In this document: positions 1 through 64,000 of the stretch, one piece after another
How positions within the stretch are numbered: the first letter of the stretch is position 1
Layout of the letters: each line of letters starts with the position of its first letter
IMG/VR virus record: IMGVR_UViG_3300032257_000006
Location: 1 to 64,000 of that record
From: a virus
Lineage: Duplodnaviria; Caudoviricetes
Length of the DNA stretch: 64,000 nt
Strand: one strand, 5' to 3'
The notes under the pieces: generated by a model
Told to the model about the DNA's origin: nothing
Seen by the model: the letters and a program-made list of their open reading frames with translations, nothing else
The model's database searches: none
Translations under genes and position numbers: made by a program

Positions 1-2574
1 AGGGTGCTTCCATAATGGGTACTTCGTGTGATACATACTGCAGCGAGTCATCGACTCTTTACATTCCTTGATCGCTAGTAAGGTCTCGTAACGCCAATCT
101 GTTTTAGGTACGTCATTAGCGAGGGCTGTATCGACAGCTAAACCATCAGTGCCTGGCGAACCTTCTAAGTTATACTTTTGACGGCCACTACCAAAGGTTA
201 CCTTAGAACGTAAGCGAGTCGGTAGCCCCATCATTGCGTACATAACCAACTGCATTTGCGATGCGCTGCCCATGTTCAGTTCAGTGCCGGTAGAAGTTAT
301 TGTACCTTCGCCCATGAACTGGCCGCAGAACTCGGACAACTTTTCATATTCCTCGCCTTCTCTGGCTTTCAGTTCAGGTAGAGCACCCATAAGTAACTCG
401 ATGAATTCTTTCTGTTGTGCAGTGAGTACTACTGGCTCAGCATCTATATCATCGAAGTCGTACGCATTGACTTCAGCTGCCCAACCAGAGATACGAGATT
501 TTGCGACTGACTCGATCGGCGTTGTAATCCCAATCGCTTCAACAACCACATTGAAGTTTTTAACAGTGGGAATAAACTTAGGCATCACAACGGTTTCTTT
601 ATACGGTATGTACTGAGATCCGGCACGCGCCTTTTCTCTGAACTTATTCATATCAGAAATAACTCTGTCTTCTACCCATTTTTCTTCGTCTGCAGCTACC
701 TGATCACCTTTCTCTACCAGCTTACCGAATGCCTTGGTAGCTTTTCGTCTAGCAAGTACGTGAGTATTCTGACCATCCGCAGCAATGTAACCCAGTGCGC
801 CGGCCTCGTTTCGTTCAGCGCAATTCTCTTCAAGTTGGCGTCTAACAAATGCCGTCTTTTCAATTATGATTTTCTTGTCGCGCTCATAGATCTCAGCCAA
901 CCTATCCCAGTCCATGTTGGTGCCGTTGATAAATGCATCCGTTAATGGATTCTGTACATAAGGCTCGTTCTCTTCGTAGAAATCCCATGTACCTTCCAGC
1001 ATCATGCGTAGTTTAAAGAACGAGTAAAGGTGAGCAGTGACGATACTGTCATCACAACCGTAGCTCACTACTTCATCAGCAGTACATTCGAACATTCCTA
1101 GGCGGTCCCCGACTACTTCAGCATACGTTTCCTGCGTGTAATTGAAGTTTTCTTTAGACAAAGACTTAAGACCAGATGATTCATTCTCGTCTACATAAGA
1201 AGACATGATAGCGGTATCATAAACAGGGTAATCGAGTACCGTGTTGAGTTGCAGTTTAGTCACAGCACCTTCGAATGCATTGTTATGTACTACGAATTTA
1301 GTATGTTCATGAGGCATATCGTCAAGTAGGTCTTGGATAACCGTCTTAGACAAGTTGTTGCTGTCTTTATGATTCACGGGAATATAGAAACAGTACTGAT
1401 TGTTTTCACCAAAGCAGAACGAAGCTCCTGCGATCTGCGAGGTCATGATGTCTACGTAGTTACCTTTTGCCGCCGCCTTATTTAACGTCTCGTAGTGAGC
1501 ATCCTGTGTCTCGTAGTCAAATCCTACGCACGGACTTTTAGCAAATGCTGCCAGTGCTTCATCTATGTCTCCGTCCTCTATGTTCTCAGAGTCGAGTAAC
1601 CAAACCTGAACACACAGCTCTTCATAGGCGCCAATTTTTTCTAAGGCGTTCATGCCAGTAAGAACTTTGGTAAGACGTTTTACGTCTGGGATACGGCGGA
1701 ACCAATCGATAGTCACCAGCTTCTTATCTTTCGTACCGGTACACAATTTAGGTTGAAGCTTTGCCAGTTCGTACTGTAGTGCCCAGTTATCTAGGTCGTT
1801 GATAATTATTTTAAGAGGCTGATTATCTGGGCAACATTCAAGTGCTTCATGAAGTGCGCTGAAGTCTCTAGTCTTGATACAGTTTTCAATCTCATCCATA
1901 CCATCGTAGCCAAATGCTTCAACCAGTTCAGTCCACTTCTTAGGGCCGAATCCTTTGATGCCGCCGTACTGGTCAGACGTGTCTCCGAGGAGTGACTTGC
2001 ATAAGGTTAGTTTGTTTGGTGGAACACCTTCAGCAGGGCCGCCAGAGAATTTGAACATGTCACCCATAAAAGCTTCAAGCTTCAACTGTACGATCACGTC
2101 TTCACTGCTAAGTGCAACTAAGTCACCGTCAGTTGTGTATACCATTTTCTTGCCAGGCAAGTTGTCACACCAGTAAGCGATCAGGTCATCAGCTTCGACG
2201 CCTTTAACACGACCCACTGTACAACCAATCGCTGCCCAGAAACCTTGCATCGCATTGTAAAATTTTGCTGACTGTTCTACCTTTACAGGGTCCGTGGTGC
2301 CTTTAGCAATCTCACGTTTCTTTTTGTAATCAGGATGAAGGGAACGTCTATACTCAATACCGCCGTCCATCGCTATTAATAAATTTGTAGGAGAGACTAT
2401 CTCTAGTGCTGCGTCCATATATCTTGTTAAGAAATTTCTAAATGCAAATTCTGCGGTGTTATATAACTCGCCGTCTTCGCCAATAATTCGTTCGGGATCT
2501 TTTCCCATGTTGAAGCAGTGATGCATAACTGCTCGTGCATCAAATATTACCCAAGGGCCTTCAGTGTTTGACAT
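1..2574 (-). CDS. PolA-like DNA polymerase, N-terminal part (5'-3' exonuclease + 3'-5' exonuclease); runs off the left edge
   Basis: Not in the ORF track; translated by hand from ATG 2574: MSNTEGPWVIFDARA...MDGGIEYRRSLHPDYK...GVEADDLIA...DGDL...LLGDTSDQYGGIKGFGPK (flap/5' exonuclease motifs), then GFDYET, VVHNNAFE, YGCDD (DnaQ-like exo I-III). Open to position 1. Confidence 0.9.
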   Translation of the reverse strand, partial: MSNTEGPWVIFDARAVMHHCFNMGKDPERIIGEDGELYNTAEFAFRNFLTRYMDAALEIVSPTNLLIAMDGGIEYRRSLHPDYKKKREIAKGTTDPVKVEQSAKFYNAMQGFWAAIGCTVGRVKGVEADDLIAYWCDNLPGKKMVYTTDGDLVALSSEDVIVQLKLEAFMGDMFKFSGGPAEGVPPNKLTLCKSLLGDTSDQYGGIKGFGPKKWTELVEAFGYDGMDEIENCIKTRDFSALHEALECCPDNQPLKIIINDLDNWALQYELAKLQPKLCTGTKDKKLVTIDWFRRIPDVKRLTKVLTGMNALEKIGAYEELCVQVWLLDSENIEDGDIDEALAAFAKSPCVGFDYETQDAHYETLNKAAAKGNYVDIMTSQIAGASFCFGENNQYCFYIPVNHKDSNNLSKTVIQDLLDDMPHEHTKFVVHNNAFEGAVTKLQLNTVLDYPVYDTAIMSSYVDENESSGLKSLSKENFNYTQETYAEVVGDRLGMFECTADEVVSYGCDDSIVTAHLYSFFKLRMMLEGTWDFYEENEPYVQNPLTDAFINGTNMDWDRLAEIYERDKKIIIEKTAFVRRQLEENCAERNEAGALGYIAADGQNTHVLARRKATKAFGKLVEKGDQVAADEEKWVEDRVISDMNKFREKARAGSQYIPYKETVVMPKFIPTVKNFNVVVEAIGITTPIESVAKSRISGWAAEVNAYDFDDIDAEPVVLTAQQKEFIELLMGALPELKAREGEEYEKLSEFCGQFMGEGTITSTGTELNMGSASQMQLVMYAMMGLPTRLRSKVTFGSGRQKYNLEGSPGTDGLAVDTALANDVPKTDWRYETLLAIKECKESMTRCSMYHTKYPLWKHP

Positions 2575-2603
2575 AACTAACTCCAGACTGTCATTAAATA
2601 CTT

Positions 2604-2636
2604 AAAAATAACAAAGGGGCTGCATTGCCCCTTTGT
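2604..2636 (-). terminator. Intrinsic terminator-like hairpin
   Basis: ACAAAGGGGC/GCCCCTTTGT 10-bp stem, 6-nt loop, followed on the minus strand by TATTTTT. Confidence 0.75.
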
Positions 2637-2653
2637 CAATTACTTACTCAGTG

Positions 2654-3466
2654 CTACGCAGGGCCACCGTACTTGAAGATCCAAGGATAGAAGTCACCAG
2701 AATCGTTAGTAATCTTAGCGCCAACCTGACACTTAGTAATTACTTCAGATGGTTTACCTTTGCCTGTGAACTTAAGCATCGCTAAGTGACCACTGAAACG
2801 CTGTACACCTGAAGGCGGAATTGACAACATAACCATCTCACCATCAAGTTCTTCAGAACCTTCTGCATCTACAAGCATTGCAGGTACTTCAAGGTACTTC
2901 TTGATTTCAAGTGAATCAACACCCCATTCAGCTTTAAGCATTGGGACTGTGTTGCCTTCCAATGTTGTACCAGAGTCAGCCTTCATTACATCGTAACTAA
3001 AGTTAACGCGCTTATCTTTAGACGTAGCGCCTGCTGGCTTAATTAAGTACTTAGCCTTACTCTGGGTAACTACTACATTAACTTCTTTACCCAGCGATAC
3101 ACCGCCGTTAGTTTCAAAGATACCTTCACTAGGTAACTTGATAGAAGGGAATGAGAAGAAGCCTAGCTCAACACCTTCAAAGCCGTCTTCAGCAGATTGT
3201 TCTGCAAAGTTACCGCCGCCTGGATGTGACGCTGCTACTTCAGTTGTTTTAGCTTCAGCTATTTCAGTAGAAGTAGTAGGTGCGGGTTGTTCGATAGTTT
3301 CTGCTGGTGCAGATGCTTCGATTGGGGCCGCTACTTCTGATACAACTTCAGCTTCGATTGCTTCGCTTTCTGCGGTTGGTGCAGGTTCGTTAGCAGGTTG
3401 TGTTTCTACAACTGATTCGTCGTCTGTTTTAACGTCAACAGGTTTTGATTTCTTTTGTAATGCCAT
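2654..3466 (-). CDS. Replication-module protein with an acidic Ala/Glu/Pro-rich N-terminus (possible ssDNA-binding protein)
   Basis: Start moved to ATG 3466 (MALQKK) behind a GGAGA RBS; lies between helicase and polymerase; function inferred from position only. Confidence 0.55.
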   Translation of the reverse strand: MALQKKSKPVDVKTDDESVVETQPANEPAPTAESEAIEAEVVSEVAAPIEASAPAETIEQPAPTTSTEIAEAKTTEVAASHPGGGNFAEQSAEDGFEGVELGFFSFPSIKLPSEGIFETNGGVSLGKEVNVVVTQSKAKYLIKPAGATSKDKRVNFSYDVMKADSGTTLEGNTVPMLKAEWGVDSLEIKKYLEVPAMLVDAEGSEELDGEMVMLSIPPSGVQRFSGHLAMLKFTGKGKPSEVITKCQVGAKITNDSGDFYPWIFKYGGPA

Positions 3467-3555
3467 TTTGATTCTCCAAAAATAAATAAATTCTAATTTC
3501 AATTTCAGTTCAAGTTTAACCATGGAGCTACTGCTCCACGAAAATGATACTACTA

Positions 3556-3783
3556 CTAAGTCTCTTTCATATCAACCTCCTCCGATAACTGTGGATCGCA
3601 TTCTATTTGACAGGCCAGTATCCTTAACTTTGCAGCTACTGCTGATACAGAATCTCTCCGGTTAAAACTCGCGGTATGTCGCGGCCCTTCTACAAAACTA
3701 ACTAGAAATTCGAAGTGCCGTCTCTCTTCTTGTACGTCGTTTAAGACAGCATCGACAAGTATGTTGTGAAGTCTATTAGGCAT
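3556..3783 (-). CDS. Hypothetical protein
   Basis: 75-aa ORF overlapping the upstream stop, in operon orientation. Confidence 0.65.
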   Translation of the reverse strand: MPNRLHNILVDAVLNDVQEERRHFEFLVSFVEGPRHTASFNRRDSVSAVAAKLRILACQIECDPQLSEEVDMKET

Positions 3784-4120
3784 CGCTTTTCTCCAAGCTG
3801 TTTACGTGATCCTCTAGTACCATACCTAAGTGATGCACAATACTGTTGGCTTCGCGGCCCGAACCATCTGGGATTATGTACTTTCCATTAGGGTCAAAAG
3901 TTTCGGACATGTCCGAAACAATATCTCTAATGTCGGCACCTAAACTAACCTGTCGTGAATAAGAAGTCATCAACGATGTCACCCACTGAAACGAGTTCAT
4001 TTCCTTACTGTTTACAAAGAAGGCTGTAGGGACAGCAGCGCCCAGTATTGTAAAGTAGATAGTCTGCTCGTCTTCTCCAGGTATTTTTATTTTGTACGTT
4101 CTACTTGGTAGTACTTCCAT
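3776..4120 (-). CDS. Stand-alone TSCPD/NrdJb-like domain protein
   Basis: Pattern LPSRTYKIK..E.TIYFTI...FFVNSK...SLMTSYSRQ...SIVHHLG resembles the C-terminal domain of class II ribonucleotide reductases. Confidence 0.6.
   Translation of the reverse strand: MEVLPSRTYKIKIPGEDEQTIYFTILGAAVPTAFFVNSKEMNSFQWVTSLMTSYSRQVSLGADIRDIVSDMSETFDPNGKYIIPDGSGREANSIVHHLGMVLEDHVNSLEKSDA
3901..3918. repeat. Palindrome copy 1 (inside a CDS)
   Basis: TTTCGGACATGTCCGAAA, perfect 18-bp palindrome. Confidence 0.85.
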
Positions 4121-4128
4121 TTCGGCTC

Positions 4129-5622
4129 CTAGTCAGGCTTCGCAATCATGTCACGAAGTAGTTCTTTATTGTCACGGTAAACTGTATTAGCTTCCTGTTC
4201 TTTGTGTAGCATCTGCTCCAAGATTTTTGTGTAACTAGTATCAATTACATCTAAGAAGTAAATATTTACTGTCTCATCTTGGCCAGCACGGTATACCCTG
4301 TCACTGCATTGCTGTACGTCACCTGGTACACCTGTTGGTTCAGCGAATAACACATTACTGCACACTCGTTGAAAATCCAACCCAGCCCCAGCAGATTTAG
4401 GATGCGCAATAAGCATGCGACAACTGGCATCTTTCTGGAACTTCGCCTTTTCTACATTGGCGTGCTTACAGTACTTACCGCCGTAAATTATCGCGGGGTT
4501 AAAATCACCGTACCTCTCATATAATTTTTCTATAGTAGAATTAAAGTGAGCAAATATTATGATCTTATTTGTCGGCGGGTTGACTGTATCGACAACCTCA
4601 TCGACAGCACTTACCCAAAGGTTTTCAATCTTTTTGTCATCAGTAAACTCCTCAGGTGTACTGACAATACGCATCAACTTCATACGAAGTGATGAATCAT
4701 TTATTGCGTCGATTATCTCCTCTTCAAGTTCTAAGATGCGCTCTCTCATCAAAGTGTCGTACAGCTTCTGGTGCTTAGGGTGTAACCACACTGGGATACG
4801 TGAGACCAGTTTAGCTGGCATGTCTAGCACTTCAGATTTAAGTACACGACGAGCTTGCAAGTACAGGCTATGATAAAGATGCTCATGGTTTTTGTAAGCC
4901 AGTATCTGCTCGTACTTTACATTAGGATTAAATACACAATGCAACATCGCAAAGTTATCCCATGAACTGTACCGACCTGGCGTAACTAATCTCACTAAAC
5001 CGTAAGCATCGCGCAAACCATTGTGAATAGGTGTGCCCGTCATAGGTAAGAAGTTAGACTCAGTTACATCGCGGCCCCCGATAAACGAGTTAACTACTGC
5101 GTGTATCTTAGAGTCAGGGTTCTTTAACGCCTGAGCTTCATCAGCAATCAGTACAGGATAATCAAACTTGAGATCTCTCCAGTGCTTTAAAAACATTTGA
5201 TATGACATTAACAGTAGGTCAGGCCAAGTATCGGTAGCCCTCCATTTAGCCAGTAAGTCACGTCGTTTCTTTGGTGTCTGATTAAATTTTTCTATTGTTA
5301 TAAAATTTTCAGCCCCTTGCAGGTTTGTCGCGAAGGTTTCACTGTACTGATTAACCAATATAGGCGGCATGATACCTACTACCTTATTGCCTAGGCCGTT
5401 TTGATAAGCAACATAAGCTTGCGATATGAGTGTCTTGCCTGTGCCTGTGTCATCGTATAGGCCGAACCTTTCCCAGTACGCTGCCTGCGATAGTCCGGTT
5501 ACTTGATGATGAAACGGGACTAGCGTGGGGTCATTATTGATGTTGATCAATACCTCGCTTGCCCATTCCGGTACGTCACCTATACCAGCTTCTTCAAAAT
5601 ACTTAGCTAGAGTCCAGCTCAT
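4129..5622 (-). CDS. SNF2-family (SF2) helicase
   Basis: DDTGTGKT (Walker A), LIADEAQ (motif II), MTGTP (III), IIFAHF (IV), SAGAGL (V), QCSDRVYRAGQ (VI). Confidence 0.9.
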   Translation of the reverse strand: MSWTLAKYFEEAGIGDVPEWASEVLININNDPTLVPFHHQVTGLSQAAYWERFGLYDDTGTGKTLISQAYVAYQNGLGNKVVGIMPPILVNQYSETFATNLQGAENFITIEKFNQTPKKRRDLLAKWRATDTWPDLLLMSYQMFLKHWRDLKFDYPVLIADEAQALKNPDSKIHAVVNSFIGGRDVTESNFLPMTGTPIHNGLRDAYGLVRLVTPGRYSSWDNFAMLHCVFNPNVKYEQILAYKNHEHLYHSLYLQARRVLKSEVLDMPAKLVSRIPVWLHPKHQKLYDTLMRERILELEEEIIDAINDSSLRMKLMRIVSTPEEFTDDKKIENLWVSAVDEVVDTVNPPTNKIIIFAHFNSTIEKLYERYGDFNPAIIYGGKYCKHANVEKAKFQKDASCRMLIAHPKSAGAGLDFQRVCSNVLFAEPTGVPGDVQQCSDRVYRAGQDETVNIYFLDVIDTSYTKILEQMLHKEQEANTVYRDNKELLRDMIAKPD

Positions 5623-8432
5623 ACGGTGGTTGCTTCTGATTGGAAATGACCGATGTCCAACCCTTTTTCTACCATCTTATCCATGTCTAAGACTTCCATC
5701 TCCCTAGCTTTAGAGAGTACTTCTGCTTTTTTACTTTCTAAGTAATAGCCTTCTTGATGCAGCAACGTCCTAAACTGGTTTACGTCAGATATAACCACAC
5801 GTTCTTGGAAAGATCTGGCATACCGTTTATACAATGCGTGCGCCATAATCAAATCAATGTACAGTTTACCTTCGGCCATGATGTAGTGCTTGCCACTTAC
5901 TATGTAAGTCTTACCGCTGCTACCGTCTTCCATACCTGCCATAAGATTAAATGCCTGCATAACTGCATCGACTTCTGTCTTACCTTTGTCTCTGCTGATA
6001 TGTTGTTCTTGCCCAGATAAGTGAGCCAGTACCGCGCCTTTAAGTTCGTTTATCTCTGCTGTCATATCCAGCTTAAGGCCTTCGAGTACTTCTTGGAAAA
6101 AATCCAATCCAGTCAGTACTACTCGGTAAGAATAATTTGAACGAGCTTCTATCTTTTTAGGGATAACATCTCGGTACTCTTTCATCTTCTTACTTGTCCA
6201 GTTCGGTAGCTTATCCAAACTAGCCCAGACCATTGCACGGGACAGTCTCCACAATTGTTTTCTGTTATCTAGTACAGTGTAGAAGTGGTCATCACAACCT
6301 ACTCTGGACTTAGTAGACATGCCGACTTGAACCATACGTTGTTTAAGTGCAGGCATCTCTGGAGACTGCTCAGACATGACAACAATTGGCCCTGATATTT
6401 TGTAGTCGATAACTCCAGCACCAGACCTGCCTTTACCGTCTGCTTTGGCTGCGCTTGTGACAGCACCTCTAGAGAAAGTCTGATTGTTCCATGCAGCTTT
6501 CATTACTTCGGCAAAATAATTGTAATTACTTTCTTTTATTTTAGATCTGTTGAACTCATCCAACAGTCTAGGGGCTGTTGTGGTCGATGCTGCGAAGTTA
6601 GCTACCGCCCAAGGTGTTGCACCTCCTAATGATATTGGAGAGTCTTCCATTATGTAATCGCAGCCTGACAAGCACGCAAATACACAAGCGGTTGTAGTCT
6701 TGCCTGACTCTGCATTGCCCCACAAATTTAAGATAGGAAACTGGTTCTCTACACTTTGTAGATGCACCTTTAAGTGACAAGCTGCATACCAGCCCAGTAT
6801 CTGTCCAACTATGTGCGGCTGATTTACTTTCAAAAGCGCCTGTATAGTTTCTTTAAATGCTGGGTCTTTCAGGTCTGGAAATTCTTGCTCCGAGATCCTT
6901 GGAGGTGCTGGTACTCTACCGTCTACGTAATGTGTATCACGTTCTTTTTGTGCAGTAACTGAGAATCCTGGCTCAACATAAACTAGCGTTGAAAGTTTCC
7001 CTACTGGATGTCTATGAATGCCAGCAGAAAATACTTGTTGGATTTCACCCATGTCAAATTCCTTAGTGAATAAATAGTGTTTAAGTCTCTGCACTTCTTG
7101 ATCTCCACCAAGAAATGCTAGATTTTTTATACCTCTAAGTTCTTTTATAAGTGAGCCTTTAGAGTCCCAAGCACTTTCCTCGATCTTGGCAGAGGCGATC
7201 TCTTTTCCTCCTACCATTATTCCTGCTTCGATACCGACACGTCGAGTCAGTTCAGTGTCTTGTGCTTTGGTGGTATAAAAATTTTCAGGCTTTATTGTGT
7301 AAGTAGTAATTCTTCGAGCACCATCTGCAGTTGCTACATAGTAACCATCTGCGCGTTCTGTGATACCGGCTAAATTGTCTTCGTCTACATCCTGTATGTC
7401 TTCCCCTTCTGCTGTCTGACATATTGGGCAACCTCCACAAGGACTTATTACAGAGAACAACGCACCTCTAGAAAACTTCCTACTACTAGACGTTGCAGCG
7501 TATCTAATCATACCTATCAGGTGTTCTACTCGATTACGTTCAGTCTTGTAGGTTCCTGATGTAACATTCTTAGCCATTTGCTCTACAATAGGCTGCCAAA
7601 AATTACGGTGCATTTTAGATCTAGCTACAAATATACCAAACTGCATAGCGGCTTGGTTAAAGTTTGATGTACCTTCGTTGGCACCTTCTTCAACCAGCTT
7701 CTGTATACAGCCTGGTAATGTCTCAGAGAACTGCGAAAGTAGCTCATCTGATACTTCAGATTCTATGTCCTGCTTTTGCTGCTTCTGTTTGAATATTACA
7801 CGCTTCTTACACAGCTCAAACAACACTGATAATTTTGTAGCTTCTTTACACGGCGTTAACTGCTCAATGTTACGAGCCTTGTCAGTGAGTCTTGTATATT
7901 CTTCTACTGTTAAGTTGTTCACCTCTTCAGGTAGTAGACCTACTTTAAATTTACCGTTGTCAGCTCGTTGTACATTTTCCTGTCGCCAGAGCCGTCCTTT
8001 CTTTCCAGAGTAGACAACCATATCGACACCATCTACAAACAGTTCGAGTGCCATTTCTTTGTAAATATAAGGCAGGTAACGTATTGCCCTACCACTGCTA
8101 AATACTTTCGAAGGTACAACTATATGAAAACCTTTCTTACCTGATGCCCAGACTAAAATATCTTGTCTGTCTACACCTTGGCCTTCTAGTTTTCCTATTA
8201 ATGTATGTAATGCTTCTATACTTTTATCGAGACGCTTGTCATAGTCAATGTCAAAGTATAGGCCGCCCTTATAAGTTATTTTATCTGGGTCACTATCGTC
8301 GTTAAAGTCATCCGATATAGCCAGTACACTAACCATCTGACACTGCTTGGCAATCAAAGCTTCTAGAGCTTCAGGTGTATCCAGAGTCATCTCCCAAGGA
8401 GATTGTTCTGCAATGCTGTAATATCTAAACAT
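5619..8432 (-). CDS. Primase-helicase (AEP-like primase N-terminus, C-terminal P-loop ATPase)
   Basis: YFDID and SGKKGFHI (AEP motifs I/II), CGGCPIC cluster, GNAESGKTT Walker A, LLDE Walker B. Confidence 0.8.
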   Translation of the reverse strand: MFRYYSIAEQSPWEMTLDTPEALEALIAKQCQMVSVLAISDDFNDDSDPDKITYKGGLYFDIDYDKRLDKSIEALHTLIGKLEGQGVDRQDILVWASGKKGFHIVVPSKVFSSGRAIRYLPYIYKEMALELFVDGVDMVVYSGKKGRLWRQENVQRADNGKFKVGLLPEEVNNLTVEEYTRLTDKARNIEQLTPCKEATKLSVLFELCKKRVIFKQKQQKQDIESEVSDELLSQFSETLPGCIQKLVEEGANEGTSNFNQAAMQFGIFVARSKMHRNFWQPIVEQMAKNVTSGTYKTERNRVEHLIGMIRYAATSSSRKFSRGALFSVISPCGGCPICQTAEGEDIQDVDEDNLAGITERADGYYVATADGARRITTYTIKPENFYTTKAQDTELTRRVGIEAGIMVGGKEIASAKIEESAWDSKGSLIKELRGIKNLAFLGGDQEVQRLKHYLFTKEFDMGEIQQVFSAGIHRHPVGKLSTLVYVEPGFSVTAQKERDTHYVDGRVPAPPRISEQEFPDLKDPAFKETIQALLKVNQPHIVGQILGWYAACHLKVHLQSVENQFPILNLWGNAESGKTTTACVFACLSGCDYIMEDSPISLGGATPWAVANFAASTTTAPRLLDEFNRSKIKESNYNYFAEVMKAAWNNQTFSRGAVTSAAKADGKGRSGAGVIDYKISGPIVVMSEQSPEMPALKQRMVQVGMSTKSRVGCDDHFYTVLDNRKQLWRLSRAMVWASLDKLPNWTSKKMKEYRDVIPKKIEARSNYSYRVVLTGLDFFQEVLEGLKLDMTAEINELKGAVLAHLSGQEQHISRDKGKTEVDAVMQAFNLMAGMEDGSSGKTYIVSGKHYIMAEGKLYIDLIMAHALYKRYARSFQERVVISDVNQFRTLLHQEGYYLESKKAEVLSKAREMEVLDMDKMVEKGLDIGHFQSEATTV

Positions 8433-8446
8433 TTACGCAACCTCCC

Positions 8447-8833
8447 CTAGCGGAATAAGTCTTTCTCTTTTGTACCATATCTCTTTTTCAGAGAACTTAA
8501 GGGGTGAACTCTTAAGTGTTCTGGGATTATGATTATAAATTCTGGTGACAATACTGGGTTTTGTTTATGTAAAGTTACTGGTATCGATAGCACCACCTTT
8601 ACTGTCCCACCATTGTTAGGTAACGTCACTAGATCTACTTCACCTAGATTACCTTCTACCTCTCTACCGCCTGGCGTACTCATTTTCCATTTTACATTTC
8701 CGTCTTTAAACTCAAATGTATCTAGCGAAAAAATAAACAGAGGTTCAACTGTACCTCCGTTAAATTTTGGATTGTTCATAACTACCATAGGCGCACCGTA
8801 CGGCAACGTCATCTTTACTTTGCGACTGCTCAT
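8447..8833 (-). CDS. Hypothetical protein
   Basis: 128-aa ORF in operon orientation. Confidence 0.7.
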   Translation of the reverse strand: MSSRKVKMTLPYGAPMVVMNNPKFNGGTVEPLFIFSLDTFEFKDGNVKWKMSTPGGREVEGNLGEVDLVTLPNNGGTVKVVLSIPVTLHKQNPVLSPEFIIIIPEHLRVHPLSSLKKRYGTKEKDLFR

Positions 8834-8844
8834 GTCAACGCCTA

Positions 8845-9156
8845 TTAAAAATTGTTACATTCAACTTCGGTAAGTTTTTTAATTACAACTCGATAAGTAC
8901 CTGACTCTCCAGCTCTAGCTTGGGTAGATTTACAGTTATAATCTTCTCTCCGAACAATGCCGCGTCTTGTGAGCATTTTTATAAAATTACCAATTACAGA
9001 TCCGCTGTATTCAAATACTAGTATTTCACCTACTGCTGCATCGTTGTACTGTTCAGTAAATTCATCGTAATCAAACTTTCTATCTGGAGACTCTACAAAT
9101 TCCTGCAGGGTTTCGTAATTCTCATTGTCTGGACTTATTCTTTCTATCATCACCAA
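8845..9156 (-). CDS. Hypothetical protein
   Basis: 103-aa ORF in operon orientation. Confidence 0.7.
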   Translation of the reverse strand: MVMIERISPDNENYETLQEFVESPDRKFDYDEFTEQYNDAAVGEILVFEYSGSVIGNFIKMLTRRGIVRREDYNCKSTQARAGESGTYRVVIKKLTEVECNNF

Positions 9157-9173
9157 TTCTCCTGAATTATTTT

Positions 9174-9854
9174 TTATATTAAACTTTCGTAAATGTCTTC
9201 ATCGTCAATCAAAGCTTCTTGCAATGTTAGGATCTCTTCTACATCACAGCCTAAGATTTCAGAGGCTTCCTTTACTGACAGCAGGTTTTGCTCGTACACA
9301 AACAACTGCTCCCCTCGCTTACCTTTCATTCGGTCTTTGTTACCTATATCTACATTGCCAGGCTCATACATTCCCTTAGGAAATAGGCGGTAAGGCATCC
9401 AATAACCGTTTTCTTTAGTCGCACCTAGCTCTACCATATGCTCGTAAAAATTTTCATAAGCAGAGTAAAGGTCTAGGTCAGTGCCTAGGCCGCCCCAGTC
9501 ATTACAAACTTTGTCTGGTGTGTGCACTAACATTCTTCTGAACTGATCTCGTAGACATTCATCCATATTAACCAGTATAGAGTCTTCACCTTCTGCTACG
9601 TCACACATAGGACCTAGGCAGCCTTTGTTTTGCGACTTACGTTTCTTTATCTCTGCGTAGCTGAGTGTGACGAGACCGCCACACTTGCACTCACAGTTGT
9701 ACATTAGGAAGTTTCCAGCGTGGTTTGTTTCTAAACTCTTTATAATCAACTTGCCCAGCACATCTCCGATGTCCATAGATACTCTGGAGACTCGCTTGCT
9801 CTTTCTAGCCGCTCTAGATTTCTGCAAGTTAACTATAAATTCTACTGTACTCAC
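9174..9854 (-). CDS. Degenerate HNH-family endonuclease-like protein with a C-terminal HTH-like tail
   Basis: YNCECKCG, KVCNDW, FYEHM, YRLFPKGMYEPGNV echo the phage HNH pattern C.CdCG / vC.eW / DRId..g.Y.P.N; C-terminal LLSVKEASEILGC. Confidence 0.5.
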   Translation of the reverse strand: MSTVEFIVNLQKSRAARKSKRVSRVSMDIGDVLGKLIIKSLETNHAGNFLMYNCECKCGGLVTLSYAEIKKRKSQNKGCLGPMCDVAEGEDSILVNMDECLRDQFRRMLVHTPDKVCNDWGGLGTDLDLYSAYENFYEHMVELGATKENGYWMPYRLFPKGMYEPGNVDIGNKDRMKGKRGEQLFVYEQNLLSVKEASEILGCDVEEILTLQEALIDDEDIYESLI

Positions 9855-10099
9855 TTTATCCCTCGTACTTTTAATATATCCGCTGCACGTATTTTAGCTA
9901 ACACCTCAGGATCTTCGACCTCTCGGGTATACCCTTTACCGCAAGCGACAATAGTATTCATAGTACATACAAAATTAAGATCTATATGTACGTACTTATA
10001 ATATTCTCGCGCTACGGCTAGCTCTTGGACTGTTACCAAGTTATCCGCTGCTGGTCTGGTACTGCTATCTTTTCCTACAAGTGTTAAAGTCATAAACAC
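9851..10099 (-). CDS. Hypothetical protein
   Basis: 82 aa, GGAGG RBS, overlaps the next gene. Confidence 0.7.
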   Translation of the reverse strand: MFMTLTLVGKDSSTRPAADNLVTVQELAVAREYYKYVHIDLNFVCTMNTIVACGKGYTREVEDPEVLAKIRAADILKVRGIK

Positions 10100-10141
10100 C
10101 TCCTATTAAAATATAGTCATTACAAATGACTGTCAATAAAT

Positions 10142-10468
10142 TTAACCTCGGGCTTTGCCGTGCACCAACTCTCTGGCCTCTTTAATTACGACCTCCTTAT
10201 CTACTAAGAACCTTCTAAGTAAGCTTATCAGGTCATTGTTTAGTTCAAGTACAGAATAGATACAACTGGCTGTAACCGTATCTTTTTCTTCTATAGATAC
10301 CGCGTGACCTATAAGCAGGTGCTTATGTGCATCGTACTCTGAACGGGCTAATTGTTTGCTTACGCCATATATCAAAGTCTCATCTATCTTAATAGATGAG
10401 GAGTAAGAGTTAGATACTGCCTCAAGTTTCTTCAGCGTTGTTATTAGCTGCATCCGTTGGTCTTTCAT
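10142..10468 (-). CDS. Hypothetical protein
   Basis: 108-aa ORF. Confidence 0.65.
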   Translation of the reverse strand: MKDQRMQLITTLKKLEAVSNSYSSSIKIDETLIYGVSKQLARSEYDAHKHLLIGHAVSIEEKDTVTASCIYSVLELNNDLISLLRRFLVDKEVVIKEARELVHGKARG

Positions 10469-10907
10469 CGTCTTTAGCCTTTGCGTTTAGGAATTTATTT
10501 ACATACTCACTTACTTTTCCTCGTAACATTTGAGCTTGTCCATATGCAATAGCTATAGAAGTTAAACCATTAACAAACTCAGCAATCTCATTATCTTTTG
10601 GCCTCTGAGCCTTAAGCTCTGCCTCATGCTTAGCATTCAGAACGTCCTCAGTAGCTCTAACAGCGCAATCATAAGCGACTACTGTTTGGTATTTAAGCTG
10701 TTCTTCATGCTTAGCGTTTAGCTCGTCTATGTGAGATTGTGGATAACAAGCAGTTGAGCCTTGGAAGCTAATTCTACTTGCTGCAATTAATCGCTTATCA
10801 GACTCTTGTACTTCTGCATAGAACACATCTGGCATATCTTTATTAACAATAGCTTCTGCTACTATTTCGCCTGTCTCATCATCCGCTGCAAATATCTTTT
10901 CCATCAC
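10422..10907 (-). CDS. Hypothetical protein, mosaic paralog family (KDMPDVFYAEV / LNAKHEAELKA)
   Basis: Shares peptide and DNA blocks with neighbouring genes. Confidence 0.7.
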   Translation of the reverse strand: MMEKIFAADDETGEIVAEAIVNKDMPDVFYAEVQESDKRLIAASRISFQGSTACYPQSHIDELNAKHEEQLKYQTVVAYDCAVRATEDVLNAKHEAELKAQRPKDNEIAEFVNGLTSIAIAYGQAQMLRGKVSEYVNKFLNAKAKDDERPTDAANNNAEET

Positions 10908-11227
10908 TCACCATCCTTAATGCGCTGCTTTACGTTGTTAATAACATCTAAATTAGCCTTAAAGGCTCCTTCAAGTCTTTTTGTAAATTCGGTATAGCCC
11001 ATAGAATTAAGAGCATCAATTATCATTCTTTGCTGTAAAGCTTGCTTACTCTCAACCTCATCCAACAACTCAAGTTTCTCACGCTGTACATCTGCTTTGT
11101 GTTTTATAAGCTGCTTACCTAAGTCATGCCAATTGTTTAAGTGGTTAACTATTGCCTGCTGGCTAAAAGGTGTGCCGTTGCAACCTATTTCACCACCAAT
11201 CATTAAATTATATTTATCACTCATCAC
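10904..11227 (-). CDS. Hypothetical protein
   Basis: 107 aa, ATGA-type overlaps on both sides. Confidence 0.7.
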   Translation of the reverse strand: MMSDKYNLMIGGEIGCNGTPFSQQAIVNHLNNWHDLGKQLIKHKADVQREKLELLDEVESKQALQQRMIIDALNSMGYTEFTKRLEGAFKANLDVINNVKQRIKDGE

Positions 11228-11739
11228 TCACCATCCTTTGCGTTTAGGGCAACTTTTGCAATGTCATATGTTGGGTCATCAGCCTTTATTTTAAAATGAG
11301 TTCTGCAACTAGCCTCTAATAAAAGCGTTTGTACTGCATTAGGGTGGCAACACATGGCACTAGTTATTTTAGCATCTAAGTAATCAACCTCTGATTGCTT
11401 GTAATTCAATTGCTCATCATGCTTTTCAATTAAATCATCATCGTTTACCTTTGCGTTTAGGATTGCTTTGTGGCATGGAATTGAATAACCCATATCTTGA
11501 CTTTTAACTATATGATGCTCTGCATAGATATTCCCACATTTATTAGCTAGAGCCTTAAGCTCTGCCTCATGCTTAGCGTTTAGCTCGTCTATGATTTCAT
11601 CTGCGCCAACTCGCGTTATCCATTCAGCCTGTAACTGATCAAACTCATCAGGAGTCAACGAGACTATTCCGTTAGATTTAACTACTTTGCGCATTTTACT
11701 AATCATGTTAATCCCATCTGGCATATCTTTATCACTCAT
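11224..11739 (-). CDS. Hypothetical protein, mosaic paralog family
   Basis: MSDKDMPD start, IDELNAKHEAELKA block. Confidence 0.7.
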   Translation of the reverse strand: MSDKDMPDGINMISKMRKVVKSNGIVSLTPDEFDQLQAEWITRVGADEIIDELNAKHEAELKALANKCGNIYAEHHIVKSQDMGYSIPCHKAILNAKVNDDDLIEKHDEQLNYKQSEVDYLDAKITSAMCCHPNAVQTLLLEASCRTHFKIKADDPTYDIAKVALNAKDGE

Positions 11740-11998
11740 CGTCTTTTACCTTTGCGCTTAGAAGTTCAAAAACTCTACCATAAGAGAAACTATCATCAAG
11801 TAGATCAAGGCATTCGTATATTGTTGCGCGCCTTATAGCCTTAAGCTCAGCCTCATGCTTACGTGTTAGCTCGTCTATGTGAGATTGTGAGTAGCACTTA
11901 GTAAGCCCATCGAAATTAGTCTTGTACCCTACAATATCAACGCCAAGTGAATTATCAACTTCAGCATAGAACACATCTGGCATATCTTTATTGGTCAT
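11732..11998 (-). CDS. Hypothetical protein, mosaic paralog family
   Basis: MTNKDMPDVFYAEV, CYSQSHIDELTRKHEAELKA. Confidence 0.7.
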   Translation of the reverse strand: MTNKDMPDVFYAEVDNSLGVDIVGYKTNFDGLTKCYSQSHIDELTRKHEAELKAIRRATIYECLDLLDDSFSYGRVFELLSAKVKDDE

Positions 11999-12170
11999 TG
12001 TTTAATCCTTTCGATAACAATTCACAAATCCATGATAAGTAAAAACAAATAATCGCGATCATGCCAAACACAAAACTATAGAATGCTTGAACTACATTAA
12101 AATCAGAAAAATAACCTATAACAATATTCAAAATCATTGCTATCAACCACAAGAATTTAACTTTCATCAC
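11988..12170 (-). CDS. Small two-TM membrane protein
   Basis: 60 aa with two hydrophobic stretches. Confidence 0.65.
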   Translation of the reverse strand: MMKVKFLWLIAMILNIVIGYFSDFNVVQAFYSFVFGMIAIICFYLSWICELLSKGLNNDQ

Positions 12171-12183
12171 TCACACCTCGCTC

Positions 12184-13572
12184 CTATGCTGGTTTAGGTA
12201 CCGCTGTTACACGGAGAATAATATCAGCGATCAGATTACCCATGCCTCGGGCACTGTTCCAGAGGCCTGACTGACCTAACAGCTGGTGAGCTGTAGTCGG
12301 TGCTACGCCTTTAACTAAGCTCTCCGGTACATCTTTCACTCTGCAGTGTTCTACAGGTGTCAGGAGACGCTCCTTGCTGTCCTCAGCACGTACTAAGAAT
12401 GGTTCAGTACTTCTGCGTTTATTGTAATGGCGTCCAATGGTGCCGCAGCTAGTTGCTTCCTCAGTTAATAATTGGCGATTAGCAAATCCCTTACCCGCCG
12501 CCTTGTCAGTTACAGCCTTGTCCTTTAGGTACTGGTTGTCAGACCACGACTTATCATCTGCTGGCACCGGCTCCAATAGTTCGCCCAGGTTGTTGTAAGT
12601 TCTGCCGTAAGTCGTTAGCTGTATGTCAGCAATATTAGCTAACGCATCGATGCCGTTAGATACTGCCAAGAACCAGTAACGCTTACGCTGCTCGAATGAT
12701 CCAGCCTGCTCATTGTCCAAGATGAACTCATGTATCGCATAGCCCATACGTTGTAGCTCTGCCTTTATCAGCATGTATGTGGCACTGCCTTGAGCCTCTA
12801 CCACGTTCTCACTGCTGATGATTGCAGGGTTTGTTGCCTTGATGGATGCCATTACTCCAAACACGGCTGTAGCGTCAGTAGGATGCTCTTCAGCTCTGCC
12901 AATTTTGTTCTTCGACTTACCAGCAATACTATGACCGGTACAAGGTAAACTGAACTGAAACACATCTACCGGAGCTAATAACTCAGGTTCCAATTCTTCT
13001 AGACTTGCTTCAAAAATTACAGTGTCGTCATCGATGGCGGTGTTGTTGTCCAAGGCTACTTGTAGGTAACTTCCATCACGATCTATGATCCACTCCAATG
13101 AAGACTCAAGGCCACCTTCAGCCATACCCTGTTTCATGGCTGCGGCAAACACCGCGGCCCCAGAACAGGCAGAACCTTCAGTTACTTTTCCGGCCTTACC
13201 ATTTTTCTTAAGACGATCTTCACGATCATTTAACTTTATGTCTTCGTGATGCATCTCAATAAGAATTGTACCATTCGTATTGAATGTAGCTTTTACTTTA
13301 CTGGCACCTTTGAATAGTTTTGTAACCGTTTCGTTACTGAAATCCAAAATTGGAATTTCCTTATCACCACGTTTACGTCCGGCCACCTTACGTTCGCCTT
13401 CTGGATCTAATCGAAGTAATATTTTCTTAGTCTCTTCATTGACCAGAACACTATAAGGCTGGTGACGTACAAACCCAATGTCCGCTAATTTTTTACCTTC
13501 AAGCCAAACACGTTTATGGCCACGGTGATCACCTAGTTTTGAATAGGTTACTTGTGCTGTTTTGTCGTTCAT
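12184..13572 (-). CDS. dcm: DNA (cytosine-5) methyltransferase with an N-terminal extension, SXT/IncC type
   Basis: ACSGAA (motif I, degenerate), SLPCTGHS (IV), SENV (VI), QRKRYW (VIII), RLLTPVEHCR (IX), LLGQS (X); N-terminal KLGDHRGHKRVWLEG. Confidence 0.9.
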   Translation of the reverse strand: MNDKTAQVTYSKLGDHRGHKRVWLEGKKLADIGFVRHQPYSVLVNEETKKILLRLDPEGERKVAGRKRGDKEIPILDFSNETVTKLFKGASKVKATFNTNGTILIEMHHEDIKLNDREDRLKKNGKAGKVTEGSACSGAAVFAAAMKQGMAEGGLESSLEWIIDRDGSYLQVALDNNTAIDDDTVIFEASLEELEPELLAPVDVFQFSLPCTGHSIAGKSKNKIGRAEEHPTDATAVFGVMASIKATNPAIISSENVVEAQGSATYMLIKAELQRMGYAIHEFILDNEQAGSFEQRKRYWFLAVSNGIDALANIADIQLTTYGRTYNNLGELLEPVPADDKSWSDNQYLKDKAVTDKAAGKGFANRQLLTEEATSCGTIGRHYNKRRSTEPFLVRAEDSKERLLTPVEHCRVKDVPESLVKGVAPTTAHQLLGQSGLWNSARGMGNLIADIILRVTAVPKPA

Positions 13573-13587
13573 GAAATTCTCCTGAAA

Positions 13588-13992
13588 TTACTTAGTAAAT
13601 TTTAACACCTTGTAAAAGTTATTAGACCACCTACCGTTACGTCTTAGGTTAGCATATACACTTTCCAATACTTCAGATCTCAACAAGTGTTCAAGAAAAT
13701 CTAATGTATCAAACTGTATTAACTCTTGAGAATCTATCGCAAAATATGCATACGCTCTATTCTCTAACGGCCTTTCGATAGCTTTGGCAAGATCTTTGTA
13801 GTCAACATGGTTCCCATAATAGTTGTCTAGCAGATCAGCAGTCTGCCAACTGGTTTGATATGTCCGTCTATTGTAGATAGACCATATATGCCTAGTACCG
13901 TTAACAAACGAACTGCCTCTATTAGTATTCGTCTCGTGAGTATACCCAAGTGACTCGGCTAACTTTACTTCACCCTCGTCTGCATATGGCAT
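13588..13992 (-). CDS. Hypothetical protein
   Basis: 134 aa, GGAG RBS. Confidence 0.7.
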   Translation of the reverse strand: MPYADEGEVKLAESLGYTHETNTNRGSSFVNGTRHIWSIYNRRTYQTSWQTADLLDNYYGNHVDYKDLAKAIERPLENRAYAYFAIDSQELIQFDTLDFLEHLLRSEVLESVYANLRRNGRWSNNFYKVLKFTK

Positions 13993-14009
13993 TTTAAATT
14001 CTCCTTAAA

Positions 14010-14384
14010 TTACGCAGCTTTATAAGGCCTTCCTAGTGATCTTTCTTCAAGGAAAAACTCTGCTGTACTGTATTGTCGTTTCATCTTATAGAAAGTCTGC
14101 TCAAATGAAAGACCTCTAAGAATCCACCGATAAAATATTGCTTTGAATCTATCCAATGTCGGAGGTATAGCGTACCTCTGAGATGTATACATTCTTAGCA
14201 ATTTCACTTCAGCTTTTTTAGTTGATCGCCGGTTCACTGTTAGGCGAGCCATCCTTCTCAACTCTTCCAGCTTCATATTTGAATACTTGTCCCTGTACTT
14301 TGGCACAACTAAATTATCTAACTCGTAGGTAGATAACGTAGCTAGGTCAACCAAAGTATAGGGGACTTTGTATCGCTTACTCAT
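14010..14384 (-). CDS. Hypothetical basic protein
   Basis: 124 aa, Arg/Lys-rich, GGAG RBS after palindrome copy 2. Confidence 0.7.
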   Translation of the reverse strand: MSKRYKVPYTLVDLATLSTYELDNLVVPKYRDKYSNMKLEELRRMARLTVNRRSTKKAEVKLLRMYTSQRYAIPPTLDRFKAIFYRWILRGLSFEQTFYKMKRQYSTAEFFLEERSLGRPYKAA

Positions 14385-14405
14385 GATCTAAGTACTCCTA
14401 AAATA

Positions 14406-14421
14406 TTCGGACAAGTCCGAA
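14406..14421. repeat. Palindrome copy 2
   Basis: TTCGGACAAGTCCGAA. Confidence 0.9.
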
Positions 14422-14423
14422 AG

Positions 14424-15149
14424 TTATTTACGAATAACAATCATCATAGTAGCAATGTTTGTTCCACTGGACTTAAACATACCTGCTGGCAGCTCTTCAA
14501 TTTCGGCCTCTACTTCTAACAACCAAGCGCGAAATGCTACCTGCTTTTTCTGATTACCTTGTGACCAAGACTTGCTAGCTAATGACACCATTATACCTCC
14601 GTCAGCTAGGTGCTGGTACATCTTGCGGATATGGTCTACGTCCTGATTTTTGGTGAACGGAGGGTTCGCAATAATCCTATCGAACTCGCGATTAAGCATA
14701 CACTCGCCGTTCATAAAATCATCTTCAAATACTTGGCCGATGTCCATCTTACGCAATGCCTTAACTCGTTCAGGTTCTAGCTCAACCATTGTGATCAATG
14801 CATCAGTACCTGCATACTCTTTGACCAGTGCAGCTTCACCTGCTGACGGCTCTAACAATCTGCACAGTGGTTGCATATTAAGTTTACGTTGCATACGTTC
14901 TACTACAGATTCAGGTGTCGCAAAGAACTGGTACTTCTTTTTGTCATCTATCTTTTCGCCACCTACCAGACGTGCAAGTACTTCTCCGGCGTCACCTTTA
15001 AACGTGAAGCCGCACTTAGAATATTTACCACCTGCTTTTGTCAGAGTTCGTTTAACTTCTGCATAGTTTTCAATTGCAGTGTCTGGAAGGTTTAAGCGAT
15101 TGCCGTCAACAATCATAAGTTTTAGTGATTCAATTAATTTTTCATTCAT
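14424..15149 (-). CDS. Class I SAM-dependent amino (N6A/N4C-type) methyltransferase
   Basis: LLEPSAGEAAL (SAM binding) and IIANPPF (catalytic); start moved to ATG 15149 to avoid overlap with the upstream gene. Confidence 0.8.
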   Translation of the reverse strand: MNEKLIESLKLMIVDGNRLNLPDTAIENYAEVKRTLTKAGGKYSKCGFTFKGDAGEVLARLVGGEKIDDKKKYQFFATPESVVERMQRKLNMQPLCRLLEPSAGEAALVKEYAGTDALITMVELEPERVKALRKMDIGQVFEDDFMNGECMLNREFDRIIANPPFTKNQDVDHIRKMYQHLADGGIMVSLASKSWSQGNQKKQVAFRAWLLEVEAEIEELPAGMFKSSGTNIATMMIVIRK

Positions 15150-15153
15150 GGTT

Positions 15154-15447
15154 TTATACTCTATCGTAATATTTTTGTTTGCGACCATCGCCTGCGTATT
15201 CAAATTCCGCATTGCTTCTGATCTCGTCGTGTTCTTCTTCGGAGTGAACTCCGAACAAGGTGTAGTGAGTAGGGCCTGAGTTTTTCACTGTACGCAGTTC
15301 CCTGAGTAGTGGAAAATACTCTTCTCTATTTACTGTTAGTGTTGCCAGTCTCATCAGCCAGTCGCCTTCTCTAAAATAAACACGCATGACAACTTCTTTG
15401 AAAGTCTCATCAGCTATTTTAGAGTGTACTTCTAGTCCAGTTAACAT
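15154..15447 (-). CDS. Hypothetical protein
   Basis: 97 aa, AGGAGG RBS. Confidence 0.7.
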   Translation of the reverse strand: MLTGLEVHSKIADETFKEVVMRVYFREGDWLMRLATLTVNREEYFPLLRELRTVKNSGPTHYTLFGVHSEEEHDEIRSNAEFEYAGDGRKQKYYDRV

Positions 15448-15455
15448 GCGGCCTC

Positions 15456-16013
15456 CTAATAAGTAAAGTTAAGGTCTTTATCTATGTTACGTACCAGCCA
15501 TCTGATCTTTTTATGTAGTTCGTTTATACCTTCATCGTTAACAATGGTGTCAGAAATAAACGCATCACTTATTCCGTTCTCGCTACTGTGGCCAGACTTG
15601 CTAATCTTTTCCATTCCTGGCCGGACTATTTTGAATACCATACCGCCTCGCTGCAGAATCATCTTGGCTTCGTTGTCGAAGCGAACATCAGTGAAAACTG
15701 TATTCTTTGACGTAGCTGCAATTCTCTGTTGCGCTCTTAATACCCACAACTCTGGGTGAACTATATCGCGGCCCCATTCAGTACCTAAGGTCTGCAATAG
15801 TTCACGGTAGGTTAAGTCTATGCCGTCTGGTCGATAACCTGCTCGCTTACCTAACTCCACAGCTTCTACAGTAGTTCCAAACATTGCAGCCAGTGCTTGG
15901 TACATTGGCATTGCGAATTTGTCTACTACAAATCCTTCGTTTACTACTAGGCAATTTCCTGCCTCATCTTTTCCGCAGCCTGCGTCACCATGTAATCCAA
16001 TTAGTTTATTCAT
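15456..16013 (-). CDS. Deoxynucleoside monophosphate kinase (T4 gp1-like)
   Basis: GLHGDAGCGKD P-loop, RELLQTLGTEWGR, DVRFDNEA, HSSENG. Confidence 0.9.
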   Translation of the reverse strand: MNKLIGLHGDAGCGKDEAGNCLVVNEGFVVDKFAMPMYQALAAMFGTTVEAVELGKRAGYRPDGIDLTYRELLQTLGTEWGRDIVHPELWVLRAQQRIAATSKNTVFTDVRFDNEAKMILQRGGMVFKIVRPGMEKISKSGHSSENGISDAFISDTIVNDEGINELHKKIRWLVRNIDKDLNFTY

Positions 16014-16024
16014 TGTCTTTACCT

Positions 16025-16315
16025 TTAATTAAAAAATTTAGCGTTTGAGTATTTAGCGATTACCTGACGCTTAGCGTCAGACCTATTCTTGGCTCTGAAG
16101 AATGCATACAACTCATTCTCTGGGTCATCTGTAGTGTAGGCACAGTACAGAGTGTCACCGCAGCCCCAGTAAGCTCCTCCAGAATCGTACGCTCCGTCAG
16201 AGGACATTCGAACCTGCACTAAGTGAACTGTTTCAGTTACCTTGTCAGGCCAGTGACAGTTTCGTCCTATTGGCGCACCTCTAGAACAATTTACTTCCGG
16301 TAAATCAATAGCCAT
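16025..16315 (-). CDS. Hypothetical protein (GAPIGR / YDSGGAYWG pattern)
   Basis: 96 aa, GGAGG RBS. Confidence 0.7.
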   Translation of the reverse strand: MAIDLPEVNCSRGAPIGRNCHWPDKVTETVHLVQVRMSSDGAYDSGGAYWGCGDTLYCAYTTDDPENELYAFFRAKNRSDAKRQVIAKYSNAKFFN

Positions 16316-16316
16316 A

Positions 16317-16442
16317 TCAAAACCCTCCAGTAAAAGTTATTACTACAAAGCCGTCAGTAACTGCAGCCTCAAACATCAGACCTTGTTTCACTAGCTCGTG
16401 AAGTGTCTCACCTAGCATGTCTATCGGTATTGTCAATTTCAT
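16317..16442 (-). CDS. Small hypothetical protein (41 aa)
   Basis: Hand-translated MKLTIPIDMLGETLHELVKQGLMFEAAVTDGFVVITFTGGF; fills the gap with an ATGA overlap. Confidence 0.6.
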   Translation of the reverse strand: MKLTIPIDMLGETLHELVKQGLMFEAAVTDGFVVITFTGGF

Positions 16443-16813
16443 GTTTCATTTCCTATTTGTTCTAAGTTTACTAGTACACCAAATCGATAGAACGTTAAGT
16501 CGTAAAACTCTACTCGATCACCTGCCAGCAGCGAGTCGGTTTGAAATACCATCTCACAATCTGTATCAGAAAGATCCTGAGAAAATTTATAACCATCTTT
16601 AGTTACAATTGAATAGCTAAAAATTACCCCAGTCATAGTTGCGAAACCAGACGCTTTATAGCGGTTAAATCCTAAACTGAAGATACTTAATTTAGCTAGC
16701 GTCTCGTTTTTTCGGTTTCTTAGATAGAGATGGGCATCTGATTTTTGCTTCTTAGGTTTACGTGAGAACAACTTATTACAAAATCTCTTTGCCGAGGCTG
16801 TCAGGTTTTTCAT
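16439..16813 (-). CDS. Hypothetical protein
   Basis: 124-aa ORF. Confidence 0.65.
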   Translation of the reverse strand: MKNLTASAKRFCNKLFSRKPKKQKSDAHLYLRNRKNETLAKLSIFSLGFNRYKASGFATMTGVIFSYSIVTKDGYKFSQDLSDTDCEMVFQTDSLLAGDRVEFYDLTFYRFGVLVNLEQIGNET

Positions 16814-17532
16814 ATCAGCAAACCTGAGTCTAATTTATTGAACTCGTTTATCTTCCAGTTGGTGCCGTGGACAGTGATGGCGATATCTTTCTTAGTGCCA
16901 TCGCATAACTTGCACATCTTGCAGGTCATATCAGCGTTCTTTTCAGCTGCACAGATTGTTTCTTTAACAACTGTCTCTTCACCTGTTTTCTTTATTCTGA
17001 AAGTTTTCCAGCCTTTAGCGTTAGCCGCTAATTTGTCTTGTAAATTATCAACCGATGCCATGCAATAATTTTGCAGTTCTTGGTCGCAATATTTCCAAGC
17101 GTGGGTATAGCCAGTATTGTTACGAGCGCCTTCAGATAACTGTTGCCACACCGTTAGAGGTACAGCTGCCGGATCTCCATAACTACCGAAACGCACAACC
17201 TGGTCTTTGCATAATTCGTTAAGGTTCTCAGCTACCTTCATGTCTCGGCGATTGTAAGCATGCCACACCGCTGTTGGTGCTTGGTGTACTAAGACATAAC
17301 AGGTCTTACCTCTAAGCTCACAGGTGCCGCAGATAGATTCATCAGCGCCTGTCTTTAATGCTTCGTTTGGTGCCATATCCTTACGTAGAATATACGTCTG
17401 AATAATCGGCCCAGTCTTTCTATTAGCACTAGGGCGCTTGAATCCAGTAGCCAGCACAATGATCGGTGACCCGTCTAACAATGACGGCCCGTCGTATACA
17501 AGGTACATACTATCTTTAACTTTTTTAGTCAT
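16810..17532 (-). CDS. Cys-rich putative metal/Fe-S protein
   Basis: CGTCELRGKTCYV, RFGSYGDPAA, GYTHAW, CKMCKLC; start moved to ATG 17532 after the AGGAG RBS. Confidence 0.6.
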   Translation of the reverse strand: MTKKVKDSMYLVYDGPSLLDGSPIIVLATGFKRPSANRKTGPIIQTYILRKDMAPNEALKTGADESICGTCELRGKTCYVLVHQAPTAVWHAYNRRDMKVAENLNELCKDQVVRFGSYGDPAAVPLTVWQQLSEGARNNTGYTHAWKYCDQELQNYCMASVDNLQDKLAANAKGWKTFRIKKTGEETVVKETICAAEKNADMTCKMCKLCDGTKKDIAITVHGTNWKINEFNKLDSGLLI

Positions 17533-17550
17533 GAAAATTCTCCTGAAATG

Positions 17551-17566
17551 TTCGGACATGTCCGAA
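17551..17566. repeat. Palindrome copy 3
   Basis: TTCGGACATGTCCGAA. Confidence 0.9.
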
Positions 17567-17568
17567 AG

Positions 17569-17829
17569 TTACTTTGCAACTAATTTGTACTGATTGTGTC
17601 TTGTGTTGTAGGTGTAAATCAGTTTCGATTTGTCACTAAAGACACAGGTATATTTTACGCATTTTCCGCGGTCTGTATACAGGCTCTTAATTTCCTTAGG
17701 CGTCTCATTTACGGTGTCTGAAAAGTCTAACCGTTTACCCCACTTTGTGGTTCCGTAGCCGTCTTTCATAGACAGTTGAACACAATCTGCGGCTAGTATT
17801 GCTTTTCGTAACTCTGCTGCTTTAGTCAT
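17569..17829 (-). CDS. Hypothetical protein
   Basis: 86 aa, GGAG RBS. Confidence 0.7.
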   Translation of the reverse strand: MTKAAELRKAILAADCVQLSMKDGYGTTKWGKRLDFSDTVNETPKEIKSLYTDRGKCVKYTCVFSDKSKLIYTYNTRHNQYKLVAK

Positions 17830-17844
17830 TCTAAATTCTCCAAA

Positions 17845-18111
17845 TTAAATACAATGTCGTTCTCTAAGTTCTTCTTCGGTGTACTCTCCTTTATAGTAGT
17901 TACACCATTTACATCCCCGTTGGTGAGGAAAATACCAACCATCGCATGTACATTTTACCCGTCTCGCATACTCTCTCCTCTCTTTTTCTACACAGTGTAA
18001 ATTAGCACCGCATGCTTTACATTTAGGCTCCTTTACATATAGGTGTTTAGCCTTATTTAAAGTAACCCGCATCCTACATTTTTTACTATTGCACCTATAC
18101 CGGTTAGGCAT
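17845..18111 (-). CDS. Zn-finger-like Cys-rich protein
   Basis: CNSKKC, CKAC, CTCDGWYFPHQRGCKWC. Confidence 0.7.
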   Translation of the reverse strand: MPNRYRCNSKKCRMRVTLNKAKHLYVKEPKCKACGANLHCVEKERREYARRVKCTCDGWYFPHQRGCKWCNYYKGEYTEEELRERHCI

Positions 18112-18112
18112 A

Positions 18113-18583
18113 TTAGCTCCAAGTATTTAACGGGGCACATACTCCAAACATTTCGTACTCGTGATTTACATTCAAACTAGTATCAACACCTAAACTGAAC
18201 AATAAATAATGAATCATCTCATGCTCAAGGATTGTAGTACGTTCAAGTCGTAAGATTTCAGCGAGTTCTACTACAATGATCCTGTCGTACTCGTAAGTGA
18301 CGCCAGCCGCAGTACCTCTATTAAGGTCTTCAACTACTACAATGTGTGGGCCTTTACTTACTGACAAACCGGTGCAAGCTTGTACTCTATCCCAAGCATT
18401 TACAAACCAGCTTATATCTAACTGCTCTTCGGTGTGAAATTTTACAGTAATGCCTGTCCGAGCATCTCCTATGTCATAGTCACCGCTAGTAAATCCAGAA
18501 CCGTAGTCACCATTAATATCGCAACCGGAAAGCGCCACTGACGCTAGTATAAAAAATCCTACTAATAAGATTGTCTGTTTCAT
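18113..18583 (-). CDS. Lipoprotein with an HExxH zincin motif
   Basis: Signal peptide MKQTILLVGFFILASVALSG-C (lipobox); ILEHEMIHYLL. Confidence 0.7.
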   Translation of the reverse strand: MKQTILLVGFFILASVALSGCDINGDYGSGFTSGDYDIGDARTGITVKFHTEEQLDISWFVNAWDRVQACTGLSVSKGPHIVVVEDLNRGTAAGVTYEYDRIIVVELAEILRLERTTILEHEMIHYLLFSLGVDTSLNVNHEYEMFGVCAPLNTWS

Positions 18584-18783
18584 TACTCTTCCTCTGTTAG
18601 CTCTACACTTAATAATTTAGCCAGTCTCTCTACTGCGTCAATACTTGAGTTTACTGAATGATTATCAGGCACCCAATCCCCATCACCTAATAAATTAAAA
18701 TCAGTCCTTAGGTTTGACAGTAGTTCAGTAATTTCCTGCCGGCTCTCTTTGTCGTACCTATGTACGTTAGTTGCCAGTGCCAT
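18583..18783 (-). CDS. Hypothetical protein
   Basis: 66-aa ORF. Confidence 0.65.
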   Translation of the reverse strand: MALATNVHRYDKESRQEITELLSNLRTDFNLLGDGDWVPDNHSVNSSIDAVERLAKLLSVELTEEE

Positions 18784-19117
18784 TTTCTGTATCCTCTTGC
18801 ATGCTATGCATTATACCGTCCACTGAATCCCAACCTTGTAAATAACGTTTTACGTAGTCGGTACTTTTACCTTCTTTGATAAGTGCAAGTTTTGCTAACT
18901 CTCGCTTATCTTTATTTTCTACGCCATACAAAACCAGACCGTCTAAAATTCCGGCCAGATAGTCTGTGACCATGTCGTCAGTTATCTTTCTCTTTGCCCC
19001 TGTAATTGCCTTAGCTACAAGATCAACTTCAGCTCCCCACAACGACCAACTAAAATCAATCTGCATGTCATCGTTAACTATTAGACTTGGGTGTCTAGTA
19101 TTTTCATGAGCCATCAT
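18767..19117 (-). CDS. Hypothetical protein
   Basis: 116 aa, GGAGG RBS. Confidence 0.7.
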   Translation of the reverse strand: MMAHENTRHPSLIVNDDMQIDFSWSLWGAEVDLVAKAITGAKRKITDDMVTDYLAGILDGLVLYGVENKDKRELAKLALIKEGKSTDYVKRYLQGWDSVDGIMHSMQEDTENGTGN

Positions 19118-19130
19118 AATGTCCTCCAGA

Positions 19131-19358
19131 TTAGTTTAAGTCATCCATATAATTTAAGTTGTCTGACCTTCTTATATGTACACCCCAAGTATTTATATAA
19201 ATAAACTCCCAACCGTCTGGGAGAGTATAGTTACCAGAATGGTCGTAGTTGTAACCTTTGTACGGCCACTTATCTCCGTAACCATTCTTCAACCGTCTTT
19301 GGGATTGCTCGCATTGAGCTTCTGTAAGTTCGATAGTTTCACCCATCATCATCTCCAC
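19131..19358 (-). CDS. Hypothetical protein
   Basis: About 72-75 aa; exact start uncertain. Confidence 0.65.
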   Translation of the reverse strand: MEMMMGETIELTEAQCEQSQRRLKNGYGDKWPYKGYNYDHSGNYTLPDGWEFIYINTWGVHIRRSDNLNYMDDLN

Positions 19359-19446
19359 AATTAAACATAATTAATACAGTCACTACTACACCTACAGTAA
19401 GGCAGCAGAACACCATTATTCCCATTACAAATTGAACCTCTGTCAT
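19339..19446 (-). CDS. Small single-TM peptide (35 aa)
   Basis: Hand-translated MTEVQFVMGIMVFCCLTVGVVVTVLIMFNCGDDDG; ATGA overlap with the upstream gene. Confidence 0.55.
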   Translation of the reverse strand: MTEVQFVMGIMVFCCLTVGVVVTVLIMFNCGDDDG

Positions 19447-19748
19447 ACTCGTATAGGCTCTTCGAACACATACTCAATAGCAGACTGACGGAAACCATAA
19501 ACAACCTCTTCATGATGTACTGACTTGAAGTACTCTACGTAACCATCTTCACGCATTGCCATATGCTCATCGTAACCAAGGTTACGTTCAATCTCTTCCA
19601 ACTGGTCACGATTTACATTAGATAAAAAGCGTGCCCGAGTTATCTCAGTTCGTTTATCTATGAGATCGACAAGGCCGCCCTCTACATGTACATCGTCTGG
19701 GTTCCAATTAACACAGTCGCTGTAAAAATCTAATCGTTTATTTGGCAT
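19443..19748 (-). CDS. Hypothetical protein
   Basis: 101 aa, AGGAG RBS after palindrome copy 4. Confidence 0.7.
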   Translation of the reverse strand: MPNKRLDFYSDCVNWNPDDVHVEGGLVDLIDKRTEITRARFLSNVNRDQLEEIERNLGYDEHMAMREDGYVEYFKSVHHEEVVYGFRQSAIEYVFEEPIRV

Positions 19749-19766
19749 CTAAGTTCTCCTGAAATG

Positions 19767-19782
19767 TTCGGACATGTCCGAA
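19767..19782. repeat. Palindrome copy 4
   Basis: TTCGGACATGTCCGAA. Confidence 0.9.
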
Positions 19783-19792
19783 AGTTAATTAG

Positions 19793-19910
19793 AGCTGAGA
19801 GCTGGACTCGAACCAACGACCTCCACCTTAATAGGGTGGCGCTCTTCCCGTAGTGAGATACAGTCTTAGCAACAGTCTCACCTATTACCTCGCCTCTGAG
19901 CTATCCCAGC
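19793..19910 (-). tRNA. Atypical tRNA-like RNA: anticodon ATT, ~45-nt insertion in the D-loop, no encoded CCA
   Basis: Acceptor GCTGGGA/TCTCAGC; TA; D-stem GCTC/GAGC with a 53-nt loop; anticodon arm CCACC-CTATTAA-GGTGG; variable AGGTC; T-arm GTTGG-TTCGAGT-CCAGC. Confidence 0.75.
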
Positions 19911-19927
19911 TCTAATTAACCTTATAT

Positions 19928-20035
19928 TACTACTCTTATACAAGAACACTCTTTGAGATTATACCCCTCCCAAGGGGAACCTGCCTCGTTTTACAGAGTG
20001 GGAATACAGGTGAGTGCTCTTATATAAAAATAGTA
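19928..20035 (-). ncRNA. Structured RNA closed by a 24-bp stem
   Basis: 20035-20012 pairs with 19951-19928 without gaps, including 4 G-U pairs valid only on the minus strand; inner stems ACCTG/CAGGT and CCCCT/AGGGG. Confidence 0.6.
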
Positions 20036-20038
20036 GAA

Positions 20039-20073
20039 GTGGGAAGGATCATCACCACAATAGATCCTCCCAC
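20039..20073. other. 11-bp hairpin
   Basis: GTGGGA(A)GGATC / GATCCTCCCAC. Confidence 0.55.
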
Positions 20074-20157
20074 CAAGCTATGACTGGTGTGATTTGGGCA
20101 CCGCCCATTACGTAACTACATTGTCCTATCCTCCAGTTAAGGTTTAGTATTTAAAAA

Positions 20158-20481
20158 TTACAGTGCTTGATTAGTTAGTCTAGCATACTCAATTGCGTTT
20201 TCGGTTTCACCTGTATCCACAAACTCTTTGAGAGCAAGTTTAGGCATGTTACGCGGGCCACGAGGCCGGCCCCTGTTGTGTGCAGAAAATATTCTTTCCT
20301 TCTTACATTGGTCTATAAGATTATGCAGCCGCTCAACAGATGGTATCAGTTTATAAGTAATTTTTAAGGCTCCAGGAAGTTTTATATATACCCAGTCACC
20401 TTCATGATTTCCACTTTCAATAGCATCGATGGCGAGCAGTACTCGTAGCTCGAACTCTTGAAATAATTGTTTAGCTGACAC
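20158..20481 (-). CDS. Hypothetical protein
   Basis: GTG start behind TAAGGAGG, which overlaps palindrome copy 5. Confidence 0.7.
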   Translation of the reverse strand: MSAKQLFQEFELRVLLAIDAIESGNHEGDWVYIKLPGALKITYKLIPSVERLHNLIDQCKKERIFSAHNRGRPRGPRNMPKLALKEFVDTGETENAIEYARLTNQAL

Positions 20482-20490
20482 AATTCCTCC

Positions 20491-20506
20491 TTAGGACTTG
20501 TCCGAA
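20491..20506. repeat. Palindrome copy 5
   Basis: TTAGGACTTGTCCGAA. Confidence 0.9.
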
Positions 20507-20509
20507 AGT

Positions 20510-21082
20510 TTAAATGTTACAGGTTTGTACTGCTGACTTAGCCTTAATATATGCTGAATATTTTTCATCATACGCATACTTCGCTTTTACATGGTCAGTC
20601 AGTTCTTTAATTCGTTTCTTGTCCTTAAGGATAGTACCCATAGAACTTAGTGGCCCCTTTATTCCTTTTTGGTATTCGAACAAGTTACTGGGGTAGGTGT
20701 AGGTAAGCGTATCTTTAGTACTCGCACTTTCTTTTGCGAGTGTAAGTACACCCCATTTATTTTCACCATTATTACCTGTAGTTACACCTTCAGGCGGTAC
20801 TGGTACAGGGTTTTTACTGTAGATGGCTTTTGCTTCGAAGAACTTCTCAATTTTAGTCTTGTGCTCTAGTAGAAACTCTTCCAGCAACTCTACAGCGTAG
20901 CTAATCTCGGCGGCTGATGGGTTTGTTTTGCCAAATCGTATACCAGATATTGCAAACAAAGGTTGGCCGCATGGCCCTACTATCTCCATATATTTCTTAT
21001 CTTCCTGAACTCGTACATGGTAATCACCGAGTCGGTTGTTATTCAATAAGGATTGACATGCTTTACGTAACATTAAACTCAT
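20510..21082 (-). CDS. Hypothetical protein
   Basis: 190-aa ORF. Confidence 0.75.
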   Translation of the reverse strand: MSLMLRKACQSLLNNNRLGDYHVRVQEDKKYMEIVGPCGQPLFAISGIRFGKTNPSAAEISYAVELLEEFLLEHKTKIEKFFEAKAIYSKNPVPVPPEGVTTGNNGENKWGVLTLAKESASTKDTLTYTYPSNLFEYQKGIKGPLSSMGTILKDKKRIKELTDHVKAKYAYDEKYSAYIKAKSAVQTCNI

Positions 21083-21113
21083 AATAATTCTCGCTTTTAA
21101 TTTTCAATTTAGT

Positions 21114-21332
21114 TTATAAAATAAGTGCAGGGTAGTTCATGTGATGATCAGGTACATCTATATGTACAATGAACTGTGTACAGCCTTCTACAAGGTCGGG
21201 AAGTTTGCCATTAAATCTCAGCTCCCTTACCTCTTCGAAGATCTCGTAAATTTGCTCCTTTTCTGTTTCGTATGAGCCAGTAGAATAGAACTTACCGGTA
21301 GTTGGTTTGAAATAATTAAGATTTACTTTCAC
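21114..21332 (-). CDS. Hypothetical protein
   Basis: 72 aa, GTG start, AGGAG RBS. Confidence 0.7.
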   Translation of the reverse strand: MKVNLNYFKPTTGKFYSTGSYETEKEQIYEIFEEVRELRFNGKLPDLVEGCTQFIVHIDVPDHHMNYPALIL

Positions 21333-21341
21333 AATTTTCTC

Positions 21342-22136
21342 CTAAAGTAATCCACGTTCGGCAAAAGATACGACTTCATCTCCTACTATAAAATGATCTA
21401 ACACCCGCATATCTAAGAAGCTAAGTGCCTCCTTAAGTCGTTCAGTGATGCGTTGATCTGCGCTACTTGGCTCAGTATTGCCTGAGGGGTGATTGTGTAC
21501 AAAAATCACTGCCGCTGCATTGACCTTCAATGCAGACTTAACTACTTCACGAGGGTATACACTAGCACCGTCTATAGTGCCTCTGAACATGTCCTCTACC
21601 TCAAGTACACGGTGACGTTGGTCGAGCCATATGCATGAGAACACTTCGTGCTCAAGCTTTCTGTATTTTACCTTTAGGAATTGGCGCATAGCTTCTGGAG
21701 AGTCCATAACCTCTCCGTTTCTAACTTTAGTTTCCAGTATCCGAGCTGCCGCATCTAGGATGTCTTCTTCCAGCCAGTGTTCTATGATAGGTGTCTCTAC
21801 AGGAAACGCTTCACTGAAGCCTGCAATTTTAGCTGGGTTCTTCTTATAACTATCACTTACTACGGTGTTCCACAAGTAAACCTCGGCGTCATCCAACTTA
21901 GCAAATGCCTCTTCAGTGTTTTCAAATATTACATTGAATGTCCCACCGTTTACGTCAATGTAAATAAAATACTCCTTCTGGTTTCCGTAAGTGTAGCCAC
22001 AGATACTGGCAAAGTAGTCAGCTAAATCTACGTCTATACTGTCTTCCCACTTTCGTTCACCTATAAATTCCAAGTAGGTCATTTTACTTGGCACTTTGTA
22101 CTCAACTTCTTCTTCTGAATTTACTTTGTTAGTCAT
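21342..22136 (-). CDS. radC: RadC-like JAB domain protein with an extra ~115-aa N-terminal domain
   Basis: EHEVF, GTIDGASVYPREVVK, HNHPSGNTEPSSAD, LDHFIVG. Confidence 0.9.
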   Translation of the reverse strand: MTNKVNSEEEVEYKVPSKMTYLEFIGERKWEDSIDVDLADYFASICGYTYGNQKEYFIYIDVNGGTFNVIFENTEEAFAKLDDAEVYLWNTVVSDSYKKNPAKIAGFSEAFPVETPIIEHWLEEDILDAAARILETKVRNGEVMDSPEAMRQFLKVKYRKLEHEVFSCIWLDQRHRVLEVEDMFRGTIDGASVYPREVVKSALKVNAAAVIFVHNHPSGNTEPSSADQRITERLKEALSFLDMRVLDHFIVGDEVVSFAERGLL

Positions 22137-22140
22137 AATC

Positions 22141-22515
22141 TTATCGTCCTGAGTTACCTACGTTAGTTACTGCCTCTGCAAAATTTTCTAAACTCTCCAA
22201 AGCCTCTACTGGTGCGAATCTATTCTGTCCACCAGAGTAATCCTTACGGCCGTTACACGATCTGAACAATATCTCGCTGCCACTTCCTGCCAGTGGTTCG
22301 GATACTTGCACATACACCTTTTCAGTGTGTAACGTGACCTCACCAGATACGGCAATGCCGCCCTTATTAACGCTCAGGTCATACTGCCACTTGTCCAACC
22401 CCATCGCCTTAGCTAGGTTACGTAACGCCTTTTTACATTCAACATGAAACGTAGCTTTGTTCCTTTCGTTGTAGCAAATTTGCGACTTCATTATTAACGA
22501 TAATTTTTTACTCAT
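22141..22515 (-). CDS. Hypothetical protein (NKGGIAVSGEVTLH pattern)
   Basis: Start moved to ATG 22515 after the AGGAG RBS and palindrome copy 6. Confidence 0.7.
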   Translation of the reverse strand: MSKKLSLIMKSQICYNERNKATFHVECKKALRNLAKAMGLDKWQYDLSVNKGGIAVSGEVTLHTEKVYVQVSEPLAGSGSEILFRSCNGRKDYSGGQNRFAPVEALESLENFAEAVTNVGNSGR

Positions 22516-22535
22516 TTTAAAATTCTCCTGAAATA

Positions 22536-22551
22536 TTCGGACATGTCCGAG
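22536..22551. repeat. Palindrome copy 6
   Basis: TTCGGACATGTCCGAG. Confidence 0.9.
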
Positions 22552-22552
22552 A

Positions 22553-22585
22553 ATAAAAGGGCAGTACCTCAAGGGCTAGGTACTA
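22553..22585 (-). terminator. Terminator-like hairpin downstream of the ACCA-ended RNA
   Basis: TAGTACCT/AGGTACTG stem, 8-nt loop, then CCCTTTTATT. Confidence 0.55.
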
Positions 22586-22592
22586 CCAAACA

Positions 22593-22741
22593 TGGTGGCG
22601 GTTGCTGGGCTCGGCCTTTGTTATCCAGCGTTAGGTTGCTTGAGCGTTTTCGATTGGTTGTACATAAGACTCTGTAAAGTCTCATACACATAATCTACTT
22701 GCTCGTTGCACCATCAAGAGCAGCTTACAGGCTGCACCACC
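22593..22741 (-). ncRNA. ~149-nt tRNA/tmRNA-like RNA with kissing loops and a 3' ACCA
   Basis: 5' GGTGGT pairs with ACCGCC followed by ACCA; hairpin loops CTGTAA (22730-22725) and TTACAG (22677-22672) are exact complements; no coding ORF with its own start. Confidence 0.65.
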
Positions 22742-22747
22742 ATAAAC

Positions 22748-23338
22748 TTAACTTTTGTAAAGGAAGTGAGTTCCGCCGTCATAGGCTTCCCAATAGTATC
22801 CACGCTCTTCTACAAATTTATTTAATTGGTTGTGTACCATCATGGTATACATAGTTTCGTCTGGGTCTGTCTCCCACGCATCATTACTAAATGCTTGCAT
22901 ACCCTCGATGTAGCTACCTTCGCCAGACCACACAAGTCTCCTTTGGCTATTATCAAACTCACCGCCGTCCTTAAACCAACAGCCTGGAAACGCTAATTTT
23001 AGTTCGCCCAAGATTTTCTTCTTCTCTTCCATAAAGTCTTGTTCAATAAGTCCGTCAGCTTCTACCATTTGCTCAGAGCTAACAGCTGGAACTATAAAAT
23101 CAACTGGCGTCATTCTTAATGTCATTGTGTTACTAACTTGTGTACTTTCGCACAGTTCAATAATTTCCTTAAGCGTTTCTATGTAGGTAGAAGCGTCTTC
23201 AAAATTATCTCTATACTCAGGGTCGTTAGTTAGCATAAATTCTACTGCCGTAATTTTACGGCTTTCAATTTTCTTATCTAGTCTAAGTTTAATCGTTGTC
23301 AGTAACTTAGTCTTGTAAGCTGTCTCTTGGCTACTCAT
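22748..23338 (-). CDS. Hypothetical protein
   Basis: 196 aa; RBS overlaps palindrome copy 7. Confidence 0.75.
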   Translation of the reverse strand: MSSQETAYKTKLLTTIKLRLDKKIESRKITAVEFMLTNDPEYRDNFEDASTYIETLKEIIELCESTQVSNTMTLRMTPVDFIVPAVSSEQMVEADGLIEQDFMEEKKKILGELKLAFPGCWFKDGGEFDNSQRRLVWSGEGSYIEGMQAFSNDAWETDPDETMYTMMVHNQLNKFVEERGYYWEAYDGGTHFLYKS

Positions 23339-23349
23339 GATATTTTCCT

Positions 23350-23365
23350 TTCGGACATGTCCGAA
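23350..23365. repeat. Palindrome copy 7
   Basis: TTCGGACATGTCCGAA. Confidence 0.9.
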
Positions 23366-23367
23366 TG

Positions 23368-23571
23368 TTATTGGCCGATAATATCGAAACTAGTACTGGC
23401 CATTTTAATTTGCACATCAAATCCCAGATCTTTAATTTTACGCAGCTGGTCACGACTTAATGTTTTTGTTCCTGCTAACTGACAAAAACTTTTAGCATTG
23501 TCATCTACAGGGTAGGCAAGTTCTTTGCCGTATTGTTGCTTTACTTCAATTGTAACAGTTGGTTTAATCAT
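23368..23571 (-). CDS. Hypothetical protein
   Basis: 67-aa ORF. Confidence 0.7.
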   Translation of the reverse strand: MIKPTVTIEVKQQYGKELAYPVDDNAKSFCQLAGTKTLSRDQLRKIKDLGFDVQIKMASTSFDIIGQ

Positions 23572-23774
23572 GTCATTATTCCTAAGTCTCTAGGCGTTGC
23601 CAGTCTAGCTGACGCCATCTTATATTTTTTACCATACTGATTTTCTAGTGCACCTTTCTCTGCACCTTCTTTAGTTTTGGATGCGACAATTTTAGTGCCG
23701 CCTCCGATACGTACCACCCACTTTTTAACTTTGCGAGTGCTCCAATATTCTTCTGCATTAAATTCTTCACTCAT
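23568..23774 (-). CDS. Hypothetical protein
   Basis: Start moved to ATG 23774 (MSEEF) behind GAGG. Confidence 0.6.
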   Translation of the reverse strand: MSEEFNAEEYWSTRKVKKWVVRIGGGTKIVASKTKEGAEKGALENQYGKKYKMASARLATPRDLGIMT

Positions 23775-23829
23775 CAGGTTTTTCCACCTCTGTGATACAG
23801 GTCTACAGAGTACTATACATAGCTGCACC

Positions 23830-24162
23830 TTAGACCATTTTATTAAACGCAACACCGTGATAGTACCTTTGCTTTTTCTGCTTCTTACTACGTGAATAAC
23901 AATCAGCAACCATCTCCCAGTACTTGTCTTCTTTCCACTGGTGAACAGAGTAATAACCTTTATCAGCTAGTGTATAACCTAGGCTGCACAGGTCATTTAA
24001 TCTGTCTTCTTGCATCGATGCTCTATGCCTGGCTAATTGGTAGTGATACCCTGCATCATGTTCAAACGCTGCATCTTCTCCAGCCGTTTCTGTGTCTGTA
24101 AAATTACAGATACGTTCAGCTCTTGTGCCGTCTTCCTGTTCATAAATAATTTTAAATTTCAC
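23830..24162 (-). CDS. Hypothetical protein
   Basis: 110 aa, GTG start, AGGAGG RBS. Confidence 0.65.
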   Translation of the reverse strand: MKFKIIYEQEDGTRAERICNFTDTETAGEDAAFEHDAGYHYQLARHRASMQEDRLNDLCSLGYTLADKGYYSVHQWKEDKYWEMVADCYSRSKKQKKQRYYHGVAFNKMV

Positions 24163-24322
24163 GCCGCCTCCTAATAGCTTCTTGCGCAGATTCTCTACGC
24201 TCTCTAGTCATTACTTTATGTTCGAGACTAACAACATACATAATGTGAGTATTACATTTATGTTTGCTGTCTTCCAACATGAACATAGCATGAAGTATAG
24301 TCATTACTCTTTCAGGGTTCAC
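24152..24322 (-). CDS. Hypothetical protein (56 aa)
   Basis: Start moved to GTG 24322 behind AAAGGAG, after palindrome copy 8. Confidence 0.55.
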   Translation of the reverse strand: MNPERVMTILHAMFMLEDSKHKCNTHIMYVVSLEHKVMTRERRESAQEAIRRRREI

Positions 24323-24338
24323 GTCGTCTCCTTTAGCT

Positions 24339-24354
24339 TTCGGACATGTCCTAA
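24339..24354. repeat. Palindrome copy 8
   Basis: TTCGGACATGTCCTAA. Confidence 0.9.
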
Positions 24355-24575
24355 AGTCCCAAAACCTTTCTAGCTTTCTCATCCGACATTATATGGTCGT
24401 ACATACTGTTACACATACGTTGTCTCAAGTTGCCGCACTTAGGCTCGCTATCAACATCATAGCCATTCATTAATAAATAAAACTCAGCCAACGCGGCCTC
24501 AGTCTTAAGCGTAATAGTGACAGGTTGAAACTCTTTAGCCTGTTCTACTCTAAAATCTAAATATGTGTCAGCCAT
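24351..24575 (-). CDS. Hypothetical protein
   Basis: 74 aa; its TAG stop lies inside palindrome copy 8. Confidence 0.7.
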   Translation of the reverse strand: MADTYLDFRVEQAKEFQPVTITLKTEAALAEFYLLMNGYDVDSEPKCGNLRQRMCNSMYDHIMSDEKARKVLGL

Positions 24576-25194
24576 CTTTTCTTACTCCAGTTAGTGTATA
24601 AAGATCTGTGAACGTTTCTTCACAGTTGTTACAAAATACTTCTTGTGTGCCGATGCCAGTATCGCCGTTAAAACTACCAGCAATATCTAGCGCATTACTT
24701 TTGCAGAATGGGCAGCGGTTGCCGCCGTTGGTTACGTACTCATCCTTCATACTTTTAGTAAATACATGCTTAGCCGGTTCAATAATTTCATCCGGCTTAT
24801 ATACTTTAAGCAGTACACTAAAAATAACCTCACCATAAGGTTCAGCCATTCTCAACGCGGCTCTGTTCTTGGCCGCCATACCTTTAAGTAAATTCCTGGC
24901 CAGCTCTATATCTTTAGTAACTGAAATGCCTTGCGCTAACTCTTTCATCGCAGCTGTATCACTGTCACGCACTATCTTTTTCATAGCGTCATTTATACCG
25001 TCTCTATGTTCAGCAACACCAGCGCTAATTTTAGCGTCTACTTTATCACTCGCTCTACTCGTACAAGCTTGGCAACGTGTAACTCCGTGCTGTATACACT
25101 TAGCAGGGCCTATCTCGAATAAAAATAGTTTATTTATTTCCTTCTGCATCGGTGTGTCATACAGTTCTGGATCAATATAATTATATTCAGCCAT
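24568..25194 (-). CDS. Hypothetical protein with a C-terminal Zn ribbon
   Basis: CPFC...CNNC; also CIQH..RCQAC. Confidence 0.7.
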   Translation of the reverse strand: MAEYNYIDPELYDTPMQKEINKLFLFEIGPAKCIQHGVTRCQACTSRASDKVDAKISAGVAEHRDGINDAMKKIVRDSDTAAMKELAQGISVTKDIELARNLLKGMAAKNRAALRMAEPYGEVIFSVLLKVYKPDEIIEPAKHVFTKSMKDEYVTNGGNRCPFCKSNALDIAGSFNGDTGIGTQEVFCNNCEETFTDLYTLTGVRKDG

Positions 25195-25213
25195 TTTAAT
25201 TTGCTCCTTAGTT

Positions 25214-25229
25214 TTCGGACTTGTCCGAA
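25214..25229. repeat. Palindrome copy 9
   Basis: TTCGGACTTGTCCGAA. Confidence 0.9.
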
Positions 25230-25232
25230 TAT

Positions 25233-25751
25233 TTAATCAGGCTCACCTACAAAGTTAGCTAGAGCCAGTTCTAATGTTTCATACCTGCATTTTTGTGGTT
25301 GACGATCAAACGAACCACCGTAACTATAAGGCCAAGCGATATGGCCTTCCCAACTTAGCAGAGCCAGTACATTGTTTGGTGAATATGAAATGGTTAAGTT
25401 CTTGTCTTCTGTATTTTTTAAGCAGACGTAATAGTCTTTGTGGTGAGTTACTGTCCATTCACCTGCGGCCCCAGTTAACTTGTCACCTACTTTAAGTGCG
25501 TCTGAGTCTTCAGGTTCCATCGGTTCAATATCTTTCATCCAGCAACAATAAAAGCACGTAGTATCACCAGACCATGTATGACCTTCTTTCAGTCTGAACA
25601 TCTTACGTCCAGATTCGTGCTTTGGTTTTTCTTTCACTACTCTAGAATTCATACCTTTATTAAAAAATTCTTCGTAGCCTACATAAACACCAACACCGTG
25701 CGGTAATTTATAAGGCCGGCCCAGTTCAAGGTCAGTATATTTTATTGTCAT
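25233..25751 (-). CDS. Hypothetical protein
   Basis: Start moved to ATG 25751 after GGAG and palindrome copy 10. Confidence 0.7.
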   Translation of the reverse strand: MTIKYTDLELGRPYKLPHGVGVYVGYEEFFNKGMNSRVVKEKPKHESGRKMFRLKEGHTWSGDTTCFYCCWMKDIEPMEPEDSDALKVGDKLTGAAGEWTVTHHKDYYVCLKNTEDKNLTISYSPNNVLALLSWEGHIAWPYSYGGSFDRQPQKCRYETLELALANFVGEPD

Positions 25752-25766
25752 GATCGCTCCTATACT

Positions 25767-25782
25767 TTCGGACAAGTCCTAA
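25767..25782. repeat. Palindrome copy 10
   Basis: TTCGGACAAGTCCTAA. Confidence 0.9.
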
Positions 25783-26282
25783 AGATTTTCATACCAATCC
25801 ATGTATGTAGACTTAAGCTCCGCATCGTTATGCAAATTTTCAACCATCTCCTCTACATTCTCACAGAGATACATGATACGGATAGCGGCCCCAGTTGGTG
25901 TATTGTCAGTACGCTCCCAATCAACACCAAACAGAAAAGAAAATTGTGCGTCCGTTAAAGCAAATGTATCTTCACAATATTGAAACCAAAAGAACACTGC
26001 CATATCCTTACTCATATGATCTTTAGTAAATTCCAATCCTTTAACAAATGGCGCATGCCCTAAAGCACAACCAATAGTCCCACAATTATCTAATGATCTA
26101 AACGGCACCCCCTCCAACAAACGTCCATCAGGTTTCCTAGTTATCTGACCGTAATCAGTTGCAGCATCAACTTCATGCGCAGCATCAACTTCATGCGCTC
26201 TATATTCACGCATATCAAATTCTTCTTGTGTTACGTTGTGCATTAAATGTTGTGCTAATAATAATAAATTTTCTTTAATCAT
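25779..26282 (-). CDS. Hypothetical protein (CGTIGCALGH pattern)
   Basis: 167 aa; TAG stop inside palindrome copy 10; 18-bp tandem duplication at 26161-26198. Confidence 0.75.
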   Translation of the reverse strand: MIKENLLLLAQHLMHNVTQEEFDMREYRAHEVDAAHEVDAATDYGQITRKPDGRLLEGVPFRSLDNCGTIGCALGHAPFVKGLEFTKDHMSKDMAVFFWFQYCEDTFALTDAQFSFLFGVDWERTDNTPTGAAIRIMYLCENVEEMVENLHNDAELKSTYMDWYENL

Positions 26283-26587
26283 GATGGCTCCTTTATACTT
26301 TCAATCATCTCATTGCACTGCTCACCAATAGACTGGATAAGTTTAGCTTTAAGTAAGTTTATCTTTTCAATATTGGCCAGCTTTACATCATCTTCGTAAT
26401 AAATTTTTGCGTCTAGTTGCAAACTGTCACAGTCAACGCCGCGCATATCTGGTTCAAGTCTGAACTTACAGTCGCCTTCAAACTGAGCTGTCTGAAGACT
26501 AGTAAACTTTACTTTGCCCGTCGGTACAGGTGCGAAGATAGTACATTTGTCATAGTCATCTAAGTGGTTGCATTTTGTTTGGCTCAT
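26279..26587 (-). CDS. Hypothetical protein
   Basis: Start moved to ATG 26587 behind AAAGGA overlapping palindrome copy 11. Confidence 0.65.
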   Translation of the reverse strand: MSQTKCNHLDDYDKCTIFAPVPTGKVKFTSLQTAQFEGDCKFRLEPDMRGVDCDSLQLDAKIYYEDDVKLANIEKINLLKAKLIQSIGEQCNEMIESIKEPS

Positions 26588-26597
26588 AATTTTTCCT

Positions 26598-26613
26598 TTA
26601 GGACTTGTCCGAA
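26598..26613. repeat. Palindrome copy 11
   Basis: TTAGGACTTGTCCGAA. Confidence 0.9.
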
Positions 26614-26625
26614 ACTGTATTCCAG

Positions 26626-26814
26626 TTACATCCACATAACATCTGCATAAGCATTTCTATTAGCCGATACAGCATGTGAAAAGATTCGTTGTTTACAATG
26701 GTTAATAAGTTTAGTTACTTTATCTTGGTCACACTCTGGATAATCAAAAATAGTTGACCGCAACTTGCGCACCAATCGTTCAAGTTCTTTAGTTCTTTCA
26801 GGTGTTAAATTCAT
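26626..26814 (-). CDS. Hypothetical protein
   Basis: 62-aa ORF. Confidence 0.65.
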   Translation of the reverse strand: MNLTPERTKELERLVRKLRSTIFDYPECDQDKVTKLINHCKQRIFSHAVSANRNAYADVMWM

Positions 26815-26822
26815 AAGGTCTC

Positions 26823-27485
26823 CAGTGTAATAAGTGAATCTGTTTTAAATGTAAACAAACAGATTTAGTTATCACACTGAAAGTAAGTACTAGCTGCCAG
26901 TGTACCTAACATCATTTGTAATGCGCTGAGCTTAGCTCCTTTGCGTTGTTACAAGTGTTAGCCAGTGACTGACCCTTACTTTCAATGTAGTCACTCCTCA
27001 GACCTTTTCGGTCTAACCATAAATTACCTGCGTTGCATTATCATGTCTTACGTGCTGCACATTAAGCCAATGGGTTCCAAGTCAGTTAGTTTGCTCAGGT
27101 GTTAGTCCTATCTAGAGCCGTTGTATTATTTGAACAGCTCTCGGACATGTCCGAAAAAACTCTAACCAGTTACCGCTTATATACTCAGGGTCTTACAGTT
27201 GGTTACGAATCGCGGGTAGCAATTCATATATAGTAACCAATCAAGCCAGCACTGCTTGCAACGATCACACTCTGTGATCCGTACAGTTCTCTACAGTAAT
27301 TTGTCGAGTGAGGTCTCGGCTTGTCAGGCCGAGCACCATTTAATCTAGTTGTTAATTAGCACGTCTCTAGGACTTGCACCGGCTTGGGGCCGCTGCCGCG
27401 TTTACTCATCACCTGTACAATCTGTGATGCCTTTAGTAAGGGTCAGTTAACATATACGTTAACAACCTGGCCCTTAGTGAAAGCT
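26823..27485 (-). ncRNA. Large hairpin-dense non-coding region, candidate structured ncRNA(s)
   Basis: No ORF of 60 aa or more; at least 8 hairpins, several with minus-strand G-U pairs; 13-bp perfect long-range complement 26968-26980 / 27435-27447. Confidence 0.5.
27140..27155. repeat. Palindrome copy 12
   Basis: CTCGGACATGTCCGAA. Confidence 0.9.
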
Positions 27486-27545
27486 TCACTCAAATACAAT
27501 GCTGATGACCATCAAGGCCAGTTCAACCCAAATTAGCTCTAACAT
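27486..27545 (-). CDS. 19-aa hydrophobic peptide
   Basis: MLELIWVELALMVISIVFE behind GGAG, after palindrome copy 13. Confidence 0.45.
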   Translation of the reverse strand: MLELIWVELALMVISIVFE

Positions 27546-27576
27546 GTCGTTCTCCATAAATGCTTCTAAAATATCT

Positions 27577-27592
27577 CTCGGACAAGTCCGAA
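27577..27592. repeat. Palindrome copy 13
   Basis: CTCGGACAAGTCCGAA. Confidence 0.9.
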
Positions 27593-27642
27593 AGTTGCGT
27601 TATATCAATTAGCTATTACTAATTGAGGTAGATCAAAAAATA

Positions 27643-27831
27643 TTACAGCCTTATTAGTCCCATCAATAACAGTGTCATAATTACCGCTATGGACAGTACT
27701 AATAATAGTCGCTCTCCTAAGTATCTGAGTGAGCCACCTAAAGTACCATATTTAATACCTTCAACTATCCACTCAACTATTTTATAAATTGCAACAACTG
27801 CCAGTATAAATCCTAGTCCAGTCAAAAACAT
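27643..27831 (-). CDS. Small two-TM membrane protein
   Basis: 62 aa, two hydrophobic helices. Confidence 0.6.
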   Translation of the reverse strand: MFLTGLGFILAVVAIYKIVEWIVEGIKYGTLGGSLRYLGERLLLVLSIAVIMTLLLMGLIRL

Positions 27832-27838
27832 ATAATTC

Positions 27839-27928
27839 CTACCCTATCCACCAAACCACTGCGCTTGATACAACCAGTACTACTGTAAGCGCCACTATCA
27901 GCCTTGCTATTATCTGATCTTTATTCAT
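27839..27928 (-). CDS. 29-aa single-TM peptide
   Basis: MNKDQIIARLIVALTVVLVVSSAVVWWIG behind AAGGAGG. Confidence 0.6.
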   Translation of the reverse strand: MNKDQIIARLIVALTVVLVVSSAVVWWIG

Positions 27929-27940
27929 GACGCGGCCTCC

Positions 27941-28096
27941 TTAAGGTCTAAAGTAAGCCATTACACAAAGTACAGCTACTGCACCTAATATAATGGTCAT
28001 GTCTATTCTAAATGCCCTACGTATGCGCTGATCTTCTAGCTGTGCATCGTAGTAGCGGTAGTCTTTCTTAATCATCTGGCCGTTACGGTTAGTCAT
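27941..28096 (-). CDS. 51-aa C-terminal-TM protein, first gene after promoter P-left1
   Basis: MTNRNGQMIKKDYRYYDAQLEDQRIRRAFRIDMTIILGAVAVLCVMAYFRP behind GAGG. Confidence 0.6.
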   Translation of the reverse strand: MTNRNGQMIKKDYRYYDAQLEDQRIRRAFRIDMTIILGAVAVLCVMAYFRP

Positions 28097-28118
28097 CTCA
28101 TTTACCTCTGTCTTTAGT

Positions 28119-28134
28119 TTAGGACAAGTCCGAA
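28119..28134. repeat. Palindrome copy 14
   Basis: TTAGGACAAGTCCGAA. Confidence 0.9.
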
Positions 28135-28175
28135 AGTTTTACTGCTTCGGACGCTTTCCTCCATTTCTAGGTACC

Positions 28176-28204
28176 ATTATACACCTATTATTAGGATATG
28201 TCAA
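28176..28204 (-). promoter_or_regulatory. Consensus sigma70 promoter (P-left1) driving the early arm
   Basis: TTGACA-N17-TATAAT, a perfect match. Confidence 0.9.
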
Positions 28205-28211
28205 TACCTCA

Positions 28212-28660
28212 GTATTAGAGTATTGGAGTATTAAGGTTTGAATGTGTTTGTACAGTTTTTGTGTTTTTGAGTGGTTTGTATAGTCAGGTCGTCACCTTAA
28301 AATATTAGCGTATTAGAGTATTTAGGCTTATTTTATTTGATATGCATGAGGTGTGCCAGAATTCTGTTTACACGTTTCCGTTCATCTCTTTTATTGATGG
28401 TGATGACTAACGGTAACGTGTCCTCTTTTTGGTTTAATATGTCCGCGATAATATTAGAGTATCTATGTATGCCCTGTTTTTTAGGTGGCGGTGGTATTTT
28501 AGGTTTTGTGTGGCGTCCTTATAGTATCGGTGATTGTGTGAGGTGTACCTGTGTGGCGGTTTCAACGCGGCCCCCGTATTTTTGAGGGTTCGTTTTCCTC
28601 CTTTACATTAAAAAACGTTTTTCAAAAAACACCTAGTCTCAGACAAATAATATTAGAGTA
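28212..28660 (+). repeat. TATTRGMGTA direct repeats (iteron-like)
   Basis: Copies at 28213, 28221, 28303, 28311, 28452, 28651; an inverted copy at 30216-30225. Confidence 0.65.
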
Positions 28661-29219
28661 ACCCTATATTACACAGTAATTTTTTAAAGAAGCCGAAAAA
28701 GAAGACCCTATGTCGCTAAAAAGTTGTTTGTCAGAACGCGGGGGCTTGTTCCGAAATTTAGCTGATTTGGAAGTCTACCCCCCTTCACCTAGGGCGAGCT
28801 AAATGCCCAATGTAGGATACACCCTTACTTATATATAATAATAAAAAAAATAATTTAATATTATATATATAGACATGCTGCGCATGCTGTGAGAACTGTA
28901 GATAGCCCTGAAAGCCCGCCACAGCAGCCTCTCAGCCCTCTGGGGCCGCGTCCTTACTTACAACCCATTGTGCTAACTGTTTGATTTACTTAGATATTTA
29001 AAATGGCGAGATCTGCCAGACTGGGGCCGCGGCCCTAATTTTATTCACGGCCAGGTTTTGCTCAGGGATTTTAATCTTACGGTTACACTGGGGCGGCGAT
29101 GTGGAAGTGAACGCGGCCCTAATAAAAGTTAAAAAGGATTTTTCCTTAGGGGATTTCCAATTAACCATTATTAAAAAATATATATAGGGCGGCGGCGAAA
29201 ATCACAAAATCCAGACGTC

Positions 29220-29253
29220 AAAAAGCCCGCTTTAAAAAGCAGGCTTTATTTTC
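29220..29253. terminator. Bidirectional terminator-like hairpin
   Basis: AAAAGCCCGCT...AGCAGGCTTT flanked by A and T runs. Confidence 0.55.
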
Positions 29254-29261
29254 GTTTTATT

Positions 29262-29277
29262 TTCGGATAAGTCCGAA
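29262..29277. repeat. Palindrome copy 15
   Basis: TTCGGATAAGTCCGAA. Confidence 0.85.
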
Positions 29278-29467
29278 AGTTTAGACTTCTGAAAATTCCT
29301 TCAATTGTACAGGGGCGGGCAAATTCTGATTAGCCATACTGGCAACAAGGGCGGCGAGTGCCTCGTGTTTTCCAGCGCCGCTAGAATAAAAAACTTGTGT
29401 ATGCTTTGAGAATTTAAAAACGATTTTAAATAACTTCATATCTTGCACCTTGAATTAGTCAGTAGAT

Positions 29468-29488
29468 AGGGGCGGCATTGCCGCCCCT
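29468..29488. other. 10-bp perfect inverted repeat just after the solo gene
   Basis: AGGGGCGGCA-T-TGCCGCCCCT; no U-tract. Confidence 0.6.
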
Positions 29489-29496
29489 GTTGTGGT

Positions 29497-30129
29497 TTAC
29501 GCCGCTTTTGTGCGTTGCTTAGCTACCGCATCAACCGCACTAGCTAAAACCGCTTGTAAGCTCTTAAGCTCAGCCATTGCACCTACTGTTTCAAGGTCTG
29601 CTATTAAGGCACTGATTTTGTCGAATGTTTGAGCCGTATCCATTAGGCCTGATTCAGAAGCCGCCGCCGGTGCCGTTTCATCAGCCGGAGCCGCCGCCGG
29701 TGCCATTGCGCCGAACTCAAGTAAACCGTCTTTTAGGGTCGCTTTGATATCCACAAGAGCATAGGCTCTAACAACGGCTTTGCGTGCCGCGTCCCAGTTT
29801 TTACATTCTGCTTTGCTTTTCTCGCTGTTGTACTGAGTAGAGATAGCCGCTTTTAGTTCTTTGCCTGTAAGCTTGCCCGCTTTTGTTAACGCCGTAGTGA
29901 TTTTATTTTTTAACGCCTTATTCGTTTTGTCATTAGTTACGCGGTGCGCCTCTTTTTCATTATAAAACTCTGTGATTATGCCTTGCACGCTTTGAACGTC
30001 GTCGGCCTGAATAAATGCATTTAGACCAGTCGCTATCTTTACGCCGTTCTTAACACTTGAGCGGATAGCCGTAACGATTGCTTTTTGTTCAGTTGATAGA
30101 GTAGCGATAGTTGTATTTTGAGTAGTCAT
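29497..30129 (-). CDS. Solo Ala/Lys-rich helical protein with its own promoter
   Basis: Start moved to ATG 30129 (MTTQNTT); 210 aa; AT/GCT/AAA codon style differs from the other genes. Confidence 0.75.
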   Translation of the reverse strand: MTTQNTTIATLSTEQKAIVTAIRSSVKNGVKIATGLNAFIQADDVQSVQGIITEFYNEKEAHRVTNDKTNKALKNKITTALTKAGKLTGKELKAAISTQYNSEKSKAECKNWDAARKAVVRAYALVDIKATLKDGLLEFGAMAPAAAPADETAPAAASESGLMDTAQTFDKISALIADLETVGAMAELKSLQAVLASAVDAVAKQRTKAA

Positions 30130-30187
30130 GATATATAAGCCTTTTATAATATGGGGGTAGCAGATTTGCGCCTCTTCCATGTGTCTA

Positions 30188-30215
30188 ATAATACGCCTAT
30201 TAATTAATAATGCAA
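30188..30215 (-). promoter_or_regulatory. sigma70-like promoter (P-left2)
   Basis: TTGCAT-N16-TATTAT; flanks (GTATTG...TAATAGG.GTAT) resemble P-left1. Confidence 0.6.
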
Positions 30216-30275
30216 TACTCCAATAGTAAAATAATTAAATATTTTTAAATTAGTTTAACTTTATTTATTCTGACT

Positions 30276-30291
30276 TTCGGATAAGTCCGAA
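30276..30291. repeat. Palindrome copy 16
   Basis: TTCGGATAAGTCCGAA. Confidence 0.85.
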
Positions 30292-30511
30292 AGAATAAAC
30301 GGGAGCGGGGACGGGGACGGCGGACGCGGTGCGGACGTGGTGCGGTGTGCTGGTGTGGGCAGGAAGTATGCCAAGTTTTATATATACGATAAAAGGTAGA
30401 AGAAAATAAAAAGGCGTGCCCCGTACTACCTTTTTTAAGCGCGACAGCCTGGAAAATCCTTATATAGTGCTTGTGTGAAAAATTTTTAAAATTTGAGAAT
30501 TTAGGCCCGCG

Positions 30512-30540
30512 TTGACAAACAAACCCCACAAGACTAAATT
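30512..30540 (+). promoter_or_regulatory. sigma70-like promoter for the rightward arm
   Basis: TTGACA-N17-TAAATT, about 100 bp before the first plus-strand gene. Confidence 0.65.
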
Positions 30541-30645
30541 ACCACCTACCAGTTTTGGATTTCTCTTAACTACTAGGCCGGCGGTTACCTACGGACAGCC
30601 GACCTGAGAGAGATCCACTTTTAATTAAGCCAAAAGGCCTTAGCA

Positions 30646-31080
30646 ATGCTTAAAGATTACGTACTCGCAGTTCTTATGTTGCCGTCTGATACCCCCATTA
30701 TTTTGGTACCGGTACTGGGCCTGATAATCTTATTTATCTACTTCGCAGCTGCAATAGAGATCAGAAAAGCCGCGGTTAAACGCTTCGGTAAAAACAGCCT
30801 GATCACCAAAGCCATTGTGTATACCGTCGGAGGCCGCTTTCTCTGGCAAGATGTAGTCGCAAACTACGTATGCTTTGCACCTCTCGTATTGAGCTGGCCG
30901 AACCGCCACAAAGAAGGTCGGACGATAACCAGCCACATAAACAACATACTCGAAAGAAACATACTGGATATCCAGAGAGGCACATTGTCAGGGTTCAATA
31001 AATGGCGGGTGACTTTCTGCCTGTTCTTAGGCAAGCAACTAAACAAAGTAGACCCAGACCACATAAGCGTACTGAGTTAA
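30646..31080 (+). CDS. Hypothetical membrane protein
   Basis: 144 aa with a hydrophobic N-terminus; first gene of the rightward arm. Confidence 0.7.
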   Translation: MLKDYVLAVLMLPSDTPIILVPVLGLIILFIYFAAAIEIRKAAVKRFGKNSLITKAIVYTVGGRFLWQDVVANYVCFAPLVLSWPNRHKEGRTITSHINNILERNILDIQRGTLSGFNKWRVTFCLFLGKQLNKVDPDHISVLS

Positions 31081-31090
31081 GATCAAAAAT

Positions 31091-31657
31091 ATGGCACTAG
31101 CAAAAAAGAAAACACCACTGGAAGAAGTTGCGGAGGTTATCCCGACTACACCAGAACCCTCATCGTCTATGCATGCGTTCGAGGAAGAGCTGAATGAATC
31201 TAAGGCAGACGATTTCGCCCCATTCTCCGTGTCGGCCCTAGGGCTCGCATTTAACACGGTTGTCGATGCCATTAAGCGTGACGCCATCCCTAATTACGAA
31301 CTTGTAAAGATCCTTGATGTATTACCGGTACAGGAAAGCACACAGGAATTCGATGCAGAGTTTGACCTGGCGGAAGAGATCTCCGGCCAGCTACGTACAC
31401 TGAAAACAATCAAGAACAGCATCTTCTCAACCGATGGCCGGATCAAAGAAGGAAGCTCTGTAAAAGAGGCTAAGGACTTTATGGCCTCTAGCTCTCAACT
31501 GTTGCAGATGTTACAGAAAGCGAAGGCTGAGCTAATCAACATTGACCGCATGCAAGCCATTGAAGAAGCAACTATCGAAACGCTACGAGATCTGGACGAG
31601 AACATAATAGAAGAGTTTGGTAGAATCCTGAAAGAGAAACTGGACAGGATACGGTAA
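31091..31657 (+). CDS. Putative terminase small subunit
   Basis: 188-aa helical acidic protein upstream of the large terminase; positional inference. Confidence 0.45.
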   Translation: MALAKKKTPLEEVAEVIPTTPEPSSSMHAFEEELNESKADDFAPFSVSALGLAFNTVVDAIKRDAIPNYELVKILDVLPVQESTQEFDAEFDLAEEISGQLRTLKTIKNSIFSTDGRIKEGSSVKEAKDFMASSSQLLQMLQKAKAELINIDRMQAIEEATIETLRDLDENIIEEFGRILKEKLDRIR

Positions 31658-31911
31658 TGTTTGCCAAATTGTATGACACCAAAGCTGGTCAAGTACTGGT
31701 TAAATCTGATATGAACGATGAAGGCGGCCCAGAAGTGAGGTTCTATTTCCAGCCGCCTGACCTAGGGATTTGTTCGGTTGCCTATACATTCGAAGACACT
31801 AAAGAGGGCTGGGATAAGCGAGATAAATTTTTATTTGATGTAAACCCATTGCAAGCAGAGGCCATTGCGGCTGATAAGATAAATGAAGTAATGAATATTG
31901 TAGGCGACTAG
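31657..31911 (+). CDS. Hypothetical protein
   Basis: 84 aa, TAATG overlap. Confidence 0.7.
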   Translation: MFAKLYDTKAGQVLVKSDMNDEGGPEVRFYFQPPDLGICSVAYTFEDTKEGWDKRDKFLFDVNPLQAEAIAADKINEVMNIVGD

Positions 31912-31973
31912 TGGTATATAAGCTAGGTTTATGATTTACTGCCAGCCATAAGAAAAGACTTGGAACGCAGTAG

Positions 31974-32603
31974 ATGGATTCAAAGACTTGTAGTAATTGC
32001 AATATTACCAAGCCACTGAAACAATACGACAGACGAGCCGCCAGCTCCGATGGCCTCATGACTAGATGCAAGTCATGCGTAAGCGGATACAAAGTAGAAT
32101 ACCGGAAGACAAAACGCGGGCTAGCGATTGCGACCTACGGTAGGCAGAGGAAGAAATCGAAAGATCGAGGACATTCGCCGCCAGGTTATACCAAGGAAGA
32201 GTTCATGGATTGGATGCACAATCATCCAAAATTTGAACAGCTGTACAATGACTGGGCCGGCGACGGGTTTTCCAAAGACTTAGTGCCGTCAGTAGACCGG
32301 ATCGATGATGAAGATCATTATCATTTCGATAATATTCAGTTGATGACATGGAGAGAAAATAACGCGAAGGCCAATGCTAGTAGATTGGCTGGCAGGATAA
32401 CCAAACAAACAAGAGCGGTCATAAAAATGACGCCCGAGTTGGAGCCGATTGAGATATATCCATCCGTGAGTCTAGCGGCCAGAGAGAATGGCGTTACGCG
32501 AGCAGGGGTTATCAGAGGTTGCAGGGCAAAGCTCAATAAACACGACGAACCAGCGCAATATGCGGGGTTTGTCTGGAGATACGTAGATGATTCCACAGGC
32601 TGA
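31974..32603 (+). CDS. HNH homing-type endonuclease with a NUMOD1-like C-terminus
   Basis: CSNC...CKSC, PSVDRIDDEDHYHFDNIQLMTWREN, IYPSVSLAARENG. Confidence 0.8.
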   Translation: MDSKTCSNCNITKPLKQYDRRAASSDGLMTRCKSCVSGYKVEYRKTKRGLAIATYGRQRKKSKDRGHSPPGYTKEEFMDWMHNHPKFEQLYNDWAGDGFSKDLVPSVDRIDDEDHYHFDNIQLMTWRENNAKANASRLAGRITKQTRAVIKMTPELEPIEIYPSVSLAARENGVTRAGVIRGCRAKLNKHDEPAQYAGFVWRYVDDSTG

Positions 32604-34314
32604 GTCGTTCTTTGACCGCATAACCAACGCACTGGACAAGTCTAATTCACTGAGAGGACTGTCAGATTGGATCTGCAAGCACACTCGGCTAGAAGGTAAG
32701 AACTTTTCGTTCAAGCACCATGAGTACCAGCCGGACATCATAGATGACCCACATTCACGTAAAAACATCAAAAAGTGTTCACAAGTAGGCCTATCTGAAC
32801 TTTCAGTGCGCCTTACGTTAGGTTTTCTGGGCGTTTCACGCAGTAAACGTGCGATATACACGCTGCCCACGTCACGTTTTGCAAGTAAATTTTCTAAGGA
32901 TCGCTTCGATCCGGTGATTGAGGAGTCAGATTTTCTCTCATCATTGCGTGTACGTTCGGCTGATTCAGCTGAAATGAAGCGTCTCGGGTCGTGTACTTTG
33001 TACATGAACGGTACGTATGGCCAAGGATCTGCGATCTCTGTCCCAGCGCACATGCTTGTTCACGATGAGATAGATTTTTCAGACGCTGCAGTCATCGCAA
33101 CCTATCAATCGCGTCTACGACACGCAGAGGAAGATGAATATGGCTTCAAAGGCATCACGTATAGATTTTCAACGCCTACGGTTAAGGGATTTGGAATATC
33201 AGCGGCGTTTGAGCGCTCAACTAAAAAGTATTACCTTGTCAAATGCTCCGCCTGTTCCGACTGGTCTGCGCCTGATTTTTTCCGCGATGTTGTCTTGCCT
33301 GGTTATGATGGTGACCTGTCAACTTTTTCTAACGTCGACGCCAACAATCCAAATTACAAACTCGATAAAGCCTACCTATCGTGTCCGAAGTGTGGACACG
33401 ATCTCAGCCAAGACTTACTAGATCCTGCCCGCCGTGAATGGGTGGCAATGAACCCGAGTGCACGCGAAGGTGGCTGGCAGGTCAACCCGTTTGACGTACC
33501 GGTTTACAACAGCATACCTAGCCTACTGTTACAGGCGGGCGATTATAAACGCATAGGAGACTGGTGGAATTTTACCTTAGGACAAGAGTATGAAGACGCT
33601 GACAATACTTTTCTCTCGGATCCGTTTGAAAAAGGCCGCGTGTCTACGTGGACTATCCCAGAAGTAGGCGCTAATGGTACATTTGCTGGACTGGACGTAG
33701 GTAAAGTATCTCACCTCATAATCGGTAAAGAGATGAACGGTAAGCCCGAGATCATCTACGCTGAGAAGATTAAGATGACCAGTGATAAAGCTTTGGCTGA
33801 GTCAGTAAAGGAACGCATGGACCAATATGGTGTAGGTCTCCTGGTCATTGACGCTATGCCCGACTTCACCACGGCATTGACACTGATTGGCATGAGCCGG
33901 CCCAAGCAGGTATTTGCTAACTATTACCAACAGACGGCGCCTAAGAATAAGCTCACGAACTTTGTGATCAAGGAAGAAGAGTCGGTTATCTCTTCATACA
34001 AGACCGGTGTGTTTGATGAGTTCTGTAAGATGCACAACAGCTATCAGATAGCGTGGCCGAAGCATCCTGAGATTGAAGAAGTTGGCCGGCATATGAAAAA
34101 TTTGAAGAAAATTATGAATAGCCAGGCATCTAATTTGGAAGAAGCGCAGGGTATATGGATAGCCACAGGTGAAGATCACTATGGTCACGCCGCAAACTAC
34201 GCTATGATTGCGTATGAATTGATGGATCAAATTATTGGTGGTGGCGGTTTCTCTATGCCACCCATGGTGTCGTCTATCAAAATGCGTGACAAGCCTAAAG
34301 AAATTAAACATTAA
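32587..34314 (+). CDS. terL: Terminase large subunit, lambda GpA-like
   Basis: IKKCSQVGLSE (Walker A variant), VHDEID (Walker B), FSTPT (coupling motif), CSAC..CPKC Zn motif, GLDVG nuclease, DHYGHA. Confidence 0.9.
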   Translation: MIPQAESFFDRITNALDKSNSLRGLSDWICKHTRLEGKNFSFKHHEYQPDIIDDPHSRKNIKKCSQVGLSELSVRLTLGFLGVSRSKRAIYTLPTSRFASKFSKDRFDPVIEESDFLSSLRVRSADSAEMKRLGSCTLYMNGTYGQGSAISVPAHMLVHDEIDFSDAAVIATYQSRLRHAEEDEYGFKGITYRFSTPTVKGFGISAAFERSTKKYYLVKCSACSDWSAPDFFRDVVLPGYDGDLSTFSNVDANNPNYKLDKAYLSCPKCGHDLSQDLLDPARREWVAMNPSAREGGWQVNPFDVPVYNSIPSLLLQAGDYKRIGDWWNFTLGQEYEDADNTFLSDPFEKGRVSTWTIPEVGANGTFAGLDVGKVSHLIIGKEMNGKPEIIYAEKIKMTSDKALAESVKERMDQYGVGLLVIDAMPDFTTALTLIGMSRPKQVFANYYQQTAPKNKLTNFVIKEEESVISSYKTGVFDEFCKMHNSYQIAWPKHPEIEEVGRHMKNLKKIMNSQASNLEEAQGIWIATGEDHYGHAANYAMIAYELMDQIIGGGGFSMPPMVSSIKMRDKPKEIKH

Positions 34315-34331
34315 CTAAGTGGAGCTATCAA

Positions 34332-34517
34332 ATGCAGCTAAAACCCAGCGTAAATGTAGACCCAAGTAAAGTTAAAAAATCAGGTGACACCATGACCGGC
34401 AGTTTGTCAGGGATAGCTCCAACTCAAGATGCGCACCTAGTTAGGAAAGACTATACCGATTCCCTAGCCGCAGCTACTGTAGAAGTAGCTAAGCGGTACT
34501 CATTAGCCTTAGGGTAG
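34332..34517 (+). CDS. Small virion-associated protein with a KKSGDTMTG fibre-type repeat
   Basis: KxGDTMTG is a motif typical of phage fibre repeats. Confidence 0.55.
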   Translation: MQLKPSVNVDPSKVKKSGDTMTGSLSGIAPTQDAHLVRKDYTDSLAAATVEVAKRYSLALG

Positions 34518-34521
34518 TACT

Positions 34522-34863
34522 ATGCCAATGTTAGAAAAACAATTAGGACAAGGTAGGTTTAATAATACTTCTAACCTTAATGTTGTTTATACAGTACCGC
34601 CACTAACAACTGCCGGTATTACTGCAGTTCATATGTGCAACACCACAAATTCCGATGTGACAGTTAGGCTAATGTATCCACCATCTGGCGGCATAGCTGA
34701 TGAAACTACTGCAATACTGTGGGACTTTACGATCCCTGCAAATGATTACCATTCATTCAGCCCAGCCAAGCCGCACTATATAGAAGCAGGAGGCGGAGTT
34801 GTTTTTCAGAACAGCGTAGCTAATGCGATAACAGTAACAGCTAGTGGGGTTGAATTAACATAA
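34522..34863 (+). CDS. Putative virion protein (beta-rich)
   Basis: 113 aa, VYTVP...CNTTNSDVTVRL. Confidence 0.6.
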   Translation: MPMLEKQLGQGRFNNTSNLNVVYTVPPLTTAGITAVHMCNTTNSDVTVRLMYPPSGGIADETTAILWDFTIPANDYHSFSPAKPHYIEAGGGVVFQNSVANAITVTASGVELT

Positions 34864-35219
34864 TGGTTATTGAGCGAGAAGGTAGAAAATTTTATGTCAG
34901 TGATGCAGCCACAAGCTTAGACGAAAATGGTGTATGGCAAGGTATCAGTGCAGCTAGTCTAATCCCATACACACTCTATGAGCGATATGGCGTTACTGCT
35001 ACGTTTCAAATGCTGGTTGATGAAATTGCAGAGCTTCAAATTAAAGTAGACGAAGATAAAGCTGAGATAGACAGAGTTGCTACTAAGTTTAGAAGTGAAG
35101 CAGACTCGGATGTAAAAGACGCGCTTGAGGCCAAGTTAGAAAAGATGGCCGATGACTCCATGCCAGTGCTTATGGAACACTCTGAATTGAAGTCAATATA
35201 TAAAGAGTTGACTGCGTAA
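34863..35219 (+). CDS. Hypothetical protein
   Basis: 118-aa ORF. Confidence 0.7.
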   Translation: MVIEREGRKFYVSDAATSLDENGVWQGISAASLIPYTLYERYGVTATFQMLVDEIAELQIKVDEDKAEIDRVATKFRSEADSDVKDALEAKLEKMADDSMPVLMEHSELKSIYKELTA

Positions 35220-37372
35220 TGGCCGTTACATATGGCGCAAGTATAGAACTACAAAGAGCGTATAAGTATGTTGCGTTAACTGACACCTACACTTTACTTG
35301 GTGGAATTAATGCTACAGAAAATATAGATTACTTTCCTGACTCTGGTGTAGCAGTTGGCGATGCTATAATGTTTGGGAGCCAATCAAATAGTTGTAGGCA
35401 ATTCTATCAACTTAATTTTAATATACTAACGCCAATATCCGCAGTTGGCTTTGATGGCGTTTGGGAATACGCAAGGCGCGATGGTGGGAACTACACTACA
35501 CCAACGTGGCATACTCTAGAAAATGTTTATGACGGTACAAACAAGTTTCAAAATGCTGGAAATATGGCTGTATCTTTCAAAGTGCCTAGAGATTGGGAGA
35601 ACTACATTTACCCAAACGCTTCGACAATCTACTATGCTTTCTGGGTACGCTTTAGAGTAACTGCAATAACATCTATAACAGAGGGAGGGAAACAGGGCTC
35701 CGTGCCTATAACCTGTATGCACCACTGTTTGACTATTACGTCTGCATATACATTAGATACTTTATATGCGGCACTGAACTCAACTGTATACAATATTGCA
35801 AGTGGGTTCAGTACTGCATTAGATCCACTACCACTAGCACCACAAAGAGAAATGCGGGCCGGTGACAATAAAACGCTAGGTGGCGACTCTAAAAATATAT
35901 ATATATTTACTTATGCTCAAACTATGGCAACGGCCACAGTTAGGATTACTGGACTAGACTTAGATGGTAATGTGATAACTGAAGATGTAGTCCTAGTTCT
36001 ACCCACAGGGACAAAATCCTATTTGACAAAAGTTTATGCAGATATAACAACAGTACAACTCGTTACATGGTCAGCGGCAGGAATGGTTCTCTGGATACTC
36101 GAGCAAAAAGGTTCTTACCTTATGTATAAGCAGGGGCGGCAATATATGATTGACGCTAATCTACAATCAACATCAATTGGCGCACTCTCAGATACAAGCA
36201 AGCAATTATATTTTAATAGTGGTTACGGCATATTTGATTTTGTAGGACTTATGACTTTTGGAGAGGTTACAGCAGGTGGACGTGGCTATAATGGCGTAGA
36301 TATTTTACATGAGTCTATAAACAATTCTATAGTAACTGCTGGAAGTTGGGGCAAACAAGACAGCGCATTTATGGGTTCGACTTGCCGCGTTGCACTAGGA
36401 GGAGCTAGTTCTCATGGGTATTGGCAACCTCCTGGGCTAGGGTCAAGAATAAAACTTAATGACTTCTACTCAGAAGGAAATAGACAAAATAATTGGGCAT
36501 ATAAAGATACTATAGCAGTTAATACAAGGCACTATAAGCAGCATGGTGAACCTTATTTTTCAATACTAGATGGTCTAACCAACTACGGCCCTGGGATAGG
36601 TTGGAGGGCATCATCTCACTCAGGACATATACTTCATCGCTGTGACTTCAGTGGTGTTGAAGATGCAACAGTTAACCCGTGGCAACCAGTAGGTGATGGA
36701 TGGCATTGTAAGCTAGTAGATTCTAAATGGGGAACAGCCAAGTCAGAGCCTTATCAAATAGCATGGAGACACGCATCAGTAGAAACAAACCACCATGTAG
36801 ATAGAACTATTTCAGCAGAGATAAGGGTAACTGATCCGCATGGGACTCCACTCGACTTTGCACATGTAGTAATCACCAATGTGTTTGGCGATGTGGTGCT
36901 AGATGCGATATCAAATGTAGATGGCTATGTAGGCATGGATGGAGGCATTGCTACGAGTGGTACTACTACTTCACTAGTAGATACTTCTAAGTCTTGGCTT
37001 GTTGACCTTAACAGACCAGATTTAGATGAATGGTGGAAGCGTGAGATATTAATCACTGGCGGTACTGGTGCAGGCCAACGAAGAATTTGTCAGTACAACC
37101 ACTCATCTACAAATCAAAAGCCTCACATTGATTTTGAAACTGCGCCGGATAACACCAGTAGATACATAATAGTGCCGTACATCGACATTGTTATATACTC
37201 ACCGATTACTTATGAAACAGGCTACACGATTGGAAACGCCGATCCTCAAGGGCCGTTTAAGTTCAAAGTAACTTGCTCGGGCTATGAGACATTTGAAGAA
37301 ACATTAGATATTGGCGATGGGGCTATGATAAAAGATATACCAATGAAGCCACGAAGACAGCCTAACAGGTAA
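35219..37372 (+). CDS. Large beta-rich putative virion accessory/fibre protein
   Basis: 717 aa rich in T/G/Y/W; SGTTTSLVD...ITGGTGAGQRRI motif; C-terminal carboxypeptidase-regulatory-like Ig pattern. Confidence 0.6.
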   Translation: MAVTYGASIELQRAYKYVALTDTYTLLGGINATENIDYFPDSGVAVGDAIMFGSQSNSCRQFYQLNFNILTPISAVGFDGVWEYARRDGGNYTTPTWHTLENVYDGTNKFQNAGNMAVSFKVPRDWENYIYPNASTIYYAFWVRFRVTAITSITEGGKQGSVPITCMHHCLTITSAYTLDTLYAALNSTVYNIASGFSTALDPLPLAPQREMRAGDNKTLGGDSKNIYIFTYAQTMATATVRITGLDLDGNVITEDVVLVLPTGTKSYLTKVYADITTVQLVTWSAAGMVLWILEQKGSYLMYKQGRQYMIDANLQSTSIGALSDTSKQLYFNSGYGIFDFVGLMTFGEVTAGGRGYNGVDILHESINNSIVTAGSWGKQDSAFMGSTCRVALGGASSHGYWQPPGLGSRIKLNDFYSEGNRQNNWAYKDTIAVNTRHYKQHGEPYFSILDGLTNYGPGIGWRASSHSGHILHRCDFSGVEDATVNPWQPVGDGWHCKLVDSKWGTAKSEPYQIAWRHASVETNHHVDRTISAEIRVTDPHGTPLDFAHVVITNVFGDVVLDAISNVDGYVGMDGGIATSGTTTSLVDTSKSWLVDLNRPDLDEWWKREILITGGTGAGQRRICQYNHSSTNQKPHIDFETAPDNTSRYIIVPYIDIVIYSPITYETGYTIGNADPQGPFKFKVTCSGYETFEETLDIGDGAMIKDIPMKPRRQPNR

Positions 37373-37376
37373 CCCA

Positions 37377-38090
37377 ATGACTACACAGATACAACTCAAC
37401 GATACAGAAAAGCTACTGGTCACTGCAATAGATGCAGACGGTAACTTTTTAACTGGACTGTCAGATGTGCTGCTAACAATAAAAAGAAAATCAGATGGAG
37501 CCTATTTAGACTTTAGTGACAACACATTCAAGACTTTAGGACTTGTTAATGTATCTGTAGTTATGGCTGAAACAGATGTCGCATTATTTCCAGGCAGTTA
37601 CTTTTATGACTTTGATACTACCGGACTACCAGTAGATACTTATTTTATGCGAGCTACTTCAGTCACAGCTGCCAATATGCCGCAAGAAGGAGATTTGCAG
37701 GTAGTTAATCTAAATCTACAGTTAGCTGACATCAGTACGGTAGTAGACAATAACAACACTACAGTAACGCAGGCAGTAGCAGACATTTCAATTGTAGATT
37801 CTAAGCTAGACGCTACTTCTGCAGATGTAACAACCGTAATAGCACAAGGCGTTTCAACTGATACAAAGGTAAGCGCTATTGCAACTGATGTAGACAGTGT
37901 AGCTTTACAAGTAGCTGCAGTAGAGTCAGAAGTCGATGGCACAAAAATCCAAATAGATGAACTACACAAACTTCAAGGCCTTGATACAGTAAGTCCACTC
38001 ACTGTGACACCTACATCCAGAACGGCGGGTACAATAGCCCAGACGATCACTGGAGACGGAGAAACTACAAGCACGGTAACTAGAACATGA
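37377..38090 (+). CDS. Putative virion protein (Ig-like + coiled coil)
   Basis: 237 aa; heptad-like V/D/T-rich middle. Confidence 0.6.
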   Translation: MTTQIQLNDTEKLLVTAIDADGNFLTGLSDVLLTIKRKSDGAYLDFSDNTFKTLGLVNVSVVMAETDVALFPGSYFYDFDTTGLPVDTYFMRATSVTAANMPQEGDLQVVNLNLQLADISTVVDNNNTTVTQAVADISIVDSKLDATSADVTTVIAQGVSTDTKVSAIATDVDSVALQVAAVESEVDGTKIQIDELHKLQGLDTVSPLTVTPTSRTAGTIAQTITGDGETTSTVTRT

Positions 38091-38260
38091 TCTCCCCTAT
38101 AGCTGTAGTAACTGAAGGCCTTATAAATAGATCACCGCTGGCGATGACAACCAACGGATTTTTAGGTACCGGAGAGATAGTAATAAAAATAATCAACAAG
38201 ACAGTAATTAGATATACTGTCTGCCTAATGAAAGTATTTAGGAAGACCGTTGAAAGTTAG
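38087..38260 (+). CDS. Small hypothetical protein (57 aa)
   Basis: Hand-translated MISPIAVVTEGLINRSPLAMTTNGFLG..., ATGA overlap. Confidence 0.6.
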   Translation: MISPIAVVTEGLINRSPLAMTTNGFLGTGEIVIKIINKTVIRYTVCLMKVFRKTVES

Positions 38261-38408
38261 AACATTTGCATTTACTACACCACTGATGAAAGAATTGTCT
38301 GTGGCCAAGGCTCGAGTAAAAGAGATTGCGATACCTGCAGTTGCTGCCATGGAATTAAAGGCAGAGACCCTTATAACCAAACAAATAGTACATGAGGTTA
38401 AGATATGA
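38250..38408 (+). CDS. Small hypothetical protein (52 aa, TTG start)
   Basis: MKVRTFAFTTPLMKEL..., fills the gap, ATGA overlap downstream. Confidence 0.5.
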   Translation: MKVRTFAFTTPLMKELSVAKARVKEIAIPAVAAMELKAETLITKQIVHEVKI

Positions 38409-38710
38409 CGTGCACTGCATTTGTCGGCCAGACACTACGGGTAGAATTTACGGTAGTTGATCAGGATAATGCGATAGTAGACCTGTCAACAGCAGATACT
38501 ATTTCGCTTATATTTAAGAAGCCTAACGGCAGCAAAGATACTAAAGTAGCCAGCATGGTAACGGACGGCACTGACGGCAAGATGGAATATACAACAGCTG
38601 TAACTGATCTGGATGCTGCAGGCTTATGGAAGATACAAGGCCTTGTGACCGAAGCAGGCGGCGTGTACCCGACATGCATAGAAGAACTGCAAGTAGCTGC
38701 CAGAGTATAG
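38405..38710 (+). CDS. BppU-N-terminal-like beta-sandwich protein
   Basis: VGQTLRVEFTV...VDLSTA...FKKPNG...DGKMEY...DLDAAGLWKIQ. Confidence 0.65.
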   Translation: MTCTAFVGQTLRVEFTVVDQDNAIVDLSTADTISLIFKKPNGSKDTKVASMVTDGTDGKMEYTTAVTDLDAAGLWKIQGLVTEAGGVYPTCIEELQVAARV

Positions 38711-38738
38711 AAAACATTGCAATAACTCTTTTAACGAG

Positions 38739-38773
38739 GTTAAATAGGCCCAACCATCAAAGGCCTATTTAAC
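38739..38773. other. 12-bp inverted repeat upstream of the portal gene
   Basis: GTTAAATAGGCC-N11-GGCCTATTTAAC. Confidence 0.6.
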
Positions 38774-38794
38774 TGATGAATTATAGAATCCATA

Positions 38795-40255
38795 ATGATT
38801 AGTTTTACTAATAAGCAAGTAGTACTGCCAAGAACCTTAGCTGGTAAGACAAAATCTCGTCCGGCTTATGCCTCTGTTGGTAAAGGCGACACGGTAATAA
38901 ACCCGAACGATACATATCGTCAAGTATCTATTCAGGAACTACGTAACCGCAATCAGTTAATCCCAGCCCTTAGACAGCTTAGCCAGGAAGATGGGAATTT
39001 TTCTTCAGCTATATTCAATATGGTTCAGGTAGCGAACTCAGGCTACAAGATAAAAGCTTATACCACCGGCACAAATGAATACAGCCAAGACGGCGTTGAC
39101 GCAGCTACATCAGTCATGGCCACCATCGATACACTCTACGACTACACCAAAAAATACCGAGACAAACAAACAGTAAATGCGGTTATCGAGACGTTGCTCC
39201 GAGAAACTGCACTTACGTCAGGTTGTGGCTTAGAGCTTATTTTGGACCAAGCACGTCTACCTGACAAACTTCAGCCAGTTAACTACGGTACGATCGAGTG
39301 GGTATCTGATGGCTTTGGTGGACGTTATCCTCAGCAGAAAAACCCCGAAGGCGGCGATCCAATCGACTTGAACATCTCTACGTTCTGGGTCGGAGAACTG
39401 CACAAAGAAGCTGACAGCGCTTACGCGGTACCGATGATGAAAGCTGCGATGAACATGATCTATTACTATGACGAGTTCATTGAAGAGATGCGCCGTACGG
39501 TACGTAAGTCTGGCCATGGCAGATTGGTAGTGTCGTTAAACGCTGAGAAGGTTAGAGACTCTGCAGCAGCAGATGTAAAAAGTGATCCAGCAAAACTAAG
39601 CGCGTACATGAACGCGGTCAAGGCTGACGTCGAGTCATCTCTATCTAATTTAGAGCCCGAAGATTCTGTAGTTTCTTATGATTCTGCTGAGTTTGATACG
39701 CACAACCCTGTAGGCTCCAAGTCAGACTACGCACCGATGATGAAGACATTGGCAGGTATGACTGCTACCAGTATGAAGACACATCCATCAGTTATCGGCA
39801 TGCGTATGGAAGGAAGCCAAAGCCTTTCAAATACAGAATCACTGGTCTACCTTAAGGTAGCAAAATCCATCCAAGGACCGCCACAAGATGTGCTGAGCAG
39901 GGCGCTAACTTTGGCTGTACGCTTGCTTGGGCAGGATGTTTACGTTAAATTTGAATTTAATGATATAAACTTACGCCCTGAGGACGAGTTGGAAGCATTC
40001 AAGACAATGAAACAGACCAATGTTCTCAACCTACTGTCACTAGGCATGATTACAGACGCACAAGCCTACAGTGACCTAGGACTGCCTTTCAACAGAGACG
40101 CTCCAGAGTTGAGCGGTACAGGATTCTACGACTCAGGGGCTAGCGGCGGAGCCGGTAACGAAGACGATGCACCTACACCAAACGATGATCCTATGGGTCG
40201 ATCTTTACAACCTGATAACAAAGCACCCAGAAAAGGCGGCGGAAAAAGTCAATGA
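38795..40255 (+). CDS. Portal protein
   Basis: 486 aa directly before the head protease; size and position typical; acidic low-complexity C-terminus. Confidence 0.75.
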   Translation: MISFTNKQVVLPRTLAGKTKSRPAYASVGKGDTVINPNDTYRQVSIQELRNRNQLIPALRQLSQEDGNFSSAIFNMVQVANSGYKIKAYTTGTNEYSQDGVDAATSVMATIDTLYDYTKKYRDKQTVNAVIETLLRETALTSGCGLELILDQARLPDKLQPVNYGTIEWVSDGFGGRYPQQKNPEGGDPIDLNISTFWVGELHKEADSAYAVPMMKAAMNMIYYYDEFIEEMRRTVRKSGHGRLVVSLNAEKVRDSAAADVKSDPAKLSAYMNAVKADVESSLSNLEPEDSVVSYDSAEFDTHNPVGSKSDYAPMMKTLAGMTATSMKTHPSVIGMRMEGSQSLSNTESLVYLKVAKSIQGPPQDVLSRALTLAVRLLGQDVYVKFEFNDINLRPEDELEAFKTMKQTNVLNLLSLGMITDAQAYSDLGLPFNRDAPELSGTGFYDSGASGGAGNEDDAPTPNDDPMGRSLQPDNKAPRKGGGKSQ

Positions 40256-41931
40256 GCATATTCACTAATAAATTTTGGTTAGGTGACCTTAACAGCTTTG
40301 AAACTATCTTAAAGATGGAAGAGGCTGTTCAGGCAAGAGTCGCTAAGTCACTAGAGACAGGTGAGAAGTTTGACCTGTATGCTGGCTACGAATCAGAAGA
40401 TGACGAAGAGCGTGAGTACCAAGTTTCAAACGGTATCGCTATCATCCCTGTAGTAGGCGATCTGGTAACCAAAGAAACGTGGATCACTCGTATGTTTGGC
40501 ATGCCGTCATATGACGGCATTAAGCGCATGCTGAATGACGCTGCAGCCGACGAATCTGTAACTAGAATTGTTATGGACTTCAATACGCCAGGCGGTTCAT
40601 CTGAAGGCATCGATGAAGTAGGTTTACTTATCGGTGACATAGACGACAACATTAAGCCGGTACATGGCTATACATCTGGATCTGCGAACTCTGCAGGTTA
40701 CTGGCTGATCTCATCATGTCGTGATGTTACGTGTACGAAGATGGCAAGACTAGGTTCTATTGGTGTGGTAACTATCCACCAAGAAATATCTAAAATGCTT
40801 AAGGAACGTGGTATCGAAGTTACAGTGTTCCGTGACGGCGAACACAAAGCTAAACCAAATATGTATGAGAAGCTAGATGAAGATACGCGCAACCGCGTAG
40901 AAGCTAGCCTCAAAATTTTAGGCAACTTCTTCTTAGATCACGTAGCAGCTCAGCGTGGATTTAGTCGTGAAACAGTTCGCGCAGATGTTGGCGAAGGTCG
41001 TGTATTCTTCGGTGAAGAAGCCGTAGAGATCGGCCTTGCAGACCGCATCATGTTCTTTGATGATTTTCTTAAGAAACTTTCTCTGCTAGACTCTATTGAC
41101 GTTGATCAGAACAACATGTCCAGAATGGTCAGTTTTACTTCAGGAGACGCACCTAGTGTACAGCTTAATGTCTCAGGAGCAATTACATCACATATGATGG
41201 ACAGTGTAGTTATACCGGCCATAGAGGCTAGTTTGAACGGCACGGATGTAATTGCATCCGGTCACGATTTACCAACCGAGGATATTGATATGTCAGCAGC
41301 TAATGCTAAAGATAAGCCCAGCAATACTGCTGGCAAAAAGATCCAAACTGCCAACGGCGAGCTAACGCTCGAGCAAGCGCAAGCTTCAGTAGAGTTAGGC
41401 ACGTTGGAATTGACCGATGAATTGAAACTGGCTATGGCAGCAGTTCAAGAACCTGAAAGTGCAGTCGACGAAGATGCGGCTGACATCGGTACAGATACGG
41501 AATTAAATACAGAAGAAGACAGTGCTGATCTTTCTTCTGAGACACCAGCAGACACCAAAGGAGGTGATCCGGTAGTTCTTCACATTCAAGGTCAATTGAA
41601 TGATCAAATCTCAGCTAACGCAACACAAGCGATTGAGTTAGAGACGGTTAAGGCCAAGTTGTCCAGCCAGGACGACACCGTAAAAGCCCTATCTGCAATC
41701 GCCATGAACTCTTGTCAAAAGATGAACATCGCCATGGGTGGAGCACAGATTGATCTGTCATCTATGGATACGGCAACACTGCTTGCTCATCACAACACAT
41801 TGTCAGAGCAGTTCACTAAAGCATTCAATGTTGGCGGCGTAGCCGCTGTTGAAACGACTAAAGAACATGCAGAGGATCGACCTGAACAAATGGTTGCACC
41901 TTTGAACACCGTATCATTTACTACTAAATAA
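40252..41931 (+). CDS. S49 (SppA/ClpP-class) prohead protease with a scaffold-like C-terminus
   Basis: IVMDFNTPGG, ANSAGYWL, GSIGVV, GEHKAKPN, GLADRI; acidic C-terminal third. Confidence 0.9.
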   Translation: MSIFTNKFWLGDLNSFETILKMEEAVQARVAKSLETGEKFDLYAGYESEDDEEREYQVSNGIAIIPVVGDLVTKETWITRMFGMPSYDGIKRMLNDAAADESVTRIVMDFNTPGGSSEGIDEVGLLIGDIDDNIKPVHGYTSGSANSAGYWLISSCRDVTCTKMARLGSIGVVTIHQEISKMLKERGIEVTVFRDGEHKAKPNMYEKLDEDTRNRVEASLKILGNFFLDHVAAQRGFSRETVRADVGEGRVFFGEEAVEIGLADRIMFFDDFLKKLSLLDSIDVDQNNMSRMVSFTSGDAPSVQLNVSGAITSHMMDSVVIPAIEASLNGTDVIASGHDLPTEDIDMSAANAKDKPSNTAGKKIQTANGELTLEQAQASVELGTLELTDELKLAMAAVQEPESAVDEDAADIGTDTELNTEEDSADLSSETPADTKGGDPVVLHIQGQLNDQISANATQAIELETVKAKLSSQDDTVKALSAIAMNSCQKMNIAMGGAQIDLSSMDTATLLAHHNTLSEQFTKAFNVGGVAAVETTKEHAEDRPEQMVAPLNTVSFTTK

Positions 41932-41946
41932 TCGAGGGCATATAAA

Positions 41947-42390
41947 ATGCAATTCAAATTCGGAGAATTAACTCAGGAAAGTCCTGATATCGTATCTGCA
42001 GCTCTAGGCGTTTCTGCAGGCACTAAATTAACAGCTAACGATCTTGGCAAAGCGGTTAAGCTTGCTGGTGATGACAACTACGTGTTGTGTGCTAACGGTG
42101 ACGACATCGCTGGTACTGTAGCTTCAATCAACCCAGATACTGTAAACGATGGTTTTGCTTTCGGTTCGGTTAATAAAGATGGTCGTCGTATCGCAACTGT
42201 TGATGCAGCTGAGGTAGATGCATTAGTTGTTGGCGAGACAGTAGTTGCTGGTACTCAGACAGCTATCGACACAGCTGGTGGCCTTGTTGCTACAGCAGGC
42301 GCTGGTGCACTTATTAAGTGGCAAGTAATCAGCATCCTTACAGGTACTGGCGTAGCCGGTGATACTGTTTTAATCGAACGTGTTAAGTAA
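41947..42390 (+). CDS. Head decoration / capsid cement protein
   Basis: 147 aa, Gly/Ala-rich, between protease and capsid. Confidence 0.65.
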   Translation: MQFKFGELTQESPDIVSAALGVSAGTKLTANDLGKAVKLAGDDNYVLCANGDDIAGTVASINPDTVNDGFAFGSVNKDGRRIATVDAAEVDALVVGETVVAGTQTAIDTAGGLVATAGAGALIKWQVISILTGTGVAGDTVLIERVK

Positions 42391-42426
42391 TAGCGTTTAA
42401 AATCTAATACCTCTTAGGGGAAAACA

Positions 42427-43620
42427 ATGAACGAAAACGAAGGTAAATTTTCTTTTGTAGGCAAAGATGGTAAGCGCACAGAAGCTACGCTTAGCACTCA
42501 CGACTACAAAGCAGCAGCCGACAAAGGCATCTCATTATCACAGCACCTACAACAGACTCATGGTATGAACACTGATGTAGAGAAGAACGGTACTGTTCTT
42601 CAGCAGATGATGGCCTCTTCTGGCATGTTCTTAAACTCTGACAACATGACTGGCCTTAAGCCGCCAAGCATGAAGGACGTACTTGAAGGTTCTGTAGACT
42701 TCAATATGGGTGCTATCACTCGTCCTGAAGACAACCAAGGTGCAGGCGCTCGCTTGTTATTCCCTGAAGTTGTTATGCAGGTTATTGAGTCTGAGCTACG
42801 TACAGACTACGGTGACTTCCTAGGTACTTGGAACAACATGATTGCACAGACGCAGACTATCTCGGGTCCTAAGTTTGAGCAGCCAATTGTTAACATCAAG
42901 GCACCTGAAGGTTCACGTAATCAACCTGTTGCACAGCTAGCTGAGCCAGGCGTAATGGTTGGTATCACAACCTCTGATGTTTCTCGTCGTATTTCTACTA
43001 AAGCTATCGGCTTAACGATTTCTGATGAAGCACTTCAGGCAACTACGCTTGACCTAGTTAATTTGATTGTTGGTGCTCAAGCTCGTCAAGAGCGTGTATC
43101 AGTAGTTGAAGGTGACATCTCTGCAATGATCGACGGTGATGTAGATCGTAACGAAACTGCATTAGGTTCAGTACTAGGTTCATCTTTTGATGCCGCTGCT
43201 ACTGGCGGTGTAATGACTCACAAAGCGTGGATCAAGTACTTACGTGCTAACTACCGCAAGATGACTATCGATTATATCCTAGCGGACATCGATACAGCTC
43301 TAGCGATTGAAGGTCGTACTGGTAAGCCAACTCGTGACGTTGTTGATGACAGCGGTAGTGAATTCAGCATGGCATTCAGTATCGAGAACCTAGGCATCAA
43401 AGCACCTAAGATCTTGCTAGTTGATACAGCTATCATCGGTGCAAACACTGTTGTTGGTATCGATAGCCGCGCAGCAGTTCGCCGTGTAATCAATGCATCT
43501 GCATCTTACTCAGCAATTGAGCAGTTCGTTCTACGTAAAGCACAGTCAATGCGCTTTGACTATGGCGAAATGTCTCACAAGCTTTATGGTGATGCATGGT
43601 CTAAGATGACATTCGCTTAA
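42427..43620 (+). CDS. Major capsid protein
   Basis: 397 aa, strongly biased codons, followed by a terminator; positional. Confidence 0.8.
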   Translation: MNENEGKFSFVGKDGKRTEATLSTHDYKAAADKGISLSQHLQQTHGMNTDVEKNGTVLQQMMASSGMFLNSDNMTGLKPPSMKDVLEGSVDFNMGAITRPEDNQGAGARLLFPEVVMQVIESELRTDYGDFLGTWNNMIAQTQTISGPKFEQPIVNIKAPEGSRNQPVAQLAEPGVMVGITTSDVSRRISTKAIGLTISDEALQATTLDLVNLIVGAQARQERVSVVEGDISAMIDGDVDRNETALGSVLGSSFDAAATGGVMTHKAWIKYLRANYRKMTIDYILADIDTALAIEGRTGKPTRDVVDDSGSEFSMAFSIENLGIKAPKILLVDTAIIGANTVVGIDSRAAVRRVINASASYSAIEQFVLRKAQSMRFDYGEMSHKLYGDAWSKMTFA

Positions 43621-43637
43621 TCGCAAATGTTTGATTG

Positions 43638-43668
43638 ATAAAGCCGGAGGCTGTCTCCGGCTTTATTT
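43638..43668 (+). terminator. Intrinsic terminator after the capsid gene
   Basis: ATAAAGCCGGAG-GCTGT-CTCCGGCTTTAT then TT. Confidence 0.8.
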
Positions 43669-43687
43669 AAGTTACTGGAGAACTGAA

Positions 43688-44014
43688 ATGGGAAGTCCCA
43701 AGAATTCAAAAACAGCTAATACTAATAAAGTCGTAGCTGGGAAAGCAACAGCAGAAGGCACCGAAGGTAAGACCAAAACTGCTGTATCAGAAGAAGTAAA
43801 AGCGGAAACTAAAAAGATATTAGATGGTTACGCACAGGCTATCGAAGACTCGCAAATAGAAGGCGTTGTTACGCTCTTGAACATATGCGGTTACCCTAAG
43901 AACGACACTGAAAGCTCTATCACATTCAAGCCAAATGTACCGGTCAAAGGCGTCGAAATGAATGCATGGATGCGCGCACAAGTTAAAGCACGTATCTTAG
44001 CTGTAGTGAAGTAA
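43688..44014 (+). CDS. Hypothetical head-associated protein
   Basis: Start moved to ATG 43688 behind GGAG. Confidence 0.7.
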   Translation: MGSPKNSKTANTNKVVAGKATAEGTEGKTKTAVSEEVKAETKKILDGYAQAIEDSQIEGVVTLLNICGYPKNDTESSITFKPNVPVKGVEMNAWMRAQVKARILAVVK

Positions 44015-44015
44015 C

Positions 44016-44501
44016 ATGTCAGAAACTATACTAGGCACTGTGACCAGTACTGATCAAGTCAGATCTCTTTTAGGTATAACTGAAAGAGATCTTGGTGATG
44101 ATAAATTTGACCCTGTTCAGGTTGAGTTAGAGTTGTCTGTATATTTAGCAGAGAAAAGCATAGACTATGTTGCTATCACTGCTGCCGGAGAGGCTGGATC
44201 GCCTTCCGCCACTGAGACGACTCAGTACAATTATTTAAAGTTACTCTGCATGTACTATGCAGCAGTGCTTTTAGTCCCAAGACTCCGTTTAGCCGCTGTC
44301 CAGAAGGTTGGGGACGGCGACAATACAATGGAGCGCTTCTTAAATCCTAAATTTGAAACAACTGAAGAGACTTACAAATCTAAAGTTGCCACATACCTGA
44401 CAGCGCTTACCGACGAAGTCAGCGATACGACTACACAAACAGACGTACCTTCGTTATTTTCTGGTGTGGCACCGGCTTATGATCCCGTGACCGGAGGCTA
44501 G
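44016..44501 (+). CDS. Putative head-tail adaptor
   Basis: 161 aa, positional. Confidence 0.55.
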   Translation: MSETILGTVTSTDQVRSLLGITERDLGDDKFDPVQVELELSVYLAEKSIDYVAITAAGEAGSPSATETTQYNYLKLLCMYYAAVLLVPRLRLAAVQKVGDGDNTMERFLNPKFETTEETYKSKVATYLTALTDEVSDTTTQTDVPSLFSGVAPAYDPVTGG

Positions 44502-44504
44502 TCA

Positions 44505-45404
44505 GTGGAATTACGCCAAGCAGCTCACTACTTCGAGAAAGAAAAATTTTCCGTTTACGTACGCGAGAACGATGACTGGGATTTAGAAGAGATCGAAGGC
44601 CGGTTTTTACCTGTAGACAGATTCTTATCTAACTTCAGCAGACCATTGCACAGACGTATGTTTGTATGTGATGTTGATACTGTTATCCCACCATCAGGTA
44701 CGGTACGTTCTGAAGCCACTGGCGAGGTCTATGTGATTGGCCAAGGTCGCTTTGATGCATACAATAACAACCCTTACCAAGCAATGTACATGGCACATCT
44801 GGTTACCGGTGCTGCCGGCGGACTAGCTACCGTTACTCGGAGAGAAACTGAAGGCCCTGCCACAGATCCTGGCTATTTGGTAGAGACCGTACTCGGTAAG
44901 TACTACGTAGATCTAGAATTTAAATCGTCTACCAATGATACCGGCACCGTACAACAAACTATCGGCCAATACTTTTTGATGTGCCCGCCAGAGTGTCCGC
45001 TAGATAAGTGGGACAGCATTCACCTGAACGGCAGAGATTACGTAGTAGAGACTTCATACTTCGACTCTGGTATGCGCTTTGCTAAGGTAGAAAATACAAA
45101 CGATAACCGCGTAGATCTTCAATACCTGAAGACTACCGGCTTTTCGTATGACAGCGATCTTGGAGAGTCGGTTGACACTACTCAGTCGTACAATGTCTCC
45201 GGAACAGTTCACGACTATACCAAAACCTCTGTTGATTCTGACCGCGGATCAGAGAATGTATTCAAGGTCGTTATCGCAGCTAATCATATTGGATTTAACC
45301 CGACACCTAGAGAGTCTGTAATAGTGGACGGCGTGACACATATCATACTCAAGGTTACTCGAGACCCGCTAACTAAAGAATGGACATTGGTATGCCAGAC
45401 ATAA
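44505..45404 (+). CDS. Putative head closure/neck protein
   Basis: 299 aa, beta-rich, positional. Confidence 0.5.
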   Translation: MELRQAAHYFEKEKFSVYVRENDDWDLEEIEGRFLPVDRFLSNFSRPLHRRMFVCDVDTVIPPSGTVRSEATGEVYVIGQGRFDAYNNNPYQAMYMAHLVTGAAGGLATVTRRETEGPATDPGYLVETVLGKYYVDLEFKSSTNDTGTVQQTIGQYFLMCPPECPLDKWDSIHLNGRDYVVETSYFDSGMRFAKVENTNDNRVDLQYLKTTGFSYDSDLGESVDTTQSYNVSGTVHDYTKTSVDSDRGSENVFKVVIAANHIGFNPTPRESVIVDGVTHIILKVTRDPLTKEWTLVCQT

Positions 45405-45943
45405 AATCTATAGCAGGCAGAGCTGGTGTCGACAGATCTAACCGGAACACGAACAGCGAACTAGAAAGAATGAAGCGCAAATTGCTAGGCCTACCTGACA
45501 TAGCACTAAAGGCTGTAATTCGCGGCGTCTACCCGACCATTGTTAGGGAGACTGTCCAAGACTCTGGTAAAGCAGCCTATAACTGGTGGATAGGAGAAGG
45601 CAAAGCTTCGATGAACCGGTTTTATGTAGGAGACAGTGTTGGGCCGATAGGGTTTGCAGGAGAGAAGAGATCTAAAGGCGGGCCACGTCACAAACCTGTT
45701 AACGTAAGCACAGTAAGTCCAGAGGTAATTGTAGGCCTTAAGATTTCTTACATGGAAAAAGTGCTAGAGACCACTAGTTTTGACAGACTGGGCGGGGCCA
45801 CTATATACAACAAGACACCTGTCAAAAATGCGGATACCTTTAAAGGTACTTACGAGGGCAATGCGCAGATACGGTTGGCAGTAGCTAAAGCTATGGTAAA
45901 TGCTCAAGGCGCTATGGATATGGCTATGCGGGAGTTCAACTAG
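45380..45943 (+). CDS. Putative neck/tail completion protein
   Basis: 187 aa, basic; QDSGKAAYNW pattern. Confidence 0.55.
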   Translation: MDIGMPDIKSIAGRAGVDRSNRNTNSELERMKRKLLGLPDIALKAVIRGVYPTIVRETVQDSGKAAYNWWIGEGKASMNRFYVGDSVGPIGFAGEKRSKGGPRHKPVNVSTVSPEVIVGLKISYMEKVLETTSFDRLGGATIYNKTPVKNADTFKGTYEGNAQIRLAVAKAMVNAQGAMDMAMREFN

Positions 45944-46363
45944 ATGGCTAGCAGAGGCGAAGTAGCAGACGCTATAGAGAAATACTTAGAAGCTAACTGG
46001 TCTGCAACCAAAATAAGCTTCGAGAATATTGACGAGAAAAATCCGGACGACCCTACAAAACTACTGTCAGAAGGAAAGGACCCGTACATATTTTCAGCCA
46101 CACAGTTTGGTGACTCTAATGCCGCTGAGATAGGCCGCACGTTCAGAAGAACGCACGGCGTATTGTATATGGAAGTTAGAATACCAGATGGCAAGGGCAC
46201 CAGGTTGGGACATAATTATATATCCCAACTGCAATCGCTTATAGAGTACCAAGACATAGGCGATGCAAGAATGCGAGGCTCATCCTCAAGTGATGGCTTT
46301 TCTAGTGGGGGTTGGTATATACTCCCTCTATCTTTTAAATTCAGATATGACCGACAGGAGTAA
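45944..46363 (+). CDS. Putative tail terminator
   Basis: 139 aa before the tail tube; FRRTHGVLYMEVRIPDGKG. Confidence 0.6.
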   Translation: MASRGEVADAIEKYLEANWSATKISFENIDEKNPDDPTKLLSEGKDPYIFSATQFGDSNAAEIGRTFRRTHGVLYMEVRIPDGKGTRLGHNYISQLQSLIEYQDIGDARMRGSSSSDGFSSGGWYILPLSFKFRYDRQE

Positions 46364-46366
46364 GCT

Positions 46367-47551
46367 ATGCCTATAGCAGACAGTTCAAGAACTTCACTTG
46401 CGTACACTTTAGAGCCTCCTACAGGTCTTGACGGTAGCGAAGTATTCAAATTACTACGTACCACAGGTAACACGCTCAATGGTACGATCAACTCTGCACC
46501 GACAGACGAAATTCGTTCTGATCGTCAGATCTCAGGATCATCACATACTTCTGGTTCTGCCGGCGGTGATGTAAACACACAATTAAGCTACGGTGAATAT
46601 GATGACTTCTTAGAAGCATTACTAGAATCATCAGGCTGGACAAACTTCACAGCAACAGCTACAGATTTTGTACTTGCTACAAAAACTATCACGCTTAGCA
46701 CAACTGCTGGTCTGATCCCAGAGCAAGCAATCCGTATCGACTCTTCAACATCTAACAACGGTATCTTTACTATCGCAACTGTAGTTGATGGTACAAACAT
46801 CACTGTAGTAGAAGCACTTGTTGACGAAGCTACGGCAACTGCTAATGTGGTATCTCAGATGATCTCTAACGAGACAACTGCTCGTATCTTTGCATTGGAG
46901 ACAGCTTTCCAAGACGTTGGCGAATTCGTTCTTTATGAAGGACAGCGCGTAGGCTCTCTTAAATTTGCGTTAGGTAACTCGCAAATTAGTGGCGGCTTCA
47001 GCTTCATGGGCACAGGCCATACAGCTTCTGGTGCATCTGTTAGTTCTGGCGGTATCGGTGCCTATACACCTTCATTGTCTAACGACGTACTTAACGGCGC
47101 TTCAGGCATCTCTAATGTTGCCATGGAAAAAGTTAATGTTGACGGGTCTCATGATGCGGCAGAGACAGCGATCTTCGAATCACTAGACGTGACTATCGAT
47201 AACGCACTACGTGAACAGCCAGGTCTAGGTAGCTTGTACCCAGTAGGCATTGGCCGTGGTCGTTTCTCTGCTGACTTATCTGCCAACTTGTACTTCGAAA
47301 GTCGTGCAGTTTATGAAAAATTTGTAGCCAACGATGTAATGACAGTTCGCTTTATCTTAAGTGACAATGCACTAGACGCCGCTGCAGGTAATTCTTACCT
47401 GTTTAGTTTTCCTGGCTGCCGTATTCAATCGTATTCAGCTAACCCAGAGTCTGCTGATTCTGATGTTATGGCTAAAGTAGCATTCAAGGGTGTTATTGAC
47501 CCGTACTTGACGCAGAAGACCTGTATCATTACACGGTTCCCAACACCTTAG
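46367..47551 (+). CDS. Major tail tube protein
   Basis: MPIADSSRTSLAY...EIRSDRQ...AGGDVNTQLSYGEYDDFLEALL; 394 aa. Confidence 0.8.
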   Translation: MPIADSSRTSLAYTLEPPTGLDGSEVFKLLRTTGNTLNGTINSAPTDEIRSDRQISGSSHTSGSAGGDVNTQLSYGEYDDFLEALLESSGWTNFTATATDFVLATKTITLSTTAGLIPEQAIRIDSSTSNNGIFTIATVVDGTNITVVEALVDEATATANVVSQMISNETTARIFALETAFQDVGEFVLYEGQRVGSLKFALGNSQISGGFSFMGTGHTASGASVSSGGIGAYTPSLSNDVLNGASGISNVAMEKVNVDGSHDAAETAIFESLDVTIDNALREQPGLGSLYPVGIGRGRFSADLSANLYFESRAVYEKFVANDVMTVRFILSDNALDAAAGNSYLFSFPGCRIQSYSANPESADSDVMAKVAFKGVIDPYLTQKTCIITRFPTP

Positions 47552-47558
47552 ACCGAGT

Positions 47559-47618
47559 AAGAGAGCTGGATCGGGGGCACCTTAAATCCTCTCCAGTGCG
47601 GGAAATTCCAGCTCTCTT
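47559..47618 (+). other. 12-bp stem enclosing 36 nt between the tail tube and chaperone genes
   Basis: AAGAGAGCTGGA / TCCAGCTCTCTT. Confidence 0.6.
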
Positions 47619-47702
47619 CTTATTAACCGTAAGCACTGTACTACTGGGGTAGAAAGTTCAAGAGTTCTTTTTACTTCGTGTTATTCAACATGGAGAAAAC
47701 CA

Positions 47703-48128
47703 ATGTCCGAAAATAAAAGTTTTGACCTATCGTCATTAGCACCTGTCCAAAGCATGGCTGAAGAAGGTGTGTGGATCGAGTTCTTTGGCGACTCACGCCT
47801 TAAGATCGCGCAGGCACAAAACCCTAAGCACCAAGCATTCTTGAGCAACCAGTATAAGATCCACCGCCGTAAGATTGATCTCGAGAACAAAGCAGCTGAC
47901 GATTTGTCAGAAGAGATTACCTTGCAAGGCATGGCTAAGTTCTTACTGATGGATTGGGAGAACATCACTATCGATGGTGTCCAGAATACGCCTTATTCTC
48001 CAGAGATCGGCGTCAAGGCAATGATCGCAGTTCCCGTCTTACGCAAGGAAGTGGAAGAGCAGTCTCGTCGTCTTCAAAATTTTCAGGAAGCTGAGAATGT
48101 TGAGGACGCCGACAATGTAAAGACGTAA
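47703..48128 (+). CDS. Tail assembly chaperone (gpG-like)
   Basis: 141 aa after the tail tube; LLMDWENITIDG. Confidence 0.75.
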   Translation: MSENKSFDLSSLAPVQSMAEEGVWIEFFGDSRLKIAQAQNPKHQAFLSNQYKIHRRKIDLENKAADDLSEEITLQGMAKFLLMDWENITIDGVQNTPYSPEIGVKAMIAVPVLRKEVEEQSRRLQNFQEAENVEDADNVKT

Positions 48129-48457
48129 TCGCCTGGCAGTTAAGATGGGGAAGCCCAGAGCGACAGTCCACTCTATCTAGAATGAGTGAGAAAACGGGGC
48201 GACTACCGGAAGCCTTGCTAAGGAAGCCAGAACTAAAGCGTTGGAATGTTAAGTATATCTCAGCATTCCAAGCTTTATCCCCTTCTCGTAGTCATTCAGA
48301 ATCCCCGCACCCTTTGAAATTTTCTGATATTATTACCTACGGAAAGCTTACAGGTATTTTAAACGATGCCGATCTGCTATTCTTCTACCAAATGGTTAGA
48401 CTGTGCGATGAACAGTATTTGATATACCATCAAGAGAATAGCAAAACTGAAGGTTAG
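48104..48457 (+). CDS. Tail assembly chaperone extension (gpT-like), -1 frame
   Basis: The -1 frame is open 48104-48457 and overlaps the end of gpG; VIAWQLRWG... Confidence 0.65.
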   Translation, partial: GRRQCKDVIAWQLRWGSPERQSTLSRMSEKTGRLPEALLRKPELKRWNVKYISAFQALSPSRSHSESPHPLKFSDIITYGKLTGILNDADLLFFYQMVRLCDEQYLIYHQENSKTEG

Positions 48458-48467
48458 GGGTTATTAC

Positions 48468-51400
48468 ATGGCATTTGACATAAATATTGACACCAGCAAA
48501 GCGCTGGGGAAAATTAAAACGGTAAATGCCAGCCTAGATGTAATGGCTGCAAAGATAGTAAAGCTAAACACCAAGGGCCTCGCTCTTGGTGCTGTCGGCC
48601 AAAAAGCAGCTGCTTTGAAAGGGTCAGCCGGTACCGGCAGTGTTGCCCTTCAAGATCTCTCACGTTCAATGTCACAACTCAAAGCCATGTCTTACACTAC
48701 CAATGAAGGTATTACAGGTGTAAGCAAGCAGATAAGTACGTTCGGTGCGCAGACAGCTAAGTCAGGTAAAAATCTGAAACAGTTCAGACAGAACATGAAC
48801 CACACAGCCAAAGAAGCTGCAGCTTTGCGTGCAGGTATGTATGCGACAGGCACTCACTTCGGCGCATTCACTGCACAGACAATTTTGGCAGCCACTGCAA
48901 CCTATATGCTAGTTAGAGCATTTGTGGCTGTAGTTCAGACAGGTGCTGAGTTCGAACAGAGCATGGCTAGAGCTAACGCGGTAATGGGCAACACCGGTAT
49001 GGGAGAAGCAGCTGAACGAGCTGCAACCTTAGAACAGGAAGTCCGTAGACTGGGCGAGTCCACTGTATTTACAGTGAACGAAGTGGCCGGAGGTCTGGTG
49101 TTCTTGGGTATGGCTGGTCTAAATACAGCAGAAGCAACCAAGGCCTTAGAACCTGTACTTAACATAGCCTCTATCGGCATGATCGAAATGGCTCGAGCCG
49201 CGGATATAGCTACCAACATAATGCTTGGCTTTGACAAAGGTGCGAAAGACTTAGTAGATATTGTCGACATAATGGCCGTAGCTATTACTAGCAGTAACAT
49301 GGATATGGAACAATTAGGAAACTCATTGTCCTATGTCGCACCGGTTGCCACGGCTACTAACAACAGCCTTAAAGATACGGTAGCTACATTAGAGTTATTC
49401 CACAATGTAGGTATCAAGTCTAGCCGTGCAGGTACTTCTCTACGCAGAGCCATGATCAATCTAAGTAAGCCAACAGAGAAAGTAAGCGCTGTACTTACTA
49501 GGTTAGGTGTTACGTTGTTTGATCAGCAAAACAAGATGAAACCACTTGTAAATATAATGCGTCAGTTCGTTAAAGCACAAGCGTCTGTGTCAGATATTAC
49601 AACCATATTCGGGGCCAGAGCCGCTCCAGCATTGTTAAAATTCTACAGCGACTTGCAGAAGGAAGTGGATGGTGGCACATCTTCGTTCCAGAAGTTCAGG
49701 AACGAGCTGGATGCAGCCGAAGGCCAAGCAGATAAAATACGCGATGGTATAGAGGACACTTTAGCAGCAGACTGGAAGAAGTTAATATCTGCCATGAGCG
49801 AATTGTCTCTACAGATATTCAAGGATATAGTGCCAGGACTACGCTCCATGGTAGCTGGAGTTACTGAGTTTGTAAGAGCTATGAACGGAGAAGCTATAGT
49901 AGAATTTGCTAAAGGAATAGCAGCACTTATAACTACCGTATATTTGCTAGAACCTGTAGTGATAGGTGCCATAGCGCTGTTCTCGAAAATGGCAGCCGGT
50001 GCAACTATTGCCAGTGTTGCAGTTAAAGGCTTAGCAGCTTCGGCTGCATTCCTTGCAGGACCTGTAGGTATAGCGATCCTTGCTGTAGGTGCGTTGGCCT
50101 ATGCAGCAAGTCAGTACAAATCTACGGTAGGCAAAGCTACGGATGCGTCAGAGATGCATGCAAGGAAACTTGCGGAAGAAGCTGATGCAGCTGATAAGCT
50201 AAAAAAACTAAAAGAACAGTTAAACGAACTAGGTCGAGAAGATCTGCTTATACGTGCAGCTGCTTACGCAAGTCAGAACGAGAACGCGAGTAAGGCAGAG
50301 GCACTGGCCTTGAGGACTCAAGTAGCGTCACAGAGCCGTTTGGTAGAACTAGCAAGACAGCGGTCTCAAATATCTAAAGACATGGTAAGCGGTAACCTGT
50401 CTTCAGATGAAGGCACTGCTCAGATGTCTAGAAACAGATTCCTTACTGACATGACTGCCAAGCAGTTAGCCATAGCAACAGGCGAGCTCAATGTAATTAG
50501 AGAAGGCCTAGCACCTGCAAAAGAAAAAGCTAAGATAGCCAAGGATGCGTTGGATCTCTCCAACGCGCAAGTAAAGGCCACAGCTGAAGAAGTTGCTCTT
50601 ATACGTCAGAAGGCGCGTATGACCGAAGATGCTAGCGGGTCTACTACCATCGCCAAATCTAAAGAACGTGCAGAGTTATTGTCACGCGAGATAGATATGC
50701 AGAAGGCATTAGGGAACATAAACAGCGTAGAGCAGTCAGCAGCTAAAGCCTCTATATACGCTAACGAACTTAAGTTTGTAAACGGCGAATTGGATACTAT
50801 TATAGCGCACCAAGAGAACATCGTAGCACTTGCAAAATCTAATGCCTTTGACACTGAAGGGCTAGGCACAGCAGACGCTCAAAGGCTAACTAAAAAATAC
50901 ACGGAAGAGAGAGAAGCTTTAGAGAAATTGCAAAGACAGAAGATAAATTTTGAAAGAGGTACTAGCAAGAACATTGGTGCTGAAGAAGGTAAGACGTTAG
51001 CTCTAGGCGCATCAGTAGATGACAGCCTTAAGAGTGTGTGGCAGAAAGAAAAAGAAAGTTACGCTGTTAGACTTTCAGCCCTTAGAAAGTTCCATAAGGA
51101 GAAAGACATTGTAGGGAAAGAAGCCTCGTTCGCTGAAGCCGAGCTTACGCTGAAGTCAGGCGCCGCACAGGTTGCAAACGCTGCGCAGTATGTAGGCCAA
51201 TTGGTCGGTATGGCAGCGCAAGCATCTCAGCGCAAGTATGACATCTCAAGAAAAGAAGCGGAGAAGAGTTACGAATTGTGGCAGACAGCCAATGATCGTC
51301 AGAAAGAATTTAGAGATGCAGCTAACAATGCGCAGACAGCCGGAGATGCGCAGTACTACAACAACATAGCCAATCAGTACAAGGCCTACGCTTCTCAATA

Positions 51401-51869
51401 CAAGAAACAGTTTGAAGAGCGTGACGCAATTGCTCGTAAGAATTTTGAGAGCAACAAGCGCATGCAGATTGCACAGACCAGAATAAATACTATTGCCGGT
51501 GCGGCGATGGTACTTTCGCAGCTTGGTTACTGGGGCATCCCAATTGCAGCTGGGATGGTTAAGCTAGGACAGGACATGGTGTCTGACATCAAGTCCCAGC
51601 AATACCAAAGCCCAGGCGGTGGGTCTTCACAGTTCGGCGGCTTGCCATCCGCTGTAGACAATACTAGCAGCTCAAATATATCTGACGCACCTAGAAGTGA
51701 TGGTACTAGCAACGCGCTGAATATCTATATAGAAGGCGCGATCACAGAAGATATGATAAATGATGTAGTTATACCTGCAATTCAAGACGGTATAAATGAA
51801 AGAGATATTGTACTTATAAGCGGGACAGGTGCAGACTCGGCTCAGTTATCTCAAGTTAAAGGGTTGTAG
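48468..51869 (+). CDS. Tape measure protein
   Basis: 1133 aa, Ala-rich helical; FEQSMARANAV...LGESTVFT..EVA.GL.FLGMAG core. Confidence 0.9.
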   Translation: MAFDINIDTSKALGKIKTVNASLDVMAAKIVKLNTKGLALGAVGQKAAALKGSAGTGSVALQDLSRSMSQLKAMSYTTNEGITGVSKQISTFGAQTAKSGKNLKQFRQNMNHTAKEAAALRAGMYATGTHFGAFTAQTILAATATYMLVRAFVAVVQTGAEFEQSMARANAVMGNTGMGEAAERAATLEQEVRRLGESTVFTVNEVAGGLVFLGMAGLNTAEATKALEPVLNIASIGMIEMARAADIATNIMLGFDKGAKDLVDIVDIMAVAITSSNMDMEQLGNSLSYVAPVATATNNSLKDTVATLELFHNVGIKSSRAGTSLRRAMINLSKPTEKVSAVLTRLGVTLFDQQNKMKPLVNIMRQFVKAQASVSDITTIFGARAAPALLKFYSDLQKEVDGGTSSFQKFRNELDAAEGQADKIRDGIEDTLAADWKKLISAMSELSLQIFKDIVPGLRSMVAGVTEFVRAMNGEAIVEFAKGIAALITTVYLLEPVVIGAIALFSKMAAGATIASVAVKGLAASAAFLAGPVGIAILAVGALAYAASQYKSTVGKATDASEMHARKLAEEADAADKLKKLKEQLNELGREDLLIRAAAYASQNENASKAEALALRTQVASQSRLVELARQRSQISKDMVSGNLSSDEGTAQMSRNRFLTDMTAKQLAIATGELNVIREGLAPAKEKAKIAKDALDLSNAQVKATAEEVALIRQKARMTEDASGSTTIAKSKERAELLSREIDMQKALGNINSVEQSAAKASIYANELKFVNGELDTIIAHQENIVALAKSNAFDTEGLGTADAQRLTKKYTEEREALEKLQRQKINFERGTSKNIGAEEGKTLALGASVDDSLKSVWQKEKESYAVRLSALRKFHKEKDIVGKEASFAEAELTLKSGAAQVANAAQYVGQLVGMAAQASQRKYDISRKEAEKSYELWQTANDRQKEFRDAANNAQTAGDAQYYNNIANQYKAYASQYKKQFEERDAIARKNFESNKRMQIAQTRINTIAGAAMVLSQLGYWGIPIAAGMVKLGQDMVSDIKSQQYQSPGGGSSQFGGLPSAVDNTSSSNISDAPRSDGTSNALNIYIEGAITEDMINDVVIPAIQDGINERDIVLISGTGADSAQLSQVKGL

Positions 51870-51871
51870 AA

Positions 51872-52267
51872 ATGCCAGCAAATATACGCTATACCGCCAA
51901 GACGTCTAATAGATTGAGAGCAGGAGTTACCGCAGGTACTGTGCAAATATTGTCAGCTACTTTAACTGTCTCTGACTTATCTTTTGTAACCGATAAGAAG
52001 GCAAGATTTGCGTATGACGGGTCTCCAGAAGTTATAGTTAATGGCGAGCATGATGCTCAGAAAATTACTATTAACTATTTAGACGCGACCGATATACTTC
52101 AGGCCAGAGAGTGGTACAAGTCTGTCAGCGATGGTACACAGTTCGAATTGGATTTAGATGGTACGGACACTTACGCAAACGCTATGTTGACTTCATCCAG
52201 CTATAACGAAAGCCGCATAGGCGATACCTTGGAATACTCGATTAGTTTCGAAATACGGTGGTTATAA
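51872..52267 (+). CDS. Putative distal tail protein
   Basis: 131 aa after the tape measure gene; positional. Confidence 0.55.
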   Translation: MPANIRYTAKTSNRLRAGVTAGTVQILSATLTVSDLSFVTDKKARFAYDGSPEVIVNGEHDAQKITINYLDATDILQAREWYKSVSDGTQFELDLDGTDTYANAMLTSSSYNESRIGDTLEYSISFEIRWL

Positions 52268-55200
52268 ATGAAGGAAGTAAACGGCTTATATGCCTCTCAC
52301 CTAGACGAGCCAGTAAAGCACCCTAGAGTAACCATAGCTATCTCATTTGATTCAGCTGATACAGATATAGTATATGTGACTAGTCATGAAGACGGCATAG
52401 GCCCAGCCGGCGAATTGGTGATCCAAGGTGTCATTGAGAAAAATTCTTTATCCAACCAAACTCAAAAAATTGACGTACAGACAGCTACTAGTACCATCGG
52501 TAAACTGTCGTTTAATTTAGTTGATAGAGGAGGTCAAATATCTGACCTTCTAGGCGACAAAGAATTACTAGGGTTCGGGCTACGTTACAAACAAGTTGCC
52601 GTCTACTCTGGATATAAGAACGACCCATGGGAAGCTTACGAGCTAGACACCACTGGAATAGTGGAGAATATAGACCAGGAAGAAAAGCTGTTCAAATTCT
52701 CAGCTACCGATGTGCATAGACTTGCCAGAACTAAAATATTTTCGGTAACGACTCAGTATTTACGAGCCGGCATAGCCGCCAATCAAAAAACTTGTCAGCT
52801 AACAGCCACCAACTTTACGGCGATAGTAAACACGATAACACTAACTGCAGGTACGTACACCGGTTTGGATTTAGTGCCAGGTTCTACTATAGATGTAACT
52901 GGGTCAGTATCAAATAATGGCGCGTTTACTATAGCCGAAGTAATCTCAGAAACTGAGATAAAAGTAAACGAACCACTGGTTACTGAAGCTGTAGTGGCTA
53001 CAGTTGATCACGTATTCCGTATATTGCTTACAGGAAGTGACCTGACAAACTATCAAGGGGTAGAACATGACGCTGAGTATGATGCATGGCCCAACGACAC
53101 TGTAGCATTGGTCACCATAGACGGTGAAATATTCTTACATGACGGCCCTGTAAATGATCCGAATTTTGGTTATTGTTTAGAAGTTAGAGAGAATGGCCGA
53201 GGCGTGCTCAATACAGCAACTAAGTCACATAACTATGACTCAGGAGCAAAAGCCGAGGCTCAGCCGGAAGTTAAAGAAGTAGTGTATCTAGAAGGCGCTG
53301 CACCTAAGCTGGCACTGGCCCTATTAACGGGAACACTGTATGGCCAGACAGGATCATTGCCAGACAACTGGAACTGCGGGGTACCTCCTAAATTTGTACG
53401 TACCTCTGAGTTTGTAAATATTGGTGTAGATTTATGGGACCCTGCTACAGACAAAGGTAGAAAGCTCCAGTTCATTACTACCAAGGAAGTATCTGGGAAA
53501 GACTTTATAGAGAAGCAGATAATGCTGTGGCTTGGCACAGTCATGATTATCCATGCTGACGGGTCATTAGGACTTAAGAAAATACCGGCAATGAACAGCC
53601 AGACCGGCTTCACTGCAGTGCTTGATGATTCTGTCAGTTACAAGCGCGACGTATTGAAGCGCCCTATGGCTAAGTTACTAAATAATGTAGCTATAAATTG
53701 GGGCAAGATTGCACTAAAAGATGAGTATACCAAGACAAGTCAACTGGTCGATGCTACTAGCATAGCTGTGCATGGGTTAAATGCACCGAAGACATTTAAT
53801 TTTGAAGGTGTGCGTCTTGGCGTACATACTGATGAGAATATAAGAGATTACTTAAGAGTTTGGAGAGACCTGTACTCGTCACCGCCTTACGAATTGACTG
53901 TAACCGTAATGCACAAGATGCTTAGGGTAGAAGTCGGAGACTCCGTAAGAGTAGTAATGCCGAACCATGTTGACGTCATAAAGAAAACACCTTTTGACAG
54001 AGTTATGATGGTCACATCTGCTGCGTACAATTCAATAAACGGAGATGTGAGACTAAGCCTTATAGGTCCAAGCAGCTCACCAACACCGTTAGCCGCTGTA
54101 AGTGCGTCAGCTAAGTTAGGTGCTGGCTACTATTCGCCAGGTGGAGCAGCCAGAGAATTAGGTGCAGCAGTAGTCGCTGGCGGAGGGACAATAGTTGGAG
54201 GCGTGATTACAGGAAATTGTATACTTGCCGGTGACGACAGTATGAACGCATTAAGCTCTGTCTTTTATTACAACGGTGATTTAGAGATAGGGTCTGGTGT
54301 AGTTGTAAGTCTATTTAATAATGTAAACTTTAGGATAGACGGGAACTTTACTGTCAATGGTAATATAAATTCATTAGGGTCACCCAATCTAGGCGGCCTC
54401 TATGATGGATCTACTCACCCAATTACCGGTGTGGCAGGCAGTACCATAACCTCATCTGAACCTCTGGATAGCATAAATATAGGGGATCTGGTTACAGCGA
54501 ATATCACAAATTACTACCAGACTGGAGAGCCTCCAGTTGGCCGGTATTTCTTAGTAGCCGATAAGCCTACAGCCAATTCTATAACAGTAACCTTCCCTGA
54601 CGGAGGCAGTGTAGAAGCGAGCGCCTCTATCCTTTACAGAGTAGAGCCTTACTATACCCCTGCCAATATACAATCGGACGTCATAGGTGATTCTGCCTTT
54701 GGTACCAATATAGGATTAGCTGGAGCCAGTTTAACTGTATTTAGCAACTCTACAATGCGTGTGGCAAGTTCGGGATACGGTAGGACTGAATCTGAATCTG
54801 GTGGCATAGGTGACTTCTCCAGACATTTAAGCATAGTAAATGAAGGTTCAGAAATCGTAGGCCTACCTGACAAGTTCACAGGTACCGGAGGTACTGGAGG
54901 GTATCCGGTAACCTCGTATATAAGTGGTGATTACTATGCCACTCACAATAAAATACTGGCCTCAGGCGGCAGAGGCGGGGCTGGCGGAGCGGGGTTACTG
55001 GTCGTCTGTAAAGGCTCTAGCTTTGGCGTCAATTCAAATATAGACCTAAGCGGAGAAACAGGTTTAGTACCTGACGTTTACACAGCGTCAAACTATTCTT
55101 TATCTATATCAGTTAATATATATGCTGGAGCTGGGAGAGGAGGAAACCCAGGCGCACTTTATATTATGCATGACGGAGACTACACCACTCCCTCACTGGA

Positions 55201-57715
55201 ATTGTATGTCACATCGCAACAAGGCTCCTCACCATCTTTAGGGACAGGTGTAAACTCCACTTCGCCGGTCCCTATGGTAAACGGGGCCAGTTACAGAAGT
55301 CTTGATAGACCTTATTGGGACACCTATATTTACACCAGTGAAGATGCTCAGTTCCAGTACATCCCTGCAAGCGAGGTACCGGTAGGTGAACCTGTAGAGA
55401 TAGCCGAACGAGCTGCCAGCCTAGGATTAGTAGAAGTATTAAATACACCTAAATCTGCCGAAGGTAATTTATCTAGTATAGAGGTTACAGTAACGGCCCC
55501 TTCAGATACTGCCTATGATTATGCAAATGTCTACTATAGAAAGGCCGGCGAAACACAATGGTCTTTCTTAGCACCTGCAGCTGGAGCTGCAGTAGAAGTG
55601 GTTCAGGTAGTTGTAAGTGACGGGTTGACTTGGGAATACCAAGCCAGAGCCGTGTCACAGTTAGGTGTAGAAGACCAAGACGGTATAGTTGCAAGTATTA
55701 CAGTTACTGACATAGTGACAGCCCCTCCAGCTGATCCAGTATTGCCAATAGCATTGCCGTTAGATACACCAGGCAATTTAGCGTTACTTGGCGGCGGTGC
55801 TGAGTTCACCGGAAAGTCTTGTCACATTACTTGGGGCTACAATGCGGCTAACGATACAACACCGCAGCACTTCCTGCATTATCAGGTAGAGGTATACAAT
55901 GCGTTTGGCGGGGACACACTCCAACGCACATTGTTTACAATCAATCCGTGGCTAGAATATACGGAACAAATGGCGACTGAGGATGGTGGCCCGTACCGTG
56001 AACTTAGATTCGATATAACATCTATTGCTAGACAAGGCCATACCGGTGCGACGGCAACAGCTACGTTTACTAACCCTCAAGCGGGAGCTCCAGCCGCGGC
56101 TACACTACGAGGCGTATTGTCAGCTATCCAATTAGATATTACATTGCCTGTAGAGAGTGATCTGGCCGGTATTCTGGTATATATAAGCAATACGCCAGGA
56201 TTTACAGCGGACGCTAATACGTTGGTGTTTGATGGACAATCTACTTCACTGTATCTAACACAATGGGCTTCTGGAGGCGTGCTGGCTGATGTAGCAGCAG
56301 GGACTACTTACTACGTACGGTACGGGCTTTATGATTCGTTCGACAAGACAGGGGTTACACTATCGGCAGAGCAGTCGGTTGTCCCAGCTGCCATATCAGG
56401 CGCTGTAGATGCTAATGACATTACCGGCTTAGGTGAGTGGGCTACTAGAATCACCGATGTAGATGCTGCGTTTATTGCAGCCAATATGCTAGCCGACGCT
56501 ATAACCTCAACGCAGATAGCATCGATTGTTGCAGGTAAGATCGCTACCGGTACATTGTCATCTACCATGACTGTAAGTGGGTTGATTACTACTGCAGCCT
56601 CTGGCTGGCGTGTAGAGATGGGGCCGGTAATAGACGGTGGTACGTATGTACTTAGATATCACGATGGTTTGGGCGATACTCGATTCTCTATCGATCAGCT
56701 AGGTAATGTCGTTGTAAACGGCTCGATCACTGTCACCAACCCAGGCGATGTACGGACTACCTTGAATGTAGCTGACGGGTCTACTGCTGGCGCTACTTGG
56801 GGCGTAGATATTGGCGGCTCAAACTTACCAGCCAACAATGCTGACGTAACCCAGACATCACTTATAGCCGGTACCACGATAACTGGCGGAGGTATAACAC
56901 TTAGTGGCGGTGGCGCTATAAATGCAGGTAAGCTAACTGCAGCATCTACCACTAAAGGGTTCTGGCTTGGTTGGGACGGTGTAGCCAACTACGACTTTCA
57001 TATAGGTGACGCTAATAACTACCTTAGATGGGATGGCTCAGCAAATTCATTGTCAATACGAGGTTCTCTTATAGCCTCAAGCTTAGCTACTTCGACCACT
57101 GGAAGACGTACTGAAATAAATGTGGCATCCTCTAATGAGATACAGTTTTACGATGATCTCGGGGCAGGCGTAGTATTGGCAGCTACTGTAGGCCTTGACT
57201 TCTACGATGGAGATCATGCAATAATAACTGCCGGTAATCTATTGGCAGGTACAGCCACTGTAGGGGTACGCGGGGTAACAGGGTCTGGTACAGGTGTACT
57301 TGGAAGGGCAAGTTCTGGTGCAGGGGTACAAGGATTTTCTTATACTGGCTATGCCGTAGCTGGAGAAGGTGGAGGCGTTACAGGGGCTGGCGTATATGGA
57401 CAGAACACTGACGGGCCTGGCGTAAAAGGACATTGTCTAGGCACTAAGAATGGCGGATACTTCTCAAGTGTCAGCGGCCACGGACTGTATGGGTTCTCAC
57501 TAGCAGCAGATAAGTTTGCAGTAGTAGGCCAAGCTGCAGACGGTTACGGAGGGTACTTCGATGCAGGCACTGGCCCTGCTCAGATAGTCCTCTTGCCTTC
57601 AACCTCGTCAGCTACTCCAGTTCATGTCGCCCTAAAAGGGTCGCTTTGGATGACATCTTTAGGTTGGGTATATTCAAACACTAACGGTTCGACAGCTTGG
57701 ACAAGAATAGGATAA
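52268..57715 (+). CDS. Tail tip / central fibre protein (gpJ-like, FN3-like repeats)
   Basis: 1815 aa; YANVYYRK..W...TWEYQARAVSQLG FN3 pattern; IASIVAGKIATG repeats; Gly-rich C-terminus. Confidence 0.8.
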   Translation: MKEVNGLYASHLDEPVKHPRVTIAISFDSADTDIVYVTSHEDGIGPAGELVIQGVIEKNSLSNQTQKIDVQTATSTIGKLSFNLVDRGGQISDLLGDKELLGFGLRYKQVAVYSGYKNDPWEAYELDTTGIVENIDQEEKLFKFSATDVHRLARTKIFSVTTQYLRAGIAANQKTCQLTATNFTAIVNTITLTAGTYTGLDLVPGSTIDVTGSVSNNGAFTIAEVISETEIKVNEPLVTEAVVATVDHVFRILLTGSDLTNYQGVEHDAEYDAWPNDTVALVTIDGEIFLHDGPVNDPNFGYCLEVRENGRGVLNTATKSHNYDSGAKAEAQPEVKEVVYLEGAAPKLALALLTGTLYGQTGSLPDNWNCGVPPKFVRTSEFVNIGVDLWDPATDKGRKLQFITTKEVSGKDFIEKQIMLWLGTVMIIHADGSLGLKKIPAMNSQTGFTAVLDDSVSYKRDVLKRPMAKLLNNVAINWGKIALKDEYTKTSQLVDATSIAVHGLNAPKTFNFEGVRLGVHTDENIRDYLRVWRDLYSSPPYELTVTVMHKMLRVEVGDSVRVVMPNHVDVIKKTPFDRVMMVTSAAYNSINGDVRLSLIGPSSSPTPLAAVSASAKLGAGYYSPGGAARELGAAVVAGGGTIVGGVITGNCILAGDDSMNALSSVFYYNGDLEIGSGVVVSLFNNVNFRIDGNFTVNGNINSLGSPNLGGLYDGSTHPITGVAGSTITSSEPLDSINIGDLVTANITNYYQTGEPPVGRYFLVADKPTANSITVTFPDGGSVEASASILYRVEPYYTPANIQSDVIGDSAFGTNIGLAGASLTVFSNSTMRVASSGYGRTESESGGIGDFSRHLSIVNEGSEIVGLPDKFTGTGGTGGYPVTSYISGDYYATHNKILASGGRGGAGGAGLLVVCKGSSFGVNSNIDLSGETGLVPDVYTASNYSLSISVNIYAGAGRGGNPGALYIMHDGDYTTPSLELYVTSQQGSSPSLGTGVNSTSPVPMVNGASYRSLDRPYWDTYIYTSEDAQFQYIPASEVPVGEPVEIAERAASLGLVEVLNTPKSAEGNLSSIEVTVTAPSDTAYDYANVYYRKAGETQWSFLAPAAGAAVEVVQVVVSDGLTWEYQARAVSQLGVEDQDGIVASITVTDIVTAPPADPVLPIALPLDTPGNLALLGGGAEFTGKSCHITWGYNAANDTTPQHFLHYQVEVYNAFGGDTLQRTLFTINPWLEYTEQMATEDGGPYRELRFDITSIARQGHTGATATATFTNPQAGAPAAATLRGVLSAIQLDITLPVESDLAGILVYISNTPGFTADANTLVFDGQSTSLYLTQWASGGVLADVAAGTTYYVRYGLYDSFDKTGVTLSAEQSVVPAAISGAVDANDITGLGEWATRITDVDAAFIAANMLADAITSTQIASIVAGKIATGTLSSTMTVSGLITTAASGWRVEMGPVIDGGTYVLRYHDGLGDTRFSIDQLGNVVVNGSITVTNPGDVRTTLNVADGSTAGATWGVDIGGSNLPANNADVTQTSLIAGTTITGGGITLSGGGAINAGKLTAASTTKGFWLGWDGVANYDFHIGDANNYLRWDGSANSLSIRGSLIASSLATSTTGRRTEINVASSNEIQFYDDLGAGVVLAATVGLDFYDGDHAIITAGNLLAGTATVGVRGVTGSGTGVLGRASSGAGVQGFSYTGYAVAGEGGGVTGAGVYGQNTDGPGVKGHCLGTKNGGYFSSVSGHGLYGFSLAADKFAVVGQAADGYGGYFDAGTGPAQIVLLPSTSSATPVHVALKGSLWMTSLGWVYSNTNGSTAWTRIG

Positions 57716-57719
57716 TATT

Positions 57720-57989
57720 ATGGCACTTGAAGATAACGTAGTAGACGATATACGCGGAGGCACATACCAAAACGCATATCACAAGTTGGCGCAAGTTGCG
57801 TGGTCTGACATAAATAAACAGGTAATCGCCACGTTTTCAGTATTCGCTACACCGACAGCTGAAGCAGAAGGGAAAGAAGTAGTGTCGTCCATACAGGTGG
57901 ATGTGACTGACTTATTCCCAGACATCCAAAAGAAAATTTACGAGAAGGCAAAACTAGATCCCGCATTCAACGACCCGAAAGACGTTTAA
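57720..57989 (+). CDS. Small tail-associated protein
   Basis: 89 aa after the tail tip gene. Confidence 0.65.
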   Translation: MALEDNVVDDIRGGTYQNAYHKLAQVAWSDINKQVIATFSVFATPTAEAEGKEVVSSIQVDVTDLFPDIQKKIYEKAKLDPAFNDPKDV

Positions 57990-58011
57990 GACAAAAGCAC
58001 TGGAGAAACAC

Positions 58012-58212
58012 ATGCAACAGCAAGACCTTAAAAACCAAGTAGAACAAGAAGCAGCCGGACTAACACTCAAGCTGTACAACATAAAGCAAGAAGAAAAGGC
58101 TATCGAGGAGCGACTTAAAGAGTTGTCTATAATGTCGCAGACGCTCGGTAAGATAGAACCCAAGAAGACAGAAGGCAAGTTTGTCGAAGATCCTGGCACT
58201 GGTCCTGGCTAA
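58012..58212 (+). CDS. Small coiled-coil protein
   Basis: 66 aa, GGAG RBS. Confidence 0.65.
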   Translation: MQQQDLKNQVEQEAAGLTLKLYNIKQEEKAIEERLKELSIMSQTLGKIEPKKTEGKFVEDPGTGPG

Positions 58213-58277
58213 AGATAATAGTTAGCAATTTTTTCACACACATGGCAGAATACTGCTGAACAACACTGGAGAATGTT

Positions 58278-58451
58278 ATGAAGGGCACTTCACAACCAAA
58301 GACACAACTATTTGGACTTGTTAGAGATAAAGACGGCAAGCCAAAAATTGATGACCTAGACAATATCCCGAAACCTATTTGGGACATGTTAACTCGAGAA
58401 GAGCAAGAGGAAATATCCCATGGCCGTAACTCACACAGCAGCAATTCGTAA
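58278..58451 (+). CDS. Small hypothetical protein (57 aa)
   Basis: Hand-translated MKGTSQPKTQLFGLVRDKDGKPKIDD... behind GGAG. Confidence 0.6.
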   Translation: MKGTSQPKTQLFGLVRDKDGKPKIDDLDNIPKPIWDMLTREEQEEISHGRNSHSSNS

Positions 58452-58782
58452 CACACTAGCTAACGCTATCCTGACAGCTATCGGTGCTTCAGGTGTCTTA
58501 TCATTTGAGACAACTGGCGGAGCGGGTGTGGTAGCAACACTACCGTTGGCGGTAACAGCAGGTACTGTGTCTGGTGCAGTGCTTACGTTCAACCCAATCG
58601 ATTCAGATACGAACGCAGCTGGCGGGACTATAGCTGAGTTCGCTATCCAAACATCAGCACTGACTGATATATTCCGTGGCGATGTTAGTACATCTGGCGC
58701 AGATATCAATCTATCAAGCTTAGTTATCGCACCCAGCGATACAGTAGCTGTGACTTCTCTTACTTATACAGCCCCTGTATAG
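58420..58782 (+). CDS. Putative fibre/filament subunit or adaptor
   Basis: 120 aa, A/T/G/S-rich, GAGG RBS, biased codons. Confidence 0.6.
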   Translation: MAVTHTAAIRNTLANAILTAIGASGVLSFETTGGAGVVATLPLAVTAGTVSGAVLTFNPIDSDTNAAGGTIAEFAIQTSALTDIFRGDVSTSGADINLSSLVIAPSDTVAVTSLTYTAPV

Positions 58783-58789
58783 TCAAGAC

Positions 58790-58817
58790 AGACTTGCAGC
58801 GTTGCTGCAAGTCTTTC
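58790..58817 (+). terminator. Terminator-like hairpin
   Basis: AGACTTGCAGC-GTT-GCTGCAAGTCT followed by TTC. Confidence 0.55.
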
Positions 58818-58853
58818 ACCAATTGTAAAGTAGCAATTATGTAAGGAAGATCA

Positions 58854-60779
58854 GTGGCAGAAGTAAGATATATAGATCCTGATGCAACGGGTGGCACTGG
58901 TTCAGGCTTGGATTGGGCAAATGCCTATACTTCAATGTCTGCTTGGAATGCTGCCGAAGCTAAAGATCTAGTTACTGCTGTTGATACTCATACGGTTTAC
59001 TGTCGTTCAAGTGCAGGTACTGCTGACACTCAACGTGTAGCAATACTTACCTCAAGTGGTTGGGTTACATCTGCTACCAATAGAATCACAATAATTGGCG
59101 ATGCTACAGGCGGTGTTTGGGATGATACAAAATACCGCATACAGCACACTGCTAATGGCAACTATCAAGACACGATCAGAATCAATTTAGAGGGCGTATC
59201 GCTTCTAAATCTTCAAGTCGGTATTCACACTGAAGCTAATACATTTGCTACACCAATAAAGCTATTAATTGCAACTGGTGGTGCAGCGGCTATAAACATT
59301 GATAAATGTATACTTGCTCCAACCAATGGTGTTGGTGGTACTACTTATGGACTTTATGGTGACGGTGCAGCAAAACCTCTTACTGGGTATGTGAGGGTAA
59401 ATGACACTATAACTTACGGTTATACTCAATACGGCATGATTGTATACAGTAATGGCGCAACAATTGATTACGTTAACTGTGTGGCAATTGCCGGTACAAA
59501 TACAACTGCAACAGGCTTTGGGTCAAACACATCTGTATACAATGCCGTCAACTGTATATCTCAAAACAATGTAACCGCTGACTTTGCAACTACCCTTGTT
59601 GGCGCATCTTGCACAAATAACTTATCTGAAGACACTACGGCAACCACTATTGGTACAGCTGGTGTTGCCTCAACTGTACTCACATTTAGAGATGCCGCAG
59701 CTAATGACTATCACTTAGCCGCCACAGATACCGCAGCTATTGGTGCTGGTGTTGGCCCGACCACAAATACAGATGTCCCAACTACGGATATTGATGGAGA
59801 TGTGAGATCAGGTACAACCACTGATATAGGTTTTGATCTATATACCGCTCTTGCTATAGCAATGTCTAGCCCAACGTTTGATCTAGCAAAAGACACAGTT
59901 AATCAAGTGTACAGAACTGACGTATCTGGGCAGTCTCGTTACTTACTGGTTGAGAATTTTGTAGCTAATGGTGGCATTACTTTACTAGGATCGACAACCA
60001 CCAATTCATCCGGCGCTGCATTTATACGTGAGACTGATAAGGTCTGGATAATCCATAATGGCACAGCCTATATTGATGAGTACGAATCATCAGACCTGCT
60101 TACGCCTATACGACAAATTGATCTAACTACTACACTTTATGATACAGAAGGTATTTGTTGGATGGGATATAACTCAACTGATGATGCTTATGAATTCGCT
60201 ACATGTTCTGAAAATGGTGGAGTTTATATAGTAGAAATAGTTCAAATCACTTTGGCACAACTTGTAAGTGCATCACCATTTTCAGTTGGAGCTATACAAA
60301 CCCTTACAATTGCACCTGCTGGCACAAACACAAACTCAGGTGCTGAAGGTTTAGCATACGATAGATATAACAATGTGTTTTATGTAGTAGGCGAAGGAGA
60401 AGAAACGTCTACCTCAAGAAAATTCTACAGGTTTGTTAGACCAACTAACCGAGTAACTGATTACACTTATACAGATGCAGAACTTACAGTTACTGAACCA
60501 TTTGACCCAGAGGTTACTTTACCTGCATACAATGCATTATGGGTTTCTGGTGCAGTGTTTGACTTATCAGATGTATTTTTTCACGAAGGTACAGGAACAG
60601 TACTGATTACATCACATCAAGGTGATATGGTAATCCAAGTCGATCCATCAGATGGTACAGTATTATCAGAGTTCTCAATAGCGGGACTTCAATGGGAAGG
60701 AATAACAATGGTAGGCGATAGATGCATACTTATAGAGGAACCTAGAAGCTTCCAACTACTTGATTACGTGGCCCCATAA
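58854..60779 (+). CDS. Virion protein: beta-helix-like N-terminus + YjiK/SdiA-regulated-like beta-propeller
   Basis: DTEGICW, TNSGAEGLAYD, DLSDVFFHEGTGTVLITSHQG, QWEGITM...EEP follow the YjiK repeat pattern. Confidence 0.7.
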   Translation: MAEVRYIDPDATGGTGSGLDWANAYTSMSAWNAAEAKDLVTAVDTHTVYCRSSAGTADTQRVAILTSSGWVTSATNRITIIGDATGGVWDDTKYRIQHTANGNYQDTIRINLEGVSLLNLQVGIHTEANTFATPIKLLIATGGAAAINIDKCILAPTNGVGGTTYGLYGDGAAKPLTGYVRVNDTITYGYTQYGMIVYSNGATIDYVNCVAIAGTNTTATGFGSNTSVYNAVNCISQNNVTADFATTLVGASCTNNLSEDTTATTIGTAGVASTVLTFRDAAANDYHLAATDTAAIGAGVGPTTNTDVPTTDIDGDVRSGTTTDIGFDLYTALAIAMSSPTFDLAKDTVNQVYRTDVSGQSRYLLVENFVANGGITLLGSTTTNSSGAAFIRETDKVWIIHNGTAYIDEYESSDLLTPIRQIDLTTTLYDTEGICWMGYNSTDDAYEFATCSENGGVYIVEIVQITLAQLVSASPFSVGAIQTLTIAPAGTNTNSGAEGLAYDRYNNVFYVVGEGEETSTSRKFYRFVRPTNRVTDYTYTDAELTVTEPFDPEVTLPAYNALWVSGAVFDLSDVFFHEGTGTVLITSHQGDMVIQVDPSDGTVLSEFSIAGLQWEGITMVGDRCILIEEPRSFQLLDYVAP

Positions 60780-63700
60780 TGCCTGCTCAGTTTATAAGTG
60801 GTGAACAAGTAACAGGTAGTGCGTATGTTGTACCAGCAGGCACAGACCGCCAGATGTTATACATGGTTACCGGCGAGAACAGTGGTTTTGCCAGTGTACT
60901 AACCAATGTAACTTATGGTGGTCAGGCGATGACCCCTATAATTTCTGATGTCATTGATGGTAATCAACTTTGGGTTCACGTCTTCATGTTAAATGAAGCC
61001 GGTATAGTCGCAGCGACTGACACTAGCTTTATTGAGACTTGGAGTTCAGGTACCGTAACGGACACAACATTTGCTTGTACCCTTTCTGGCGTACACCAAG
61101 GTGCTCCGATAAATGCACAGTCACTAACCACCCACCTATCAAACGACCCTGTAAAACCAACCGTATCAGTCGGTGATAATGGATTACTGTTTGAGTTAGT
61201 CGGCTCTGGCGGAACCGTAACCAACTGGACGTGGACTAATTTTATAGAAAGAGTTCGCGATGCTAACTCTGGAAAAGACTTTGCGATAGCTACTCAAGAA
61301 GTTGTTACTAGTGGTCTAATACAGACAGAATTTGATGACGGTATTATTGCTAGGTCATACCTAGCGGCAATTGCATTTAATGAGGCGAATCTAAATCCAT
61401 ACGTAACAAATTTTGTTGGAGCAGGGTCAGGTGCAGATAGTATATATCTAGGCGAACTAGGTTTACTATCAGGTGCGAACTTTGAAGGGACTCGAAATTC
61501 TGGCGTTGTAATACTTAGCCCTACAACCGACATCAATGATGTAAACGCCTACACCGTAACGACATACTCAGGTTGGACAGATGGCAGTATATTCTTCATG
61601 CCATCAGCAGACGCTAATTTAAAAATAGGAACACTGTATGCGTTTGTAAGAAATAACAGTGGGTTAGAAAGTGCTGCTTTACCTATTACGTTGCTGCCAA
61701 AACAGCTTAAAGCATCTAATACTATACAAAGCATTAGTCCACTTGGTATATATAAAGATATAACTGGTATAGAGCTTGGTGCTGATATTGTAGAGTACGA
61801 TACAGTATCTTCAGGCGGTGGAACTGTTACCGTATTGTTGTCTGGTATTGCAGAGATAGCTTATAGCAGCACTGTACCTGACTCAGATACATTCGGTTTC
61901 AGAATATTTGACGACTCACTATATGAATATACTGCAATCAGTACTGCAACTGTACAGAACGCTGACAAGACAGGCTCAGGTACTATTGCGGCTCAAGATG
62001 CTATATCTTCAGGTTCCGGCGAAAGATCAGTTACAGGCTCAGGTACTATTGCGGCTCAAGATGCTATCTCTTCGGGTTCCGGCGAAAGATCCGTTACAGG
62101 TTCAGGCGCAGTTACAGCAGAAGACAGCACAGTTATTGGCCAAGCAGGTCTCGGCCCACACATAGCCGCATCAAACGGCAGTCCGCCTGCTGTATTTTTT
62201 GAAGAAGAGTTCATATTCTGGACGCTGATATACACTACATACAGCATAAACGATGGAACTCCTAGTATTGATTTTATAGGTAGTGATCTACCTGCCGGAT
62301 TAAATAATACCCAAGTCTCTAACAATATAGCAGCATGGCAAGGTACACCATCTCAAGGAAGTTCAGGGGATTATACTTATAAATCAACAATGACCACTGA
62401 ATACGGTGTAGTCAGTAATGAGTTCACCGTACAGGTAAGAAAACGCGTTACAGGCACAGGCGTTGTTGCAGCAGACGAGTCTACAGTTTATGGGTCTGGT
62501 ACGCTTACCGTAACTGGACCAGGTACAGCCGAAGCTCAAGAATCTAATGTAGCAGGCGCAGGTTTTATTGCACACACTGGTTCAGGTTCAGCAGATTCTC
62601 AGCCATCAATCGTAGATGGCGCATCTGTAAGTGAATATACCTATACTGCTGACAATACAAATTACACTGCAATAGTTGCAGGTGCTACTTCTAGTGAAGT
62701 AGTTGGTTTAGAAGCTGGTATATATACTGGTGGTTTAGCTGTACCTAGTGGCGTAACTGTTAAGGCAATAGATGGTTTAGGTAGCGTTTATTTCACGCAA
62801 GGCTCAGTCGGAATATCAGGCAGTAACGGCATAATACTTTTAGAAAATACTGGATCAACTGTAGATGGAATTATAGCGCATACACCAACAGACGATAATT
62901 CACACGGTATTATGATTACTGGTGATGGCAATTCACTTTTAAATTGTATTGGATACAACGGTGGAAATGCTGTACATAAAATACCATGCTTTGTTAGTGG
63001 TAATAATAATTTAGTTGAAGATTCAGGATTCTTCGGTGTAGGTCGTTACTCATTCCAAATATTTACAGCAACAGGGAATACAATTAGACGCGTTATAGCT
63101 AGATGGGATTCTACAGTTATAAATAATCTAACCCAACCAAATGCTACGTTTTCTAATTACAATGCAAATAGCACTACGTGGGAAAATTGTGTTGCAATAG
63201 ACTACAACGCTACACCGGATGAAATGAATTATGGTGGTTGCTTCTACTCACCACACAACCAAGGCGTTTGGCCTATTGGTAACAGGGACAATGGTTGGTA
63301 TGGTTGTATAGTTGCGCACCACGATAGAACTAATGACGCACTACCATTGGGTGAGAACAACCAAGGGTTTAGATCTGATACAACCAACCCAACAAATTTA
63401 TGTGTGGATAATGTTGTTAGAGATTTTTATGTACGTGATACTTTGCGTGACATTCAAATATATCCATATACACAATATGAATTTACAGATGTTACAAGAG
63501 TAGATGTCGATAACATAACCGCCGATGGTACATTTGGTGATGGTGGCCGCTCTAGTATGACGGCTGGGTCTGGTGCAGATATTGACGTCCAATATATAGA
63601 TGGCGTAAAAACTGCTACACCACTATGGCCGTTCAAAAATGAAGACATAATAAAAGCAGAAATGCTAAACATTGCTGACGGCAATCGTGGATGGGCTGCA

Positions 63701-64000
63701 TCTAATGACACCTTAGAAGAATATGTAAAGGGAACTGGCTCAACCATTTCTAGTGGATCAGGTTCAGCCGACTCTCAGACAGCTGATGTATCTGGCGCAG
63801 GTCTGCGCCTGGTCACTGGTTCAGGTTCAGCAGATTCGGCACCGGCTAATGCAGTTGGTTCAGGTGATTCAGGGGGCGTATCTACAGGCGACGGCGCTCC
63901 AAGTGCACAAACAGCTGCTGCTTCAGGTACAGGCCTACGACTCGTTACTGGTTCGGGTACCTCAGATTCAGAAAATGCATCTGCTTCAGGTACCGGTGAG
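60779..64000 (+). CDS. Very long modular tail fibre/adhesin; runs off the right edge
   Basis: Not in the ORF track; open from ATG 60779 to the window end (more than 1070 aa); 21-aa TGSG repeats, LPAGL...WQGTP Ig-like motif, beta-helix-like region. Confidence 0.85.
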   Translation, partial: MPAQFISGEQVTGSAYVVPAGTDRQMLYMVTGENSGFASVLTNVTYGGQAMTPIISDVIDGNQLWVHVFMLNEAGIVAATDTSFIETWSSGTVTDTTFACTLSGVHQGAPINAQSLTTHLSNDPVKPTVSVGDNGLLFELVGSGGTVTNWTWTNFIERVRDANSGKDFAIATQEVVTSGLIQTEFDDGIIARSYLAAIAFNEANLNPYVTNFVGAGSGADSIYLGELGLLSGANFEGTRNSGVVILSPTTDINDVNAYTVTTYSGWTDGSIFFMPSADANLKIGTLYAFVRNNSGLESAALPITLLPKQLKASNTIQSISPLGIYKDITGIELGADIVEYDTVSSGGGTVTVLLSGIAEIAYSSTVPDSDTFGFRIFDDSLYEYTAISTATVQNADKTGSGTIAAQDAISSGSGERSVTGSGTIAAQDAISSGSGERSVTGSGAVTAEDSTVIGQAGLGPHIAASNGSPPAVFFEEEFIFWTLIYTTYSINDGTPSIDFIGSDLPAGLNNTQVSNNIAAWQGTPSQGSSGDYTYKSTMTTEYGVVSNEFTVQVRKRVTGTGVVAADESTVYGSGTLTVTGPGTAEAQESNVAGAGFIAHTGSGSADSQPSIVDGASVSEYTYTADNTNYTAIVAGATSSEVVGLEAGIYTGGLAVPSGVTVKAIDGLGSVYFTQGSVGISGSNGIILLENTGSTVDGIIAHTPTDDNSHGIMITGDGNSLLNCIGYNGGNAVHKIPCFVSGNNNLVEDSGFFGVGRYSFQIFTATGNTIRRVIARWDSTVINNLTQPNATFSNYNANSTTWENCVAIDYNATPDEMNYGGCFYSPHNQGVWPIGNRDNGWYGCIVAHHDRTNDALPLGENNQGFRSDTTNPTNLCVDNVVRDFYVRDTLRDIQIYPYTQYEFTDVTRVDVDNITADGTFGDGGRSSMTAGSGADIDVQYIDGVKTATPLWPFKNEDIIKAEMLNIADGNRGWAASNDTLEEYVKGTGSTISSGSGSADSQTADVSGAGLRLVTGSGSADSAPANAVGSGDSGGVSTGDGAPSAQTAAASGTGLRLVTGSGTSDSENASASGTGE
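61970..62106 (+). repeat. 63-bp tandem repeat in the fibre gene
   Basis: Two near-identical units encoding TGSGTIAAQDAISSGSGERSV plus a partial third. Confidence 0.9.

Follow-up and report, generated by a model that had tools for sequence, protein, structure and literature searches.

Dispersed invariant palindromes have already been described in lytic phages and are so far without explanation, as in the Cluster O mycobacteriophages (Corndog and its relatives), which carry 34 copies of the 17-bp dyad repeat TGTTCGG-NNN-CCGAACA; the authors predict a dimeric DNA-binding protein and stress that the repeats have no link to translation starts and that few if any rearrangements involve them (PMC4351075). 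The phage analysed here is similar in many respects. Both are non-temperate siphoviruses of about 70-80 kb, in which 7-bp inverted arms, invariant among copies, enclose a variable centre, and tens of copies become denser towards one genome end. Many copies are intergenic and some lie in genes, no orientation bias is displayed, and most copies are located off promoters. The differences concern placement and gene flow: the present copies are tied to the gap between stop codon and ribosome-binding site (RBS) and confined to one arm, with none in the structural arm, whereas those of Cluster O are distributed genome-wide, and in relatives of the present phage the repeats are places of cassette indels. 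Hosts and phage lineages are moreover unrelated, and the sequences differ. A second comparison is provided by the PeSL cassettes of T4-type phages, 50-60-bp units composed of strong sigma-70 promoters and transcription-terminating stem-loops (Arbiol et al. 2010, PMC2839356). The likeness lies in short regulatory units, conserved and interspersed among small early genes that are non-essential and belong to plastic regions, in recombination between copies as the explanation of insertions, deletions and replacements in close relatives, and in a block of promoter, leader and palindrome (copy 14, below) whose homology stops right past the palindrome. In contrast to PeSL, only two or three of the 18 copies are beside a promoter-like site, most directly following a coding region; only the site at 28204-28176 is a consensus promoter, the copies at 27140 and 30276 being near weaker promoter-like sites; the terminator-like hairpins are separate, beside copies 6 and 15; and the core is a perfect 16-bp palindrome of fixed sequence.

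Other multi-copy elements are more distant. The conserved inverted repeats of phiC31 and the L5-type stoperators are repressor-bound sites of temperate actinophages, in which a short site is repeated 15-30 times in short intergenic gaps and the bound protein blocks transcription away from promoters. The present palindrome likewise occurs many times in short gaps of transcribed arms; those phages, however, are temperate and encode a repressor, none being recognised among the genes searched here, and the L5 stoperator is asymmetric and oriented with transcription, whereas the present site is a palindrome. The start-associated sequences (SAS) of Cluster K mycobacteriophages are 13-mers without symmetry in which the ribosome-binding region is contained. 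They too form a short conserved motif that directly precedes the start codons of some genes, but in the present phage a separate, ordinary Shine-Dalgarno sequence (SD) of the AGGAG type comes after the palindrome. Stoperators are discussed, and SAS mentioned, in PMC4351075 as well. Hairpin-forming sequences between or before the early genes of lytic phages are also found in T7 and N4. The RNase III substrates of T7 have irregular stems that measure at least about 20 bp and are not sequence-identical, whereas the stem here is 6-7 bp and its flanks add at most 2 pairs; the hairpin promoters of N4 need the virion RNA polymerase, whereas the present siphovirus is without a virion RNA polymerase match.

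The window analysed, 64,000 nt in length (positions 1 to 64,000 of record IMGVR_UViG_3300032257_000006), contains 16 sites with at most one mismatch to TTCGGAC-WW-GTCCGAA, where shuffled sequences are expected to contain 0.00-0.01. The pattern scan confirmed the number and places given in a preliminary description of this DNA, with the positions agreeing for 15 copies and the first starting at 3902 rather than 3901. Two further copies, at 70150 and 75176, were added by the rest of the record, which comprises 78,952 b with a terminal overlap of 241 b and therefore represents a unit of 78,711 b (a genome of about 78.7 kb). The early-gene junctions of this uncultured tailed phage are marked by 18 copies of one 16-base palindrome. 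All 18 are located in the leftward, minus-strand early/replication arm (P(18/18) = 1.3e-5), the copies at 70150 and 75176 falling on its continuation, and the minus strand is the sense strand for all genes around them. As had been reported, the structural arm (36.5 kb, plus strand) is free of copies, its sole match, at 47736, having three mismatches. The spacing is 437-1143 b from 30.3 to 22.5 kb and 2-10 kb beyond, denser towards the inferred right genome end, which agrees with the described narrowing towards a strong promoter at 28.2 kb; the latter is indeed a perfect sigma-70 consensus (28204-28176, minus strand). Regarding sequence, the GGAC/GTCC cores and TT/AA ends are both intact in 14 of the 18 copies, and most of the variation falls at position 3/14 or in the centre. 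All 18 centres are WW, as expected from the AT, AA or TT noted before; on the sense strand AA centres are as frequent as TT centres, and centre orientation is unbiased relative to transcription. The palindrome itself carries no T-run.

It can be observed that 16 of the 18 copies are in a non-coding position (p ~5e-12). In 11 copies the distance between the end of an upstream stop and the palindrome is -4 to +12 nt, and in 12 a start codon follows 9-22 nt past it, so that the stop-palindrome-RBS-start junction holds for most copies, as previously claimed. This placement on the sense strand resembles that of an mRNA element and counts against a site read on DNA. It speaks for a rival in which a transcribed 6-7-bp hairpin, just after the stop and just 5' of the RBS, would be recognised by a hairpin-specific factor, either a nuclease that processes the RNA or a translational repressor comparable to T4 RegA or the MS2 coat protein, or would insulate and stabilise each cistron of the long early transcript. 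The confinement of all copies to one transcription arm points in the same direction. On the whole of the evidence, considered further below, we regard an mRNA element as rather unlikely, though a serious contender.

Conservation in relatives, which the preliminary description had named as a refuting test, was found in G001, G002, Vibrio phage SHOU24 and its kin, and G004. G001 is collinear with the present phage at ~70% nucleotide identity and has ~19 copies, with centres of 2 nt in 13 and of 3 nt in 6. The distant partial relative G002 carries the identical 16-mer, while its capsid, portal and terminase proteins display only 37-45% identity to those of the present phage; two of its copies are at the apex of longer terminator hairpins, one with a doubly compensated change. 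SHOU24 and its kin have 14-39 copies of another palindrome in the same stop-palindrome-RBS-start layout, and the uncultured relative G004 has 14 copies of another spelling, again in this layout. Three genomes each keep to one centre length, namely 2 nt (18/18 copies), 1 nt (39/39) and 3 nt (14/14). The centre in the Vibrio phages takes any base in 39/39, 38/38 and 14/14 copies, and G004 has perfect arms in 14/14 around 3 central nucleotides that vary. SHOU24 and 264E42.1 have a common 15-mer although megablast aligns only 7.6 kb, and this 15-mer recurs in Vibrio phages that infect two different host species; the palindrome sequence outlasts the proteins across relatives. Even copies in genes are kept at synonymous sites, that at 3902 corresponding to 48310 of G001 and that at 36676 of SHOU24 to 28907 of 264E42.1. 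In scans of viral and metagenome sequences, several copies were found only in G001 and G002; the other 21 metagenome loci had no protein in common with the present phage, and the scan with the Vibrio 15-mer was dominated by single chance matches. Separately, four methyltransferase homologues were found at 55-64% identity.

The occurrence of one 16-mer in this phage and the distant G002, and of one 15-mer across phages of two host species, would also be consistent with an operator of a host regulator, by which the early genes are wired into host control, or with a left arm that serves as a -35-like promoter element, transcripts beginning at each copy. A -35 box is overlapped by the copies at 27140, at 72097 of G001 and at 15303 of SHOU24, the last preceding a gene annotated as helix-turn-helix; CGGACA-17-AATAAT (27140) and TTGGTC-18-TATAAA (SHOU24) resemble promoters, and the sister lineage G003 has repeated ACTTGTTGACA promoters in place of palindromes. 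Host control or initiation at each copy is nevertheless very improbable. The matches listed from a scan of 185,579 species genomes were scattered single ones in many phyla, with no candidate host regulon among them. For most copies the 9-22 nt to the start codon, with an SD between, leave no space for a -10 box and start site, and a palindrome would imply bidirectional firing. Two related candidates were rejected. Spacing, as read in the sequence, ruled out the left arm together with AGGAGAAT as a leaderless-mRNA promoter, and promoters for a phage RNA polymerase, including N4-like hairpin promoters, were ruled out since this is a siphovirus with no polymerase family match. It carries genes for a tail tube and a tape measure, the searched genes yielded no phage RNA polymerase, and the largest open reading frames (1815, 1237 and 1133 aa) are tail-module proteins, none with an RNA polymerase family match.

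The individual copies, all on the minus strand, were examined from the inferred genome end. Copy 16 (30276..30291; G-to-A at position 10) precedes the first early promoter by ~60 nt and adjoins a C-rich tract and the inferred end; it is kept in G001 (75446), and a similarly placed copy is found in G002 (24697). The promoter-like site read from the sequence before the first early gene (29497-30129) is TTGCAT-16-TATTAT (30188..30215, minus strand), the -35 hexamer of which is kept in G001. Copy 15 (29262..29277) begins 3 nt past a stop and has a terminator-like hairpin with a T-run within ~15 nt downstream, the same arrangement being present in G001 (74377). The consensus promoter TTGACA-17-TATAAT (28176..28204, minus strand) is followed by a 5' leader containing copy 14 (28119..28134), ~42 nt past the -10 box and 22 nt from the start codon. 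Promoter, leader and palindrome form one conserved block in G001 (80.6% identity), and the homology stops 7 nt past the palindrome. The orthologous G001 site (73014) of copy 13 (27577..27592) has a 3-nt centre. Copy 12 (27140..27155) lies within an 830-nt non-coding stretch kept in G001; its left arm forms the -35-like CGGACA, with a conserved AATAAT 17 nt on. Copy 11 (26598..26613) has G-to-T at position 14 and a start codon 10 nt on. In copies 10 (25767..25782) and 8 (24339..24354) the C-to-A change provides the TAG stop of the upstream gene, as was correctly recognised before. Copy 10 and the perfect copy 7 (23350..23365), 11 nt before the start of gene 22748-23338, both border segments missing from G001, and G001 homology stops 9 nt away from copy 9 (25214..25229), also perfect. 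Copy 6 (22536..22551) directly follows a terminator-like hairpin (22587-22560), with a start codon 20 nt on, and the 3' arm of copy 5 (20491..20506) overlaps the SD, as described, with a GTG start 9 nt on. Copy 4 (19767..19782), directly after a degenerate tRNA-like element, and copy 3 (17551..17566) are kept in G001 (62802 and 58915) and have in common a 34-nt stop-palindrome-RBS module. The longer unit previously noted for this pair is identical over these 34 nt, after which the sequences diverge. Copy 2 (14406..14421) is perfect and lies 2 nt past a stop, with a start codon 21 nt on. Copy 1 (3902..3917) is inside the 114-aa gene 3776-4120, where it codes S-D-M-S-E; it is letter-identical in G001 (48310) while flanking synonymous sites differ, and the next start codon is 118 nt downstream.

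What reads the palindrome can be approached by comparing which parts of it vary. In operators it is the arms that stay invariant and the centre that may vary, while in protein-bound RNA hairpins the loops are conserved and the stems covary. Position 3/14 is mismatched in 12 of ~35 copies of the present phage and G001 (C.U, A.G, C.C, C.A or U.C), so that the uncompensated character of these changes, reported earlier, is seen in about a third of the copies of two genomes. The variant half-site TTAGGAC is found on either arm, and a covariation test of the flanks was negative in the present phage, G001, 264E42.1, K478b and SHOU24. Invariant arms, free centre, uncompensated mismatches and non-covarying flanks fit the site of a dimeric DNA-binding factor, and the conserved copy upstream of the first early promoter also counts for a site on DNA, as do the constant centre length of single genomes, the copies kept at synonymous sites in genes, the persistence of the sequence beyond that of the proteins, and the copies overlapping a -35 box. 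It is quite possible, and tentatively our best explanation, that the palindrome is a sequence-specific recognition site at early and middle gene junctions, read by such a putative factor.

For the mRNA hairpin, perfect copies fold at -6.1 to -8.5 kcal/mol (z ~-2 to -3.7), tRNA-like elements adjoin copies, and AC|UUU at the 5' edge of the palindrome fits the preference of RNase E. Several of its supporting observations tell directly against a DNA site: one or two additional flanking pairs are commoner beside imperfect cores (Fisher p = 0.019), G002 has the copies at hairpin apices and the doubly compensated change, and G001 tolerates both 2-nt and 3-nt centres, a mixture that argues against a rigid dimer. 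Some long complementary extensions occur in G004 as well (p = 0.03). The uncompensated internal mismatch, however, reduces the stem to -1.6 to -4 kcal/mol in a third of copies, and invariant stems with variable loops are the reverse of known protein-hairpin recognition. The flanks lack covariation in the five genomes, imperfect stem variants are too few for a bias of G.U over C.A on the sense strand, and Rfam gave no match at gathering thresholds. Copies inside genes and the one upstream of the first early promoter are awkward for an mRNA element, and the hairpin alone is too weak for exonuclease blocking. The hairpin offered in the preliminary description has lost ground, although one relative does mix centre lengths.

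In the dimeric reading, the protein would most likely bind the palindrome on double-stranded DNA, contacting two 7-bp half-sites TTNGGAC without touching the A/T centre between them. The candidate factor may be phage-encoded or a host protein common to phages of one host group. The 42-kb leftward arm is apparently driven by a few host-type promoters near the genome end, and bound dimers downstream of these promoters and between cistrons would be roadblocks or silencers that time or shut off early transcription, while the minority of copies overlapping a -35 box would be ordinary operators. Since the phage has no RNA polymerase of its own and apparently few host-type promoters, an array of dimers would act in this manner. 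Whereas the analysis shows the sites, where they lie, that they are conserved, how each lineage spells them and the seams of the cassettes, we infer that a protein binds, what kind of factor it is and how transcription would be affected. Searches for the factor covered 47 small open reading frames of this phage, in which no DNA- or RNA-binding domain was recognised (Pfam, PHROGs, NCBIfam). Two AlphaFold models reached pLDDT 34 and 38, too low for use, and PDB sequence searches gave no match. When gene presence and absence were compared across seven genomes, a dNMP kinase alone stood out. Three SHOU24 proteins with a DNA-binding or regulatory annotation, used as jackhmmer queries, had no homologue in the present phage, SHOU24_11 alone of the three giving a weak PadR-like Pfam signal (E = 0.044), and a phmmer search from G002 early proteins found nothing. 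The main argument for the dimeric operator or roadblock suggested earlier, the uncompensated changes, was borne out and reinforced, but no binding protein was found and the factor stays putative. Integrase, repressor and partition families were not recognised among the genes searched, many of which are ORFans, and no integrase is annotated in SHOU24; a repressor-type roadblock would therefore be without an obvious lysogenic role.

The copies also coincide with places where relatives differ in gene content. The region 26540-27295 of SHOU24, containing a methyltransferase gene, is missing from phage 1601, exactly one palindrome remaining at that place, and 65900-66679 of 264E42.1 is likewise missing from 51E28.1. 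Of 31 breakpoints, 5 lie no more than 30 nt from a palindrome compared with 1.3 expected (p = 0.009), and in a second set 2 of 12 do so compared with 0.16 (p = 0.011). Variable segments between the present phage and G001 are bounded by 28119|27577, by 25767, and by 25214|23350, an agreement of boundaries that is only coarse, the exact indels being those of the two Vibrio pairs. Modules of 41-48 bp are 88-93% identical between non-orthologous junctions and are found at different junctions around the same genes in the two genomes. The indels between palindromes in the Vibrio pairs and the segments ending at palindromes give real support to recombination, the idea that had been ranked last in the preliminary description and the only one with direct comparative support; its expectation that gain and loss breakpoints fall at the motif was borne out exactly in close Vibrio-phage pairs (p ~0.01). 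As a demonstrated side effect, the repeated site, often with its RBS leader, is a seam for gain, loss and exchange of cassettes between relatives.

These seams could be the whole explanation if no trans-acting factor existed and palindrome plus RBS leader were a shared linker for early gene cassettes, exchanged by homologous or microhomology-mediated recombination in a pool of co-infecting phages, uniformity being kept by exchange (concerted evolution) and any hairpin effect being secondary. This is unlikely. Most breakpoints are away from palindromes, more distant pairs display no enrichment (p = 0.30), and 15-16 bp is short for efficient homologous exchange. Dyad symmetry, fixed centre length and W-only centres would be superfluous for recombination, and the copies at synonymous sites in genes, together with promoter and terminator neighbours, indicate another selected role. 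REP elements and integron attC sites were also considered and rejected, no cognate RAYT transposase or integron integrase family being found; Y1 transposase and tyrosine recombinase families were absent from every search. A combined mechanism, distinctly unlikely, would have a lineage-specific factor read the hairpin, whether formed by RNA or by extruded DNA, at each boundary between early cistrons, control or process the cistrons individually, and catalyse or favour capture and loss of cassettes. If true, it would represent an undescribed punctuation system widespread in a large group of marine siphoviruses, and would correspond in function, within phages, to an integron-like platform for gene cassettes that has no integrase.

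At least three palindrome spellings share one gene-junction layout across a broad group of ~67-85-kb marine siphoviruses, which includes the cultured Vibrio phages SHOU24, vB_VpaP_1601, 264E42.1, K478b and 51E28.1, with up to ~39 copies each. Since cultured Vibrio phages carry the layout, the question can be put to direct test in a host that is tractable. Any factor that was found would be a new regulator acting globally on early expression in phages. The exact seams provide a concrete mechanism for swapping accessory genes such as methyltransferases, and such cassette swapping bears on the evolution of host range and defence evasion in natural Vibrio-phage populations.

The palindrome TTCGGAC-WW-GTCCGAA is a real, conserved and clearly selected feature of this phage. 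Sixteen sites are found in the window at no more than one mismatch to the consensus of the preliminary description, against 0.00-0.01 expected from shuffles; the coordinates given there hold for 15 copies, while the first starts at 3902 and not at 3901. Two further copies, both perfect, lie at 70150 and 75176 in the rest of the 78,952-b record. The contig is a circular assembly, as indicated by its two ends (1-241 and 78712-78952), which are identical over 241 b and leave a unit of 78,711 b; the polymerase gene at 1-2574 runs on at 77683-78711 (~1200 aa in total). On this unit, the minus-strand gene arm extends from ~30.5 kb down to 1 and then from 78.7 to 67.1 kb, and contains ORFans, two DNA methylases, a primase-helicase, a SNF2 helicase, a PolA-type polymerase, a ligase, SbcCD-like nucleases and nucleotide-metabolism genes. 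The plus-strand arm (30.6 to 67.1 kb) carries the terminase, capsid, tail tube and tape-measure genes of what is a siphovirus, for which no RNA polymerase of its own was found. The minus arm contains all 18 copies (p = 1.3e-5), of which 16 lie outside coding sequence (p ~5e-12). On the sense strand, the distance from the end of the upstream stop to the palindrome is -4 to +12 nt in 11 copies; 12 copies end 9-22 nt ahead of a start codon, separated from it by an AGGAG-type SD. The centre consists of W only, the C-to-A change creates TAG stops in copies 8 (24339) and 10 (25767), copy 5 (20491) overlaps the SD and the spacing tightens towards 28 kb, all as initially claimed; the strong promoter placed at 28.2 kb corresponds to a consensus promoter at 28204-28176.

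Conservation in relatives, the lack of which the preliminary description listed among its refuting observations, is clearly observed. The sole close relative, G001 (IMGVR_UViG_3300032212_000003; 75,632 b, with 127-b direct terminal repeats), is collinear at ~70% nucleotide identity. Its palindromes, several of them orthologous to those described here, are confined to the corresponding arm; 13 have a 2-nt centre and 6 a 3-nt one. At the in-gene copy 3902, the 16-mer is unchanged in G001 though flanking synonymous sites differ. The partial genome G002, with no more than 37-45% identity in the capsid, portal and terminase proteins, has the identical 16-mer three times together with a doubly changed, still palindromic version. 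The in-gene copies at 3902 (also in G001) and at G002 23803 are read in the same frame and both encode V-S-D-M-S-E-T-F; the G002 protein has 268 aa and is apparently unrelated to the other. In more distant relatives (primase and terminase at 30-40% identity), the same stop-palindrome-RBS-start layout occurs with other palindromes. TTGGTCT-N-AGACCAA is present in the Vibrio phages SHOU24 (14 copies), vB_VpaP_1601 (13 copies) and 264E42.1, K478b and 51E28.1 (38-39 copies), nearly always in the early/replication arm, and TGTACTC-NNN-GAGTACA in G004, with 14 copies that become denser towards the contig end. No mention of such palindromes was found in the portion of the literature citing SHOU24 that was examined. 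Three other relatives, including G003, have no such palindrome; G003 (loci L071-L075) instead repeats ACTTGTT(G/T)ACA ~13 times, which in several copies supplies the -35 region of a sigma-70-type promoter that has a conserved upstream extension.

Several sequences adjoining the copies were also compared with G001. Copies 12 (27140) and 13 (27577) lie within 26815-27640, ~830 nt without a credible ORF, which may be a non-coding RNA or regulatory region. This stretch is kept in G001 (68% identity), and its strongly conserved blocks around copy 12 include ATATAAGCGGTA and TAGATAGGACTAAC. Within the leader of the strong promoter (28140-28170, minus strand), a conserved segment, GAAATGGAGGAAAGC, opens a mini-ORF of 15 codons (6 in G001) that ends in the TAA of copy 14 (28119). 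Directly 5' of copy 4 (19767) is a degenerate tRNA-like element (19784-19926, minus strand), with an Rfam tRNA match of 27.7 bits, just below the 29-bit threshold, and nothing from ARAGORN. It is conserved in G001 (62779-62959) at 75% identity, with two intact tRNA genes (Met, Arg) just upstream at 63162-63319.

Breakpoints between relatives, which had been proposed as a check, fall on palindromes in excess of chance in the two closest Vibrio-phage pairs (5/31 versus 1.3 expected, p = 0.009; 2/12 versus 0.16 expected, p = 0.011), and more distant pairs display no enrichment. Twice, a cassette flanked by palindromes in one phage corresponds to a single palindrome in the other, namely the methyltransferase gene of SHOU24 (26540-27295) and a 779-b segment of 264E42.1 (65900-66679). 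Compared with G001, the early region is mosaic, with most of its ORFans unshared, and palindromes mark the ends of several variable segments (28119 to 27577; 25767; 25214 to 23350). In the promoter-leader-palindrome block at 28.2 kb, homology is lost 7 nt past the palindrome. Furthermore, palindrome-plus-leader modules of 41-48 bp are 88-93% identical between non-orthologous junctions. The breakpoint excess, the exact swaps and the segment boundaries seen against G001 show that the palindromes are real seams of cassette exchange, either as a selected function or as a by-product.

Regarding what reads the palindrome, a site for a dimeric DNA-binding factor is our tentative choice, slightly short of an even chance. 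The arms hardly vary, in contrast to a free centre (WW, N or NNN) of constant length within each genome, G001 excepted. The uncompensated changes noted earlier recur: about one third of the copies here and in G001 have an uncompensated mismatch at position 3/14, which weakens the hairpin, predicted at -6.1 kcal/mol, to values between -1.6 and -4. No flank covariation was found in five genomes, the sense strand shows AA and TT centres equally often, copies persist within genes and, in one case, upstream of the first promoter, and a few overlap -35-like boxes. These points favour duplex DNA over an RNA or single-strand hairpin, which is the less likely reading, although the placement tight against the RBS and the mixed 2-nt and 3-nt centres of G001 would suit it. 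Extra flanking pairs, weakly associated with imperfect cores (p = 0.019), some long complementary extensions in G004 and two G002 copies that form the tip of terminator hairpins, of which one carries a compensated change, are also consistent with a hairpin.

None of 47 small ORFs matched a recognised DNA- or RNA-binding family, nor did profiling and remote searches identify the putative DNA-binding factor. Candidate leads are a predicted SymE/AbrB-like fold at the N-terminus of the C5 methylase (12184-13572, minus strand), a NUMOD/HTH-like resemblance in the product of 9174-9854 and a cysteine-rich basic 88-aa protein at 17845-18111. The methylase, with homologues at 55-78% identity in other samples, has an additional N-terminal domain of ~125 aa, the Atlas model of which superposes on small stand-alone viral proteins and the N-termini of other methylases; in one cluster of the former, SymE_toxin occurs in 13% of members. 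A thymidylate-synthase-like enzyme, dCTP deaminase, MazG pyrophosphatase and dNMP kinase occur together (genome 67.9-77 kb, locus L040; window 15456-16013), a set typical of phages replacing or modifying a DNA base. Such modification, if present, would affect any protein reading the palindrome.

The ends of G001, marked by its terminal repeats, correspond to ~30.4-30.6 kb, and the true ends probably lie there, so that the two arms would begin at the physical ends and converge. Palindrome density rises towards the end where the early arm begins. Near this putative end, copy 16 (30276) adjoins a C-rich tract. The first early gene is preceded by a promoter-like site (30215-30188) lying ~60 nt downstream of copy 16; the arrangement is the same in G001, and G002 has a like-placed palindrome. 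A C-rich, G-poor or simple-repeat GC-rich tract beside the putative end (window 30295-30350; locus L044 15465-15530; G002 24550-24650) is followed by a copy in each of the three related phages, and may serve as a signal for packaging, for the genome end or for Rho loading.

The closest published counterpart is a 17-bp dyad repeat, itself unexplained, in Cluster O mycobacteriophages (PMC4351075); the present palindrome differs from it in being start-associated, limited to one arm and involved in indels. A shuffling role is shared with the PeSL cassettes of T4-type phages (PMC2839356); those are promoter-terminator units, a description that does not fit most of the present copies. Stoperators, phiC31 CIRs, RNase III sites, N4 promoters, REP elements and attC sites each differ in at least one defining feature. 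Dispersed palindromes are a kind of feature already known but unexplained, of which the present form is a variant, and the question is directly testable in cultured relatives.

What the first reader, a model, noticed from the sequence alone, without database searches (positions are those of the whole stretch)
19750..28210. Candidate system: palindrome-delimited early transcript carrying several tRNA-like/structured RNAs plus tiny membrane peptides
Seen: every sizeable non-coding gap downstream of the consensus promoter at 28176-28204 is filled with minus-strand structure (19784-20073, 22553-22741, 26823-27485), and each lies next to a palindrome. Copy 4 abuts the tRNA-like stem, copy 6 follows the ACCA RNA terminator, and copies 12-13 lie in or beside the large region. 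Known: phages supply tRNAs that counter host anticodon nucleases (PrrC, PARIS/AriB, retron-associated PtuAB), and some phages encode large structured RNAs (GOLLD, ROOL) or tmRNA. Inference: a co-regulated early module of RNA decoys or mimics released by processing, possibly acting against translation-targeting defences.
Basis: partly seen in the sequence, partly recalled or inferred. Interest (0 to 1): 0.8.

Follow-up and report, generated by a model that had tools for sequence, protein, structure and literature searches.

The report
Three structured RNAs in phage early operon
An uncultured microbial-mat phage carries three conserved non-coding RNAs behind its strongest early promoter: a tRNA look-alike with an extra hairpin in its D loop, a ~150-nt RNA and a ~670-nt RNA that fit no described family; what they do is unknown.

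Summary
The window is part of a ~79-kb siphophage from a microbial-mat metagenome. A perfect sigma-70 promoter (28204-28176, minus strand) drives tiny membrane peptides and then a long early arm. Its only sizeable ORF-free gaps hold structured minus-strand RNA.

- RNA1 (19920-19784) has a full tRNA fold with anticodon AUU. It carries a 53-nt D loop with its own hairpin, no CCA, and an acceptor helix extended to 17 bp. A relative (G001) keeps it with nine compensatory pairs.
- RNA3 (~27490-26820) is a ~670-nt RNA kept in three phages. 44 of 140 predicted pairs show compensation, against 18.7±3.7 in shuffles, and long-range helices span a palindrome copy. It has no Rfam match.
- RNA2 (22741-22593) is conserved and has complementary loops, but its covariation is weak.

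The palindrome sits at most early gene junctions, so its adjacency to the RNAs is not specific. The palindrome does not delimit the transcript.

The decoy or anti-defence reading is untested. I found no RNA-seq data, and only two or three relatives exist in the searched collections.

First-stage notes of this scan flagged the same elements in this genome only; none had been followed up. I call it a new variant of a known kind (phage tRNA islands plus large ornate RNAs). Interest is moderate to high.

The parts
28176..28204 (-). Early promoter, TTGACA-17 nt-TATAAT
   Evidence: 12/12 consensus. A 12/12 promoter is also present in G001 at L017 17350-17322.
27486..28096 (-). Four micro-ORFs with hydrophobic segments: 28096-27941 (51 aa), 27928-27839 (29 aa), 27831-27643 (62 aa, two segments), 27545-27486 (19 aa)
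   Evidence: SD-preceded ORFs with best 19-residue Kyte-Doolittle means of 2.0-2.95. G001 has 69-aa and 31-aa hydrophobic ORFs at the same place.
26820..27490 (-). RNA3: ~670-nt multi-domain structured RNA, no ORF of 30 aa or more on the minus strand
   Evidence: Homologs in G001 and L026 (nhmmer E 6.5e-23 and 2.2e-16). The consensus has 140 pairs, 43-44 with compensation; 32 long-range pairs are 98% paired. No Rfam hit.
27141..27154 (.). Palindrome copy that forms a hairpin inside RNA3's central junction
   Evidence: Present at the same alignment position in all three RNA3 homologs. Pairs 477-483 with 488-494.
27315..27333 (-). Anticodon-arm-like hairpin inside RNA3 (loop CUGACAA; UUUACAC in G001)
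   Evidence: Alignment columns 286-304, stem with compensatory changes. The loop reading is mine, taken from the sequence.
22593..22741 (-). RNA2: ~150-nt RNA. Closing stem GGUGGU(G)/(C)GCCACC; hairpin loop CUGUAA (22730-22725); hairpin loop UUACAG (22677-22672), its exact complement; GCUGG/CCAGC stem; 3' ACCA
   Evidence: 82% identical to G001. All 29 proposed pairs are kept in both, but only one helix covaries. Consensus energy -26.9 vs -9.8±3.1 in shuffles.
22560..22587 (-). Intrinsic terminator after RNA2 (G000 only)
   Evidence: 10-bp stem plus CTTTTATTCT. Absent in G001.
19784..19920 (-). RNA1: tRNA-like RNA. Acceptor 19910-19904 / 19800-19794; D stem GCUC/GAGC; 53-nt D loop 19897-19845 with hairpin GUGAGA/UCUCAC; anticodon AUU 19832-19830; T arm; 10-bp outward extension of the acceptor helix; no CCA
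   Evidence: Rfam tRNA 27.7 bits, gathering 29; 31.1 bits in G001. ARAGORN calls tRNA-Asn(att) once the D loop is trimmed. 29 cloverleaf and extension pairs are 100% kept with 6 double changes.
19928..20073 (-). Long hairpin domain (about 24-bp helix with a branched cap) and an upstream terminator-like hairpin, 5' of RNA1
   Evidence: Part of the MFE fold of the RNA1 region (19784-20040), z -6.9 for the whole region. G001 has a different 14-bp hairpin at the same place. Sequence not conserved.
19768..19781 (.). Junction palindrome copy directly after RNA1. Other copies flanking the RNAs: 22537-22550, 27578-27591, 28120-28133

Best explanation
Shown:
- The early leftward transcription unit of this siphophage encodes three structured non-coding RNAs that selection maintains as RNA.
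- RNA1 is a tRNA-derived molecule that keeps every element of the L-shaped core: U8, A14, G18G19, A21, the T loop, and a 7-nt anticodon loop with U33 and A37.
- RNA1 differs from the canonical, CCA-encoding tRNAs that sit beside its homolog in the relative G001. It has A34 (anticodon AUU), a structured ~45-nt hairpin inserted after G19, no CCA, and a discriminator base buried in a 17-bp helix.
- RNA3 is a ~670-nt multi-domain RNA with covarying long-range helices.
- RNA2 is a compact ~150-nt RNA whose two conserved hairpin loops are exact complements. One of them resembles a tRNA-Tyr anticodon loop.

Inferred:
- The RNAs are made within minutes of infection from the consensus promoter, as part of the polycistronic early RNA.
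- They are cut out by host RNases. The 17-bp helix plus the stacked T stem would make an RNase III-type substrate.
- They act in trans as RNAs.
- RNA1, and perhaps RNA2, most likely work as tRNA mimics that occupy a host protein which reads tRNA elbows or anticodon loops (an anticodon nuclease or a tRNA-modifying enzyme), not as ordinary decoders.
- RNA3 would be a scaffold or sequestering RNA of the GOLLD/ROOL kind.

The confidence given is for the whole statement including the inferred mechanism. That these are real, conserved structured RNAs I rate at about 0.9 for RNA1 and RNA3 and about 0.7 for RNA2.
For: Cloverleaf plus extension: 29 pairs, 100% paired in both phages, 6 double and 2 single compensations; slid controls give 33-50% paired and 0 compensations. 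The insert hairpin adds 3 more double changes (GUGAGA/UCUCAC vs GUGCAU/AUGCAC).

The anticodon loop CUAUUAA is identical in both phages while 2 of the 5 stem pairs changed.

ARAGORN calls tRNA-Asn(att) in both once the D loop is shortened.

G001 has tRNA-Arg(tct) and tRNA-Met(cat), each ending in CCA, 250-450 nt upstream of its RNA1 homolog. RNA1 therefore belongs to a tRNA island yet is built differently.

RNA3: three homologs, consensus energy -88 vs -23±4 in shuffles, 44 compensated pairs vs 18.7±3.7, and long-range helices with 9 compensated pairs.

RNA2: all proposed pairs are kept and both complementary loops are invariant.

The promoter is 12/12 in both phages.

Published precedent: phage tRNAs that neutralise tRNA-cleaving defences (PMC11555353, PMC11464382, PMC10264068).
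Against: No expression, processing or end-mapping data exist; no RNA run was listed.

Only two (RNA1, RNA2) or three (RNA3) sequences are available, so covariation statistics are thin. RNA2's are not significant (116 of 500 shuffles reach the observed value).

No defence system, nuclease or RNA-handling enzyme could be tied to the RNAs. All neighbouring proteins are orphans.

The three RNAs are not always inherited together.

Strand assignment for RNA3 rests mainly on context: -88 kcal/mol on the minus strand against -80 on the opposite strand.
Confidence: 0.42

Rival explanations
1. RNA1 is a working decoder. After RNase III/P trimming and CCA addition it is charged and reads AAU. Its hairpin is either tolerated at the solvent-exposed position 20 or removed. 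It serves as a nuclease-resistant replacement for host tRNA-Asn (A34 instead of G/Q34) or as codon supply.
For: All tertiary-core nucleotides and a canonical 7-nt anticodon loop are kept, and the AUU anticodon is conserved. It sits in a tRNA island in G001. Its 3' half resembles phage tRNA-Asn(GTT) genes at 82-85%. From established knowledge: colicin E5-type nucleases need G/Q34-U35. Phage tRNAs with altered anticodon loops are described in PMC10264068.
Against: There is no CCA, whereas the neighbouring canonical tRNAs in G001 encode it. The discriminator differs between the phages (U vs A) and is base-paired, and it is not the G73 expected for AsnRS (established knowledge). A34 is essentially unused in bacterial split codon boxes. 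AAU is only 52-64% of Asn codons. A review of non-canonical tRNAs lists D loops of 4-11 nt only (PMC7609411). The closest E. coli tRNA gene to RNA1's 3' half is tRNA-Val, so the Asn identity is nominal.
Confidence: 0.22
2. The structures are cis-acting parts of the early mRNA: processing punctuation, 5'/3' stabilisers, or leader or attenuator elements that set expression of the downstream genes. They would not be trans-acting RNAs.
For: Each structure ends a few nucleotides before a palindrome and RBS or an RBS. RNA2 is followed by a terminator in G000, a riboswitch-like layout. RNA3's last hairpin abuts the SD of the next gene. tRNA-like punctuation of polycistronic RNAs is known from organelles (established knowledge).
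Against: 670 nt of multi-domain structure with covarying long-range helices is far more than processing or stability needs. The downstream genes differ between relatives: the small proteins after RNA3 are 10-22% identical. The RNA2 terminator is absent in G001. Conservation of the anticodon loop is not explained.
Confidence: 0.2
3. The ORF-free stretches are DNA-level elements (replication origin, packaging site or operator clusters), and the apparent RNA folds are incidental.
For: A palindrome that may be a protein operator lies in or beside each stretch. The relative L028 has, at the RNA3 position, an AT-rich, repeat-bearing 1.1-kb region that looks origin-like. Strand asymmetry of RNA3 is small.
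Against: Compensatory changes keep helices up to about 300 alignment columns apart. G-U pairs in RNA1 work only on the minus strand. No iterons or tandem repeats occur in 26800-27650. RNA1 is unmistakably a tRNA fold.
Confidence: 0.06
4. RNA1 is a decaying tRNA pseudogene hit by a small insertion, and RNA2 is leftover spacer.
For: ARAGORN and Rfam at gathering score miss RNA1 in G000. RNA2 has little covariation.
Against: There are nine compensatory pairs and no broken pair in RNA1 across two phages whose coding DNA is about 70% identical. The insert itself keeps a hairpin through three double changes. RNA2 is 82% identical, above the level of neighbouring genes.
Confidence: 0.04

Closest known systems
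Phage-encoded tRNAs that neutralise tRNA-cleaving defences (T5 tRNA-Tyr vs retron-Eco7 PtuAB; tRNA-Lys vs PrrC/PARIS; anticodon-loop variants in mycobacteriophages) - PMC11555353, PMC11464382, PMC10264068
   Same: A phage-borne, strongly promoted, tRNA-shaped RNA with a changed anticodon loop. It lies in or next to a tRNA island (in G001).
   Different: Those are canonical, CCA-ended, chargeable tRNAs. RNA1 has a 51-53-nt D loop with its own hairpin, no CCA, a paired discriminator, a 17-bp acceptor helix and A34. No cognate defence is known here.
GOLLD and ROOL large ornate RNAs of phages and prophages (PMC12286853, PMC5737381)
   Same: 600-800-nt, protein-free-looking, multi-domain RNAs of unknown function encoded by phages, often near tRNA genes. 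They are rich in conserved loops that could form kissing contacts.
   Different: No Rfam match to either family, even at E up to 10. Different sequence and helices. Known so far from only three metagenomic phages. It carries the phage's junction palindrome as an internal hairpin.
Archaeal pre-tRNAs with non-canonical introns in the D loop (PMC3241643)
   Same: Extra sequence interrupts the D-loop region of an otherwise normal tRNA gene.
   Different: Those need a bulge-helix-bulge motif and the archaeal splicing endonuclease. This phage has bacterial signals (a sigma-70 promoter, AGGAG ribosome-binding sites), and I saw no bulge-helix-bulge motif.
phi29 pRNA and other RNAs that assemble through complementary loops (from my own knowledge)
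   Same: RNA2 has two conserved hairpin loops that are exact 6-nt complements, which allows intra- or intermolecular kissing.
   Different: No sequence or Rfam relation. This phage has a normal terminase, so a packaging RNA is not expected.

Membership tests
Canonical tRNA (Rfam RF00005) | Four-arm cloverleaf with 7-bp acceptor, 5-bp anticodon and 5-bp T stems | tested here: met
   All pairs are present in G000 and G001, with 6 double compensations.
Canonical tRNA (Rfam RF00005) | Score at or above Rfam gathering (29 bits), or detection by ARAGORN | tested here: inconclusive
   G000 scores 27.7 bits on a partial model (positions 8-63). G001 scores 31.1 bits. ARAGORN finds nothing in the native sequence and calls tRNA-Asn(att) only after the D loop is trimmed.
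Canonical tRNA (Rfam RF00005) | D loop of about 7-11 nt | tested here: not met
   The D loop is 53 nt in G000 and 51 nt in G001. A review lists 4-11 nt for known natural tRNAs (PMC7609411).
Canonical tRNA (Rfam RF00005) | Free discriminator and 3' CCA (encoded or addable), i.e. a single-stranded 3' end | tested here: not met
   No CCA is present. Position 73 and the next 9 nt pair with the 5' flank. The neighbouring tRNAs in G001 encode CCA.
Canonical tRNA (Rfam RF00005) | Aminoacylation and decoding | not testable with these tools
   Needs biochemistry or tRNA-seq.
GOLLD / ROOL / OLE / HEARO / RNase P / tmRNA / group I-II introns (Rfam 15) | Covariance-model match | tested here: not met
   No hit for RNA2 or RNA3 at gathering score or at E up to 10, in G000, G001 or L026. 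ARAGORN finds no tmRNA.
Anti-anticodon-nuclease phage tRNA | Rescues phage from a defined tRNA-cleaving defence | not testable with these tools
   No host, no defence system and no assay are available.
T-box / riboswitch leader (considered for RNA2) | Rfam match and a conserved terminator/antiterminator switch | tested here: not met
   No Rfam hit. The terminator is present only in G000.

The most novel reading that the evidence does not exclude
The early operon encodes an RNA-only counter-defence kit. It would comprise a five-armed tRNA mimic (an Asn-type anticodon loop with G34 replaced by A), a small RNA that displays a tRNA-Tyr-like anticodon loop locked in a kissing complex, and a new 670-nt ornate RNA. 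Together they would trap or blind a host nuclease or modifier that reads the G/Q34-U35 family of tRNAs. RNA3 would then be the first large ornate phage RNA with an assignable role.
Probability: 0.12. Interest if true: 0.85.

Novelty: new variant of a known kind. Interest (0 to 1): 0.6.

Why it matters
Phage tRNAs have recently been shown to be weapons against tRNA-cleaving immunity. Large ornate phage RNAs (GOLLD, ROOL) have structures but no known function.

This locus puts three things behind one consensus early promoter in a small genome with no other tRNA:
- a tRNA fold with an added arm, which I did not find described in the papers searched;
- a compact loop-loop RNA;
- a new ~670-nt structured RNA.

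That makes it a compact system in which both questions could be asked: tRNA mimicry versus decoding, and what giant phage RNAs do.

Its weaknesses are rarity (three metagenomic genomes), an unknown host and no expression data.

Tried and rejected
- **Close DNA relatives.** Megablast of the whole stretch, and blastn of RNA3 and RNA2, against 50,697 phage records found no homologs.
- **Motif scans for more copies.** RNA1, RNA2 and RNA3 motifs were scanned in IMG/VR, JGI metagenomes and GTDB genomes. Only G001 came back.
- **RadC as a locus marker.** No relative of the query was found in viral contigs, and it is swamped by bacterial RadC in the protein search. Its best hits are sulfur-oxidising Gammaproteobacteria, which is only a weak host hint.
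- **TerL relatives.** TerL gave four close relatives. L026 has RNA3. L028 has unrelated sequence at that site. Relatives at about 42-44% TerL identity have a different layout.
- **The conserved 227-aa protein (29497-30180) as a route to more relatives and as a palindrome-binder candidate.**
  - The word-based search found only G001.
  - The full HMMER search found 4 distant homologs.
  - The AlphaFold model is mediocre (pLDDT 65), and Foldseek against the PDB gave nothing at E up to 0.001.
- **Sequencing runs.** Only the probable source DNA run was listed, and no RNA holder.
- **Long-range complement in RNA3.** The 13-nt perfect complement in G000's RNA3 (26968-26980 with 27435-27447) is not kept in G001, so I dropped it as a structural feature.
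- **RNase P-like P4 motifs in RNA3.** Considered by eye and rejected: they are not conserved in G001 and have no Rfam hit.
- **Codon-supply explanation for RNA1.** AAU is only 52-64% of Asn codons.
- **Covariance models.** Not built. No further sequence was available to search with them, and RNA3 exceeds the size limit.


Full report
**Context**

The window is bases 1-64000 of a 78,952-bp IMG/VR virus record. It encodes a large terminase, major head protein, tape measure, primase, helicase and DNA polymerase. The rest of the genome encodes thymidylate synthase, an SbcCD-like pair, a DNA ligase and a family-A DNA polymerase gene (DNA_pol_A domain) at the far end of the contig, beside the polymerase/exonuclease ORF at the window's start. 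The contig therefore looks circularly permuted.

Genes from about 28.1 kb down to 1 kb run on the minus strand. Late genes run rightward from about 30.5 kb. The only sequencing run that holds the stretch is a microbial-mat metagenome, probably the source.

**Observation**

The promoter at 28204-28176 (minus strand) matches TTGACA-17-TATAAT in 12 of 12 positions. The relative G001 has a 12/12 promoter at the same place.

Behind it lie four SD-preceded micro-ORFs of 51, 29, 62 and 19 aa with strongly hydrophobic segments.

The palindrome TCGGACATGTCCGA occurs 16 times with at most 2 mismatches, against 0.07 expected. Genome-wide there are 18 copies in this phage and 14 in G001. Nearly all sit 5-25 nt upstream of an RBS.

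Because the motif marks most early junctions, its presence beside each RNA gap is expected and not specific. The exception is copy 27141, discussed under RNA3.

**Relatives**

Searches through TerL gave three useful relatives:
- G001 (IMGVR_UViG_3300032212_000003, 75.6 kb, TerL 81% identical);
- L026 (an ENA scaffold of 44 kb, TerL 80%);
- L028 (an ENA contig of 20 kb, TerL 79%).

G001 keeps all three non-coding stretches in the same order at 68-75% DNA identity, similar to or above coding DNA. L026 keeps RNA3 only, within the 5.6 kb available downstream. L028 has a different, AT-rich, repeat-bearing 1.1-kb region at the RNA3 position.

Motif scans of IMG/VR, JGI metagenomes and GTDB genomes found no further copies.

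**RNA1 (19920-19784, minus strand)**

Rfam's tRNA model aligns positions 8-63 at 27.7 bits, just under the gathering score of 29. The G001 homolog scores 31.1 bits.

Read directly from the sequence:
- The acceptor stem is GCUGGGA/UCUCAGC, followed by U8 A9.
- The D stem is GCUC/GAGC.
- The D loop begins A-G-A-G-G (A14, R15, G18, G19) and ends A21. Between them are about 45 extra nucleotides that contain a 6-bp hairpin.
- The anticodon arm is CCACC-CUAUUAA-GGUGG, the variable loop is AGGUC, and the T arm is GUUGG-UUCGAGU-CCAGC.
- There is no CCA. Position 73 and the next nine bases pair with the 5' flank, giving a continuous 17-bp helix.

ARAGORN misses the native sequence. In both phages it calls tRNA-Asn(att) once the 53- or 51-nt D loop is trimmed to 6-8 nt (I added a CCA and A flanks in that script).

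On the two-genome alignment, all 29 cloverleaf and extension pairs are standard pairs in both phages. Six pairs changed on both sides and two on one side. Slid controls give 33-50% pairing and no compensation. The insert hairpin changes from GUGAGA/UCUCAC to GUGCAU/AUGCAC, which is three more double changes.

The seven anticodon-loop bases are identical although two of the five stem pairs changed.

In G001 the element lies 250-450 nt downstream of canonical tRNA-Arg(tct) and tRNA-Met(cat) genes, both with encoded CCA. RNA1 thus belongs to a tRNA island but is built differently from its neighbours.

Its 3' half is most like phage tRNA-Asn(GTT) genes at 82-85%, and like a Myrna suppressor tRNA at 93% over 45 nt. 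The nearest E. coli tRNA gene to RNA1's 3' half is tRNA-Val. 'Asn' therefore describes the anticodon, not a proven identity.

Both phages also have a long hairpin just 5' of the element, but its sequence is not conserved.

**RNA2 (22741-22593)**

RNA2 starts 7 nt after the stop codon of a gene whose C-terminus is conserved. It is 82% identical to its G001 homolog.

Proposed features:
- a closing stem GGUGGU(G)/(C)GCCACC, with two possible registers; one leaves ACCA in G000 and ACCC in G001;
- a hairpin GCAGC-CUGUAA-GCUGC, with two double changes and one single change in G001;
- a hairpin with loop UUACAG, the exact complement of CUGUAA;
- a possible UUGAU/AUCGA pairing;
- a GCUGG/CCAGC stem.

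All 29 pairs are kept in both phages, but only one helix varies. The shuffle control is not significant: 116 of 500 shuffles reach the observed value. The consensus energy is well below shuffles, -26.9 against -9.8±3.1.

A 40-aa ORF in the stretch is broken by a 2-nt indel in G001.

The loop CUGUAA matches six of the seven bases of a tRNA-Tyr anticodon loop, CUGUAAA, in a phage tRNA-Tyr gene. The complementary-loop observation came from an earlier first-stage note, and I confirmed it. An intrinsic terminator follows RNA2 in G000 only.

**RNA3 (~27490-26820)**

No minus-strand ORF of 30 aa or more lies here. There is no Rfam hit, even with relaxed filters.

The three-genome consensus has 140 pairs, 43-44 of them with compensatory change, against 18.7±3.7 in column-shuffled alignments. 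Its energy is -88 against -23±4 kcal/mol. 89% of cells are paired, against 32-40% when partners are slid.

The helices that close the central domain are mostly well supported:
- Columns 309-314 with 641-646 are invariant.
- Columns 323-330 with 612-619 have four pairs with a double change.
- Columns 362-367 with 598-603 have four of six pairs with a double change.
- Columns 653-662 with 753-762 have seven of ten pairs with a double change.

The 32 pairs that span more than 150 columns are 98% paired.

These helices enclose palindrome copy 27141, which is present at the same position in all three homologs and forms a hairpin. So RNA3 is one RNA, or two pieces that stay paired, and is not split by the palindrome.

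A hairpin at 27333-27315 has an anticodon-like loop: CUGACAA here, UUUACAC in G001.

Strand preference is modest (-88 against -80 kcal/mol). The minus strand is assigned from the promoter and gene context.

**The palindrome**

Evidence for a dimeric DNA-binding protein:
- Single-copy variants are mostly uncompensated.
- The same half-site variant, TAGGAC, appears on either arm.
- The half-site differs consistently between phages: TCGGAC in G000 and G001, TTGGRAC in L026, TTGGAC in L028.

Evidence for an RNA hairpin:
- G001 has one copy with a 3-nt centre.
- L026's RNA3 copy keeps pairing through a C-G to G-C swap and a G-U pair.
- One copy is embedded in RNA3.

I leave this open, at roughly 60:40 for DNA operator against RNA hairpin.

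The 227-aa protein at 29497-30180 is the only early-region protein shared by all four relatives. It is a candidate binder, but it has no Pfam or PHROG match and no fold match.

**Interpretation**

Shown: three selectively maintained RNA structures lie in one early, strongly promoted arm. One of them is a tRNA fold with a fifth arm at D-loop position 20, A34, no CCA and a long closing helix.

Inferred: excision by host RNases and action in trans.

I favour tRNA mimicry over decoding for RNA1, for four reasons:
- the same phage lineage makes normal CCA-ended tRNAs next to it;
- the discriminator is variable and paired;
- A34 is avoided in bacterial split codon boxes;
- AAU usage is unremarkable.

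The decoder reading and the cis-element reading remain live rivals. It also fits the Asn- and Tyr-type loops seen here. Nothing in the data tests it.

**Comparison and novelty**

RNA1 fails two defining features of a canonical tRNA: D-loop size and a free CCA end. It should be called a tRNA-like RNA. A review of non-canonical tRNAs lists D loops of only 4-11 nt (PMC7609411). D-loop introns are known only in Archaea, with their own splicing machinery (PMC3241643).

RNA3 belongs to the loose category of large ornate phage RNAs such as GOLLD and ROOL, which are also phage-borne, near tRNAs and of unknown function (PMC12286853). It is not a member of either family.

Overall this is a new variant of known kinds. 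The structure is well supported, and the function is open.

Noticed in passing
window 29497-30180 (-): This 227-aa helical protein is the only early-region protein shared by all four relatives (61%, 40% and 34% identity). It has no Pfam, PHROG or fold match. It sits beside the divergent control region, which makes it a candidate binder of the junction palindrome.
   Followed up: partly
L017 7163-7320 (-) (G001): The relative carries canonical tRNA-Arg(tct) and tRNA-Met(cat), both with encoded CCA, just upstream of its RNA1 homolog. The window phage has no canonical tRNA at all.
   Followed up: yes
L028 1760-2870 (-): A close relative (TerL 79% identical) has, in place of RNA3, an unrelated 1.1-kb ORF-free region with long AT-rich runs and repeated GGCCGC-type motifs, flanked by its own palindrome variant. 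It could be an origin or a different RNA.
   Followed up: partly
window 1-2574 (-) and genome 77683-78945 (L035 13683-14945): A polymerase/exonuclease ORF runs off the window's start, and a family-A DNA polymerase domain lies at the far end of the contig. The contig therefore looks circularly permuted, and the minus-strand arm would wrap around to about 67 kb.
   Followed up: partly
window 21342-22136 (-): A RadC/JAB-domain protein with an extra N-terminal ~120 aa. Its closest homologs (62-65% identity over the RadC domain) are from sulfur-oxidising Gammaproteobacteria (Thiotrichaceae, Thiodiazotropha), a weak hint at the host.
   Followed up: no
window 3903-3916 and genome 70151: Two perfect palindrome copies lack the RBS and start codon that follow the junction copies. 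The 3903 copy and its flanks are conserved in G001.
   Followed up: no
L017 8134-8150 (G001): A palindrome copy with a 3-nt centre (TTCGGAC AAT GTCCGAA) instead of 2 nt. A spacing change of this kind is easier to accept for an RNA hairpin than for a dimeric DNA site.
   Followed up: no
window 26968-26980 and 27435-27447: A perfect 13-nt long-range complement inside RNA3 of this phage competes with the 5' hairpin. It is not conserved in G001, so it may be an alternative fold specific to this phage, or chance.
   Followed up: partly
window 22748-22800 (-): The last ~17 codons of the gene upstream of RNA2 are about 90% identical in DNA to G001, although the proteins differ greatly in length (196 vs 93 aa). 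The conserved tail is ...YYWEAYDGGTHFLYKS.
   Followed up: no

Follow-up and report, generated by a model that had tools for sequence, protein, structure and literature searches.

A tRNA-like element with a structured D-loop expansion and a lengthened acceptor helix in the early arms of two uncultured tailed phages

Introduction

Is a phage locus that folds as a complete tRNA cloverleaf, with a much enlarged D-loop and a lengthened acceptor helix, a decoding tRNA, the precursor of one, a relic or an RNA of another kind? We addressed this question for an element encoded by an uncultured tailed phage in IMG/VR (IMGVR_UViG_3300032257_000006; record of 78,952 bp, estimated to be 95% complete), using the first 64,000 nt of the record, hereafter the window, together with searches of the whole record and of other genomes. 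Work on defences that cleave tRNAs, PrrC, PARIS, retron effectors, Schlafens and OLD among them, is expanding fast, and phages are so far known to counter them in only two ways, by supplying replacement tRNAs or by encoding enzymes that repair RNA. A conserved RNA shaped like a tRNA, whose anticodon is off-target, whose end is sealed and which carries an additional module under selection, would be either another answer to such defences or a tRNA of a new kind tolerated by the translation machinery. If it decodes, it would be a natural tRNA with a large structured D-loop expansion, none of which is described in a review of non-canonical tRNAs (PMC7609411); if it does not, it would join the short list of bacterial tRNA mimics as a phage member with normal tRNA topology.

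A tRNA fold that scanners pass over

The element lies on the minus strand, as do all early genes of window positions 1-30 kb. An earlier note on this DNA had described four canonical arms around a 53-nt D-loop, an AUU anticodon, a U discriminator and the absence of CCA, and each of these features is present when the minus strand is read (Table 1). The acceptor stem comprises seven base pairs, one of them G-U, and is followed by U8 and A9; G26 stands between the D-arm and the 5-bp anticodon stem, the anticodon loop is CUAUUAA, and C48 can make a Levitt pair with G15. Ten perfect leader-trailer pairs, which contribute about -14 kcal/mol to the predicted fold, lengthen the acceptor to a 17-bp helix, as also noted earlier; position 73 falls within this helix, is U in the window phage and is not followed by an encoded CCA. 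The palindrome that had been placed immediately after the helix begins one base past it; after the palindrome come a Shine-Dalgarno site and, at 19748, the start codon (ATG) of the following gene. For the window copy, the predicted fold energy is -55.5 kcal/mol on the minus strand versus -43.7 kcal/mol on the other strand, with a folding z-score of -4.4 on the minus strand. The fold is specific to the minus strand because of its G-U pairs.

Table 1. Coordinates of the element, its parts and adjoining features (window positions unless marked as record positions)
Feature	Position	Strand	Description
tRNA-like element	19920-19784	minus	complete cloverleaf, 5' to 3' from 19920
Extension, 5' strand (10 nt, RNA positions 1-10)	19911..19920	minus	perfect pairing with 19784-19793
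Acceptor, 5' strand (tRNA positions 1-7)	19904..19910	minus	pairs with 19794-19800
D-arm	19841..19901	minus	4-bp stem, 19901-19898 with 19844-19841; 53-nt loop
Insert hairpin 1, 8 bp (three G-U)	19868..19889	minus	hexaloop L1 = 19881-19876; in the minimum-energy fold
Spacer AAGA separating the insert hairpins	19864..19867	minus	AAGA kept; GGAAGA in the sister phage
Insert hairpin 2, 5 bp	19848..19863	minus	hexaloop L2 = 19858-19853, exact complement of L1
Anticodon arm (5-bp stem, 7-nt loop)	19823..19839	minus	anticodon AUU = 19832-19830
Variable loop, 5 nt	19818..19822	minus	includes G46 and C48; same in both phages
T-arm with canonical T-loop	19801..19817	minus	5-bp stem; T54, T55, C56 and A58 kept
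Acceptor, 3' strand	19794..19800	minus	partner of 19904..19910
Extension, 3' strand	19784..19793	minus	U73 paired with -1; CUA at the CCA position
16-bp palindrome, early-gene junction module	19767..19782	.	context, outside the RNA fold
Canonical tRNA pair of the sister phage	record 63162-63319 (L020 1366-1520)	minus	counterpart of window 19921-20157

Default ARAGORN calls zero tRNA genes in the window and no canonical tRNA anywhere in the entire 78,952-bp record, and Rfam at its gathering thresholds has no match anywhere in the window. A relaxed Rfam tRNA search gives a local match in the window of 27.7 bits over model positions 8-63 (cut-off 29 bits), and the copy of the element in a sister phage, described below, likewise gives a local match, of 31.1 bits over model positions 10-63, where the true tRNAs of that phage reach 71-74 bits; the element has no full-length match to the tRNA family. 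The suspicion that standard scanners may miss the element was thus well founded. The earlier note had also proposed running ARAGORN with and without the insertion: the program misses the element with it, whereas all 69 in-silico deletions that removed about 42-47 nt and left a D-loop of 6-12 nt are called tRNA-Asn(att). The element is a case of how such genes are silently missed by standard tRNA scanners and Rfam.

Two alternative folds offered by these programs were rejected. The tRNA-Leu(gag) with a 40-nt 'intron' that ARAGORN proposes in its intron mode requires a D-stem of only 3 bp, rich in G-U, and an anticodon stem of A-U pairs, and it swallows the conserved anticodon arm, and the alternative D-arm of the Rfam local alignment in the window cannot be formed by the sister phage.

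With canonical class I tRNAs (RF00005) the element shares U8, A14, G15:C48, G18-G19, A21, U33, A37, the T-loop and a 5-nt variable loop, and the cloverleaf with U8, A14, G18-G19, A21, U33, T54-C56 and A58 is found in both phages. It differs from them in having A34 in a split box, a paired and variable position 73, no CCA, the 10-bp extension and a D-loop of 53 nt in the window phage and 51 nt in the sister phage, against a normal size of about 7-11 nt. The D-loop begins with A14, G15, one purine and G18-G19, and its last base is A21; since G18-G19 and A21 stand at the loop ends, the 45-47 extra nucleotides are placed at position 20, following G18-G19, which dock on the T-loop.

Covariation between two phages

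The sister phage, IMGVR_UViG_3300032212_000003 (75,632 bp, with direct terminal repeats), encodes a primase-like protein 82% identical to that of the window phage. The early arms of the two phages are syntenic and mosaic, and the sister element occupies the syntenic place (record positions 62953-62819, minus strand). The two copies of the element are 82% identical, compared with 48-55% for the neighbouring proteins that were compared and an upstream spacer that is unalignable. The conservation and covariation described here are measured between these two sequences.

Across all 37 helix pairs, 25 are identical, ten carry two-sided changes, two change to or from wobble and none is broken, despite 22 helix substitutions between the copies. 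Within the extension and the four cloverleaf stems, all 31 pairs are standard in both phages, with seven two-sided and two one-sided wobble changes. When the partners were slid by 1-3 columns as a control, 33-48% of positions paired and two-sided changes fell to zero, and the observed pairing values were reached by 2 of 500 shuffles. The two-sided changes are at -9:81, -1:73, 1:72, 3:70, 7:66, 27:43 and 29:41. Eight of the extension pairs are identical, while from window to sister phage -1:73 goes from A-U to U-A and -9:81 from U-A to G-U. The acceptor pair 5:68 is G-U in the window phage and G-C in the sister, a T-stem U-G of the window phage is C-G in the sister, and the D-stem is identical in both. 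Changes affect 3 of the 27 positions of the unpaired core and none of the seven of the anticodon loop, whose stem has changed two-sidedly at 27:43 and 29:41. Position 73, which is A in the sister phage, covaries with -1, a pattern to be expected of a helix that matters but not of an identity base. CCA is encoded by the element in neither phage.

The preservation of every helix therefore supports the view that the element is a working RNA of undescribed design. A dead tRNA gene, disrupted by an insertion and functionless, might be suspected from the rejection by standard scanners, the abnormal anticodon and the want of working tRNA genes in the window phage. Pairing without a single break through the substitutions counted above, and an element better conserved than the neighbouring proteins and upstream spacer, are the reverse of what this predicts; with pairing and loop kept between the phages, a decaying pseudogene is scarcely credible. 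The earlier note had named random decay in homologs as the outcome that would overturn its reading, and the one homolog presents the opposite: the insertion is kept, the helices covary and the anticodon loop is identical. A remnant of an attP or integration site was also rejected, as no integrase was seen among the window-phage genes and the covariation is at the RNA level, with strand-specific G-U pairs.

About 210 nt upstream of its element, the sister phage carries a tRNA-Arg(UCU) and a CAU tRNA (Met or Ile2), which score 71 and 74 bits, have an encoded CCA in each case and lack any leader-trailer helix. An unrelated structured spacer (19921-20157) takes the place of this tRNA pair in the window phage, whose commonest Ile and Arg codons are ATA and AGA.

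Two hairpins at the elbow

In the minimum-energy fold, the insert of the window phage forms two hairpins of 8 bp and 5 bp with an AAGA-containing spacer between them, and the sister insert can fold likewise, into two 5-bp hairpins. Hairpin 1 of the sister has two one-sided changes that keep the pairing, and four of the five stem pairs of hairpin 2 carry two-sided changes in the sister phage. The complementarity of the two hexaloops, L1 and L2, is retained through three two-sided changes and is private to each phage: the L1:L2 duplex is predicted at -6.6 and -6.3 kcal/mol within a phage and at -1.5 and -0.7 kcal/mol across phages. With the cloverleaf kept, the two-hairpin state has a predicted energy of -52.4 kcal/mol in the window phage and -48.3 kcal/mol in the sister; the corresponding values for the state with a loop-loop helix are -43.1 and -46.5 kcal/mol.

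The earlier note had drawn a single 6-bp hairpin in the D-loop. Its two strands do pair and covary, but in the more stable fold both of them are hexaloops. The 6-bp hairpin and the two-hairpin fold are mutually exclusive pairings with covariation for both, and we therefore take both to be under selection. A full 6-bp loop-loop helix within one molecule would be difficult to form across a spacer of 4-6 nt, which makes a two-state switch or intermolecular pairing the likelier arrangement.

The same folds bear on whether the element is a tRNA precursor from which a short D-loop intron is removed, the halves being rejoined to give an ordinary tRNA(AUU) of 76-78 nt. Removal of 42-47 nt does restore a tRNA that ARAGORN accepts, and D-loop introns occur in archaeal tRNAs (PMC3241643). 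Unclassified insertions have also been reported in phage tRNA genes (PMC6784885), where the unexplained inserts of Lak megaphages were placed in the anticodon loop by the prediction settings. However, both covariation-supported folds were inspected and neither contains a bulge-helix-bulge, being plain helices in which no 4-bp helix has 3-nt bulges on its flanks, and an insert of 47 nt falls far short of a group I or group II intron, whose ribozyme core takes at least 200 nt and usually lies in the anticodon loop. No Rfam intron matches the element, RtcB ligase is encoded by neither phage, and the context is bacterial, with Shine-Dalgarno sites and CCA-encoding tRNAs. Selection on internal helices and on loop complementarity would, moreover, be unexpected for a passive intron, and we consider splicing very unlikely. 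Of the original proposal of a mimic or an intron-containing precursor, the functional RNA has thus gained support from the conserved homolog, and the D-loop intron has become the weak part.

Place in the early gene arm

The structural genes of the window phage include a lambda-type large terminase, an S49 prohead protease and a capsid protein. It also encodes the 937-aa primase-like protein, an SNF2 helicase, a C5 methylase, RadC, a family A DNA polymerase, a DnaQ-type exonuclease, an ATP-dependent DNA ligase, SbcCD-like proteins, a dCTP deaminase and a thymidylate synthase. The ligase is the one ATP-dependent ligase-family gene present, and its match is to the DNA-ligase domain. The proteins neighbouring the element have no Pfam match and no synthetase gene is nearby. 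RNase III, RtcB, a CCA-adding enzyme and Ro/TROVE were found in neither phage by searches that each matched control genomes, and neither phage yielded a candidate partner protein for the element.

Neither a sigma-70-like promoter nor an intrinsic terminator adjoins the element in either phage, and it is therefore probably cut out of an early polycistronic RNA. A TATAAG hexamer lies directly 5' of the extension (window 19921-19926) and recurs at the same place in the sister phage (L020 1155-1160, minus), although the remainder of the upstream spacer cannot be aligned. The hexamer was not called by the consensus promoter scan; it may represent a -10-like box or a cleavage site rich in A and U. 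The palindrome and ribosome-binding site that follow the element form a module found at no fewer than five other sites, including 17544-17574, 14401-14430, 22529-22550, 23350-23370 and 75171-75196 of the whole record, and the module is repeated in the early arm of the sister phage (17 matches). There the palindrome also follows the element, with one central base different. The recurrence of the module across both early arms indicates that this phage group conserves it as a site of regulation or processing.

This setting would suit a cis-acting element of the early transcript, one that recruits host tRNA-processing nucleases to cleave the polycistronic message at the junction, or protects the mRNA ends on either side, and whose excised RNA has no role: the element fills a gene slot of the operon with a standard palindrome-RBS junction directly after it, its own promoter or terminator was not found, and there are other structured non-coding stretches in the early arm. 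Cutting, however, requires the acceptor and T-arm only, which leaves the conserved anticodon loop, the covarying anticodon stem and the two-hairpin module unexplained, and a purely cis-acting role accordingly seems improbable.

A second strongly structured RNA of the early operon is predicted at window 22553-22745 (minus; z-score -5.0). The hexaloop motifs of the element are not visible in it by eye in the sequence. Complementary loop pairs may be a recurring design of the non-coding RNAs of the window phage. No conserved site complementary to the anticodon loop was found elsewhere in the genomes, and no repeat of the extension motif was found flanking other RNAs. Also on the minus strand of the early arm, window 16810-17559 encodes a Cys-rich DUF7227 protein, matched at 70% in the sister phage, with more than 900 homologs in many bacterial phyla and in phages.

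Decoding or mimicry

A genuine decoding tRNA is a serious possibility, though in our view a somewhat less likely one than mimicry. Its stalk would be cut by a host endonuclease acting on double-stranded or single-stranded RNA, with RNase P, trimming of the 3' end and CCA addition by the host enzyme completing the ends, and it would read AAU with the D-loop module retained and A34 unmodified, perhaps replacing a host tRNA-Asn or tRNA-Lys destroyed by a defence nuclease, or mistranslating. T4 has tRNA genes without CCA that are matured by the host. Nothing is missing from the canonical core or the anticodon loop, both of which are conserved, and the sister element belongs to a small cluster of tRNA genes. 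Of the phage tRNAs closest to the element, many carry the annotation Asn or Lys and others Val, Gly, Met or Ser, and the closest E. coli tRNA to the element body is tRNA-Val; no single isotype thus emerges for the body, and a Thr-like one is not supported. Half of the Asn codons are AAT. AUU anticodons are able to decode Asn codons in E. coli (PMC10404621), and some phage tRNAs evade anticodon nucleases (PMC11464382, PMC11555353).

Several features sit poorly with decoding. The discriminator differs, the G73 of Asn occurring in neither phage and the A73 of Lys not in both, and the Asn identity base G34 is replaced. CCA is absent though the neighbouring tRNAs of the sister phage encode it. AAT and AAC are equally used for Asn in the window phage, so that there is no codon-supply reason for a decoder of AAU only and, on codon usage alone, A34 gains nothing over G34. 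The module of 45-47 nt lies at the elbow, which RNase P and the ribosome contact, and an engineered D-loop insertion, an aptamer in E. coli tRNA-Tyr, was expressed unstably, whereas a V-loop insert was active in translation (PMC5397188).

The best reading in our view, and one we put forward tentatively, is that the element is a non-aminoacylated tRNA mimic presenting a Lys/Asn-type anticodon arm. Its anticodon loop is one base from the Lys(UUU) loop and one base from the Asn(GUU) loop. We infer that the element is co-transcribed within the leftward early operon and that its sealed end is retained. The RNA would take the normal L-shaped tRNA core, to which the two-hairpin module after G19 and the 10-bp leader-trailer helix would be additions under selection; the sealed acceptor end and the bulky elbow would keep it from aminoacylation and translation. 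A host factor that reads the anticodon arm would be presented with this loop; a defence nuclease directed at anticodons is the most plausible candidate, and for it the mimic would be a poor or uncleavable competitor.

We favour a mimic because A34, the covarying N73, the missing CCA and the elbow module are unproblematic for it, whereas a decoder would have to tolerate them all; A34 in a split codon box is an abnormal design for a decoder. The neighbouring tRNAs of the sister phage, which encode CCA and have no extension, whereas the element has an extension and no CCA, count in the same direction. Mimicry would also explain why the anticodon loop is frozen amid drifting surroundings. Against it, the nucleotides of a working tRNA core and anticodon loop (U33, A37, G18-G19 and the T-loop) are all there, and a decoder would need the same ones. 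We also know of no described RNA that acts as a decoy for an anticodon nuclease. Both defence by tRNA cleavage and tRNA-based countermeasures of phages are established (PMC11464382, PMC11555353), and the literature offered us a single natural family with an AUU anticodon, whose tRNA mistranslates (PMC10404621).

A bolder form of the mimic reading would make the element a new class of anti-defence RNA, in which unchargeable, sealed mimics join hand in hand through their hexaloops into dimers or multimers and offer A34 as an uncleavable bait, blocking or soaking up a host nuclease specific for Lys/Asn-type arms. This more elaborate scheme is something of a long shot.

Relation to known RNAs

In bacterial rRNA precursors, a leader-trailer helix continues the terminal stem of a stable RNA and is a substrate of RNase III. 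The element is similar in that its 5' and 3' flanks pair and continue the acceptor stem, and its helix with the stacked T-stem amounts to 22 bp, the size class of RNase III substrates. It is unlike these processing stalks in that neither phage encodes RNase III and the canonical tRNAs of the sister phage have no stalk. That the outer helix acts as a processing signal, as suggested earlier, is plausible, and the extension may be a mere processing stalk.

The pRNA of phi29 has two complementary loops that covary between related phages, and its 5' and 3' ends form a long helix. The element has the same combination of complementary loops that covary and differ in sequence between phages with a long end helix; unlike pRNA, it has no Rfam match, and the phages here are large and have lambda-type terminases. 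T4 species 1 and 2 (rnaC, rnaD) are small stable RNAs encoded with the phage tRNA genes, matured by host nucleases and of unknown function. Compared by description, the element resembles them as a small RNA gene in a tRNA cluster (in the sister phage); we know of no full anticodon arm or D-loop module in species 1 or 2.

YrlA, a Y RNA, mimics the D-arm, T-arm and acceptor of tRNA and has a long terminal helix, and some YrlA RNAs are phage-encoded (PMC4201824). It is, however, permuted, with its ends at the position of the anticodon arm and the acceptor as a closed stem-loop, and it adjoins the Ro60 gene (PMC4201824), whereas the element ends at the acceptor stem, has normal tRNA topology and carries a full anticodon arm. 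The Rfam YrlA model gave no match to the element at E-values up to 10, and a 40-bit YrlA match in the sister phage spans the two canonical tRNAs and not the element. Neither phage has a TROVE (Ro60) gene in a search that matched the control genomes. Identity with YrlA was rejected, YrlA being permuted and beside Ro60 and the element neither.

Streptomyces tRNAProN is a natural tRNA with an AUU anticodon on a body without Asn identity elements (PMC10404621), and the element similarly presents A34-U35-U36 on a body lacking them. The wider tRNAProX family (AUU/AGU/AGC) has A33, C1:G72, A15:A48 and G21 and an adjacent ProRSx (PMC10404621). Membership of the element in this family was rejected, as it has U33, G1:C72 or A1:U72, G15:C48 and A21 and its neighbours are without a Pfam match.

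Search for further members

Other copies were sought with a degenerate pattern that spans the anticodon, variable and T-loops. In IMG/VR it found the sister phage only, in JGI metagenomes a duplicate record of the sister and one unrelated 5'-truncated tRNA-like fragment only, and in one genome per species from 185,579 species nothing. GenBank phages hold ordinary tRNAs with partial similarity to the element and no other match. A covariance model of the element (R1) gives its two members 157-159 bits, compared with 25-53 bits for ordinary tRNAs, and on 44 further loci it recovered ordinary tRNAs only and no additional member. Searches of IMG/VR with the neighbouring proteins returned remote relatives or none, and three such loci (L008, L009 and L010) are without the element. 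One protein (P0006) is 65% identical to a neighbour of the element, and its source is probably a third relative.

The fragment from the JGI metagenomes, on contig Ga0209642_10015124 (L022 308-364), is 5'-truncated and mismatched and has the same ATT anticodon loop. Its anticodon arm and variable loop are near-identical to those of the element, its D-loop is of normal size, and the contig shares no proteins with the window phage; either distant kinship followed by decay or coincidence could account for the fragment. The best match in GenBank phages is gene 161 of Mycobacterium phage Myrna (L001 1490-1561), annotated 'tRNA-OTHER / Sup TTA', which is 93% identical over 45 nt comprising the anticodon arm and T-arm. 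With an anticodon loop of 6 nt, it is another phage tRNA of the Lys/Asn-arm type whose anticodon loop is abnormal.
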